A stretch of 64,000 nucleotides of DNA, from IMG/VR virus record IMGVR_UViG_3300028833_000002. One strand, 5' to 3'. The stretch is from a virus. Its lineage: Duplodnaviria; Heunggongvirae; Uroviricota; Caudoviricetes. Positions 1 to 64,000 of this stretch are shown piece after piece (positions within the stretch are counted from its first letter, which is position 1; each line of letters begins with the position of its first letter). A program made the translations under genes and the position numbers. Under the pieces are notes generated by a model. The model was not told where the DNA came from. It saw nothing but the letters and a program-made list of their open reading frames with translations, and did not search any database.

Positions 1-183
1 CCTGAAAACGGCGAAATGGTTAAATTCGTTCAGTTTGAAATTGTAGAGAATACAGAAGAAAACGACGGTTCAACAATGATTGTTGGTACTGAGAACCTTA
101 ACCTTCTTGATGAAGCTGAACTTTACAAAGTTGACGGAGAAGACGAGGGCGAAACAATCGCTATTGGTGCTACAGAATATTGA
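1..183 (+). CDS. C-terminal end of a tail-module protein (5' truncated by the window edge)
   Basis: Frame 1 is open from base 1 to TGA at 181-183 (PENGEMVKFVQFEIVE...IGATEY*). It lies directly upstream of the tail-tube paralog cluster. Function inferred from position only. Confidence 0.6.
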   Translation, partial: PENGEMVKFVQFEIVENTEENDGSTMIVGTENLNLLDEAELYKVDGEDEGETIAIGATEY

Positions 184-204
184 TTAATTGAGAGGTGATA
201 CTCA

Positions 205-2223
205 GTGAACTTATTTGACCAGTATGGTATAAAGGAAGCCGCTGATGTAACCATTTCAAGTATTCATAAGAAAAAGGATGGCTCGGGAGGACTCTATCGC
301 CTCCCAGCCTTATTCCTTGATACTTTAAAGGTTGCAACTACAGAAAAATCTGCTGATGGTACTTGGGCACAAGGCGGCAGAGGTAATTCTAGACTTATTT
401 CATGGGATTTTGGCAAGACAATTAATCTCACACTTGAAGATGCACTTTGTACACCTGCATCACTCGGCTTATGCTGGGGCGGTGTTCTTGGCGCAGATTG
501 GAAAAACGGTCAGGTTGATATTACATCAGGACTTGTAAATAATTGCGGCGTTGATAGAGTTAGCCGTTTTGAAAAATGTTTCTATCCTAGAAATGATGGT
601 GCAGAAGCTACAGTTGGTAATTTACTTCCAAGAGATGGCTCTGAAGACGTTGTTCAGGACTTCAATGGTGACCCAATTTACTTACAGCGTTCATCAGTTA
701 TTGACGGTGTAAATATTAAGGGATTCGGCGCAGTTAAGGGTAAACCTTATAGATGGGCCGCAGAAATTGAGTCTGAGGTAAGGTCATTAGCTATCGTTCC
801 GGATAGATTTTTTAATATCTATGGTAAATCTTATCCAATTAAGAGAAGACAGACAGTTGGTATCAATCAGCCATCTGAATCTTTTAAATATGAGATTACT
901 TATAAGAGAGGTTATGATTTATATGAGGACACTCCAGTGGCCGCAAAAATCATTTATCATAAACAGAATGAGAATGGTGAAACAACAAAGGCTTGCGCTA
1001 GCGTTGTTGAAGATAAGGCACTCAGATACCTTGATGATGTTGAAGCTTATCCATTCTTAAAAATCAGAGTTTGCCTTGATGGTTCTATTAAAGCTTATCT
1101 TGGCGCGGCTACTGTAGATTGGGATTTAACAAGAAAGATTGAGGACGTTAACCCGGAAATCGCTGGAGACGGCGTAGCACAGGAAGACCTTGCTTGGATT
1201 GATGTAACAGAAGTAGTAGATGTTACTCAGTTTGCCGGCATTGATATGTGGGTAAGGTTTGATAGCATTAATGCTCTTGCTTATTACATCATTACTAAGT
1301 ATAAGGAAGATATTTTCTCAATTGGTCCTAAGGATATTGTTGGTGGTCTTGATAACACTGTAAGACCTTTTGCTAACACAACATTTGTTTCAACTCTTAA
1401 CTATGCAAATAACCTTACTGTTAAGGAAGGTATTACAACACTTTTAACTGATACAACATCTAGCTTTACATATAATACTTGGTATACAGAAACAGATTTC
1501 ATTGCTCTTTTCGCGGCAACAACAGGATTTGCAGTTGCTTTCCCTATGTTCCTCGATACAGCACCAGAAATTGAAGGCAAAGATGCTGCAACAGGTTCAG
1601 CAGATAACTTCAAGATTGACAGAACAGGCGCACTTTATATCAAGAGAACACTTGAAACACCATCAACCGTTGGTACTGTTGGCGAAGTAACAGGTGTGGA
1701 TTACTCACTTACAGACTCGGAAGGCATTTCAGAAGATACTGGACTTTGCGTACCATGCTGCAAAAAGCCAAATCTTAGCCGTGAAATCTGGGCATATGTT
1801 AATCCAAACACAATGGCTCCTTATGATGATGACTACTGGTTCCACCAGTCAGAACCATTCCTTAAGGCTAGCTTAACACTTAGCACAAAACAGAACCCAA
1901 TTAATACTCAGAAAATTATCGTTGATAAGGGCACATTCCCTGGTGTATACCAGATTGAAATGGAAAGCTTTATCAGAAGCCGCGATACTCAGGAAGACCA
2001 GAGAATTAAGATTACACTCCCTGTATGTAAGATTAAATCTAACAACAGCTTCACAATGAGCCCAGATGGTGACCCAACAACATTCTCTATGGAAGTTGAA
2101 GTTGCACAGCCAAAGGAAGGCGGCCAGATGATTATTGAGTTCTTTGAAGTTGAAAAGACTCAGAAACAGGGTTGCGGTGGTCTTGTACCAAAGGACGGTT
2201 CAACAAAAATTACAGCACAGTAA
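205..2223 (+). CDS. Major-tail/tail-tube-like protein, paralog 1 (672 aa, no TAG codons)
   Basis: GTG start after GAGGTG RBS. N-terminus GIKEAADV...LFLDTLK...GGRGNSRLISWDFGKTINLTLEDAL and C-terminus GVYQIEMESFIRSRDT...ITLPVCKIKS...GDPTTFSM are shared with the three downstream paralogs and resemble siphoviral tail-tube proteins. Confidence 0.7.
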   Translation: MNLFDQYGIKEAADVTISSIHKKKDGSGGLYRLPALFLDTLKVATTEKSADGTWAQGGRGNSRLISWDFGKTINLTLEDALCTPASLGLCWGGVLGADWKNGQVDITSGLVNNCGVDRVSRFEKCFYPRNDGAEATVGNLLPRDGSEDVVQDFNGDPIYLQRSSVIDGVNIKGFGAVKGKPYRWAAEIESEVRSLAIVPDRFFNIYGKSYPIKRRQTVGINQPSESFKYEITYKRGYDLYEDTPVAAKIIYHKQNENGETTKACASVVEDKALRYLDDVEAYPFLKIRVCLDGSIKAYLGAATVDWDLTRKIEDVNPEIAGDGVAQEDLAWIDVTEVVDVTQFAGIDMWVRFDSINALAYYIITKYKEDIFSIGPKDIVGGLDNTVRPFANTTFVSTLNYANNLTVKEGITTLLTDTTSSFTYNTWYTETDFIALFAATTGFAVAFPMFLDTAPEIEGKDAATGSADNFKIDRTGALYIKRTLETPSTVGTVGEVTGVDYSLTDSEGISEDTGLCVPCCKKPNLSREIWAYVNPNTMAPYDDDYWFHQSEPFLKASLTLSTKQNPINTQKIIVDKGTFPGVYQIEMESFIRSRDTQEDQRIKITLPVCKIKSNNSFTMSPDGDPTTFSMEVEVAQPKEGGQMIIEFFEVEKTQKQGCGGLVPKDGSTKITAQ

Positions 2224-2240
2224 TATAAAGGAGGGATAAG

Positions 2241-4127
2241 ATGGAAATGTTTGAGGAGTTCGGCACAAGAGAAGTCCTATAGGGCTGCTTGTATGCCATT
2301 GAACTTGACAAAGACGATAATGAAATCGACATCCCCGTTCTCTACATGGACACCTTAAAGGTGTCCACTGTAGATGAAAGTATTTCTTCTGCCTATTCTT
2401 CGGGCGGAAGTTGTAATCCTAAGTTAATGGCTTGGGATTTTGGACGAGACATAGTTGTAAACTTAGAAGATGCTCTTTTTACGCCAGCTTCAAATAGTTT
2501 GTTTTGGACGGGTAAATTAGGTGCTGGCTATTTAAAATTATATCTGAGATATTTCTATGATAGAAATGTTGATAATTTCGCGCCAGACCAATGTCTTAGA
2601 ACAGGCACATTAGTTGCAGAGAAATTTTCTGATTTTATGATAATCCCGGATAGGTGGGGAGTAGATGATAAACAATACGTTGGAGAGTCGTCTATATATT
2701 GTTGGATGGTAGACGGTTATGTTGAATCTACTGATGGTAATAATAGAATTGCAATTAATGATTTAATTTTGTTTTACAGAGAACAGACTTAGAAGTGGTA
2801 TTTCTTTAATGGAAAAGGCCCAACAGAAAACGAAGAGTCATGGTATAAAACTTCTTACATTCACGACTAGGAAACTTATAATACCTATGATAATGAATAC
2901 TTTGCTATACATTATCAGTATGGTAGAGAGGTTTTTGAATGGATAAGGGAACATATTACCAATGCTAAAAAAGAATATGAACCAGTGGCCATAGCTACAT
3001 TAAAGGAATGGGGCAAAGATGTAACTGATTCGGACGTTATGTTCTTGACATAGAATTTATATATAGATGGTTATAGGAAAGGTTGCGACCGCAACAAGCT
3101 TTATAGCCAAAGAACTACTGATGAAAATTATGCCATTAACAATGGCGATTACTTACCTTATCGTTATTTTGCTAATGTAAATGTGGTATATAATACCAAC
3201 ATTACTTCGCCGCAAGAAACTATATACAAATTAGAGACGGGATATGACGATGCTTTCTATATAGAAGAATGTGAGGAATATGTGGCTAAACAGGACTTCT
3301 GTATAGATACTGATATAAACATGCTTCATGGTCAATATAGGTATCTTGATAAATATTCCCAGACACCTTTAAAGGTTTATTTGAACCCTAAGACAATGCA
3401 ACCATACATACCAAATGCTTTTGAATTTTATCGCCGCAATGGTCAAAGGGTTACGGGTAACTTGGCTATAATCAAAGGTGGGGAACGTTATTATAAATGG
3501 GAACGTTTTAAAGCGAAGGAACATAAATCATTAGGCAAAAGACTTATTATAGATTCTAAACATTATCCCGGCTATTTCAAGTTTGTTGGCCAGACTTTTA
3601 TGCGCGATAGACTTGGAGAAGACATTAAATATCAGATAGAGATTCCATTATGTAAGCTGTCTGTAACTAATAAATTAAACTTAAATGCCAGTGGTGACCC
3701 GACAGTATTCTCAATGAAGCTAAATGCTTTAAGACCAAAGAATGGTCGAATGATTATATTAACTGCTTATGATGTAGTCAATAATACTTGTCCTTGCGGC
3801 AAGAATGTTGAGAATATAGCTGAGGAAACTAGCCCACATCCAGTATTACATCCTGAAGAATATACTGGCACTGTTGAACCTGACTTAGAGCTTAATGTTT
3901 ACGCATAGGATAGAGATATTGCTCCTATCTTACTTGGTGAAGAACAGGGCGAAGTTAAGACGACAGAAGATTATGATGTCGCGCCAGAGAATGTAAATGC
4001 TGTTATAGAAGGCACTTTAAACATATATTCTATCGACGAAACAAAATTACCATCTTAGACTTTAGAGCCGCGTATTTTAACACCAGAAGAATACTCAGCT
4101 ACTATCAAAGGAAGTGAGAGCGAATGA
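2241..4127 (+). CDS. Tail-tube-like protein, paralog 2 (628 aa with TAG=Gln; 6 in-frame TAG)
   Basis: ATG 2241 after AGGAGGG RBS. Track ORFs 2289-2792 and 3183-3908 are in the same frame, joined over TAG at 2280, 2790, 2868, 3051, 3906 and 4056. Ends at TGA 4125-4127, overlapping the next ATG (ATGA). Carries PVLYMDTLKVST, WDFGRDIVVNLEDAL and GDPTVFSM motifs. Confidence 0.8.
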
Positions 4128-6241
4128 ACATTTTTGCTGAAAAAGGAATAAGGGACGTAGCTGATGTTACTTTATATTCAATAAACAGGATTGGGACTGA
4201 GGAGTTTTATCTCCCGGTCCTATATCTTGATTCTTTAAAGTTAACTAATTTCTCAAAGAGCGTTGCCACAAATGAGAGTTTTGGTGGTATAGGTAATAGA
4301 AAAACGGTTTCATGGTCTTATACAAAAGATATTAAGTTAAAAGCAGAAGATGCTTTATTTACACAGGCTTCTTTGAGTATGCTTGCAGCGGGGCGTTTAG
4401 CTTAGAAAATGTCACCTTGGACTTCTGCAATTGCTAAGTTAATGGTTGCCAATAAGTATGGATGCAATTCATATTCTACAAAAGCTTACCCATCGCCAGA
4501 ATTAACTGATGAAGAATGGGAGATAGTTTTTAGGTGTGCACAAAAGGCTGGTTTTAATCCAAGAATTGGAGATATAATACTGGAAAAAAACTATAGTGGT
4601 GGCGGTGAGGTCGTAAGAAGTGCCGCACCTGATAAATCTTATGACTACACTGTTAAATATTTATATGACCAAGATGACCAAGATAACGCTTTTGTGGCTG
4701 AAAATAGATGGTTATTAAAACAAGGTTATTTACATCGTAATCAAAAGACTTCATTTTCTTAGAATTTAGCGCCTTATGTGGATATAAGTAAAGATGTTCA
4801 GGGCGTGACTATTCTTCTATAGAATAGCTAGCCTTATGGAGTAATGAATTTTATTTAGGGGTCAAATTTGAACGATACTCTGGAATATTACTGTAATTGC
4901 AAAGTGCAATACTATTCAGAAGAAGACAAGAAAAATAAAGAATTGAATTGTAATTTTGGTGCCAAACTTATTCATGGTTGCAAAGGTATTGTTGCTGAAG
5001 TGGCTGGAATTTCGATACGTGGCGGTTCTGAACCAGAACCTCGTCCAAGGTCAACTAGAGCAGTAACTCCATCTAATAATACTGATGCCAGAATATTCTA
5101 TCAGATATTCCCCGGTAGTTTTATGAGTGCTCGTTTTACTAGCCTGGCAATAGGCAATAAAGAATTTTTAGATAATATTCTATGGTTCTTACTTCCTAAA
5201 AATATGTTAGATGCACAATTTTTCGCGACCCAATTACACGGACGAGATTATTCTAATCCATATTGTTGGTTCTAGACTTAGGAAAGGCAATGCCTAGCAA
5301 TGCCACAGCAAATTATAGACCTTATCTCCGATGAAATCAATGAAATAAAAGATTACGGTTATCAACAAAACTCCCTAAAGGAAGCTAAACAAATTGACCG
5401 TTATACAAAATGTATAGTTACTGACCCTTGTGGTCTTAAGATAGATTTGGTAGAGCAATTCGCAAATATAAAGAAAATGTATAAAGATGAAAAAGATAAT
5501 TACATAGTTTATTATGATGCTAAAACTATGATGCCTTTTGCACAGTCCACTTTCTTAACAGAAGATATAGCTGAATAGAAGGGTGTATCTTTTGAGGGTA
5601 GATACCAAAGCGAACAAGAATATCTTGCCGCGAAAAAGAACAAGTTCTTAAGTGAAATTTAGGACTATTTATTGCGCCTTTATGGACAAGAAGCTTCAGA
5701 ATGGGTTCTATCATTGACTCCAAATGATATTATAATCACGAATATAGATGAAGATAATTTTATTGTTTTATTCCTCGTTACTAAGCGTGATTATATTACT
5801 CTTAAATATGGCACTTTTTATTACAAAAAAGAAAGAGTGATAGATACTGATGATAATGACATCTCATTTTTAGGCATCGACATTCCAATTAACTACGATA
5901 CCTTTAAGGGTGAATATCTTATTGTCGGCGATACAATGGTTAAAGACCAAGCAACTGGTAAAGACCAGCCTTGTCAAATTGTAATAAACAGAGCAACAAT
6001 TTCTTCATCAACTACGTTAAATCTAAGTGGAAAAGGTGAATCGGCAACATTCTCGTTTGATGTTGGTATTCTTGACCCGATAGATGAAAATAAAGACGCT
6101 GTTGAATTAATATTCTATAATACAGAAAAAGATGAAAGAAATGGCGGCGAAAGAATTATTCCACAAAGCAAACGATATGCTCGGACGCCAATTCTTAAAA
6201 CCAAAGAAGAAGTAGTTGCCGCAAACGAAGAAATGTATTAA
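4124..6241 (+). CDS. Tail-tube-like protein, paralog 3 (705 aa with TAG=Gln; 9 in-frame TAG)
   Basis: Track ORFs 4124, 4409, 4868, 5300 and 5672 are all in one frame and separated only by TAGs. N-terminus GIRDVADV...PVLYLDSLK...GGIGNRK..W...EDALFT; C-terminus KGEYLIVGDTMVKDQATGKD. TAA at 6239-6241 is followed by a terminator. Confidence 0.8.
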
Positions 6242-6245
6242 TAAC

Positions 6246-6277
6246 GAAGTGGGCCTAGTCGCCCACTTCTTTTTTTA
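6246..6277 (+). terminator. Rho-independent terminator
   Basis: 9-bp stem GAAGTGGGC/GCCCACTTC, 6-nt loop, followed by a T7 tract. Confidence 0.9.
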
Positions 6278-6321
6278 TTTACAAACGGTTTTAACTACAT
6301 TATTAAAAAGGAGGTGATATT

Positions 6322-7221
6322 ATGGAAGACAATCTTGTTGGAGTAAAAGAATTGTTTGATGTAAGCATTAGACTTAATGAAGCTGTTGATATTGGTAATC
6401 AGCATTATGATATTAACGAATCTATACTCAATTTTGAAAGAGCTGACATAGCACAATTCTATGAACAGCAATCTATCAAAGAAGCTCGTGGTGGCTATCA
6501 TAATAATTTATTGATAGATTGGGTAACTGACACACAAGCAAACTTCGCAATATCAAACGGGGTGCTTTCACCAACTACATGGAGTATTTTAAGTAATTCA
6601 AAGGTTGGTAGGCCAAAAACAAAAAGTATAAGTTATAAAGAGTAGGTTCCTGTCATTGAGGATGGAGATCGATATTTTTGTGTTTTGAAATTTATTCCTA
6701 ATGCAGTTCCGGAACAGTTAGGTTTACAGGGAAATCCCGAAGGAGAACAGATGCCAATGGGTAGAAAGCCTTGGCTACCGCTTAAACCACTTCCGCCGCA
6801 ATCTGACAAATACATCTTTTGCTACGATAAAGACACTGGTAAAAAGATACTTAACTTCAAAGTATGCGGCAATCAGATAATTTTCATGGCAGAACATAAG
6901 GAAGTTGTTGTGGATTATACCTTTAACTATGAGGATAAGATAGTTGAATTGGAAGTTGGTAATCGCTTATTTAAAGACTTCTTACGATTAACTGGAAAAA
7001 TGACCGTAAAGGATTATTTTACCGGGGAACCAAAAACTGCTATTCTTGAAATTCCTAAAATTAAAATTCGTTCAAGTCTGGCAATGAAATTGGGCACTTC
7101 TTATAACACCTCTGTTGTAAGTGATTTTAGTTTTATTGGCTATCCGCCTGAAGATAGATTGGATGAAAGAATATGTAATATTACTTTTTTAGAAACCGAA
7201 TTAACAGGTGATTACTTATGA
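6322..7221 (+). CDS. Tail-tube-like protein, paralog 4 (299 aa; 1 in-frame TAG at 6643)
   Basis: AGGAGGTG RBS. Track ORFs 6322-6645 and 6685-7221 are in frame. GVKELFDV...EARGGYHNNLLIDW and LRLTGKMTVKDYFTGEPKTAILEIPKIKI echo the paralog motifs. TGA overlaps the next ATG. Confidence 0.7.
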
Positions 7222-9230
7222 TAAAGATGCAAGAGTCAGACATTATATATAATGTTATGAGAAAAGCTGAAAAATCTTTTATTAGAGAGATGTAGTTTTT
7301 AAAGGCTATAAATATGGAAGGAGATGGATAGTTTACGCTTCCAACATCGTTAAAGGACCTTTGGGATACCTTTCAAAATAAAGGCAAAATAGACAAATTT
7401 CAAGCAAGAATGAGAGCTTGTGTTTTCGACCAAAAAGGCGACGGCACCGGCAATTACGAATGGCTCCTTTACTTGTCTAATAAAGGGTTCGTTGATAAAA
7501 TTATTAAAACAGGCGACCTAAAAATGCAAGAATATGTCAGATTGTCTGGCAGAAAAGCTGAATATTTACAGCAAAGTGAAATTACTAGTAGGAAGCCTGG
7601 CGGGGATGAATATGTTTTAAATCCTGTTTTTCTTAGAACTCGTTTGCTCGAAATGAGTAAGGATATGGGTAAGGAACTTATAGAATCCTTTAAAAAAGAT
7701 GTTAAAAAGAATGGTATGAGACAAAATGACGTATTCTTTAAATAGTTTAGTTAGGACCTTTTAGCCAACTTAGATATTGCCTTTCTTACACATCAATATA
7801 CGGTCAGAAGTAGACGTAAAAATATGTCTACCGGAAAGATGGAAAATGTAAAAGAAACATCTTAGCAACTTTTTATGATTTCGGCCAATCAAGACCCAAA
7901 GAAAGGAAAGCTTGAAGTCTTCTGTACTACAGATGCTAACGGTGTATCATTCTTAGAAGATATGAACTTCTTTTCTTTTACACGACAAGACAGTTATAAA
8001 ATAATTCAAGATGCTTTTGATAAAACAATTTGTTAGAAAATAAAGGATGAATATGGGAATGATACTTCCCGATATAAATATAAAGACCTTAAAAGAATTT
8101 TGTCATTTACGGTTGATAAATCTGAATTTATAAGACAAGCAGAGGGACAAGGGGTAAAACTTTCAAATCTTAGTTTCGCCAATTTGGAAAAGATGGCTTC
8201 AATATTCTTGGGGGTTGTAAGACAATCCTTAGAAAAATTTCGACAAAGAAAAGGTGATGTTATTGCCGAAAGCTATTAGGAAATTGATAACCTCAAAACA
8301 CCTATGGCAAGAATTTTACAAGCTCAACCTCATCTTATTGATAAAATTTTTAAAGACACTACTAACTATAAAGCGACATCTGGTACAATAGGAGAAGTCA
8401 TGTTCGGTGTCATGATATAGGCTATTATAAACGATGGTGCGGGAGAACAGGTAAGAATCGTAGGCCAAAACAAAAGTAATTCAGGAAAGGACGCGGCCGT
8501 TGACGTTGTTCTCAGCAAATTGGTAGATGGAGAATTAAGGCTTTTTGGTTTCCAAATTAAGAACTATACCAATATTGGTACTTTTACCTTCAATGATTCT
8601 CATGGTAAATTTTATAATGAAGAATACATGGGAAGATATTTGAATGACGCTAAAAGAGCAGTCTTATATGAACTAGCAAATAGATTATGGTTATACAGAA
8701 AACAGCCACAATGGTGGGTTAATGAAACTGTGCTCGAAAAAGACTACATTTATGGCGGTGACAGAATAGCAAAGTATATGTTAGAATTACTTTATTCCAA
8801 CATAAATAGTTTTCTTAGGTATGACCAATGTGATATGGATGAATACATAGGAGTTAATGATTTCTATGTTGTTGGTTTCAATTTTATTCCAGCTTCCGTT
8901 ATTTTCTATGCCTTTGCGCAAGCCTTACAAAAGACTGATTAGATTTTACAATTAAAGGATTTCTATTTCTCATATGGAAATATGGAGAAAAACCCTAACC
9001 TGCCTTTACTAAAAACATGGGATAATTCATGGAGAAGAATGGCAGAAACCTTTGCAAGTTTGGGACACGCTTCACCGCAAGATGTGCAAAACTTCTTAAC
9101 TCCATATACGGGACAAGATGGTGACCCACCTCCAAACAAATGGAAGGAAAATCTGATGCTTAATTATTCTAGTGTACAGTTTAACTTTAAAGAAAAACTG
9201 GAAGTATTATTAAAACATATGCAAAAATAA
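7218..9230 (+). CDS. Hypothetical protein (670 aa with TAG=Gln) with a candidate PD-(D/E)xK nuclease-like motif
   Basis: ATG 7218 overlaps the upstream TGA. Track ORFs 7410, 8520 and 8982 are in frame, with ~9 TAGs and no TAA/TGA until 9228-9230. Segment GTIGEV...AVDVVL...GFQIKNY. Confidence 0.7.
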
Positions 9231-9244
9231 GGAGCGTGATGTGA

Positions 9245-12200
9245 ATGGCAGCAAATAAAACGGTTTATACCTTAGACCTTGATAGCACTGGTTTGGTCCA
9301 AGGCTATAAGCGTGCGCTTAAAGAAATGGAAAACGCCGGCTATTCCGTTCAAGTAACTGGTAATATTAGTAAAGAGCTTGATAAGCTGATTAAGGACTAT
9401 GATATTCTTAAAAAGTAGGCTTAGAATGGTTTTACTAACCCAAAGGAAATCGCGGCGTTTAATGATAGCATGAATAAACTTATCGGTAAATTCGGTAAGA
9501 TAGATACATTAATTGGCGCGGCTGGAACTGACTTAAAATAGATGGTTGATAGAATTAAGCTATCAGTTAGTGGTCTATCAGACATTTTTACTAAAGCTGG
9601 CTTTCAAAATGCCAAAAAATTAACCGATGATATTGTTGCAGCAACCAATAAAAATGAAGTTGCTGAAAAAGCCTTGAATGAAGAATTAAAGACAAGAGTC
9701 GAAAGATTAAAAGCCATTCAAGCAGAACAGCAAAAACTTAAAGGTCAACAAAGTGCCGCAATCGCTAATGCTCTTACTGGTGTTGGCACAAACAAGGCTG
9801 GAAAATCCATGCAACTGTTTGCCACAAACCAGGGAATATCTGATGCACAAAAAGCAGAAGATAGAGCAAAGATACTTGCTAAAGCACAGCAATTGGCGGC
9901 AACATCAAAAAGTATACAATAGATTTGGCAGCAATTAAATACTTATATTGTTGAAAATGGTCTTGGTCCGGAACTTAGTTCATAGGGTGAAAAAGCAAAG
10001 CAATTAAAGGAACAATTACAACAGGCCAAAGATGCTGCGGCACAGTATGCTGAGCAAATATCAGAAGCTAGAAAGAACACCAAGGCTGGAAAAGAATCAG
10101 TTGAAGCGATTGGAAGTATTGACAAGGAAAGCGGGGAATATAAAGTAAAAACGTCTGTTTTAACGGATACTCGTAGAGCTATCAAGGAAGTTGAAAAAGA
10201 CTATTCTGACCTTGGTAGAGTAATGCAGAATCCTCGCGCTTCAGCAGATGAACTTAACAAAGCTATGGAAACATCCAACAGAGTTATGACAGAAACTGCC
10301 GAAAACTCTCGTAGGGCACATAATAGCTTTGATGAAATGATAAATCCAATTGCCAGGGCTGCTACATAGGCCTCAAACATGGCAACGTCTATAGAAAATC
10401 TGCGCTAGAGAATCCTTTTCCTTTTCTCGGCAACATCAATTTTCTATAAGATAAGAGCAGAATTAAATAAAACTTTTGAATCAGTAAAGCAACTTGATAA
10501 ATCATTCGCATCTATCGCCATGGTTACTGATAAAACATTGTCAGACATGTGGGCGCAATATGATAAATATGCTGACATGGCTACTAAACTTGGTCAAAGT
10601 ACGAATGATATGATTTAGGCATCAGCTTTGTTCTATCAGCAAGGTCTTGACACAAACGAAGCCTTACAGTTAACAACTGATACCATGAAACTTGCTACAT
10701 TAGCGGGTTCAGACTTTAGCACGGCCACTAAGGAAATGACATCTACAATCCACGGCTTTAACATGGCGATGAACGAAGGTTCCCATATTACCGATGTTTA
10801 CTCAGAACTTGCCGCTCACGCAGCTGCATCTGTTGATGAAATCGCAAAAGCTATGGAAAGAACTGCATCAATCGCTAACTCTGCTGGTATGAGTTTCGAG
10901 AATACATCTGTATTCCTTACTCATATGCTCGAAACCACCCAGGAAGGTGCAGAGAACATCGGTACATCTTTAAAGACCATTATCGCTCGATTTGGTGAAT
11001 TAAAGAATAATGTATCGGCGGCTGAATCAGAATTTGACGATTTAGACCTTAACAAAGTAGATAAAGCATTAAAGAGTGTAGGCGTTCAATTAAAGGACGA
11101 AAACTTACAGTTTAGAGACCTCGACCAAGTATTACTTGAATTGTCTGGTAAATGGTCATCATTAGACCGTAATACTCAGCGTTATATCGCTACTATCGCG
11201 GCTGGTTCTCGTCAGCAGTCTCGTTTCCTTGCTCTTATGGATGGATATGATAGAACCGTAGAACTTATGGAAACTGCGGCAGAAGCCGAAGGTAAGGCTG
11301 ACCAGCAGTTCGCAAAATATGCTGACACTGTAGAATACAGATTAAAGCAGTTACAGACAAAGTGGGAAGAATTTAAGGTTTCTATTACAAACAGTGATTT
11401 ATGGAAGGGCATGTTAACAACAGCTTCCAACCTCTTAGACCGATTAAATAATGTTGATACAAAAAGACTTGTTGTTGGCGGCGTAATGGGTATTATTATT
11501 GGTAAATAGCTTATTAGTGCCTTAACTACACAAATTGCTTCATCAGCACAAACTGTATCAAATGCTTTTAATAACGTTACTAAGAAAATTATAAATGATT
11601 TTAATAACAAAACAGGTTCTCTCGGTGAGAAGGCAATAGCAAAACAGATTAACAATCTGAAGGCAAAAATAAATAGTTTAACAGCAGATTTTGGAGCAAA
11701 TTTTGGAAATAATCTCAATCCTGCACTTTTTACTAGCACTAGCGAAGCCATTAAAATGCTATCTACTGACATAGCGGGACTCACAAATCCAGTTGTAATT
11801 TTAAATACACTTTTAGGTGAAGAATACTATTCTATGGGACAGGAGAAGGAGGCTCTAGAGGCTTTACATGTAATGTTCCCTAACCTAAGTAAAGATACTT
11901 CAGAATTTACAACATAGTTAGGACATATGAGCGAAGCGGCTTAGAATACAACCAATAAGATTAATTCAGCGGCCCAAGGAATTAAGACTCTTTCTAATAC
12001 CGAAGAAATAGCTAAACAGCAGTCTGCCGCTTTAGGTTCGGCTTTAGGGGCAGCTTTTGGTTCTATATCTATAGCTTTAACAGGCATAATTAGTGGCACA
12101 ACTTCTACCGAAGAAGCCTTTAGAGCAATGACAATGACATCTGTCATGATGCTTACTACTAATTTAATTCCAGCAATTTCGGCTGTGACCACTGCAATTA

Positions 12201-15200
12201 AAGCTGCAGATAGTGCATGGGTGGCTTTTACCACTTCATCCGCAGCAATGACTGGTGGTATTTCCTTCATTTTACTACTTATTGGAGCAATAGGTGTAGA
12301 ATTAGCAAAATAGGCGAAATTTGCTAAAGAAAATAGCCCAGAAAATCAATTAAAAAGAATTAATGAATTATTAGAAAAGCAATCAGAATTAATTGCAGAA
12401 GCCAATTCAAAAGCTAAAGAAGCTAGAAAAACCTATGATAACGCAGAAGAGCTTAAAAAGAGATATGAAGAATTACGGAATAGAATTGTATTAACAGAAG
12501 ATGAACAAGAAGAATATAATAAAATTGTTGAATAGATAGTAAATGAATTCCCGGAATTAATTGATAGTTATAGCACCATAACAAACGAACTCACTGTTCA
12601 GTCTGATAAATGGGATGAAATCCTCGAAAAGCAAAAAGAAAGTAAAGCTATTGCAGAGGGCACTGCTATTGCAACTGGTTTGCAGAAATATAGCTTGGAA
12701 TAGGGTAAAATAAACACAGAAAGAGAAAGAGTCGATAATGTAGGATATTATGCTGTAATGGGATAGACATTTTAGCGTTGGCATGAACTTTTGGGAATTT
12801 CGGCTCAGACTACTTTTGACCAAGTTTTTGAAAGAGATGACATTCCACAAACAGTAAGAAATTACGTGAAAAAGTGGGCAAAAGAATAGAATATTAATAC
12901 AAAAGAACAAATAGGTTCTGCCAAGATTAGTAAAGAAGTTGGAAAGCAAGTTAAAGACTTATATATGGCTTATTTTGACCAAGCTTCACGAGAACTGGCA
13001 CAAGAAGAAGCTAAAGTTAGAGCTCAAAATATTGGGCAGGCATTGGGTGTAAGTCAACTTACTGCCGCTGTGCTTAATGGATAGATTACAGAAAAAGCGG
13101 GGTCTGTTGATTATCGTGGTCTAAATAAAAATGCACTTGCTTTCTTAAAAGAAAATAATGAAGACCTTTATAATAAAATTTATGACTCAAAAAAGAATGA
13201 CTTCAAAAAAGGTCTTTTTGGTAGAGCAATTACTCTAACTGATGACGAGAAGTTCCAAATACTCGAAGCAGAAAAAAATCAAAGCATAGGTTAGATGGTG
13301 GCAGAAAACTGGGAAAAAGAATCTGAAACTATAAAACAAAAGTTAGAAGACCTTGGCGCAAATTGGAAAAACTACGACGAAAAAGAATTAAATAATATTA
13401 TTAAAACTTTTGACCAAGATACACAAAAATCAATTAACAAACATATCAAGGAACAATCTAAAGAAGTAACTGATAAACTTAACAGCTTAGGAATTAAATA
13501 CCAAAAAACAGATTCTTTTGCTGATACTGAAAATGTATTAAAATCTTATTAGAATCTTTTACCAAAATTTGATTATAATGAAGGACGCACAAGAAGTTAT
13601 CTTAACTTGATTAAAGGCTCTGGTAATGTTCTTGCTGCTTATCAAAACCTTGATTGGGGATAGATAACTGCCGATAATTATTAGAAGACAAAAGAAGCTT
13701 TTATAAATTCTTTTGGAACAAAAGCAGAACAGGAAGAAGCGGGTCGTGTTTGGGCAGAAAACTTTTCACTTGGCTTTGAAAATGGATTAACAGATAACCT
13801 TATTCCTACAACTGAAGGTGCAGCGTTAGCAGTTCAAGAAATAACTGAAAGTGGCATAGATACTATTGCTGAAGATTTCGGCAAGATACTCCCGGCAATA
13901 GAAGGACAACTTAAAAAAGGTAGCCTTAATAATACTCAGTTCAAGGCCGTTAAAGAATCACTACTTAACGTAGGCTTAAATCCGGAAGATTATCTAAATT
14001 ATAATTCTCGTTCTATTAAGAACATAGAGGACTTAATTTAGAAATATAAAGACCTTGGCGCGGAAAAAGTTAATTATATTTAGATTTCTATTGACGCTGC
14101 AAAGGTCGCTGGAGCAGAACAATCTGTTATAGAAGCTCTAGAGAAGAGTTTGACACAAGCTAAATCTTACTGGTAGGGTATGGCAAACTATTTTGATGAA
14201 CAATATCAGAACGCCATCCCAGAAGAAACCGATGCTGAAAAAGCAACTAAAAAATATGAAAAGGCTCTTAAAGATTTAGCTAAAGCACAAGAAGATGTGG
14301 CCGACAAATAGAAAGACCTTAATGATAAAATTAAGGCTTACAACGACTTATTAAATGGCTCAGAAAACCGCAAGTCAAGTCTTGATAATCTTTATAACTA
14401 TAATGAAGCATTAAGTTCATTCAATGATGAACTTTCTCGCGCGAAAGATATAGTAGAAGATGCCAACACTATCGACTCTGCTATTGATGCAATGAGTAGA
14501 TATGGTGCGGCAACAAAACAACTTATCGCAGAAGAAAAAGCAAAACAAGAAGCAATTAAAGCTGGTCTAAACAATTATGGCAACATGATTGAAAATGGCA
14601 CATATGCTTATACTAACTCTCAAACTGGTGAAACAACTAATATTAACTTTGGTAACTATGCTCGTAAAGACGCAAGAACCGGTAAATATATGCTTGACCA
14701 GAGACTTCTTAATGAAGCACGTTTTGGTGATAAGTTTAAAGACCTTATTGAACAGCAAGTTTCTGAATATAATAAATATGCTGATGAATTGCTTAAGTCT
14801 GAGGATAACGTAAGAAAGGCAGAAAAGGACATTCAGAAAGAACGCGAAGATGCTTTAAAGAAATATGTTGCACTTGAAACACAACTTGCAGAAGCTTTGA
14901 AGAAACAATATGAAGATGAGGTTAATGACCAAAAATCTAAATATGATGACTTAAAGAAACAAGATGACGATTATCTTGATGCTCTTAAGGATGCTATTGA
15001 TAAGCAGAAGAAATTAAGAGAACAAGAAAATAAGTGGGAAGAACTTGCACAGCAAGAGAAGAAACTTTCACTTATGCGCCGTGATACATCAGGAGCAAAC
15101 GCAAAGGAAGTAGCAAGTCTTGAAAAAGAAGTTGCTCAATCTAGAGAAGAAATGCTCAACGATGCTATTGACAATGTGGTTGATAATCTTGAAAAGCTTT

Positions 15201-16408
15201 ATGAATCACAAGAAGAACTTCGCAACGAAGAGATGGAACTCAAAGAAGCTATCATTGATAATACTGCATATTGGAACGCAAAAGCAGAGTCTATGATACA
15301 GAGTTTTGATAACGCAGAAGAATATGCTCAGTATATCAGTTCTATTTCTAAAGAATATGCTGATATGACATTAGCTATGCAATAGGAAAAATTAGCAGAA
15401 TATGCTAACACCTATGAAGAAGCTACTGAGTATATGGCATTATAGGCAATGGATGCAGTTACCGAAACCGGGGATTATATTGTTGAAATGACAACAGTAA
15501 CCGGACAGGAAGTTACAAATATTGTTAATTAGACTGGAGAAGCTTTCACCCAAGAAGTTATTAGACAGTTTAATGAAACAACAGAAGCCTTTACCAATGA
15601 TATGAAAAAAGCTGCTGAAGCTATTGATGCCGCAAACAAGGCATTACAAGATGCCTATGAAAAATTAGCTGAGTGCGCTAAAGAAGCTGATAGCCTCGCA
15701 AGTAAACTTGGCGGCGAAGGCGGAGGTTCTAGCAATCCTCCGCCTGAAACTCCGGGCTTTGGTGGAGATTTAACGGCAGATGGCGTATATGAAAAAAATG
15801 CTGACCTTGGAAATCTTGTGAATACATTAATTGGCGCATCTGGCCACAGCAGCCAAGAAAATGTAGATAATTTAATTCGGGACATTTTCGCGGCAACGGG
15901 CGACCCTTCTAGCAAAATGTTTACCACTGATATGATGAAAAAGATATATGAAACAGCATCTCAGGAATATTGGCGATTTACTAAATATATAGGGTTGGAT
16001 AGTAAGGACGCGCACAATTTCGGACTTGCCGCTGTTAAGGCATCTTCAAGATTTAATTTGCTTTTCGAACGTAAAACCAATAAATTCGCAGAAGGCGGCC
16101 TTGTAAACTACACAGGCCCAGCTTGGGTAGACGGTTCTTACTCAAAACCAGAAGCTTTCCTTTCAGCAGAAGACACAGCAAGAATCGGTGAAGCCGCAAA
16201 AATCCTTGCTGACCTTCCTTGGCTTGGTAGCAATCCTACACAAACTATCACTAACAATCGCGGCGGAGACGTAGCGGTAGAGATTAACCTTAACATTGAC
16301 AAATTATCCTCAGATGTTGATGTTGATAACATGATAGAACGGGTTAAAAAAGAAATTGTAGATGTATCTAGACCAATTGGTTCACCTACTATTTTACAAT
16401 AGAATTAA
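9245..16408 (+). CDS. Tail tape measure protein (2387 aa with TAG=Gln; roughly 30 in-frame TAG)
   Basis: ATG 9245 after AAGGAG. Track ORFs 9542, 10628, 12128, 13295, 14492 and 15602 all share this frame. TP901-type core (ITDVYSELAAHAAASVDEIAKAMERTASIANSAGMSFENTS), Ala/Gln-rich coiled coils, hydrophobic segments near 11470 and 12260, and C-terminal FAEGGLVNYTGPAWVDG. TAA at 16406-16408 is followed by a terminator. Confidence 0.92.
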
Positions 16409-16414
16409 TTTTAT

Positions 16415-16450
16415 AGAGTCTGACCCCTATGGTCAGGCTCTTTTCTTTTA
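16415..16450 (+). terminator. Rho-independent terminator after the tape measure gene
   Basis: 11-bp stem AGAGTCTGACC/GGTCAGGCTCT (one G-U), 5-nt loop, followed by TTTCTTTT. Confidence 0.85.
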
Positions 16451-16521
16451 TTGGATAAAAACACAGTAATGACTACATAATATTAGACAGGAATCAAAAT
16501 CCTTTAAGTGAGGTGAAATAC

Positions 16522-19500
16522 ATGAAAACAAAGGACTTTCGCGGTTTTCGTTTTGGTAATATCCACACTTCTGATTTAAACTTAGAAGTGGTAAGTTCTT
16601 CAGGTAAATACGAAAATAGAACACTCCCATCCACGAACGATTCTGTAGTAGACGTTCCGGGCGGCGACGGACAATACTATTTTGGTTCAGTTTATAAGAA
16701 TAGAGAATTTACTTGTAATGTGGCTTTTGATAGCGTTTCTGAGAAAATTTACAGAAAGATACGTTAGATTTTTTCTACCGATAAACTCCAAGACTTAGTA
16801 TTTGATGAAGAACCTTATAAGACGTGGAAGGCAAAACTAAAGGGGAAGCCGGAATTTAAATCAATATGTTTTATAAATCATGATACTGGAGAAAGAGTTT
16901 ACAAAGGTGATGGTAAACTTACCTTTATTTGTTATTTTCCTTATGCGTTGGGAAAAGATAAATACATAGTAAGGGCTGCTGACTATTACATTACACATAC
17001 TCCTGAATGTATAATTAATTAGAGTTTAAAGGACGATACTTTCGTTAAAAATGATACCTTTAACTATTCGCCTATTGATACTGAGAAAAAAGAATATCAA
17101 AAATATCATTACAACGTTGCTCCAAGCACTTTAGAGGGTGGAGAACCAAATTACGAAAACCCTAATTATCGTGATATATTACATTGTAATGACATTCATA
17201 AGAATGGCGACCCTATTGATTACAATCCAAATGATAGAACTCCATGGAAAACTGGTTTCCCTACGATTGAACAGGTTCAGTTTGGTGAGTTATTCTTTGA
17301 TACTCCACAAGGCGAAAAGACCATAGTAGACGTGCGTAATTATTGGAATAATGTTCCATAGTGGCAAAGCGCCGCAAAATTATTAACAACTCCTACTCTT
17401 GATTTTGATTAGGAACTTATGTATATGCCGCAATACTCTAAAACAGATTATATCAATATGGAACTTGGTTTTGTAAATAATAGACCAATGATTGGTTCAC
17501 GTATTCTTGTATATAATCCGGGCGATTTGCCTGTAGATTGGGAACTTCGTTTTGATGAAAATAAGCGGAGTTTTTGGTCATGTCGTGGCGGCACAAAATT
17601 TAGAATAAGACGTTTTAATGTTGAACGTTTATCTATTGGTAATGCGGTTGATTGGTGTGGTTTAACTACATACAAAGAAGAAGATAATGAACCTTATAAA
17701 TATGGTAATCGTTATTTCAAACGTAGACATTTACCTAAATCTGGAATTAGTAGCCGAATTTATGACGCTGATTCTTCGACTATAAAGGATAAAATTTATT
17801 GTTCTATAGAGGACGGTGGGAAATCTAATTATTATGATAAATATGACATTAGTAAATTAATTGAAAAAGGTATTATCCCTGCTGATAAATGTTTTGATGT
17901 TAACAAATATGACTATTCATCAGAACACATCCATTCAGACAGTGATTATCCATCATCAGCAGAAGAAAGCTCGGAAATGGCTTTTAATCTCCATCTTGAA
18001 GATTTTTGGGATGATTATATAGGTATAGACACCCTTAATGATTTAGGTGATTTCCATCCTAGCCATTGTTATTATGTTGAACCTATTCCGCGCGAAAAAC
18101 TAGGACATTTTATTAAACTCTTCTATTGGCAAACAATCCAGTGGAGAGGAGATAAGCTTCCTAATGGTGAATGGGTTGGCACAATGCGTTGGCTTGACAT
18201 GATGCCAGAGGGTATGTTTACCTTAGGCGAACCAAACAATGAAGGTAAATATGATAAGATAATCGTTAATGAAATTAATAATCCATTACTTAATTTCTTA
18301 ACTATGTTCTTAGACTTCAGCTTCAATAAAGACACAAATACATTAACAATTACAGCCGATAAAACAAGATACAGAGAAACATATGCTGCACTTGACTTTG
18401 AAGAAGGTATAGCTTTCGCGGCGAGATATGATGAACTCTATGAAGCTTGTATAGATGAAGAAGAGCAGTATGAATTATACTGGGACACATTAAAACAACT
18501 TCTCGGAAAATTCAAGCCTATCTTTACTGAAATGGACCAAGAAGAAATGGTTGGCCAGTTTATTGACTCATATATCAATCATCCTTCAGAGTTTGTCGGC
18601 ACAGATTTCCGCGACTATAATTATGAAGATGAAATTCTCAATGGTTATCGTATGCCGGGCTGGATAGCAAGTGATTATCTTGAAATTGACCAATCTCAAC
18701 TTTCGGGTGTTGCTTTAATTAAAGAATATCTTAATGCTATTGGTGAAGACGCTGATAATGTATTCGTTGGTAAAAAAGTCCAATACACTAAAGAAAACAG
18801 AGATAAACTTCTAAAGAATGGCCTATCAAATCTTGTTAATAAACTTGATTCAACAATAGGTATTAATGGTTATTTAAACGACCTATTAGATGATTATTAC
18901 TACGTAAATTCCAATGAACATATGCTTTACACGACAGCTAACCCATATGGTATGGAATTTGTTTACAAACCAAATAAAGTAATCATGAATGAAGCCATTA
19001 CAAAAGGCAAGTGGTTCAAACTTCCACCGGGTTGGTCATTAATCAGTGTTGAGCCAGTAGTTGATGAATCTTTATGGGGCGGCAAACGTTGGGAAGATGC
19101 AAGACCATTTGACTGGGGTTATGGCGGAGATAAAAATGGCAATAAGAGAGAAGTTCAGCAGTTATTTGACTATATCTATGAAAAGGCTAAAATTGAGTTC
19201 TTTAAAGTTATACCAGAACAGTATATTTTAGATAGTGGCATTGTTCCATCTGACCGTATTGTTGATGACTGTCCAGATGAACTATTCAAATTCAACACGT
19301 GGTATGCTGACGAATTTGCCTATTTTGAGGAAGAAGATAATTTCTTTGCTTTATCATTCTATCACAAGCTTAGAAATGATGCGGAATATGAATTCTTAAA
19401 AATCCTTAATGGTTTATGGAATTCTTATGCGCCATTCTTTAGTTGGACTTCATAGAAAGGTATCTGGTTTGACCCTGATACCCATGAACCACCATCACTT

Positions 19501-19668
19501 GATGACTATGATGCAACGGGACTTCCCCTTAGATGCATTAATGGAGATATTAGCGACTGGTGGTGGTACGCTTGCAACTATTTGTGGGCAAACTTCCCTC
19601 CGCCTTATTGGGCTATGGCAGATATGTTAAATAAAATACAGATTAAATACACACCTTTATTCTACTAA
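16522..19668 (+). CDS. Distal tail protein (Dit), enlarged by insertions (1048 aa with TAG=Gln)
   Basis: ATG 16522 after GAGGTG. Dit-like N-terminus (FRGFRFGNIHTSDLNL...VDVPGGDGQYYFGS...VAFD...LVFDEEPYK). In frame with track ORF 17419-19455 across TAGs. Ends IQIKYTPLFY* at TAA 19666-19668. Directly follows the tape measure gene. Confidence 0.85.
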
Positions 19669-19682
19669 TGTGAGGTGATTAA

Positions 19683-22600
19683 ATGGCAATTTAGAAAAGA
19701 CCATATGAACTTTCCGTATGGGTTGAAAAGTTAAATGGTAGTGGTTCTAAAGCCGAAGAGAAAGGAATAATCATTGGTGCACATGACATGGACTATCCGG
19801 GCAAAGCAACCGGTATAGCAATCACAAGAGAGCTGAAGGGAAGCAAATCCCTCAGCTTTCAAATGGTTGATAAATATTTCGACCCTTTTGTGGGAGATTA
19901 CGTACACAATGACTTTATAGATATGCTTTCTTCAGAGGTTAAAGTAAAACTTAATTATAAAGGTAAATGGCATGAATTTACTATTAAAGGTGTAGATGAA
20001 AAGAAGGTATTACATGGTGTTATCAAGACCTTTACTTGTCAAGACGCTTGTATAGATGAACTTGCAAGAAACGGTTATGGCATTACTTATGACACCGAAC
20101 TATATAATAACGTTGAAGAAATTGGTGATTTTTCGCGCGGAACTTTAAAGGATAGTATTTGGAGATATGCGCCAGAAAATAACTGGGGCGACTTTACGGA
20201 ATTTAAGGAAGAACGTTTGTTCAAAATTCCAATAAGCTGTTTTGGCGGCGCAATCAACGCACACAGACTATCATTCAGATTAGAGGAAGAACAAATTAAA
20301 CGTATTCGCGCCGAAAAAGGTACAGATAAAATTACCAACGCCTATACAGATGAAACAAGAGTAGTAGAACTTAGCGATGACCTCGCAAACACCACATTCT
20401 GGGACGAATACACAGATGACGGTGTAATCAATCTCCTTAGCAAAGAATATGTCTCAAACATAGCTAATGACGGATATTTATATGTGCCTTACAGTTGCTT
20501 AAGCTTCTGTTATGGCCAAGATTCAGAACCAAATTTTTCCGACACCGTTAAATATGATAGGGCGGCAACGGAAACTGCAATTGAATATAATGGAAAGCTT
20601 TTACTTGCTCCTTCAAGCGTAGACCCGCGCACAATCATCCAATTCTATGCTATTCCATCAGATGCTATACTCGAACTTGACGAAGACGGGGTAATCCTCA
20701 ATAAAGAATATACCTACTACATGACCCTTGCTGAATGGAACAGGGCAATTACATGGAGCAAATTATGGTACATCTTTGAAGATACTCATTTAGTTCGCGG
20801 CGAAGTATTAGGTTCAGCAGACATTGATAGCCCATATATTAGCCATACATTCAAGTATCTTAAAAATGATACAGCAGACAAAATCCTTGACTCAGACTTT
20901 GAATCAAGAGGTAATAGATGCGTTTGGTATGAAGGCTATCTTAGTGATGTTAATGACCATACTTATGTAAAGGGTAAGAAGTTCTCTATCACAAACAGAA
21001 CAGCCGCAAATATCTCAGAAGAAATTGACTAGTATGCAACGGTTTATAACTGTAGAGCAGATGAATTCACAAATGAATACAATAGTGAAGAATGGGATTT
21101 CGCGGCAGAACCAAAGACATCAGACGATAAATTCTACCGTGTATGCTCTAAAATAGCAACAAGACAAATCGTTCCATAGCTCGCAAGAAACCTTGTATAG
21201 AATGGCACAGATATGGACTCGATAGATGGTTGGTCTGCAATGTCTTACTTACAGGAAGACCCAATGTTCATCACACCTGCAATAACTCATAAGGGTTTAA
21301 AGTATAGCGAAGATAGTGAAAACATTGATAGTTCTGTTCTTGTTTATAATCCAGCACAAGCCCAGATTGGTTATAAATGGACAGTTAATTATACTGGTAG
21401 TTTTGACCCGAATGTTCATAATTCAGATGAAGAGCTTAATATTATTACTTTTTTATATGAGGGTAATAAATATACATGGGGCGGTCCTAATGCTATTGGA
21501 TGGTGCGACCTCAAAAGACGTATTCATGATGATTTGATTGGTTTTATTTAGACTGAACAAAAACAACATGGAAAAGGTTTAGATGTTTATGCAATTGGTA
21601 TGAGTATTTATTATAAGGGCTATCCGGAAAAAATCGTCAATGGCGACTTAGCGCCAGATACTTCTCAGCCGCAAATCTATAAGTATTTGTGCGATAAGAA
21701 CGACTTTATCTATAATGCTCTTAAAAAATCTGGTCTATTCGTATTTACCGAAAGAACAGACGTTATTGCGTATGCTGAAATGGTTGACGGTAAAATTCAG
21801 TATGATACGGAAACAACCTATTATCAAAAGAATCCAACGCAGAACCAATTCAACCTTAAAAGAAATGATGCCGGCAACGGTATAACAATAGTGCATAAAG
21901 AGGGCACTATCTCTGAAGCTGACGGCCAGGAAGTTGTAAACTTCGGTATTGTTGGTCAGGAAAAGAAAATCGAAAAGGATAAGATTTATTGCTTAGGTGT
22001 TCAGGCGTGGGCAACAAAAGAATTCCAAATTAAGATTGGTAAGGGTAGTTTAATTTCAGAAGGTAAGTATAGCTTAGTTGATTCAACAATACTTACATTT
22101 GACCTCGGCCCAACAAAGCCTTTTGAGTATCCAATTCAAGAAGCTGCGCCGCAAGAATCAGATGATAGTGTGATTATTGGTAAGGAAAACTTACCACCTT
22201 TAAGATTTATTTTATTTAAGGTTGATAAGGATATTGAGAATCCATATTTTGTAATTGATTCTCCAAAGACAATTACACTTATGAAGCTTTATTTATTTGA
22301 AGCCTATACAAAAGGTATTGATTGTTTCCCTTCAAATGAAGCAACATATAGATATAGTGGTAGAGATTTATTCTGGCCGCCAAAGGGTAAGGTAGACTTA
22401 ACATCAGAAGATGGTCGCTACCATTACACGGAGTTCTTTACAGAAGAAGACATGAAGAAATTAATAATCTTTGAAGACCAGATTATGCTTGGTTCAACTT
22501 ATGAATATCAGCAATATTTCATTCAGAGATTAAAGGTATTCGACGAAGATAAATAGGCTTATATAATGTGCGACACGATGGGCGCAGAAAAGTTCCTTTC

Positions 22601-25600
22601 TTCTGATACTGATGAAATAAAGGAAAACGCATTACCTCTTGATGCCGCGAAATATACAGACGAAGATTATGTAATTGAAACAAATTACATTGACCTTAAT
22701 AAATGTCCTTACTACATTAAAGACGCTGAAATTGACCAGTGCGATTGCGGCAAGGGAACAACTTGTTTCTATCAGAAATTTGGTTATTGTCCTCATAGAT
22801 TTAAAACTGAAAAACACGATAGACGTGTAAGAACATTAAGTGTTGAAAAGTCAAATCGCTTTAACATCATTCAGGAAATCAGTAAGGTCTTTAAGGTTTA
22901 CCCACAATTCTATGCTGAACATAATCCAAATGGTTCACTTAAGAAAGATGCTAATGGCAACTATATCAAAAAGGTATTTTACATCACTGAAAAAGGCAAT
23001 GTAAATCAGATTGGTTTCCGCTATGGCAAAAACCTTAAAGAAATTACAAGAAATATCGCTAGTGACCAAATTGTTTCAAAGTTATATGTAATGGACGTAG
23101 ATAGTGAAATCTCAAAAACTGGTTTATGTTCTATTAAAACAGCAGAAGATAATCCATCAAGAGACAGTTTCATTATTGACCTTTCATACTACATCCAAAA
23201 GGGTATGCTTGATAAGTATGAGGTTGAACAAGACCTTTACGGTATTAAGCCATCTGATGATGAAATCCCGGCTGGATATTTATATCAGCTTGGTTATTAC
23301 AATAAACAGTATGATGATTTATCTAATAAAATCATTAATCTTCAGGACGCTTCATATACAGAGCTTGAAGCTAATTTAACCGTAAACTATCAAGCTATTA
23401 TCACATCACAAGAACAAATCCTTAAGATTAAAAAACAGCTTGACAGATATAGAACACAATACGGCGCAAGTGGTATTAACTATGAAGAACAGCAAGCATA
23501 TAAGTCATACCTTACAAGATTGGCAGAACAGTAGAGTATCTTAGCTAAGTTAATATACTCAACATTCTATACAGATGGTAAGTGTGACACAAATCCAAAT
23601 ATATGGTCAGAAGATTGTTTCGATGGTGTACCTGCGGCGGAAGACAGCGCAATTGATTTCTTTAGTCATATCACAGATTTTGATGGAAGCAAAGATTATT
23701 GGGTTGACAAACACTCATATACTTGTGGTATTCTTGGTCAATACAATTAGGAATATCTCCAAATCCAACAATGGAAAAGAGAGAGGGCAAGTTATCTTAA
23801 ACTTATCAACCAAATCTCGGCGGCCTTCTATAAGAAATATGAACCGTATCTCAAAGAGGGCACATGGTCAGATGACAACTACTTAACTGACAATGCATAT
23901 TACTTCGGTGCACTTGATGTTGCAGCAGAAGGTGCAATACCAAAGGTACAGTATGGTATCAGTGTTATCGACCTTGCTCCATTAGGCGAAGAATATGATA
24001 TGTATAATTTTGAAGTTGCGGATATTACCTATGTGGAAGATGAAGAAATTTTAGGCACTAATAAGCATACAGGTTTACCAAATAGATTAAAGGTTCTTAT
24101 TTCATCAACAACTGAGAATATAGATGACCCGGCAAAGAATACAATTACAGTTCAGAACTACACAACATCTTTCCAAGATTTATTCCAGCAAATTTCAGCA
24201 ACAGTTCAGAACTTAACATATAACGAAAATATTTACAAGCGTTCATCAAACTTTACGTCATTACAGAATATCAAGAATGATAGTTTACAAGGCGCACTTG
24301 ATACAAATGAGTTAATGCTTATTAATACTGATGAAGATAACATTCAGGTAGATAGCACGGGTACTCATGGTAGCGACATAAACAACCACGCTAATAAATA
24401 TAAGTTAAATGGTCAAGGCTTATTCTTCTCAAATGACGGTGGTCAACACTGGAGCGTCGGTGTAGGCCCAAGTGGTATTAATGCAGACTACATTAGAGTT
24501 GGTACGTTAGATGCCGGCAAGATAAGAATAGCTGATAGTTCATATGTTTATTTCTCATGGGATAAAAATGGTATTTCGGCTTATCGTGACCCGGCTTCAA
24601 TCAACACGGACTCACGTAATGCTAACGATGCCGCGATATTTAATAAGTTTGGTTTAAGCATTGTTAACAATGGTCATATCAAACTTAGAGCAGGTTATAA
24701 CTATACTGGTTAGATTGGTTCTGATAAGACAATAGCTACAGAAACTCAAATAGGTGATGAAGTAGGCTTCTACTTATACAATAGCGCCGGACAGGTAATC
24801 TTCAGAACAGCCACATCAACGAAGACTGGTGCTGAGGCTTCTCGTGAAACTGCGGCGATTAATCTTGTTGGTGAAATGTTTATTACTAATGACAGTAGTA
24901 TAAATGTTATTACTGGTTACAAATACAGCAATGAAGTTACCTTTAGTAATCAGCAGTATTTCGGTTATGATAGCACAAAACTTGTTACTGGTTTAATTGA
25001 AAGTGATATAACTGCAAGCGGTAATACCTACACAGTAATTAGAAGCGGTTTGTATAGTGATAATGATTACTTAGCTTATATTTTAAATAATAGCAATCAG
25101 TTAGTGAGTGTTACTATTAAGAACTCAGATGATAGTGGTTTAATCGTTTATACATATGCTTCAAAAACAAGTGATGGGGAAGCTTATGTTAAAACCCAGA
25201 CGAATGGTTATTCTAAGGTTACTAAACAAATTGCAACATTCAACTATGAAGAGGGCGGCAGCTCACTTCTTAAGACTATAAGATATTACTCGTTCGAATA
25301 TTAGCAAGGCTTAATATCAAAACCAATTTACAAGGAAGATAATCTTGGCGTTGCACAAGGTACTTTCGTAGTGGCAACAACAGTATCCACAGAACCTAAA
25401 ACCTACAACTCCGAAGCAACATAGACGACAAGGGAACCGGTTGTAGCTGATGTAAACTCTAAGGCAGACAACAATGGTATCATGTATGGAGAAGGTACAA
25501 ATTTAACCGTTTATAACCAGAGTGGCACTTACTTTAAAACTTATTTAGGTAATGATGAAGCTCCATCAAGTGATGGCTCAGTAGGTTTATACTTAAATAA

Positions 25601-26186
25601 TAAGATAGACCTTAGCGGTAATTCACAAGATGAAGGTACTAAATCAAGTAGATTATTTACTTGCTGTTCAAGCAATGGCGGCGGACAACTTAACAATATC
25701 TTGTCTATTCTTAAAAATGGTTCACTTTATATTGGTGGCACAATAAAAGATTAGTATGATACATCAGGATTAGCTGATAAAATTGAAATTGAAAAAGCCG
25801 GTATTTATATAGATAACACTGGAAACCTTGTTATGAACTTTTCAAGTATAAAAGGACCAAAAGAAAATGGCGAAGGTTTAATAGACCTTCCGGAATATAT
25901 AGCACAATAGATTTCTAAATCAAATAGTGCTCTTACTACTGTTATGAAAGGTATCGCAGACAATGCTACATCTGGATTAGCTAATGCAGACCACGGACAC
26001 AACTTACAAAATAATATGCTAAGACTTGACAATATGATGTGGATAGGCGGAGGTTCAAAAACAGGTAATAATCAATTTATCAATATAGAAGGTTCAGGCG
26101 CTGTTAATGGCGGATATATAAGTGTAGAAGGTTTTGTAAGGTGGTTAATAGGTAGAATAAGAGTTGCAGACACATATGTGCGCTAA
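19683..26186 (+). CDS. Tal / tail spike-baseplate hub protein (2167 aa with TAG=Gln)
   Basis: ATG 19683 after GAGGTG; begins MAI(TAG)KRPYELSVW. Track ORFs 19788, 21213, 21600, 22566, 24000, 24876, 25482 and 25944 are all in this frame. Tal-like segments SKSLSFQM, FRYGKNLKEITRNIASDQIVSKLYV and GINADYIRVGTLDAG. Follows Dit. Confidence 0.85.
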
Positions 26187-26200
26187 GGAGGCAAAGGATT

Positions 26201-26578
26201 ATGACATACTCAGCAGGAGATTTAAAAGGATTAATTAATCTTATTGACAAAATAAAAACAAAAACTTTTGATATAAACACTCAATACAAGTTTCTTAAAA
26301 TATCAAAAGTAGCAAAAGAAGAATTCGAGCTTTTAGGGGAGTAGCAAAGTCTACTCCTCTAGGAGTATGGAGAAAAGGATGCTGATGGTAAATACGTCAT
26401 TAACGAAGATGGCGGCTTTAAAATCAGAACAGAATTGATTTAGGAATGTGCGGCGAAAGTAAATGAACTTAACACTCATCCTGTTCAATTTCCAGACATC
26501 TATTTTAGTTTAGATGAATTCGATAATCTTGGCTTCACTCTTGAAGACCTTGAATTACTCGACCCGTTTATAAAATAA
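26201..26578 (+). CDS. Small conserved tail-region protein, DUF1617-like (125 aa with TAG=Gln; 3 TAG)
   Basis: Missing from the ORF track because of the TAGs. AAGGAGG RBS; MTYSAGDLKGLINLIDKIK...EYGEKDADGK...EDLELLDPFIK*. Position and length match the small protein that typically follows siphoviral Tal. Confidence 0.7.
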
Positions 26579-26620
26579 AATAACCCCGTTCTCAATTAAG
26601 AGAACGGGGCTTTCTTTTTA
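26575..26620. terminator. Bidirectional Rho-independent terminator between convergent modules
   Basis: 10-bp stem CCCCGTTCTC/GAGAACGGGG with an A-tract on the left and a T-tract on the right. Confidence 0.9.
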
Positions 26621-27361
26621 ATAGAAAGTTACCATTTCAGTAGCTTTATTATCATGTGCGGCGAAACGCCCTATCAAAATAGCATCCGCTTCGTCTGTCG
26701 AAACATTAATATCATAAAGTGATTTAACTATCAACTAAGCACTTTGTTTTCTATCTGTTCTATATTTACCCTTAACACCACTATGTGCTCTCCATGTAGC
26801 AACCGGAACAATCTTATAAGTAAAACCATTCTCATAGCAATAGTTCATGAGAACACCCTGTAGGTGAGCAAGTTTCTTATAAACCAATAAGTTAGACTAA
26901 ACATCTGCGCCGGCATCTTTACCGGTATACGGCTAGAACTAAATATCTTCAAAGACAACTAAATCTGGCCGCCATGACTATATCATACTTGCAACCCAGC
27001 ATTTGGTCTTAGCAACCTTATCAACGCTGCTTTCACCTTTTGAGTCCCAAGCACCAAACTTTACTAACTTTTCATCATCATAAACTGACCAGCCGCTAAT
27101 ACCTGTAGCTTGGTCAAAAGCAAGAACTCTAAAGCCAGCACTCTTTGGAGCATGGTCTGTCATTTTGAAATATTTATTAGCCTTACAAGTTGGACATTCT
27201 TTGTGATGTCGCCAATGGCTCATTGTGAAATAGTTATCATGACCATTTGGACATTTGAAATCCATTTGGGTAGCCAAGTTAACATAAGTGTCGGAGACGA
27301 GAGTCCAGCCCTCATCTTCGACTTCTTTCTTTACTGCTTCATAACTTAATCTCTTGCCCAT
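26618..27361 (-). CDS. ruvC: Holliday junction resolvase (RuvC family) with N-terminal Zn-ribbon-like domain (247 aa with TAG=Gln; 5 TAG)
   Basis: VLAFDQATGISGWSV, VVFEDI(TAG)F(TAG), LAHLQGVL, WRAHSGVKG and DEADAILIG give the RuvC catalytic D/E/D/D pattern only when TAG is read through. N-terminus has FKCPNGH...ECPTC. Stop is TAA at 26618-26620. Confidence 0.88.
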
Positions 27362-27366
27362 TTACA

Positions 27367-28200
27367 TCACTGTCCTGTTGAACCGAAGCCGCCCTTTCCG
27401 CGCTGTGTTGCGCCAAGGTCATCAACTGTTTCTACTTCGTTCCAGTCAATCATAGGAACTTCGTTAAGCACCATTTGTGCGATTTTGTCGCCTTCGTGGA
27501 TTGTGTAAGGGTCTGCTGTTGGGTCAATGAAAATAATATCTCTGTCGCCATCTTCGTTTTCTTCGCCATAAACAATGCCATTAGTATTCTGCATAATAAC
27601 GCCAACATTGCCACGATATTCACAGTCAATAGTTCCCGGAGAATTAGGGATTCTCATAGGAGTCTTATATGACATACCGCTTCTTGGTCTAATCTGAATC
27701 TCATATCCCGGCGGAATAGCAACTGCTAAGTCAGTCTTTACAATCTTTGTTTCGCCCGGTTTAAACGTAACAGTTTCTGCGGCGTAAATATCACAACCAG
27801 CATCAGTAGGGTGCGCATATGTTGGAAGGATTGCTTTGTCGCTAAGTTTTGTAACCTTAACCCTAATCTTAGGTCTACCACATTCCTTTAACTTCTGATA
27901 TGCTTCTTTCTGACACTCAAACAGACAAACTAAAACATCTTTCTTTTCCGGCGAAAGGTCTGTATCAGCTTTAAGTTCGTTGATGAAATTATCGAGAACG
28001 TAAACTTCTTCCTCTACTGTGCCGGCATCGTACATATCCATAAGTAAAAGTAATTGGTCCTGATATTCCTTTGACTCACAACCCTGTTTAATCTTAACCT
28101 TTATAAAAGGGGCAAGAGGAGCAAATTCCTCATCTGGCTTTTCAAATAATTCAAGCATACCTTCATCAATCGTGCCTTTAAATTCTTCTCTTAAATCCAT
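27367..28200 (-). CDS. dut: Trimeric dUTPase fused to a ~110-aa acidic N-terminal domain (277 aa)
   Basis: Motifs AGCDI, RPRSG, GTIDCEYRG, KIAQMV and RGKGGFGSTG. Confidence 0.93.
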   Translation of the reverse strand: MDLREEFKGTIDEGMLELFEKPDEEFAPLAPFIKVKIKQGCESKEYQDQLLLLMDMYDAGTVEEEVYVLDNFINELKADTDLSPEKKDVLVCLFECQKEAYQKLKECGRPKIRVKVTKLSDKAILPTYAHPTDAGCDIYAAETVTFKPGETKIVKTDLAVAIPPGYEIQIRPRSGMSYKTPMRIPNSPGTIDCEYRGNVGVIMQNTNGIVYGEENEDGDRDIIFIDPTADPYTIHEGDKIAQMVLNEVPMIDWNEVETVDDLGATQRGKGGFGSTGQ

Positions 28201-28922
28201 TCAAAAATACCTCCATTAATATCATCTATTACTCCAAGTTTAGCTGCTTCATTTGCATCGAAAAACCAGTCGTCTTTAATGTGTTCCTCATATGCATCCT
28301 CAGAAATTCTTGAATTGTCAAGGATAATCTTTCTTGTCTTTCTGAGAAGTGTGTTCTTATAGAACTGAACAGCCTGATTAAGTTTGTGGGCATCGCCCAT
28401 AAATCCAGCCATACCTTCATGGAAAAGATATGTTGAATTTTCAGTGCCGAATCTTTTCTTGCCGCAAAGAGTAATAAGGAAAGCGGCACTATATGCTTCA
28501 CCAATTACATGAGTATAAACAGGAGTCTTTGAACCCTTAATAGCGTCGATGATAGCAAGTGCTTCCATCATATCGCCACCCTCGGAATTAATGAGAATAT
28601 GAATTGGTTTTCTATCCTCAACATTAACGCCCTTGTCCTGAATATTCCATGTGATAATCTTTTCAATGATTTCTCTTGATGTGCCATAGTTTCTTTCAGA
28701 TGCACCAACAATTTCTCCAGTAAGCCAAATGACTCTTTCTTTAAATGAAAGAATGTCAACTACCTCGTTTGAGCCGATACAATCATCTTCGGTGAGTAAA
28801 GCTGATTCATCGACTTCCTGTTCAATAGCATCGTATAGTGCTTCCATTTCTTCGAGAAAGTCTTCCTTTGATTTTAAAGAACCGTCTTCATTCAGAATAT
28901 CTACGTTCATATCTTCACTCAT
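28191..28922 (-). CDS. clpP: ClpP-like serine protease (243 aa)
   Basis: ERVIWLTGEI, ILINSEGGD, AYSAA (Ser), LFHEG (His) and DDWF (Asp). Confidence 0.9.
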   Translation of the reverse strand: MSEDMNVDILNEDGSLKSKEDFLEEMEALYDAIEQEVDESALLTEDDCIGSNEVVDILSFKERVIWLTGEIVGASERNYGTSREIIEKIITWNIQDKGVNVEDRKPIHILINSEGGDMMEALAIIDAIKGSKTPVYTHVIGEAYSAAFLITLCGKKRFGTENSTYLFHEGMAGFMGDAHKLNQAVQFYKNTLLRKTRKIILDNSRISEDAYEEHIKDDWFFDANEAAKLGVIDDINGGIFEWI

Positions 28923-29079
28923 TACTTTCTGCCTCCTTAATCTCTTTACGTAAGTCTTTTATTTCTTTAACGAGCTTTGGAATTCTCGGATTTAAAACAA
29001 AAGTGGATAAGTCAATACTATTCAAATCCTTTTCTAATTCACTTAACTCAAATTTTAATACTTCTAAAGTTTTTGACAT
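28915..29079 (-). CDS. Small coiled-coil hypothetical protein (54 aa)
   Basis: MSKTLEVLKFELSELEKDL...RKEIKEAESNE*. Lies directly downstream of promoter 29103-29131, has a GGTG RBS, and overlaps the clpP start. Confidence 0.65.
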   Translation of the reverse strand: MSKTLEVLKFELSELEKDLNSIDLSTFVLNPRIPKLVKEIKDLRKEIKEAESNE

Positions 29080-29102
29080 TTTCTTCACCACCTTATGTAT
29101 AT

Positions 29103-29131
29103 ATTATACCATAATTTTACTTAAAAGTAAA
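29103..29131 (-). promoter_or_regulatory. sigma-A promoter
   Basis: TTTACT-N17-TATAAT with TATG upstream of -10. Confidence 0.75.
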
Positions 29132-30022
29132 TAGTTCTTCTTTTAATTCAGAATAAGATATTGTAGTAGGATTCTGATATAACAAACGATAGTATTTAAA
29201 GTTCAGCCATTCAGATTGCTTCCATTTATCGCCGCAAAACTTAACAAAACTTTCAGTGGTAACAGAATTGCACCATTTTGTTAATAGAGATTGTGGGTTT
29301 TTAAACGAATGATAAGGAACTTGATTACCAGTGTTTTTAAGTAGTAAATATTGTGCAAAAATTTCTTCCTCTGTAAGTTCTGTATCTGTAAAAAGACCTT
29401 GTTTAATACTGCCGCAAAAATCTAACTCATGCTTTTCAAAAACCTTAGGAAGGCGAACACGAGTGAAGCGGCCATAATTGCTATGTTCTGCCAAGAACTT
29501 TAGGTCTTCTTTTCGCGGCGAAAGGGGTTGAACAAAATCAAAAGTCTTATCAAAGTAAACAAAAGCATCGTGCCAGTCTTCTTCTAAGAAAAAGTCATAG
29601 TCGTTTATAAAATAGTGGTCGCCCTGTTTACAAGTAAAATCTTTATCTCTCCAACTCAATAAACTATTCCGTTTTATTTGCGTATACATTCCTTTATCTC
29701 TAATATATTTCTCATTAATATCATATGGCGTGAAATTTGGCGGCAAGTTTATAACATCGGGATTTTTCAACCCACTTTCGCCGCAAAAACCATAACCTAA
29801 AAATGTTCCGGTATCAGAATTAATTACCAAGGATTTTGGTATCTGTAATTTAGGATTTTCTTTGAAATAAAAGATTTGAGAATAGAGAGACCCTTTGTCA
29901 TTCTTTTTCATAATGGCCGGATAACAGCCTTGTCTAATTAAATAGTTATAAACCTTTAGGAAGGGAAGGCTTATTGAAAAGCTCCTCCCATGAAAAAGGT
30001 CAATGTCATATAATCCAATCAA
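29117..30022 (-). CDS. Hypothetical protein, possibly a degenerate radical-SAM-associated family member (301 aa)
   Basis: MIGLYDIDL...LPFLKVYNYL...GYGF...PPNFTPYD resembles the N-terminus of a phage radical-SAM family (GLIDVD..FPNLALMK..GGTG..PDYSLY). No CxxxCxxC motif. Confidence 0.45.
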   Translation of the reverse strand: MIGLYDIDLFHGRSFSISLPFLKVYNYLIRQGCYPAIMKKNDKGSLYSQIFYFKENPKLQIPKSLVINSDTGTFLGYGFCGESGLKNPDVINLPPNFTPYDINEKYIRDKGMYTQIKRNSLLSWRDKDFTCKQGDHYFINDYDFFLEEDWHDAFVYFDKTFDFVQPLSPRKEDLKFLAEHSNYGRFTRVRLPKVFEKHELDFCGSIKQGLFTDTELTEEEIFAQYLLLKNTGNQVPYHSFKNPQSLLTKWCNSVTTESFVKFCGDKWKQSEWLNFKYYRLLYQNPTTISYSELKEELFTFK

Positions 30023-30037
30023 TAATTATCCCTCCTA

Positions 30038-33000
30038 TTAGTCAAGACAAACCCTTTCCGTAGTATACTTAGTTATAAATCCCTTATCATCCATTTCCTC
30101 TATCTTTGTGAAAAGCGGAAAAGTTGTGGATTTATATTTCTTTGGAATGAATGTATCGTCGCGCTTCATGCCTGTAATAATTAACTTAGTACCCCTCTGG
30201 AACCATGACTTTTCGACTACAGTTTTCTTACCATCTGCACCAACATGGCTAATCTGCTTATCCATTTCTGCAAACTGGTTCTTCCAAACCTTAACTGTAA
30301 CTACTCCATCCGGTGTAAGTAAGATAACCTGTCCCTTGTCTTTGTTCTTGTCTACTACAGTGCCAGCAATTCTGCTTATCTTATAAATAGCAATTTCTGT
30401 TCCATCATCTGTTGTGATAGTTCTTGATATATCTGAATCTTTGATTGTATTATAATTTGTAACTGAATAAACATCATTTCTAAGACTTTTAAGCTCATGG
30501 TCGTGATAATAGAAACCAAGACTATCCATTTCCCACTTACTAACGCTACCAGCAGCATACTTATTATATGTTTCCATATATAAGGTGTTATTAAGTGTAT
30601 TGAGAATATCATCGTGATTTTCTTTCATCCATGTTCTTACTAAATCCATATTTACATCATAGATTTTCTTCCAGTCCTTTTCTTTGATTTTTGCTGTTGA
30701 AGCGTCACCATTGATTTCGTAGTCATAAAGTTTAGCCTCATCAAAGTTTTCAAGATAGAAGTCTAGGCAAACCTTGTTGAGAGTAATTTCTCCGTCCTTT
30801 TTGAAGTTCTTGTTGATGTACTTATTAAAGTTGAATACTCTCTTTTCAAAGGCAAGGTCTTCAGGAATAAGGTTCTTTTCGCAAAGCATATTCATATTCT
30901 GAAGGGTGATTCTTTTCTTCTGGTCTGAGATTGATTTGATGAACTCTTCCATTATATCTTCGCGGCGACCGAAACAGTCAAAAGCACCGGACTTAATAAG
31001 ATTTGTCATCTGTAAAACATTTGTCTTAACCTTGCTTCTAAAATCATCAAAACTTGCATATGGACGATTCTTAATGATTTCTTCAATAAGTGCATTACTG
31101 ATTCTTGTGATGCCACGGAAACCACAATAGATTGTGTTTTCTTCAACGTTTGGAGAGAATGTAAACTTTGATTCGTTTATATTAGGTAAAGAGAACTTAA
31201 CGTTTCTTGCCATCATTTTACCAATTGCTGTGGCTATCTTACCATAGTCAGCTGATGTATTCTTTGTTTCGGATTCTTCCTCATCGCCATCTTCACTGTC
31301 ATTAAACTGGTCTTCAAGGTTCATTGAACCAGAGTCAACGATAAGGTTAGCACAATCCCAGAAGATGCTTGGGAACTTTGAATACAAATTCATTTCCTGT
31401 AAAGCTATTATTGAGTACCCGAGCGTATGACTTAGATTAAAACCGTACCCTCTTGAAGCACCTACACAAACTTGCCATACATATTTACAGAAGTTTCTAT
31501 CAAGATTCTGTTCTTCCATTCTCTGATAGAACTCTTTTTCAAGTTCTAAGAAAGCGGCTGGATTCTTCTTAGCAACTGACTTCCTAAGTTTATCGGCCCA
31601 CGCAAGGCCAAAACCACCACATTCCGGTAACTGAACCAAGCTCATAAAACGTTCCTGTGATTCACACATACCGCTTGACTCTAACAGATAAGGTTCGAGA
31701 AGTTTTTGCTTGTCCTTTGATACTCCCCACTTATCCATTTCTTTATACCATTCATTGATGTTTCTCTTAAATCTCGCAAACTTATCAACTGGCTGCTCTG
31801 CGCCCTTTTCAGGAGCCATCAGTCTAATAACTGAGTTAAGAGTTGCCAATTCTTCAAGAGTTGTTGGCTTAACCGCCGCGATACCCTTAATACCTGACTG
31901 CTGTTCCATTTGGAATAAAGATTCAATCTTGTGTTCGTGAATGAGTTTCCACATCTCTGGGTCATCTCTTTCAATCTTATAAACACCAATTGTATCTTCA
32001 TAACGCTGTCTAAGTGGAAGCATTGGATTGATGTAACCATACTCACCAAGTAAATCAAGACAAGCTCTCATACGGTCAAGTGCTTCAATTGAGAGGAGGT
32101 CAATCTTAATGAGACTCACTTCTTCAAGGGTGTGAAGGTCATATTGTGTAATAACGTCACCATTGGAGGTTCTCATAAGTGCTGTTGAGTTTACAATCGG
32201 TTCATCGTAAAAAATTACACCGCCAGCATGAGAACCAACGCCACAACAAAGTCCGGCTATATATTTAGCAACCTTCCAAACTTCTGCATATTTGCCATCC
32301 ATGAGTTCTTGGAATTTCTTATCTGGCAGAATATCGTTTTCTTCGTCACCATAATATGTCTGTTCAAGTGTTCTCTGCTGACCACGGTCTGCCTTAATGA
32401 ATGATGCTAAGTAGCTTGCTTCTTCAGGAGATACACCCAAACCACGGCAGGCAGTAAGTATTGCTGACTTAGCTTTTTCAGTTCTGATTGTAAGAACCTT
32501 TGAAACTCTGTCTTCTCCGTATGTGTCCTGGAAAGCCTTGTAAACCTGTGGTCGCTTTCCTCCTTCAATATCTGTATCAATATCCAACACAGATGCTCTT
32601 TCGGAATGTAAGAATCTCCAGTATCTAAGTGGAGCTTTTTCTCTAAGAGGATTAACCTGAATAATATCAAGCATATAGAGAAGTAAGAATCCACCACCTG
32701 AACCTCTTGAACAACCAACCAGTGAGTTACCCTTTTCCCAAATTACTCTGATGTAATCTCTCATGTTTAAGAGGTAAGCTGACCACTGTGTATTCTGCTT
32801 TTCACTTGAAACTCTGATAGCTTCAAGGTTTTTGTCCATTTCAGCAAAACATTTTTCGTTATCAAATTCTTCTCTGTTGGACTGAATCTTCTTTACAAGT
32901 GCGGCAGCCATATCTCTATCAGGCTGATGTGGAGAATGATAGAAGTAAGATAACTCCTTAATCTTGCCGGCAAATTCTTCATAATCTGCATCTGTTATCT

Positions 33001-33958
33001 TGTCAATTGTAAGAGGAAGATATGGAATATGAAGTGGTCTTGTTAAGTCATAATCCTCGCACATATCATAGATAAGTTTTGTGTTATTCATCCATTCACT
33101 TACCGTATCCGCGCCGATTGATTCATCCATGTATTCGTGAATTTCTTCTCTTGACATCATGTAAGTTGAAGCATAGAATGACTTAACTTCTCTTTCACCT
33201 TCCTGTGCGTTTAAGAACGCTTCGTGAATTGGAGCATCTTCCTTTTTAAGATAGTGAGCATCAAGTGAGATAACTACTGGAAAGTTTACCTCTGCGGCAA
33301 GCATTTTGTAAACCTTATTTACGGCAATTTGCTCTTTGTTGAAAGATGGCTGAACTTCCAAGAAGAAGTTCTCTTTGCCGCAAATATTAGATATAATTGC
33401 TATCCACTGCTTCATTTTATTATATATATCTTTGTTCTGAGTCTGAGAAAAGATTAATGCTTCCTGAGCAAGCGCGGAGCCAAGACAAGCTGTACTAAAA
33501 ATTACATGACCTGGATTTTTACCAATAACCTCTTTTAAGTCTGAGTAGAAAGTTGGCACTCTTAACATTTTACCAGTTGAGAAACTATTCTTAACCCAAG
33601 CTCTTGATGATAATTCTCTAAGCTGCTTATGTCCTTCAGCGTCCTTTGCAAGTAAGATAAAGTGTGGGAACTTATCTACGCCACGTTCATATGTGTCTTT
33701 GTTTAAGTCATCGCGGCAAAGATAAATCTCATTACCACGAATTACTTTAAAGTCCGGATATTTTTCTCTTATTTTCTTTTCTATTTTCTGTGCATTAATA
33801 GACTGAGAAATTGATTCATGGTCTGTTATCGCCACAAAGTTGTGTTTTAAATCTTCTGCGGCATACCAACAAAGAGATTCAATTGTGTTTGTACTATCTC
33901 TTAACCTTTGGTTTGACCCAATGTCTGTGTGATTGTGAATTGAACCATAAAATTCCAT
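30038..33958 (-). CDS. dnaE: DNA polymerase III alpha subunit (DnaE-like, family C; 1306 aa, no TAG)
   Basis: PHP domain (HNHTD, AITDHE, GNEIY, DAHY), GCSRGSGGG, LDIDTD, GSHAGGV, KIDLLSI, GYGFNLSH and a C-terminal OB fold. Confidence 0.97.
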   Translation of the reverse strand: MEFYGSIHNHTDIGSNQRLRDSTNTIESLCWYAAEDLKHNFVAITDHESISQSINAQKIEKKIREKYPDFKVIRGNEIYLCRDDLNKDTYERGVDKFPHFILLAKDAEGHKQLRELSSRAWVKNSFSTGKMLRVPTFYSDLKEVIGKNPGHVIFSTACLGSALAQEALIFSQTQNKDIYNKMKQWIAIISNICGKENFFLEVQPSFNKEQIAVNKVYKMLAAEVNFPVVISLDAHYLKKEDAPIHEAFLNAQEGEREVKSFYASTYMMSREEIHEYMDESIGADTVSEWMNNTKLIYDMCEDYDLTRPLHIPYLPLTIDKITDADYEEFAGKIKELSYFYHSPHQPDRDMAAALVKKIQSNREEFDNEKCFAEMDKNLEAIRVSSEKQNTQWSAYLLNMRDYIRVIWEKGNSLVGCSRGSGGGFLLLYMLDIIQVNPLREKAPLRYWRFLHSERASVLDIDTDIEGGKRPQVYKAFQDTYGEDRVSKVLTIRTEKAKSAILTACRGLGVSPEEASYLASFIKADRGQQRTLEQTYYGDEENDILPDKKFQELMDGKYAEVWKVAKYIAGLCCGVGSHAGGVIFYDEPIVNSTALMRTSNGDVITQYDLHTLEEVSLIKIDLLSIEALDRMRACLDLLGEYGYINPMLPLRQRYEDTIGVYKIERDDPEMWKLIHEHKIESLFQMEQQSGIKGIAAVKPTTLEELATLNSVIRLMAPEKGAEQPVDKFARFKRNINEWYKEMDKWGVSKDKQKLLEPYLLESSGMCESQERFMSLVQLPECGGFGLAWADKLRKSVAKKNPAAFLELEKEFYQRMEEQNLDRNFCKYVWQVCVGASRGYGFNLSHTLGYSIIALQEMNLYSKFPSIFWDCANLIVDSGSMNLEDQFNDSEDGDEEESETKNTSADYGKIATAIGKMMARNVKFSLPNINESKFTFSPNVEENTIYCGFRGITRISNALIEEIIKNRPYASFDDFRSKVKTNVLQMTNLIKSGAFDCFGRREDIMEEFIKSISDQKKRITLQNMNMLCEKNLIPEDLAFEKRVFNFNKYINKNFKKDGEITLNKVCLDFYLENFDEAKLYDYEINGDASTAKIKEKDWKKIYDVNMDLVRTWMKENHDDILNTLNNTLYMETYNKYAAGSVSKWEMDSLGFYYHDHELKSLRNDVYSVTNYNTIKDSDISRTITTDDGTEIAIYKISRIAGTVVDKNKDKGQVILLTPDGVVTVKVWKNQFAEMDKQISHVGADGKKTVVEKSWFQRGTKLIITGMKRDDTFIPKKYKSTTFPLFTKIEEMDDKGFITKYTTERVCLD

Positions 33959-33987
33959 TCAATTTCCTCCCTTCTTATTATAATATA

Positions 33988-34016
33988 ATTATATCATAAA
34001 ATACAAAAAAGGTCAA
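33988..34016 (-). promoter_or_regulatory. sigma-A promoter of dnaE
   Basis: TTGACC-N17-TATAAT with TATG extended -10. Confidence 0.8.
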
Positions 34017-34042
34017 GACATTTAATCCTGACCTTAATCTGC

Positions 34043-34162
34043 TTAACCCTTCTTTTTCTCTTTATTCTGCTTCTGAATTTCTTTATTACGGCGGGCTATA
34101 TCTTCCTTCATTTTGTCAATACGCTTAACGTAATTTTCTTTTTCATCTGTATGAATTTTCAT
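34043..34162 (-). CDS. Small basic hypothetical peptide (39 aa)
   Basis: ATG overlaps the upstream TAA (TAATG coupling) with a GAGGTGAG RBS; MKIHTDEKENYVKRIDKMKEDIARRNKEIQKQNKEKKKG*. Confidence 0.5.
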   Translation of the reverse strand: MKIHTDEKENYVKRIDKMKEDIARRNKEIQKQNKEKKKG

Positions 34163-34701
34163 TATATCTCACCTCGTCTTGTTCCATATATAATATCCAT
34201 AAGGGACATTTCTTCGTATTCCTCATACTCCAAAATATTATTTGCTAAGAGGATTATCTGACTTTTATTTTCATCATTGTCGCGCGGATTACAGAAATCA
34301 TCCCATACGTTACTGTCTTCCCATTCGTCAGTGTCTTCTATTATATGTTCAATTATCTGAGCTCTATGTTCATCTAAACTCATGAACTTTGCAAAAAGCT
34401 GATAAATCTTAAAACGAACTTTTTCTTCTATACTTTCGCGGCGCGAACAATCTAAGTCTTTTACCAATATCCATTCTATATCAACATAGTCAGGGTCAAT
34501 TGCTAAGAGCTTTTTAGCAAAAAGTTCATAAATTTCATCCTGTCTTCTCATAAAATAAATGAAATCTTCATAATACTTTATATAAGAATCCTCAGTTTGG
34601 TCAAAGAAATCTTCACCCCATCTATCCATAGCGGCCCATATCATGGCATAACACCAAACAGGTGATTCATATGCCTTAGATGGATTTATATATTCCTTCA
34701 T
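34162..34701 (-). CDS. Acidic hypothetical protein (179 aa)
   Basis: Start moved to ATG 34701 (GGAGG RBS, just after the upstream stop). The track start at 34812 overlaps the previous gene. Confidence 0.75.
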   Translation of the reverse strand: MKEYINPSKAYESPVWCYAMIWAAMDRWGEDFFDQTEDSYIKYYEDFIYFMRRQDEIYELFAKKLLAIDPDYVDIEWILVKDLDCSRRESIEEKVRFKIYQLFAKFMSLDEHRAQIIEHIIEDTDEWEDSNVWDDFCNPRDNDENKSQIILLANNILEYEEYEEMSLMDIIYGTRRGEI

Positions 34702-34702
34702 A

Positions 34703-35668
34703 TTAAGCCTCCGGCCTATCAACTGGGAAAAAGTTTTTCTTATCTTTATCGTAGAAATAAATAGTTGATGATAAATAATCTTCCTCTCCAAATGCACGAT
34801 TTGTGCCATCAAGGGCTCTATACATACCTTCTACTGATTCTCCGTTCTTATGAATCATGGCTTCATGAATGGATGTAAAGACTACATAAAAACTATCACC
34901 AAAAAGTTCAGCTAACTTATCTGCTACTCCCGGAATAAAAGCGGCAACTGCTCCATTAGTCTTCTGCGATGTAGTAAGAAGTGCCGCTCCAGCATATGAA
35001 GATATGCTTTCAGGTGTTGTTAAGAATACACTCTCAAGTTTGTCAGCTACGACTGACGCTAAGCTACCAATTACAGGATGTTGGTCGCGTATAACATTCT
35101 GAGTAGCAATGGTGAATAAGTCAGCTTCTCGTCTTATATGCCACTTTTCAAGAAAACTTTTCTTTACCTTGGTTGTATTGAGTACGCCATCTTCATGAGA
35201 AATCGTAATATAAAGAACAACGGCAATGTCATAAAAACGATTATAAACTACATCTTCTAACTTCTCCTTATTCTTCTCATAAGGAAGTAAACGTATTGTC
35301 AGTTTATCCTTTATGTAGTCAAAATCCTCAACTTTATCAAGCACGCTATTAACATTGTCGTAGACCTTTGAAAACACATCTACCCTGTCCTTAATCGTTT
35401 CTTTAATTTCATCTACTGTTGGGTTCTTTTCATAGATACTATCAAGATTAAGGGTTATATAGCTTTTCTCGTGCATTTCAACAACAAGAGATTCAACAAG
35501 AAGTTCACTTGAATTTTCCTTATTTGCATATTTACGGTTAAGTTCTCCTATCATATGCATTTCATCCTCTGTTGGAATATGACCCTTTTTGTAATGGGTG
35601 ATTGCGGCGGAAGGAGCATAGTCCTTCACCGCATCAACAACAGCTTCTAAAAATTCTAAGTATGTCAT
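34703..35668 (-). CDS. DUF5688-like protein (321 aa)
   Basis: RLLPYEKNKEKL...DIAVVLYI...W...LF..A..N...LTTSQKTNGAVA...YVVFTSIHEAMI matches my recollection of the DUF5688 pattern. Confidence 0.65.
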   Translation of the reverse strand: MTYLEFLEAVVDAVKDYAPSAAITHYKKGHIPTEDEMHMIGELNRKYANKENSSELLVESLVVEMHEKSYITLNLDSIYEKNPTVDEIKETIKDRVDVFSKVYDNVNSVLDKVEDFDYIKDKLTIRLLPYEKNKEKLEDVVYNRFYDIAVVLYITISHEDGVLNTTKVKKSFLEKWHIRREADLFTIATQNVIRDQHPVIGSLASVVADKLESVFLTTPESISSYAGAALLTTSQKTNGAVAAFIPGVADKLAELFGDSFYVVFTSIHEAMIHKNGESVEGMYRALDGTNRAFGEEDYLSSTIYFYDKDKKNFFPVDRPEA

Positions 35669-35686
35669 AAATTTCCCTTTCCGGTA

Positions 35687-45307: not shown

Positions 45308-45336
45308 ATTATATCATAACTTTTTGATTTTGTAAA
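45308..45336 (-). promoter_or_regulatory. sigma-A promoter (distal of a tandem pair)
   Basis: TTTACA-N17-TATAAT with TATG. Confidence 0.8.
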
Positions 45337-45348
45337 GGTCTTTACTTT

Positions 45349-45732
45349 TTAATTTTCTTCTGAGGTGAGAACCACAGAAATTGTTTTTGTAATATCTCTC
45401 GCATTTGTTGTATAGTCGATAATCTTATCAAATCTTACCATCGCAAAAAGAAGAGCATTATTAATGTAACCAACTTCAAGAGAAGTTACAGAAAAATCAT
45501 CTGCAAGGAGTTTGCGTCTGATTTCATTGTACTTGTCAATATCGGACTTAATATCCTTGATAAGAGGAGCAAGGTCTTCTGGCAGATTCTTTTTGAGGTC
45601 TGCTGAAGAATGGTCTGCGCCTTCTGTATAATTGACAATGAGTTCATAATATGAATCAAGAACCATGTTTAACGCTGTAACTATCGGGTCTTTCCATTTC
45701 TTAATAGTATTAACCTTTTCGTTAAAAGTCAT
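45349..45732 (-). CDS. Helical hypothetical protein (127 aa)
   Basis: Start reset to ATG 45732 (AAGGAG RBS). The track's upstream extension runs through promoter 45760-45788. Confidence 0.75.
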   Translation of the reverse strand: MTFNEKVNTIKKWKDPIVTALNMVLDSYYELIVNYTEGADHSSADLKKNLPEDLAPLIKDIKSDIDKYNEIRRKLLADDFSVTSLEVGYINNALLFAMVRFDKIIDYTTNARDITKTISVVLTSEEN

Positions 45733-45759
45733 ATTTTCAACTCCTTTTTCATTATCTAT

Positions 45760-45788
45760 ATTATAACACAGTTTAAAACAATTGTAAA
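45760..45788 (-). promoter_or_regulatory. sigma-A promoter
   Basis: TTTACA-N17-TATAAT with TGTG. Confidence 0.75.
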
Positions 45789-45791
45789 GCA

Positions 45792-48152
45792 TTACGCTTT
45801 TACAATTGATTTAACTTTTTCTTTTTCATCAAGAGTAATACCCTTGCTTCCCTTACCAGTTCTACTCTGTGTAGAAATCTGAGTTGAAGGAATTTTTATA
45901 TTTTTCTTTGATGATATAATCATTATATCACAATCTTCTTTAAAAGTCAAGAAGTCTACTACTCTATCATTTGTAGATACGCCGGAGATAGAAACACCTG
46001 TACCACCACGTCCCTGAGTGTTAAATTCAGACATAGATGTTTTCTTAACCATACCGTACTCAGTAACAGTTACAAGGTTATCACCCATTATCTTCGCGGC
46101 GGAGATTACAGACTCTCCATCTTTAAGTTTAATTGCTCTTACGCCGGCGGTATTTCTACCTGTATCAGAAACTTCTGAGCCATCAAAAACAATAAACTTG
46201 CCAGAACTTGAAAGTACACCAATATTACCACCATTCGCGGCGAAAACAGTAACAACTTCATCGCCGTCTTTGAGTTTAATGGCGATAATACCTTTCTTCT
46301 GACTCTTATATTCAGATACCGCTGTTTTCTTAATCATACCATCTTTTGTTATAAAGTAGAAATAACTTCCAATAGACTTCTTAGAGAAGGTGTTAATATA
46401 TGAAACTTTTTCGCCGGCTTCTAAGTCAAATAATACCGACGCATTATTTCTACCAAGAGTGATACTGTCTGTCATGACGCTGTACATCTTACCCTTGTTT
46501 GTGAAAGCATATAACCAACCCATATTATCTGTGCTGATTGACTGTGTAACATATTCATCAGCCTTTAACTTAAAGTTTGTACCCTTGCCGCCACGCTTCT
46601 GAGCAATAAGAGTTGTAGTTTCCTGTGCATAGATGTTGCCGAGATTTGTGTATGTGATAAGAAGTTCTTTACGTTCAACTGGTTCTGCATCTTCATCACT
46701 ATTCTTGTAATCTAAATTCATAAGTTTAGTGCGGCGTTCGTCACCAAATTTTTCAGCTATTTCTCTTAAATCTTTTTCAATTTCCTTATAAAGTAAATCC
46801 TTATCGTTTAAAACTGCAACATGATATTCCTTTTCCGCAAGCAGTTTTTCCTTTTCATCATTAAAACTCTGAATTTCAAGTTTTGTTAATTTCTTAAGAG
46901 TTATAGCAAGAACTGCATTTGCCTGAGCATCTGTATAACCAAATCGTTCCATTAACTTAGCTTTAGAATTTGTACTATCTTCTGCACTGCGAATGATTTC
47001 AATTGCCTCATCTACATTTGCCAGCGCAATTGTGATAGCTTCTACGATTGGTAATCTTTCATCAATCTTTCTAAGTTCAAGTTCATGAATCTTTGTTCTT
47101 ACTTCTTTTTCGTGGTCGAGGTGAGCATTAAGGGCTTCTCTCCATGTAAAGAGTTTAGGTCTAGTTCCCTTATCAAGCATAATCATGTTAATAGGAAAGA
47201 AGGTCTGAAGACGAGTATATTTATATAGGTTTCTAACAACACTTTCTGGATTAACTCCCTTTTCAAGCCATATCGTCATATCAACCATTTCTTCTGATGA
47301 ATCAGTAAATCTTGCAATACCTTTTGCCGGGAATGGTTTCTTTTCTGATTCAAACATTCCAGCGATTTCCTTTTTAACGCTACCTGTAGCAACATTATAT
47401 GGAACTTCTTTTACTCGGATAGAATTATCATCGCTATCATATTCAAGTGTGCCGCGAATGATAATAGACTTACCTCTACCATTTCTTAATGATTCCTTAA
47501 CTTCATCGGCGTTCAGGATTGTACCGCCTGTTGTAAAGTCTGGTGCACAATAAATTTCATCAAAGTCAATATCCGGATTCCAAAGTAATTTAATCATTGC
47601 TTCGTTGACTTCGCGCAGATTAAACTGAGGAATAGATGTAGACAAACTTGTTGCAATACCAATTGAGCCATTTACAATATTGTAATATCCAAGAGAAGGA
47701 AGAACGGATGGGAACTGCTCTGTGTTATCATAATTATCAAACCATCTTTCAATAGTTTCTTTGTGTGTTCCTTCTACCATTTTAACACCAAGCTGTCCTA
47801 AACGCATTTCTGTATATCTTGGTGCGGCGAAGTTAGTGAGCTGAGTATAAGTACCCATATTACCAACACCATCTTCAAGACAATATCTCATAGACATTGG
47901 CCTTGCAAGTCTGCAAAGTAAGTCAATCATAGAAGCATCACCATGAACATAAAAATGGTCCATAGCGCTTACTACTGACTTATGAGTTTTCTTATGTGGT
48001 TTTGGCCACACAAGTTTATCAACGCTCTGAGCATAGAAAGCCATTCTCTGGCCTGGTTTAAGCGCATCTCTTGCATCTATAATGGCTCTATGCTGAATTG
48101 TCATCGCCGCATATGTTGCGAAACTTTTTTCAATTGTATTTTTTAAAGACAT
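45792..48152 (-). CDS. gyrA: Type IIA topoisomerase subunit A (GyrA/ParC-like; 786 aa)
   Basis: DARDALKP.QR, HGDAS, AAPRYTE (catalytic Tyr), NGSIGIA, APDFTTGG and C-terminal beta-pinwheel repeats with QKRGGKG. Confidence 0.95.
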   Translation of the reverse strand: MSLKNTIEKSFATYAAMTIQHRAIIDARDALKPGQRMAFYAQSVDKLVWPKPHKKTHKSVVSAMDHFYVHGDASMIDLLCRLARPMSMRYCLEDGVGNMGTYTQLTNFAAPRYTEMRLGQLGVKMVEGTHKETIERWFDNYDNTEQFPSVLPSLGYYNIVNGSIGIATSLSTSIPQFNLREVNEAMIKLLWNPDIDFDEIYCAPDFTTGGTILNADEVKESLRNGRGKSIIIRGTLEYDSDDNSIRVKEVPYNVATGSVKKEIAGMFESEKKPFPAKGIARFTDSSEEMVDMTIWLEKGVNPESVVRNLYKYTRLQTFFPINMIMLDKGTRPKLFTWREALNAHLDHEKEVRTKIHELELRKIDERLPIVEAITIALANVDEAIEIIRSAEDSTNSKAKLMERFGYTDAQANAVLAITLKKLTKLEIQSFNDEKEKLLAEKEYHVAVLNDKDLLYKEIEKDLREIAEKFGDERRTKLMNLDYKNSDEDAEPVERKELLITYTNLGNIYAQETTTLIAQKRGGKGTNFKLKADEYVTQSISTDNMGWLYAFTNKGKMYSVMTDSITLGRNNASVLFDLEAGEKVSYINTFSKKSIGSYFYFITKDGMIKKTAVSEYKSQKKGIIAIKLKDGDEVVTVFAANGGNIGVLSSSGKFIVFDGSEVSDTGRNTAGVRAIKLKDGESVISAAKIMGDNLVTVTEYGMVKKTSMSEFNTQGRGGTGVSISGVSTNDRVVDFLTFKEDCDIMIISSKKNIKIPSTQISTQSRTGKGSKGITLDEKEKVKSIVKA

Positions 48153-48177
48153 TTATCTTCACTCCTTTAATATAACT

Positions 48178-48206
48178 ATTATATCACATTTTGATAGAAA
48201 AGTAAA
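48178..48206 (-). promoter_or_regulatory. sigma-A promoter of gyrA
   Basis: TTTACT-N17-TATAAT with TGTG. Confidence 0.8.
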
Positions 48207-48209
48207 GAA

Positions 48210-50063
48210 TTACATCTCACCATAGTCGCTAAAGTCAATTGTTGAAAATACGAAGTCTTTCTTAGGAGTAACATCTGCGCCCATTAATGCTTCAAGAGCT
48301 TCCATAGCTTCAGGAGTGTACTCAAACATTTCCTGTGCTTCAGGACAGTTAAAGACAGCATCTCTTAATTCCTGTTTTGATAAAAGACCAAGACCTTTTA
48401 CTCTCTTTACAACGCCTGGCAATTGTCTGCCTCGCTCATTGTAATCTTCATCTGTGTAGAAATAAGTTTTCTTTTTACCATTTTCAACAATAAAGAGCGG
48501 AGCATGATACCAACCAATTCTACCTTCCTTAACAAACTGTGGGCAAAGTCGCCAAATATTAAGAAGTAAAAGTAAGAATATATGAGCGCCGTCAACATCC
48601 GGGTCAACGAATACACAAATACGACCATAGCGTAATTTCTTGTGGTCTAACTTCTTACCATGGTCAATGCCAACGGCAACCTGTATTTGCTGAATTTCTG
48701 CATTTGATAAATATTTATCCAATGAACAAGTTAATGGATTAATAAACTTACCTCTTGCGATAAATATACCATGAAGGTCTTTATCTCTACCTTTTTCTGC
48801 TGAACCTGCGGCAGAATCGCCCTCACAAACAAAAAGTGTAGAATCAAGGCCAAGTTTCTTTGCATCATTTACCTTATCTAAAACAAGACCTTTTTTCTTT
48901 CTCATTGAGTCAATTTCTTTTTCGGAGTTCATAGCGGCTTCTCTTGCCTTATCAGCAATCTTTTCCGCATTTGAAATCTTTTCTATAAGGGCAATAATGG
49001 CTTCAAATTCAGATGTTTTTGAAAAATTCTCTAATCCTTCATCAAGTGCTTTTCCGGCGAGAGTAGACAAGTTTGTGTTATTTACCTTGCTCTTTGTCTG
49101 TCCTTCGAATGAAGGTTCGAGCACTTTACAGTTGGCAACAACCACAAATCCTCGTCTTATAATATCAACATCAAAACTCTTTCCAGTTAATGACTTAATC
49201 TTTGTTGTAAGTTTACGGCGAATACCTGTAATTGGCTGACCGCCCATTGGACAGAAAAGACCATTTACATAAGTATATTCTTTGTTTGCCCCGCCAGTCC
49301 AAAGGAAGGCTACTTCTACTGTATCTGTTCCATCAGTTGCCGAGGTGATAATAGGATTCTTCATCAAAGGTTTTGTGCTAACTTCTTTAATGAAATCGCC
49401 AATACCGTTTTCAGAATAGAATTCCTTTTTCTTATCGCCGCTTGTAACTATAAAACGAATACCTTTATTAAGATAAGCTACGTTTTTAATATCTTCACAA
49501 ACCTTATCAAAGGTAAAACCATCTTCCATGTTTTTATAAACTTCTTTATCCGGAATAAATTCAACCGTTGTACCATTAGGAAGGTTGGTTGAAGTTTCCT
49601 TATAATCAAGAAGATTACCTTTATTAAAGGTTGCTGTTGCCGCTGTGCCATTTCTTACAGACGTAACAAAAAATGATTCAGATGACATACATACTGCTGT
49701 GCCACCAAGACCATTCAGACCTGAACTATTCTTATAAGCGCCCTTATTAAACTTACCACCTGTATGAGCTTCAGTATAAATCGCTACAAGAATGTTACGT
49801 CCATTTACTATACCAAATGGAACTCCTCGACCATAGTCCCTTACTCTGATTTTATTCTGAGATTCATCTACATCAATTTCAAGTTTATCACCATAACCGG
49901 CAAGCGCTTCGTCAGTCGAGTTATTGATAATCTCCTTTAAAGCCTGATAGATACCATTTGTATCATCACTACCGAGATATGCTTGAATTCGAGTACGCAT
50001 GGCTTCTCGTGTTTCAAGATGTTCAATCTTATCTACGCCATAATTATCTACAACGTTAGCCAT
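48210..50063 (-). CDS. gyrB: Type IIA topoisomerase subunit B (GyrB/ParE-like; 617 aa)
   Basis: GHKL motifs EIINNSTDE, DYGRGVP and GLNGLG; TOPRIM motifs EGDSA and DPDVDG. Confidence 0.95.
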   Translation of the reverse strand: MANVVDNYGVDKIEHLETREAMRTRIQAYLGSDDTNGIYQALKEIINNSTDEALAGYGDKLEIDVDESQNKIRVRDYGRGVPFGIVNGRNILVAIYTEAHTGGKFNKGAYKNSSGLNGLGGTAVCMSSESFFVTSVRNGTAATATFNKGNLLDYKETSTNLPNGTTVEFIPDKEVYKNMEDGFTFDKVCEDIKNVAYLNKGIRFIVTSGDKKKEFYSENGIGDFIKEVSTKPLMKNPIITSATDGTDTVEVAFLWTGGANKEYTYVNGLFCPMGGQPITGIRRKLTTKIKSLTGKSFDVDIIRRGFVVVANCKVLEPSFEGQTKSKVNNTNLSTLAGKALDEGLENFSKTSEFEAIIALIEKISNAEKIADKAREAAMNSEKEIDSMRKKKGLVLDKVNDAKKLGLDSTLFVCEGDSAAGSAEKGRDKDLHGIFIARGKFINPLTCSLDKYLSNAEIQQIQVAVGIDHGKKLDHKKLRYGRICVFVDPDVDGAHIFLLLLLNIWRLCPQFVKEGRIGWYHAPLFIVENGKKKTYFYTDEDYNERGRQLPGVVKRVKGLGLLSKQELRDAVFNCPEAQEMFEYTPEAMEALEALMGADVTPKKDFVFSTIDFSDYGEM

Positions 50064-50093
50064 TTAATCAACTCCTTTTTAATTTCTAAATCA

Positions 50094-50122
50094 ATTATAT
50101 CACATTTTTAAGTAAAAGTAAA
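50094..50122 (-). promoter_or_regulatory. sigma-A promoter of gyrB
   Basis: TTTACT-N17-TATAAT with TGTG. Confidence 0.8.
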
Positions 50123-50137
50123 CACTTTACAAAAACT

Positions 50138-50170
50138 GGAAAATCCCGCAGTCATAGAAGACCACGGGAA
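50138..50170 (-). terminator. Probable terminator after the methyltransferase
   Basis: 10-bp stem UCCCGUGGUC/GACUGCGGGA (G-U pairs only on the - strand) followed by UUUU. Confidence 0.65.
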
Positions 50171-50175
50171 TTTTA

Positions 50176-50913
50176 TCAGATTGTAAATAATTTTTCAACT
50201 GCTGAATCAGCCTTAACTCTATCAGACCTCTGACAAACTTTTCGTTCCTTATGCCAAATTTCCTTAAAGTCTTCCGGCATAGTGTATTCGCTGATTATAA
50301 CATGATTACGTTTACCAAGTTCTCTAGCCCAATTATAAAGTTCATCATCATGACGTAATGGAAATCTACCATATTGTTTAGTGCCTACATACGGCCAGTC
50401 AATGTAGAATAAGCAATTCTCATAATCCTCACTCCTATACTCCTTATAATCGCGGCAGAAAAAGTTAATATCTTTTAAGTGTAAAGCCTGTTCCTTCATA
50501 TTCTTTACACGTTCAGCATAAATATTACGCTTACCGGATGGATCTTTGCCATAACCGCCATCAAAAAATCTGCCGCCATAACTTGCAAAATATCCAATAC
50601 CAGCAATATAAGCCATAGAATATTCATCGAAACAATCTTTCTTAAAACATTCTCTCGCTTCCACATAATGCTCTTTCGGACAATCTAAAGGAAATATGGA
50701 TAGCGTTGGGTCTGACTGTGCATACTTAAGCAAACTAATCAAATAAGGATTAATGTCCGAAGCAATACGCTCCGGGCATACAATCTTATCAACTATCGCG
50801 GCGGAACCACAAAATGGTTCAATATATGTCTTAATGTCATTTTCTTTAATTATTCGCTGGAGAACTGGAATAATGTCCTTAGCGAGCTTTTCCTTAGAAC
50901 CCTGATATACCAT
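50176..50913 (-). CDS. Dam/D12-class N6-adenine DNA methyltransferase, orphan, with DWPY catalytic variant (245 aa)
   Basis: YQGSKEKL, YIEPFCGSAA (motif I), ASDINPYLI and IISEY; motif IV reads YIDWPY. Confidence 0.85.
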   Translation of the reverse strand: MVYQGSKEKLAKDIIPVLQRIIKENDIKTYIEPFCGSAAIVDKIVCPERIASDINPYLISLLKYAQSDPTLSIFPLDCPKEHYVEARECFKKDCFDEYSMAYIAGIGYFASYGGRFFDGGYGKDPSGKRNIYAERVKNMKEQALHLKDINFFCRDYKEYRSEDYENCLFYIDWPYVGTKQYGRFPLRHDDELYNWARELGKRNHVIISEYTMPEDFKEIWHKERKVCQRSDRVKADSAVEKLFTI

Positions 50914-51581
50914 TACTTTACCAACTCCGTTAAATACTTATACTTATGACAACTCTTGGCTTCTGTACAATATGGAACTGGGTGGGTTTCACATTTTGGT
51001 ACAAGTAATAGTCTAAAAATTTCTTTGTCTTCATCCGAGAACTTAGGAGAATCTAAGAGAATTTTCTTAATTGCCGCGAAAAGCTGACGAATCTCAGCTT
51101 GTGCATGGGCACATAATCTCTGATTACAAATTGTAGCAAGTTCCCTAAGATTAACTGTCATACAAAGACTTGTAGGCATACAGTTAGGGAGGACTGCTCT
51201 TGCGTTTTCCGGAGAATGGCCATGTGCAATTATCTGATTATATGCGGCAAGAGAATCATAAGCTGATTCAAGTATCTCGCCATTTAAATACTTGTCATTA
51301 CCTGGCATAACGAAACTAACGTCTGCTTCTGCGTAGGAGCAATAACGCTGCGACTGTACACTAAATGAAGCAAGTCTATGTCTTGTAAGCTGCGCAAGAA
51401 GTGAACGGCTTACCCCTGTAATTTTAAAGGTAAATGAAGCGTGTTCTAAAACACTGTGATGGCCAGACTTAATACAACCTTTAACTGTATTGTATGATGG
51501 CTTTGAATCATAACACATACTTGCCGCGATTGCACAAGTCCAAATTGGGTTTTCTGTTGAGCTTAATAATTCTACTGTCAT
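50913..51581 (-). CDS. thyX: FAD-dependent thymidylate synthase ThyX (222 aa)
   Basis: HHSVLEH, GVSRSLLAQLTRHR...SVQSQRY (RHRx7SxR motif) and ENARAVLP. Confidence 0.96.
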   Translation of the reverse strand: MTVELLSSTENPIWTCAIAASMCYDSKPSYNTVKGCIKSGHHSVLEHASFTFKITGVSRSLLAQLTRHRLASFSVQSQRYCSYAEADVSFVMPGNDKYLNGEILESAYDSLAAYNQIIAHGHSPENARAVLPNCMPTSLCMTVNLRELATICNQRLCAHAQAEIRQLFAAIKKILLDSPKFSDEDKEIFRLLLVPKCETHPVPYCTEAKSCHKYKYLTELVK

Positions 51582-51748
51582 TATATTCTCTCCTTTTTAA
51601 TCATTTCTAAATATGCTTCTGCCTGTTCATCTGAGATAGACCTAAGATTAGAAACACCGTAATAATCCATCATCTTTAAAAGTTCAGAACCATTTCTGTA
51701 ATCTTCGCCCATACTTTTAATTTCCTTGATTAGTTTTGCCCTGTCCAT
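51581..51748 (-). CDS. Small hypothetical protein (55 aa)
   Basis: MDRAKLIKEIK...YGVSNLRSISDEQAEAYLEMIKKERI*; TAATG coupling to thyX. Confidence 0.7.
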   Translation of the reverse strand: MDRAKLIKEIKSMGEDYRNGSELLKMMDYYGVSNLRSISDEQAEAYLEMIKKERI

Positions 51749-51753
51749 CTTAA

Positions 51754-52227
51754 TCATTCCTCCTTAGTCCATACTCCATTAATTTTGTGCCAAATATGCT
51801 GATTTGAAGAACCACGAAATCTAAGTGTGAGGTCCTTTTTTTCCTCAATAAAACGACCATCAATTATGTAGTCGATATATTCTAACACATCTGCTTTTTC
51901 CACATCTTTGAAAGAATATCCCGTCCATACCCATATATCTTTTTCAGGGTAGGAGGTCTTAATTTCTTTTATGAACTCGAAAAATTCTCCAGCATCCTGA
52001 TTGAATGGTTCGCCGCCTAAAACTGAAAGTCCTTTGATATATCGCGGCGAAAGAGCTTGTCTTACTGTTTCGGTAGTTTCATTTGTGAATTTCTTTCCGT
52101 AGTTAAAGTCCCATAACTCTCTATTAAAACAATTCTTACAATGATGAACACAGCCAGAAAAGAAGATGGAAACTCGAATTCCATCTCCATTGGCTATATC
52201 CATACTATTTATTTTAGCATAGTTCAT
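51754..52227 (-). CDS. nrdG: Anaerobic ribonucleotide reductase activating enzyme (157 aa)
   Basis: DIANGDGIRVSIF.SGCVHHCKNC (CxxxCxxC), LGGEP and FRGSSNQ. Confidence 0.96.
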   Translation of the reverse strand: MNYAKINSMDIANGDGIRVSIFFSGCVHHCKNCFNRELWDFNYGKKFTNETTETVRQALSPRYIKGLSVLGGEPFNQDAGEFFEFIKEIKTSYPEKDIWVWTGYSFKDVEKADVLEYIDYIIDGRFIEEKKDLTLRFRGSSNQHIWHKINGVWTKEE

Positions 52228-54440
52228 TTAATTTCTCCTAACTCATGACAGTCTAAGTGTACGAATCTGTTGTTTATTTCATCTGTACGTCCTTGATTCC
52301 AGAAGTTTGCACCTATGTATCCACAGGTACGTCTTGCTACAGACATGAATCTATGGTCACGATTGCCACACTGTGGGCACTCCCAGTCAAGTTTACCGTT
52401 TTCATCAGTAATGATTTTAATTTCCTTATCATAACCACACTTCATACAATAGTCAGACTTTGTATTGATTTCTGCATAAAGAATGTGGTCGTACATAAAT
52501 GAAATAACTTCGAGAACTGCTTCAATGTTATTTTCAAGATTTGCGGCCTCAATATATGAAACAGCACCACCTGTACTTAGGGCCTGAAACTTACTTTCAA
52601 TTTCCAGTTTTTCAAAAGGATTGATGTGCTCAAATACTGGAACGTGATAGCTGTTGGTGATGTAATTTCTATCCTTACCGTCGAGCTTAACAAAAATGTC
52701 ATCACCAAAACGTTTCTTTAACCCACGAGCGAATTTGTCTGTTGTAGACTCAATAGGGGTTCCATATGGAGAATAGTCTATATCCTCTTCTGCTTTCCAT
52801 TTATTGCATTTGTCATTAAGATACTGCATAACCTTTAATCCAAATTCCTCACCAACACCGTGGTCGGAATGACTATGACCGGTCATATACTTAACACATT
52901 CGTAAAGTCCGGCATAACCAAGACTGATTGTTGAATATCCATGATGGAGTAATTCATCAATCTTTTCACCCGGTTTTAATCTTGCAAAAGCACCATGTTG
53001 CCACATAATTGGAGCAACATCTGATAATGTGCCCTCTAATCTTTCATGGCGGCATTTTAAGGCTTTATGACAAAGCTCTGTTCTTTCATCCATGAGCTGC
53101 CAGAACTTATCCATATCGCCGCCTGAAGAAAAGGCAACATCAGGCAAGTTAATAGAAACAACACCCTGATTGAATCTACCCCAATATTTTGGCTTGCCAT
53201 CGTAATTTTTTGCGTTGGCTATATTACCATACTTCTCGGTAAAACGGTCAACACTTAAGAAGGACCGACAACCCATGCATCCGTAAACATCGCCATTTTT
53301 ATATTCTCTCATTTTCTTAGCTGAAATAAAATCTGGCTGCATACGTTTTGATACGCATCGCGCGGCAAGTTGAGTTACATCATAATATCTACTTCCCGGC
53401 TTAACGTTATTTTCATCAAGCACATAAAGTAATTTAGGGAACTCCTGTGTAACCGGAATACCCTGTTCATTCTTCATACCTTCAATTCTCTGTTTAAAGA
53501 ACTCTCTGATAAGCGCGGCTGTTTCTTCTTCATACCCCTCTTTATCATTAATATTCATAAACACACTAATAAAAGGTGTTTGTCCATTTGTTGTAGACAT
53601 TGAATTAATCTGATAATTAAAAGTCTGAACTGCATCTTCAATTTCTTTCTGCATATCTTTCCATGCATAATATTCTACACCCTTTTCGTCAAGACAACCC
53701 ATACTACGATACTTTTCTTTTAGGTGCTCATGAGTTTCCCTTACATATGGAGAAAGTGCAGATAGGTTAATCGTCTGTCCGCCATACTGAGAACTTGAAA
53801 TAGCAGTAATGAGCTGTGTCATAACTGTTGTTCTATTCATCAGTTTACTTGAAGACTCAATTAACTTTTTATTCATAACTGTTCCATTTGATAACATATC
53901 ATCCATATTTGATAAACAACAGTTATTAATTGGCTGAGCAAAATAATCCATATCATGGAAGTGAATAATGCCGGCCTCATGAGCTTCTGTAATATCCTTT
54001 GGTAAAAGGTATCTTTCAGAAACATCTTTGCTTACAAGCCCGGCAAGATAGTCTCTCTGTGTAGTTACTATATCGCAGTCCTTGTTAGAATTTTCTGTTT
54101 TCAGATATTCATTCTTTCCCTTTAAGAGAGCAAGAACCTGAGCATCAAACGAATCTCTTGCTATAGCCCTTTTACTTCTATACTGAATATAAGCCCTAGC
54201 TACCTTTTTGTCAAGCAACATCAAACTTTCTTCAACCGCATCCTGTATGTCCTCAACACTTACAGCATCTACATCACTGAACTTGACCTCAACCATTACC
54301 TTTACAGCCATTTCAATGAGAGCACTGTCTTGTTCTTCTGAGTTAGGATAGACTTCCTTGAAAGCACCATACACGGCATTTTCAATTTTTAGTCCTTCGT
54401 AATCAACGATTTCTCCATTTCGTTTAATTACCTTTTCCAT
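52224..54440 (-). CDS. nrdD: Anaerobic ribonucleoside-triphosphate reductase with ATP cone (738 aa)
   Basis: VIKRNG ATP cone, IHFHD, MGCRS, NQGVVSINL, TPIES and RRTCGYIG glycyl-radical motif. Confidence 0.97.
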   Translation of the reverse strand: MEKVIKRNGEIVDYEGLKIENAVYGAFKEVYPNSEEQDSALIEMAVKVMVEVKFSDVDAVSVEDIQDAVEESLMLLDKKVARAYIQYRSKRAIARDSFDAQVLALLKGKNEYLKTENSNKDCDIVTTQRDYLAGLVSKDVSERYLLPKDITEAHEAGIIHFHDMDYFAQPINNCCLSNMDDMLSNGTVMNKKLIESSSKLMNRTTVMTQLITAISSSQYGGQTINLSALSPYVRETHEHLKEKYRSMGCLDEKGVEYYAWKDMQKEIEDAVQTFNYQINSMSTTNGQTPFISVFMNINDKEGYEEETAALIREFFKQRIEGMKNEQGIPVTQEFPKLLYVLDENNVKPGSRYYDVTQLAARCVSKRMQPDFISAKKMREYKNGDVYGCMGCRSFLSVDRFTEKYGNIANAKNYDGKPKYWGRFNQGVVSINLPDVAFSSGGDMDKFWQLMDERTELCHKALKCRHERLEGTLSDVAPIMWQHGAFARLKPGEKIDELLHHGYSTISLGYAGLYECVKYMTGHSHSDHGVGEEFGLKVMQYLNDKCNKWKAEEDIDYSPYGTPIESTTDKFARGLKKRFGDDIFVKLDGKDRNYITNSYHVPVFEHINPFEKLEIESKFQALSTGGAVSYIEAANLENNIEAVLEVISFMYDHILYAEINTKSDYCMKCGYDKEIKIITDENGKLDWECPQCGNRDHRFMSVARRTCGYIGANFWNQGRTDEINNRFVHLDCHELGEIK

Positions 54441-54444
54441 AACA

Positions 54445-54657
54445 TCACTCCTTTTCTATAAAATGTATTGTATTATAACGCCATTTTAATTTTAAAGCAA
54501 GGGAGTTAACATATCGGTTAAGTTTTTCGCCGCGAAAATCATAATCAGACTCAATAACAAGTTCTTGACCTGTCTGTCCCTCGTCAATCCATTTCTCAAA
54601 AATGGCGGCGAGTTGTGCCTGTTCTTTACCATTTTTTACAACAATTTCTTTTACCAT
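54445..54657 (-). CDS. Small hypothetical protein (70 aa)
   Basis: Start reset to ATG 54657 (GAGGTGAG RBS), downstream of promoter 54684-54712. Confidence 0.7.
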   Translation of the reverse strand: MVKEIVVKNGKEQAQLAAIFEKWIDEGQTGQELVIESDYDFRGEKLNRYVNSLALKLKWRYNTIHFIEKE

Positions 54658-54683
54658 GCTCTCACCTCTTTCTTTATAAATTA

Positions 54684-54712
54684 AGTATAGCATAATTTTT
54701 AGAAAAAGTAAA
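54684..54712 (-). promoter_or_regulatory. sigma-A promoter of the nrdD-nrdG-thyX operon
   Basis: TTTACT-N17-TATACT with TATG. Confidence 0.75.
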
Positions 54713-54746
54713 GAGATAAAAACGGAGGCAGATGTTATCTACCTCC
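54712..54746 (-). terminator. Terminator after the holin-like gene
   Basis: GGAGGUAGAU/AUCUGCCUCC stem followed by GUUUUU on the - strand. Confidence 0.75.
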
Positions 54747-54753
54747 ATTCTTT

Positions 54754-55251
54754 TTACTTAATAATGTCCCATTTCTACATTTCTTCGTATAAATCATGGG
54801 CAAATGAATTGCCGCCAATTGAAGCATAAGCATCATATAATGAAGCTAAGTCTTCTTTTGTTCTCATGTCCAGAGCCTTCTTATCACAGTTAGCAAAGTA
54901 AATCTATGTGATTTCGTGCCGAAGACTTGATTTATTGATTTCCCTTGTTTCATTGCGGTAATCATCCATTTTTCTTTCGATGTCTTCGATGCGGCTTGTC
55001 ATTTCATCTTTCATGCTTGAAACTTCTTCTTTAAGCTGTTCAACGGATTGCGAAATCTCCTTACCGAAATCAGTAAAAGCGGCTATCGCTTCGTCATTCT
55101 TATGTTTTTCTGTTTCAAGTTCTTGTTTTAGTTCCATGTCCATTTCGTCAGGTTCTTTCTTGGCCTTGATTATATCAACTATAACTTTTCCAATTATAGT
55201 AATTACTGAGCCAATTCCTGCGAATATCGCGGCGAGTATTACTTCGTTCAT
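54754..55251 (-). CDS. Holin-like membrane protein (165 aa with TAG=Gln; 2 TAG)
   Basis: One N-terminal TM helix (VILAAIFAGIGSVITIIG), a coiled coil, and C-terminal LYDAYASIGGNSF..LYEEM(TAG)KW typical of a phage family often annotated as holin. TAG at 54904 and 54775. Confidence 0.6.
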
Positions 55252-55643
55252 TTTTTCACCTCCACCAAATCGTTATGGTATTTGTTGTTGACCCGAAAAG
55301 AGGGATCTGTAAAAAGCCGCTCAAAAGTTAAATCATCAAGTTCCCAATAAGGTATTCGTATAAGTGGGATACCTTTGGATAAACAATAAGCGTTTTTTCT
55401 TCTATCCCACTCCTATTGACGTTGAAAAGCGATTTTATATTTATGGAAATATGGTATATAACGGAAGTGTTGTTCTCCGTCTACTTCCAGGAGGCACACT
55501 AATTTCCCATTTTTAAAAACCGCAAAATCAAATCGGAGTGATTTTCCTCTTAAACTCTTACAATCTGGAAATATAAATTCTCTTTTGAATTGTAATCCTT
55601 TCTCAGAAAGTAATTTAGCTATTTTGTCTTCTCCTTTTGACAT
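55248..55643 (-). CDS. PD-(D/E)xK endonuclease, DUF559/DUF2726/Vsr-like (131 aa; 1 TAG)
   Basis: SKGEDKI...REFIF...LRFDF...LEVDGEQH...Q(TAG)EWDRRKNAYC..KGIPLIRIPYW; TGA overlaps the next ATG. Confidence 0.85.
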
Positions 55644-56458
55644 TAAAGGTCATCTCGCCTAACTGGTGGGGGTGGTGGCGGAGGAGGACAAGGCGGAATA
55701 TAATTTGTTACCTTTTCTGGCTTAAAGTAAGGCTGAATAGGAACTTCACCATCTACAACATGATATGTCGCAATATGATAAAGTAATCTACCATCGCCCG
55801 AAATTGGAATACCCAACGGATATTTCTTTTGGAACTTCTTAATAGCATCTTCATAAGAGTCTTTATTCCACTCATAAGAATCACAATCTAAACAAGCAGA
55901 GAAGTGAGTTGTATTTATTACATCTCTCTTTGGCGGCTCTGGTGCTGGTGCATTAATAGCCCACTCTCTCCAATCTACTAAACCAAGCTGAATTTCTTCA
56001 AGTGAAGTTTGACTTAAATCATAGTCAACTAAATAAAAGGCTTCCTTACAGAACTTTAATTCATATAGTTCAGATTCAGCATTGTATTCAAACTTAAGTA
56101 AGATATAATACTTCCCAACCATATAAACCATATTAACTCGATTAATACTATCAAATTTTGATAAGAAAAGTTTGCCATTCCAGTCTGAATTATCAAATGT
56201 AATTTCTTGTGGTAAATAGTTGTCTTCATTGATTATAGGAAGGCCATCGAATCCCGGAATAAGTATTGCTTCATTAACTTGTTCATATGCTTCAGCCGGG
56301 CTGCCTAGGCAATTCTATAATAATGATAATGTTTTGAAATAGTCAACTTTAAAGCCGCACATTTCAAAATGATTACAAGTCAAACATCTTGGATTAATCT
56401 GTGTATGCTTTGGCGGCACACATGGAGGTATCGGTACAATTATACTAGGATTAAACAA
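55643..56458 (-). CDS. Pro/Cys-rich hypothetical protein (271 aa; 1 TAG at codon 48)
   Basis: TTG start after GAGGTG RBS, in frame with track ORF 55643-56131 across TAG 56315. CLTC..F..C and CLDC motifs; poly-Pro C-terminus. Confidence 0.7.
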
Positions 56459-56476
56459 TTTTATCACCTCTTTATA

Positions 56477-56504
56477 CAAAAATAAGGGAGTCCATGCTCC
56501 CTTA
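56477..56504 (-). terminator. Terminator after the ligase
   Basis: UAAGGGAG/CUCCCUUA 8-bp stem followed by UUUUU. Confidence 0.8.
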
Positions 56505-56535
56505 ATAATGTAGAAAATATACAGTAGGTTTACAA

Positions 56536-57654
56536 TCAGTTAACAATCTGACTGAAATCACAATCCTCTGGTTTCTTGTCATCTCTCCAATTTTCGATAC
56601 GTCCGTGCCTGAGAGAGTATTCACCATCAATACATTCAATTTCCATTGCTGTAAGTGCAGCAACCTTATCTTTAAACTTATCTGGATTAGCCTTGATTTC
56701 ATCGGGGATATTGCTAATCCATGCGATATGCTTTGGCTTACCGTTATCCATTACCGAGAATGAGATGGCTGACACCCAACCATTATAATAACCTTTGGTA
56801 ACTGGAATAATCGGCGCACCATTTGTGTATTCGATAAAGTGGCAACCATCAAGTCTTTTTTCTGTTCTGTCGTCAATCCAATAAGGCCATGTTTCAAGTT
56901 CCCTACCATTGTGAGTTTTTGTTGGTGTGTGAATTTTTGTTGGTGGTTTTATCGCACCGTCACAGAAAGCATCAATGGTATCTTCAAGTTCTTTCTTTAA
57001 CTTTAAAGTCTTCCATGCTGGACGCTTGCCTGGATAATATTCACTATCAATATGAGTGATTACAATACCCTCGCCGCCATTTTCAATGGTATTGAGATAG
57101 AGTTCCCAAAGTTCCTCGCCCTTAACATAATTAGAGATTTCAACATGTTCATTCGGCGCAATCTTATTAAGGGTTGAAATTCTATTAATGAACTTTGTTT
57201 TCAACATAGATTTGCCGGCATAAGCAACAATATCAAAAACATAGAAGTGAAGCCATTCGCCCTTTTCCTGTTTTGAAAGACAAGTATCTTTTAAACAGTT
57301 AAGCACTGAAGTAACTTTACGGCTACCCTCATTGTCCGGAAAATAAATTTCACCAATGAGAACAGTGCCATTTGGAAGAGCTTCAAGTTCCTTACAGATA
57401 TGAGGAATCCATTCTGCCTTATCTGCGTAGCCGCCATTTACTGATTCTGTTCTGCTTCTTGAGTGGAAGTTGCCGTCCATGTCCTTAATAATCATAGTCC
57501 AGATACCGTCCATCTTTCGGCTACCGTAGTAATATTCGCTAAACACAAGTTCCTTTGCCTTAGCCTTTTTATTACCCTTAAAAGTCTTAGCAAAGCTGTA
57601 ATACTTCATTGCATCGAGATTGAAAAAGTCTACGCCATCAATAAAAATTTCCAT
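56536..57654 (-). CDS. ATP-dependent DNA ligase (372 aa)
   Basis: Motif I KMDG, III LIGEI, IIIa YVFDI, IV EGIVI, V LKLKK and a C-terminal OB fold with R.DK. Confidence 0.92.
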   Translation of the reverse strand: MEIFIDGVDFFNLDAMKYYSFAKTFKGNKKAKAKELVFSEYYYGSRKMDGIWTMIIKDMDGNFHSRSRTESVNGGYADKAEWIPHICKELEALPNGTVLIGEIYFPDNEGSRKVTSVLNCLKDTCLSKQEKGEWLHFYVFDIVAYAGKSMLKTKFINRISTLNKIAPNEHVEISNYVKGEELWELYLNTIENGGEGIVITHIDSEYYPGKRPAWKTLKLKKELEDTIDAFCDGAIKPPTKIHTPTKTHNGRELETWPYWIDDRTEKRLDGCHFIEYTNGAPIIPVTKGYYNGWVSAISFSVMDNGKPKHIAWISNIPDEIKANPDKFKDKVAALTAMEIECIDGEYSLRHGRIENWRDDKKPEDCDFSQIVN

Positions 57655-57657
57655 AAA

Positions 57658-58179
57658 TTACTCCTCTTCCATTATAAAAGTTTCTACAAAAATTGTTGCT
57701 TCTTGCATGAGTTCATCGAGTCCACGGTTGTTATCAATAACAATGTCATACTGATAATTCTCCACATTATCGTCGGCATGGTTGCCATAAGATATTGGTT
57801 CTCCTCTCTGAACAATCATTGTTAAAGCATTAAAGTCTTCAACAAATCTTTTTATCTCTTCCGGTTCGCGGCAATCAATAAATAAAAGGTCACAAGGGGT
57901 TTCAGCATTACGATACTCATCAATTTTTTCTTTCATGTTCTGATATGGAACATCTTTCCATCTTGTAAGAGCATCTTTAAGGTCAGAAAGAAAACGTCTG
58001 TCTTCCGGGGTCTTGCCGCCATCCCAACCAAAAATCTTTGCTCTCATTTTTACATAATCAATAGTAGATGTAATCTTTACATTTTTACCTCTCGCTTCGG
58101 CTATCTTAGCTACCATAGTTTCGAAGGACGTCTTCCCCGAGCTACCTCTCCCATTAACAATTACAATTTTAATTTTCAC
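57658..58179 (-). CDS. P-loop deoxynucleoside monophosphate kinase-like protein (173 aa)
   Basis: IVIVNGRGSSGKTS, RRFLSDL, FIDCREPEEI and IVIDN. Confidence 0.75.
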   Translation of the reverse strand: MKIKIVIVNGRGSSGKTSFETMVAKIAEARGKNVKITSTIDYVKMRAKIFGWDGGKTPEDRRFLSDLKDALTRWKDVPYQNMKEKIDEYRNAETPCDLLFIDCREPEEIKRFVEDFNALTMIVQRGEPISYGNHADDNVENYQYDIVIDNNRGLDELMQEATIFVETFIMEEE

Positions 58180-59137
58180 TCAACTCCTTTCTTGCTTCAT
58201 CAAGGTCATCATCATACCAAACACTATTGCCACCACTTTCTGTCATCTGCAACATTGTTATCGCTTCATCAAGTGTTACAATATTAATTGGATTTGGTAT
58301 ATTACTATCAAAGCCATATTTCTTTAAGAACTTACCAAGATGTTCAATCTGACTGTCATCGCCGAGGAAAGTATAAAGGTGGATATTACCTTCCTTAGCA
58401 GATTCCCAAATAAGACTGAATAGTGGGTATGAGGCTTCGGTATCATCGAGAACAAAATGTACAAATGGCTTATCTTCATTAGAACGAGTTACTGTAAAAG
58501 TTGCTCTATCCGGAAATTCATAAAATCTTTCAAAAGCATCATAATTACCCGTTACAAAACGAAGTGAATTACCTTCAATTATTCTCTTATAGTCCTTATC
58601 TTCTGGCGTATAAAAACTATAAATATTTTGTAATGTAGAAGGTCTAAGGTATCTTAGCGGCTGGAAAATCTCAATGAATTCCTTTGAGTAATCCATGCGG
58701 AAGTCTACATTAACAATAGGATTAAAACTGTCAATCAATATGGTATTACCTTTAAGTTTCTTAATCTTCTTTAAAGAAGAATATCTCTTAATATCAGGGT
58801 AATACTTCTTAAAATAATCCTTTTCTGCTTTACTAGCAAAATCGCCATAAAGGTAAACAGCACTATTACCATGAGCGTAAGATAATGCAACCTTTACTAT
58901 CTTTAAACTTATTAAAGAAAATACATCAGTGTTATAAACTACCACTACATTAGTAGGAGCAGCCTGAGAAATCATTTCTTTATAAGTAGATACAAATTTC
59001 GCGGCGATATTACATATTGATAAATCAGCGTAATCCAAATTTCCAAGTCCAAGGTGATTATATTCAAGGTTTAAATCATTCATCAGACTTAGGAAATTAA
59101 TCTTATCTGTTAGTGATAAATCATCTCTTAATTTCAT
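58169..59137 (-). CDS. Hypothetical protein (322 aa)
   Basis: Long TAG-free ORF with AGGAGG RBS directly below promoter 59168-59196; no motif I can assign. Confidence 0.8.
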   Translation of the reverse strand: MKLRDDLSLTDKINFLSLMNDLNLEYNHLGLGNLDYADLSICNIAAKFVSTYKEMISQAAPTNVVVVYNTDVFSLISLKIVKVALSYAHGNSAVYLYGDFASKAEKDYFKKYYPDIKRYSSLKKIKKLKGNTILIDSFNPIVNVDFRMDYSKEFIEIFQPLRYLRPSTLQNIYSFYTPEDKDYKRIIEGNSLRFVTGNYDAFERFYEFPDRATFTVTRSNEDKPFVHFVLDDTEASYPLFSLIWESAKEGNIHLYTFLGDDSQIEHLGKFLKKYGFDSNIPNPINIVTLDEAITMLQMTESGGNSVWYDDDLDEARKELSEN

Positions 59138-59167
59138 CTAACATCCTCCTTTTCTTTATTTTACTTA

Positions 59168-59196
59168 ATTATAACATAAAATTTTTAAAATGTAAA
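59168..59196 (-). promoter_or_regulatory. sigma-A promoter (leftward arm of the divergent region)
   Basis: TTTACA-N17-TATAAT with TATG. Confidence 0.8.
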
Positions 59197-59310
59197 TAGA
59201 TAAACTTCTTATACTATTTATATTATATATTAATAATAAAATACCACAACTTACTTTAAAAGTAAAGATTTTCACTTTATTAAAGCAATAACTTAACCAA
59301 AGCAAATCTC

Positions 59311-59339
59311 TTGACTTTTTCTGTAAGTTGTAGTATTAT
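59311..59339 (+). promoter_or_regulatory. sigma-A-like promoter (rightward arm)
   Basis: TTGACT-N17-TATTAT upstream of the HPr-like gene. Confidence 0.6.
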
Positions 59340-59368
59340 ATAAAATAGAAAGAGTGAGGTGGAATAAA

Positions 59369-59620
59369 ATGGAAATTAAACTAAAATTAACAGATAATCT
59401 TAATAATAGAAATGCGGCGAACTTAGTAAACTCTTTAAGAGAACTATCATCGTCTGTATTTATATACAAGGATTCTGGCAGAAAAGTTAATGGTAAAACG
59501 TTGGTGGGTCTTTTATCAGAAAACTTTTTAAAAAATGAGATTATAAATGTAAATTTTAGTAATCTTGACGAACTGAGTAGATTATAGAGTATCTTTTCAT
59601 ATTATGGGAAAATTATTTAA
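59369..59620 (+). CDS. HPr-like phosphocarrier homologue (83 aa; TAG at codon 73)
   Basis: LNNRNAANLV...SSVFIYKDSGRKVNGKTLVGLLS aligns to HPr LHARPAA.LV...S.I......VNAKSIMGVMS. It reaches full HPr length only if TAG 59585 is read through to TAA 59618. Confidence 0.75.
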
Positions 59621-59632
59621 GGAGGCGATTAT

Positions 59633-59920
59633 ATGGACTATAGAATGTGGAAATGCACGGCAAATGCTGGCGAAAATTGTGTCCCTTTAATCAAGGCGTC
59701 GATGAAAACAAACGATGGTATTAACTCTAATACTCCTCTACAGTTTATTGCCTTTGAAGCTGCAAGTGGAACAAAGTTCTATCTTAATGATTCAAAAGAA
59801 CCTATGGAAGTTCCTTCAACTGGTAAATTTATTACTCCTTTTGATGGACAGCGTGGAATGAAGATTTGGTCTTTAAAATTTAAGAACAGATTTTCTGGTA
59901 ATATTTACTATATTGTGTGA
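59633..59920 (+). CDS. Hypothetical protein (95 aa)
   Basis: AAGGAGG RBS; beta-rich FEAASGTKFYLN...VPSTGKF; lies between the HPr-like gene and the fibre. Confidence 0.75.
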   Translation: MDYRMWKCTANAGENCVPLIKASMKTNDGINSNTPLQFIAFEAASGTKFYLNDSKEPMEVPSTGKFITPFDGQRGMKIWSLKFKNRFSGNIYYIV

Positions 59921-59930
59921 GGTGTTTTAA

Positions 59931-62900
59931 ATGGGAAGTTTCTTTGACCCATTCGGCGGCACTGGCTCTAGTAGCGGTGGCGGCGGAGGAGGTGGCGGTG
60001 GAAGTACCGCAACTTATTCTGTAGAGAAAAATACAAATGCCCAAACAGGAGAAGTTACTTACTCACTCACTAAAACAGATGGCGGCGCAACAGTTGAAGT
60101 TGGCGACTTAATCGGTTTTAATGGTAATGAAATTCTTGTTTAGAGTGGCAATCAGATTAAACTCTTAAATGGAGTTATCGCTGATATTAATACTAAGTTA
60201 TCTGCACAGTATAATTTCACAACATTTACTGCTCTTGGTATTAATACTTCGGGAAAAACTTTAAAGCAGATTACGGATGAACTTATTGTTAAGAATTTAC
60301 CACAGAACACAATAGTTACTGGTCAGATTTACTCAAAGGCTTTACCTTTTAGCGGCAATGCAGAAGCTGAAGTTATGGTTAATCAGCCAGCATATTGGTG
60401 GAAGGTATGTTCACTTACAAATGCTCCTTATAGTTGGAACGCTATTACAGCAGCAAGTTCTTGGGGTAATAATGGTATTGTACTTGACTGGACCCCAACA
60501 TATTACACACTTCCAGTCGCAACTGCAAATAAACTTGGCGGCGTAAAGATTGGTGCAAACGTTAATGTTGCTAACGATGGTACAATTAGCGTTTATAAGG
60601 GCGTTAAATCTTTTGGACTTATTGATACAGATGGCTTAGAAAAAACTTATCGTGTTGTATTTAGTGATGATACCACATATGATTTAGTTATCACAGATGG
60701 TGCTACTGGCGCAACCGGTAATGGTATTGCTTCTATTACAAAGGTATCAAGTGAACAGTATACAGACCTTTATCAGATTACCTATACAGATGGCACAACT
60801 TATGAGTTCTCAATTCATAATGGTGAGCCGGGCACAAATGGTGAAGACGGTAATGGTGTTAAAGGTGCAACAGTTGATGCAAGCGGCCATTTAATCCTTA
60901 CTTTAGATGATGACATTACAATAGATGCTGGCATTGTAAAAGGTGCAGATGGTCAGGCTGGTGCAACCGGTGCCGACGGTAATGGTGTTAAAAATGCTAC
61001 AGTTGATAACAACGGTCACTTAATTCTTACATTAGACGACAACACAGTTATTGACGCTGGTGTAGCAAAAGGTGAAGACGGTAAATCAATTGAAATCAAA
61101 GGTTCTTTTGATGACCCTTCAGAATTGCCAGATGAAGGAAACGAAATTGGTGATACTTACCTTATCAATGGACACCTTTGGATTTATGATGGTCAGAGTG
61201 GCAGCGGAAGAGTTAATGGATTTAAGGACAATGGTTCTATTCAAGGTACTCCGGGCCGTGGTATTACATCAATAACTGGTCCTGTTTCAGCCGGACTTAT
61301 TGATACATACACAATTAATTTCTCAGATGGAACAACAACAACATTCCAAGTAACCAATGGTGCTAACGGCACGAATGGTAACGATGGTGCGGCAGGTAGA
61401 GGAATTGTTAAGATCGAAGAAACCGCTGAATCAAACGGTGTTCACACTTACACAATTACCTATACAGATGGTACATCATCTGCTTTTTATGTTACTGATG
61501 GTAGCGATGGTTCAAACGGTGCTGCTGGACGTGGTATCACAACAGTTGCAAAAACATCAACAGCCGCAAATGTTGATACATATACTATCTCATATACTGA
61601 TGGTACAACATCAACATTTAATGTATCAAATGGTGTAAACGGAACTAATGGTACAAACGGTGAAGATGGTGTTTCAGTAACATCTGCTACAGTAAATGCA
61701 CAGGGACATCTTATTATTTCACTTAGTTCAGGTAGTCCTATTGATGCCGGCGAAGTTCAGGGTAAAGATGGTACATCTATCAATATCATTGATAGCTTGG
61801 AAAGCTCTTCAGACCTTCCTTCAACTGGTCAGACAAAAGGTGACGCTTACCTTATCGGCGGCGACATGTGGGTTTACACAGGCACAACAGAAGCTGGCTC
61901 AGTAAACGGCTTTAAGAATGTTGGTCAGATTCAGGGTCCGGCTGGTCGTGGTATTTCAGCTGCTTCTATTTTAAACGGAAATCTTTATTTAACATACACA
62001 GACTCTGCAACTCCAGTTCTTGTTGGTGCTGTTAAGGGTGCAGATGGTAAGGGTATTGCAAGTATTACTGGTCCAGTATCTGCTGGTCTACAGGACACTT
62101 ACACAATAACTTACACAGATAACACTACTTCAACATTTACCGTAACAAACGGTGCGCAAGGTCCAGCTGGTCCTAGCGGCAGAGGTATTTCTTCAATTAC
62201 TAAGACTGGCACAAACGGTTTAGTTGACACCTATACAATTACCTACACATCTGGCGCAAGCTCAACTTTTACCGTAACAAACGGTGCAAATGGTACAGAT
62301 GGTCAGAATGGTAATGATGGCGTTGGCATTGTATCAATTACTAAGACTGGTTCTGCCGGAAAAGTTGATACATATACAATTCTCTTATCAAACAACCAAA
62401 CAAAAACATTTACCGTAACAAACGGTAATGATGGTTCTAACGGTACTGATGGTGTTGGTATTAAGTCAGTTACAAAGACTGGTACGGTTGGTAAAAAGAA
62501 TACTTATCAGGTTGTTCTTACAGACGACACAGTTGCTCTCACATTTGACATTACTGATGGTGCTGATGGCGCAAACGGTAATGATGGTGATGACGGTGTA
62601 TCTGTTACTAACGCGGCAGTAGATGAAACTGGACACTTAATTATCACACTTTCAGAAGGTGACCCAATAGATGCCGGCTATGTTATTGGTGATGAGGGTA
62701 GGGGAGTAAGTTCAATTGCAAAGACTTCAACAGAAGGACTTGTAGACACTTACACAATAACCTACTCAGACGATACTACAGAAACCTTTACAGTAACAAA
62801 CGGTGCGACTGGTGCTGCTGGTAGAGGAATTAGTGGTATTGCAAAGACTGGTACATCCGGAAAGGTTGATACCTATACAATTACCTTTACAGACTCAACC

Positions 62901-64000
62901 CAGACAACCTTTACCGTAACAAACGGTAATGACGGCGCGAATGGTAGAGGTATTAAATCAGTTACTCTTACAGACACAGAAGGTCTGGTAAAAACCTATA
63001 CAATAACATTCACAGATAACACTACAACAACCTTTACTGTTAATGATGGTGCACAGGGTGTACAAGGTCCGGCTGGTAATGGTATTAAGTCAATCGCAAA
63101 AACTGGTACTGCCGGCAAAGTTGATACCTATACAATCACATTAGATGATAACACTACAGAAACCTTTACGGTAACAAATGGTAATGACGGTACAAATGGT
63201 GTATCTGTTACTAACGCGGCAATCAATAGTGATGGAGAACTCGTTCTTACATTAAGCAACAGCACTTCTAAGAATGTTGGTGTAGTTGTTGGTGCTACTG
63301 GTCGTGGCATTGCAAGTATCTCTGGCCCAGTTACAGACGGACTTATTGACACTTACACAATCAATTACACAGACGGCTTAAATCCAACCACTTTCCAAAT
63401 CACTAATGGTGAAAATGGACTTCCTGGCGCGCCGGGTCGTGGTATTTCAAGCGTCTCAAAAACAAGTTCAGATGGACTCGTTGATACTTACACAATCACT
63501 TATACAAGTGGTGCAAGTTCAACATTCACTGTAACGAACGGTGCGACAGGTGCTACTGGTAATGGTATCGCTTCTATTACTGGTCCAGTTTCAGAAGGTT
63601 TAACTGACACATATACAATCAACTTTACAAACGGTACATCAACAACATTTGATGTTATCAATGGTGCGACTGGCGCAACAGGTAATGGTATTTCATCAAT
63701 TACTGGTCCAACTTCAGATGGTAATGTTGATACTTATACAATTAACTACACAAATGGTACAACATCGACATTTACCGTAACTAACGGAACCAACGGTACA
63801 AACGGAACTAATGGTCGTGGTATTGTATCAATCCTTAAAACTGGTACACAAGGTCTCGTTGACACCTACACAATTACCTACACAGACAACACAACATCTA
63901 CTTTCACCGTAACAAACGGTGCTGATGGTTCTGGCGGTGGCGGCGGAGTAGTTGAACGTTATGTTCCTAAATATGCACACCGTGAAGGTAATGACGTATA
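59931..64000 (+). CDS. Giant repeat-rich collagen-like fibre/adhesin (>1356 aa, runs off the window; single TAG at codon 71)
   Basis: ATG 59931 after GAGGTG. After TAG 60141 the frame is open to the window end. YTLPVATANKLGGVKIG motif and G-X-Y linkers joining tandem ~36-aa modules. Confidence 0.88.
60620..63930 (+). repeat. Intragenic tandem protein repeats of three module types
   Basis: ~18 copies of GRGI.SI.KT...GLVDTYTITYTD.T..TFTVTNG, ~6 of GVSVT.A.V...GHLII.L..G..IDAG.V.G, and 2 of G.SI.I....LP..G...GD.YLI.G..W.Y.G...NGF.N.G.IQG. Degenerate at the DNA level (e.g. recurring ACCGTAACAAACGGT). Confidence 0.9.

What the first reader, a model, noticed from the sequence alone, without database searches (positions are those of the whole stretch)
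2241..26578. TAG is a sense codon (most likely Gln): the phage uses genetic code 15
Seen: dozens of in-frame TAGs interrupt otherwise single reading frames that begin at a good RBS and end at TAA/TGA. Several of these stops abut or overlap the next start exactly (ATGA at 4124-4127, 7218-7221 and 55248-55251; TAATG at 55641-55645). None of the ~45 genes ends in TAG. Gln is suggested by RuvC FEDI*F* (EDIQxQ in related resolvases), AAA_24 MV*DV and Tal MAI*KRPYE. Established: TAG-to-Gln recoding is known in Lak megaphages and some crAss-like and other gut phages. No suppressor tRNA, release factor or synthetase gene lies in this window, so the machinery must be elsewhere in the genome or not yet recognised.
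Basis: partly seen in the sequence, partly recalled or inferred. Interest (0 to 1): 0.8.

Follow-up and report, generated by a model that had tools for sequence, protein, structure and literature searches.

The report
Rumen phage reads TAG as glutamine
This 180-kb phage from sheep gut writes about a fifth of the glutamines in its tail and virion genes as the stop codon TAG and carries its own TAG-reading tRNA; that is a real but already described trick of gut phages, so this is a new example, not a new phenomenon.

Summary
In window 2241-26578 eight + strand frames (145 to 2387 codons) hold 77 in-frame TAG and no internal TAA or TGA. Cover by ORFs rises from 68% (code 11) to 99.4% when TAG is sense; the TGA-sense and TAA-sense controls give 69% and 78%. 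TAG means Gln on three lines of evidence. In a 90%-identical relative, 15 of 18 TAG differences are CAG or CAA. In standard-code homologues the TAG columns are conserved Gln (AAA_24: 102 of 120; RuvC EDIQxQ motif: 53 and 46 of 70). Across seven relatives, Gln is by far the best-fitting residue. The missing machinery is a tRNA(CUA) at genome 120615-120689, 24.7 kb beyond the window's end. It shares U1-A72 and A73 only with the phage's two tRNA-Gln. No release factor or GlnRS/GluRS gene was found. TAG is 8 times denser in structural genes than in replication genes, the pattern published for code-15 gut phages (Borges et al.; phAss-1). An independent sheep-gut sample keeps the TAGs. This scan had already noted the suppressor tRNA from a neighbouring window of this genome. 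Verdict: correct, a new member of a known kind, modest interest. There is no protein-level proof.

The parts
2241..4127 (+). Virion structural protein (phrog_2729 paralogue), 628 aa, 6 in-frame TAG; its stop overlaps the next start (ATGA)
4124..6241 (+). Virion structural protein (phrog_2729 paralogue), 705 aa, 9 in-frame TAG
6322..7221 (+). phrog_2729 paralogue, 299 aa, 1 in-frame TAG
7218..9230 (+). Unassigned structural-block protein, 670 aa, 9 in-frame TAG
9245..16408 (+). Tape measure protein, 2387 aa, 30 in-frame TAG. One PHROG match runs over residues 299-1796; PhageMin_Tail domain at 444-649. The penultimate codon is a TAG that aligns with Gln in 4 of 6 relatives
16513..19668 (+). Distal tail protein (Dit-like N-terminus), 1051 aa, 5 in-frame TAG. 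Codon 85 (16765-16767) reads CAA in variant-strain contigs of two public runs
19683..26186 (+). Tal-like large tail protein, 2167 aa, 13 in-frame TAG. No family match; the Tal name rests on its position after Dit. The TAG at codon 4 is kept in 6 of 8 genomes. Against the 90.5%-identical relative L007, 15 of 18 TAG differences are CAG or CAA
26141..26578 (+). Small protein (phrog_1401; weak DUF1617 match), 145 aa, 4 in-frame TAG. The true start may lie downstream of the GTG
26618..27361 (-). RuvC-like Holliday junction resolvase with an N-terminal Zn-finger-like module, 247 aa, 5 in-frame TAG. TAG codons 141, 143 and 209 fall in conserved Gln columns
27367..59137 (-). Replication and nucleotide-metabolism block: dUTPase, ClpP, DnaE-type Pol III alpha, RecJ, primase, DnaB, PhoH, AAA_24, gyrase A and B, Dam, ThyX, NrdG, NrdD, ligase. 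Nearly TAG-free: with the RuvC gene counted in, the block has 1.1 TAG per 1000 codons, against 8.4 in the structural block
42690..43643 (-). AAA_24 ATPase, 317 aa. Its single TAG at codon 60 (43464-43466) lies inside the Pfam domain; 102 of 120 homologues have Gln there
54754..56479 (-). Three small genes (165, 131 and 278 aa) with 2, 1 and 1 TAG. Homology with relatives runs through each TAG, which faces Gln or TAG in relatives at three of the four positions (at codon 159 of the 165-aa gene: TAG or Met)
35952..37778 (-). RecJ-like exonuclease. Its one TAG, at codon 29, lies upstream of the DHH domain. Whether it is inside the real gene was not tested (an alternative TTG start lies at 37640)

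Best explanation
The window belongs to a complete 180,579-bp phage genome from sheep gut, of the siphovirus type (tape measure, Dit, Tal). In this phage UAG is decoded as glutamine.

The decoder is a phage-encoded tRNA with anticodon CUA at genome 120615-120689, 24.7 kb beyond the window's end. It looks like a tRNA-Gln whose anticodon changed from CUG to CUA. It is presumably charged by the host's Gln route (GlnRS, or non-discriminating GluRS plus GatCAB) and competes with host release factor 1 at UAG.

Replication and nucleotide-metabolism genes almost avoid TAG, so they can be translated by the unmodified host. Tail and virion genes carry about 20% of their Gln codons as TAG, so full-length products can only appear once the suppressor tRNA has accumulated.

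Shown here: the frames, the Gln meaning by homology, the tRNA gene, and the gene-class bias. Inferred: who charges the tRNA, competition with RF1, and the timing or lock function, which is the published hypothesis.
For: Frames. There are 77 in-frame TAG and no internal TAA or TGA in eight frames. ORF cover is 68% under code 11 and 99.4% with TAG as sense, against 68.9% and 78.2% for the TGA-sense and TAA-sense controls. A single PHROG tape-measure match spans residues 299-1796 across many TAGs, and the portal match spans 46-505 across 3 TAGs.

Gln meaning:
- AAA_24 TAG column: Gln in 102 of 120 full-length homologues, including one 98% identical.
- RuvC TAG columns: Gln in 53, 46 and 44 of 70 homologues.
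- Tal against the 90.5%-identical relative L007: of 21 columns with a TAG, 3 are TAG/TAG and 15 are TAG against CAG or CAA.
- All-against-all over three proteins in 7 to 8 genomes: Gln faces TAG in 721 of 2868 cells. The log-likelihood per site is -2.55 for Gln and -3.01 for the runner-up Glu.
- Whole genome against the complete relative G004: Gln 74 and TAG 31 lead the residues opposite its TAGs.
- Variant-strain contigs in public runs read CAA at Dit codon 85 and CAG at Tal codon 450.

Machinery. The tRNA(CUA) was found by ARAGORN. Relatives G003 and G004 carry 1 and 2 such genes. Its closest tRNA is a relative's tRNA-Gln(CUG), at 79% identity. Among the 26 tRNAs of the genome, only the suppressor and the two tRNA-Gln combine U1-A72 with discriminator A73.

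Bias. The structural block has 8.4 TAG per 1000 codons (20% of Gln codons); the replication block has 1.1 (4%).

The DNA is real. An independent sheep-gut DNA run keeps the TAGs, and contigs from RNA libraries also keep TAG at 19453, 21177, 21198 and 21549.
Against: There is no protein-level evidence, and the charging of the tRNA is not shown.

At about 57% identity, only 19 to 25% of residues facing a TAG are Gln, because many TAGs sit at variable positions. Two RuvC TAG columns and Tal codon 4 are not Gln columns in the relatives that lack the TAG.

TAG is somewhat enriched in the last 3 to 10 codons of genes. In GH113, outside the window, the orthologue ends at the TAG position. A terminator role in a few genes therefore remains possible.

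The timing model is untested. TAG is spread evenly along genes (KS p = 0.5). Some genes of the replication block do carry sense TAGs (AAA_24, three small genes, RuvC).
Confidence: 0.93

Rival explanations
1. TAG has two meanings within this genome or infection cycle. It is a Gln codon in structural and late genes. It remains a working terminator, through host RF1, in some early or small genes that have a back-up TAA or TGA a few codons downstream.
For: TAG is enriched relative to CAA and CAG in the last 3, 5 and 10 codons (6, 8 and 13 cases; Fisher p = 0.008, 0.005 and 0.001). Several small genes outside the window have a TAG 1 to 3 codons before TAA or TGA. The GH113 orthologue in G004 ends where the window phage has TAG plus 3 codons.
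Against: In all three window genes with a late TAG, homology continues beyond it. Several of the outside cases are doubtful ORFs with no orthologue, some of them overlapping tRNA genes. The gene set came from a crude ORF caller.
Confidence: 0.3
2. TAG is a sense codon but stands for another amino acid: pyrrolysine (ARAGORN's label for a CUA anticodon), Glu, Lys, Tyr, Leu or Trp.
For: ARAGORN prints 'tRNA-Pyl' for the CUA anticodon. Glu and Lys are the second and third most common residues facing TAG.
Against: Gln fits far better than any other residue. Conserved Gln columns face TAG in RuvC and AAA_24. In the close relative, 15 of 18 TAG differences are CAG or CAA. The tRNA has an ordinary cloverleaf with a TTCGAAT T-loop and matches tRNA-Gln best. 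From general knowledge, Glu and Lys are the usual substitution partners of Gln.
Confidence: 0.03
3. The TAGs are true stops: the genes are decayed or fragmented, or the TAGs are sequencing or assembly errors or are edited away in the RNA.
For: None beyond the code-11 reading itself.
Against: Internal TAA and TGA number 0, against 77 TAG, in frames up to 2387 codons long. All seven related loci show the same thing, with TAGs at partly different sites. An independent DNA sample keeps the TAGs, and RNA-library contigs also carry them unchanged. Single family matches run across the TAGs.
Confidence: 0.01

Closest known systems
TAG-to-Gln (code 15) recoded gut phages of Borges et al. (bioRxiv 10.1101/2021.08.26.457843): Lak, crAss-like and the Jade, Sapphire, Agate, Garnet and Amethyst clades
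   Same: In-frame TAG aligning with Gln; a phage suppressor tRNA(CUA); recoding concentrated in structural modules spread over a large genome, with replication genes mostly in the standard code; an animal-gut source; a host probably using the standard code; release factor and synthetase genes often absent.
   Different: Membership of any named clade was not tested, because their terminase sequences are not on hand. No 'code change module' (tRNA + synthetase + release factor) is present; this genome has only one tRNA(CUA). The lysis genes were not identified, so the published lysis-gene bias could not be checked.
Phage phAss-1 (OQ749652) and the proposed Phassvirus group (PMC10607447)
   Same: It is the best deposited match to the portal (28% identity, E 1e-36) and also a hit to RuvC. 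It is a large Caudoviricetes genome with TAG in 41 ORFs including the tape measure and portal, has tRNA-SUP-CTA genes and no dedicated synthetase, and its predicted hosts are Clostridia.
   Different: The relationship is only distant, with no nucleotide match. phAss-1 is from human gut, is 136 kb and has three suppressor genes; this phage is from sheep gut, is 181 kb and has one.
crAss-like phages with proteomic proof of code 15 (Peters et al., PMC9523058)
   Same: The same reassignment (TAG to Gln) in phages of the gut microbiome (abstract).
   Different: Those are podovirus-like Crassvirales of Bacteroidota with mass-spectrometric evidence. Here the virion module is siphovirus-like and no protein data exist.
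E. coli supE amber suppressor, a tRNA-Gln with anticodon CUA (from my own knowledge, not tested here)
   Same: A tRNA-Gln whose anticodon changed from CUG to CUA inserts Gln at UAG in competition with RF1.
   Different: supE is a weak chromosomal suppressor in a genome that still uses TAG as a stop. Here a phage builds hundreds of sense TAGs around its own tRNA.

Membership tests
TAG-to-Gln recoded (genetic code 15) phages | Conserved genes are interrupted by in-frame TAG only, and become single frames when TAG is read through | tested here: met
   77 TAG and 0 TAA or TGA in eight frames; cover rises from 68% to 99.4%; family matches span the TAGs
TAG-to-Gln recoded (genetic code 15) phages | TAG positions align with Gln in homologues | tested here: met
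   AAA_24 102 of 120 Gln; RuvC 53, 46 and 44 of 70; 15 of 18 swaps to CAG or CAA in a 90% relative; Gln is the best fit of 20 residues
TAG-to-Gln recoded (genetic code 15) phages | A suppressor tRNA with anticodon CUA is encoded by the phage | tested here: met
   Genome 120615-120689, outside the window. Also present in relatives G003 and G004. Gln-like acceptor end
TAG-to-Gln recoded (genetic code 15) phages | TAG is not used as a terminator | tested here: inconclusive
   Window genes: homology continues past late TAGs. Genome-wide there is an excess of TAG just before TAA or TGA, and one orthologue ends at the TAG
TAG-to-Gln recoded (genetic code 15) phages | Recoded codons are concentrated in late or structural genes | tested here: met
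   8.4 against 1.1 TAG per 1000 codons; 20% against 4% of Gln codons
TAG-to-Gln recoded (genetic code 15) phages | Gln is incorporated at UAG in the protein | not testable with these tools
   Needs (meta)proteomics; none is on hand
Named clades of Borges et al. (Jade, Sapphire, Agate and others) | Placement within the clade on a large-terminase tree | not tested
Phassvirus-related group (phAss-1) | Monophyly with phAss-1 on signature proteins, and shared synteny | tested here: inconclusive
   phAss-1 is the best deposited portal hit, but at only 28% identity, and there is no DNA match. No tree was built

The most novel reading that the evidence does not exclude
TAG has a time-dependent double meaning in this phage. 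Early in infection, host RF1 stops at the TAGs that sit 1 to 10 codons before the TAA or TGA of some genes. Once the phage tRNA(CUA) accumulates, the same codon becomes Gln and unlocks the tail and virion genes. The terminal TAGs with tandem back-up stops would then be either working early terminators or fossils of the reassignment. Relatives with twice the TAG load and two suppressor genes (G004: 451 TAG against 217) would give a graded natural series on which to test the timer hypothesis.
Probability: 0.25. Interest if true: 0.45.

Novelty: new member of a known kind. Interest (0 to 1): 0.3.

Why it matters
Practically, any annotation of this genome and its ruminant-gut relatives under code 11 shatters the tape measure, Dit, Tal, portal and resolvase genes. 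They must be called with table 15.

Biologically, it adds a complete, circularly closed 181-kb siphovirus-type genome and at least seven relatives to the catalogue of TAG-to-Gln phages. The contrast between a TAG-poor replication block and a TAG-rich virion block is clean. Some virion genes are TAG-free (the probable capsid gene and two phrog_2729 paralogues). Together these could serve to test whether recoding is a translational timer or mere drift. It does not change what is known about the phenomenon.

Tried and rejected
- Megablast of 16513-26578 against deposited phages found no match, so no close named relative exists there.
- Pfam found nothing on ten head-module proteins or on several large block-C proteins. 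PHROGs named the portal, a weak TerL and the paralogue family.
- Searches of the whole genome for a release-factor domain (PF00472) and a GlnRS/GluRS catalytic domain (PF00749) found none.
- Whole-genome coding density is a poor discriminator. The crude caller gives 74.8% under code 11 and 86.7% with TAG as sense, but 85.6% with TAA as sense. I replaced it by the region-level test and the in-frame against off-frame counts.
- There is no positional bias of TAG along structural genes (KS p = 0.52), and only a marginal excess in the first 30 codons (p = 0.03). I make no claim from it.
- U1-A72 alone is not specific to tRNA-Gln in this genome. Only the combination with A73 is.
- RNA-library contigs cover parts of Dit and Tal and keep the TAGs. 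The tool warns that such libraries can contain DNA, so I do not claim transcription.
- A single X3 contig skips 111 bases at 17277-17389 with only 26 bases on one side. That is too weak to interpret.
- Host identification was not attempted beyond noting that TGA is a frequent stop (44 of 195 frames), so the host is not a TGA-recoded lineage.
Full report
**What the window is.** The window is bases 31902-95901 of a single 180,579-bp IMG/VR virus record. The record has a 128-bp direct terminal repeat and an estimated completeness of 100%. The same DNA is held by sheep-gut metagenome runs from at least two samples and studies.

The + strand block up to 26578 is the tail end of a virion module:
- five tandem paralogues of a 'virion structural protein' family, phrog_2729;
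- a 2387-aa tape measure protein (PhageMin_Tail);
- a Dit-like protein;
- a 2167-aa Tal-like protein, named from its position after Dit, since it matched no family;
- a small phrog_1401 protein.

The - strand block 26618-59137 is a replication and nucleotide-metabolism module. It encodes RuvC, dUTPase, ClpP, DnaE-type Pol III alpha, RecJ, primase, DnaB, PhoH, AAA_24, gyrase A and B, Dam, ThyX, NrdG, NrdD and ligase. The phage is therefore neither crAss-like nor Lak-like. Its portal is most like that of the TAG-recoded human-gut phage phAss-1 (28% identity), followed by the large siphoviruses of Bacillus, Lactococcus and Enterococcus.

**The observation.** Under code 11 the + strand of 2241-26578 gives 35 ORFs of 60 aa or more, covering 68.0% of the region, the longest 678 aa. 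With TAG read as sense it gives eight abutting frames covering 99.4%, of 628, 705, 299, 670, 2387, 1051, 2167 and 145 aa. The controls do not do this: TGA as sense gives 68.9% and TAA as sense 78.2%.

The eight frames hold 77 in-frame TAG in 8052 codons and no internal TAA or TGA. The two other frames of the same DNA hold 237 and 477 TAA, 79 and 475 TGA, and 182 and 142 TAG. One PHROG tape-measure match runs over residues 299-1796 without a break, and the portal match runs over 46-505 across three TAGs.

The TAGs are not assembly errors. Contigs of a DNA run from another sample and study cover 16888-19614 and 20152-22000 with 5 and 0 differences, none at a TAG. Contigs from two RNA libraries carry the TAGs at 19453, 21177, 21198 and 21549 unchanged. 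That argues against editing, but the tool warns that such libraries may contain DNA.

**What TAG stands for.** Four lines agree on Gln.

(a) Homologues called under the standard code.
- The AAA_24 ATPase has one TAG, at codon 60, inside the Pfam domain. Of 120 full-length homologues, 102 have Gln there, including proteins 98% and 86% identical.
- In the RuvC-like resolvase, TAG codons 141, 143 and 209 face Gln in 53, 46 and 44 of 70 homologues. The other two TAGs lie in variable columns.

(b) Codon swaps in a close relative. Tal of locus L007 is 90.5% identical. Of 21 columns with a TAG in either genome, 3 are TAG/TAG, 15 pair TAG with CAG or CAA, and 3 pair it with other codons. Variant-strain contigs in public runs read CAA at Dit codon 85 and CAG at Tal codon 450.

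(c) Residue fit. Seven IMG/VR relatives were found (56-62% identity in Dit for six; L007 matches only the last 69 residues of Dit, at 94%). All have many in-frame TAGs, up to 79 in one tape measure. Over the tape measure, Dit and Tal, Gln faces TAG in 721 of 2868 cells. When the residues facing TAG are scored against the empirical substitution profile of each of the 20 amino acids in the same alignments, Gln is best (-2.55 per site), followed by Glu (-3.01) and Lys (-3.11). Conversely, window Gln codons face a relative's TAG as often (8.0%) as window TAGs do (8.1%), and no other residue exceeds 2.2%. Against the complete 186-kb relative G004 (88 orthologue pairs), Gln (74) and TAG (31) lead the residues opposite its TAGs.

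(d) The decoder. ARAGORN finds no tRNA in the window but 26 in the genome, one of them with anticodon CUA at 120615-120689. ARAGORN's 'Pyl' label only reflects the anticodon: the gene has an ordinary cloverleaf. Its most similar tRNA is a relative's tRNA-Gln(CUG), at 79% identity. Among the 26, only this tRNA and the two tRNA-Gln combine U1-A72 with discriminator A73. The two relatives whose records are at least 89% complete carry one and two tRNA(CUA) genes. No release-factor domain and no GlnRS/GluRS catalytic domain is encoded anywhere in the genome, so charging must rely on host enzymes. That step is an inference.

**Where the TAGs are.**

| Block | TAG per 1000 codons | Share of Gln codons |
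|---|---|---|
| Structural, genome 16.6-58.5 kb | 8.4 | 20% |
| Replication, - strand | 1.1 | 4% |
| Second + strand block, 91-119 kb | 4.8 | 17% |
| Remaining genes, mostly small | 2.5 | 10% |

The few TAGs in the replication block are real sense codons as well. This holds for AAA_24, for RuvC (the last gene of that block, with five TAGs) and for the three small genes at 54754-56479. In those three genes homology with three relatives runs straight through each TAG, which faces Gln or TAG at three of the four positions.

Within the virion module some genes avoid TAG altogether. These are a 246-aa, a 390-aa and a 183-aa protein in the head part (none has a named function; the 390-aa one, phrog_4088, may be the capsid protein) and two large phrog_2729 paralogues with 45 CAA or CAG and no TAG between them. 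TAG is spread evenly along genes.

This is the pattern published for alternatively coded gut phages: late modules recoded, replication genes variable, and suppressor tRNAs found in only part of the genomes. It is the basis of the hypothesis that recoding gates late-gene translation.

**A caveat on 'no gene ends in TAG'.** Every code-15 frame ends in TAA (151) or TGA (44). In the window, the three genes with a TAG 10 codons or fewer from the end are read through, judging by homology. The tape measure's penultimate TAG faces Gln in four of six relatives.

Genome-wide, however, TAG is over-represented relative to CAA and CAG in the last 3, 5 and 10 codons (6, 8 and 13 cases; Fisher p = 0.008, 0.005 and 0.001). 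The GH113 orthologue in G004 ends where this phage has TAG plus three codons. Several of these cases are small or doubtful ORFs without orthologues. A residual terminator role, or fossil stops with tandem back-ups, is therefore possible for a few genes outside the window but not shown.

**Comparison with what is known, and verdict.** TAG-to-Gln recoding with a phage suppressor tRNA is established for several groups:
- Lak phages, crAss-like phages and several clades of Firmicutes phages from human and animal guts (Borges et al.);
- crAss-like phages, where it has been validated by proteomics (PMC9523058);
- phAss-1, the nearest deposited relative of this phage (PMC10607447).

I had found the tRNA independently before I read that note.

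The finding is a new member of a known kind and of modest interest. The main open points are protein-level proof, who charges the tRNA, and whether the recoding acts as a timer.

Noticed in passing
window 1-7221 (continues upstream to genome 29337): Five tandem paralogues of one 'virion structural protein' family (phrog_2729): 915, 672, 628, 705 and 299 aa. The first two have no TAG among 45 Gln codons; the next three carry 6, 9 and 1 TAG.
   Followed up: partly
L016:1039-1389 (relative G004): The complete 186-kb relative encodes a tmRNA (tag peptide ANDFAFAA) right beside two tRNA(CUA) genes. The window's genome has no tmRNA by ARAGORN. A phage tmRNA next to amber suppressors may matter for ribosomes stalled at UAG.
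   Followed up: no
L011:8930-9889 (genome 118930-119892): A TAG-free gene for an AAA_33 (polynucleotide-kinase-like) plus HD-domain protein lies about 700 bases upstream of the suppressor tRNA. It is possibly an RNA repair or processing enzyme.
   Followed up: no
window 27170-27361 (-), N-terminal ~65 aa of the RuvC-like protein: The N-terminal Cys/His-rich module of the resolvase recurs as 4 to 9 tandem copies in many unrelated-length proteins of the representative library (hits with 4-9 matched stretches to query 1-66).
   Followed up: no
whole genome, mostly outside the window: There is an excess of TAG within the last 3-10 codons before TAA or TGA (13 against about 5 expected from the TAG share of Gln codons). 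These are candidate fossil or still-working TAG stops.
   Followed up: partly
relative G004 (L025-L034): The relative has 451 in-frame TAG against 217 here, and two suppressor tRNA genes against one. TAG load differs two-fold within the clade.
   Followed up: partly
window 59931-64000 (+), continuing to genome 97333: An 1833-aa protein has a collagen-flanked surface repeat (CFSR, PF19079). It starts a second + strand block with moderate TAG use. A GH113 glycoside hydrolase lies further on (genome 101357-102481).
   Followed up: no
window 19692-19694 and 16765-16767: Some TAGs are kept at the same site across genomes only about 57% identical: Tal codon 4 in 6 of 8 genomes, and Dit codon 85 in 5 of 7. 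The non-TAG relatives have Lys or Ile there, not Gln.
   Followed up: partly
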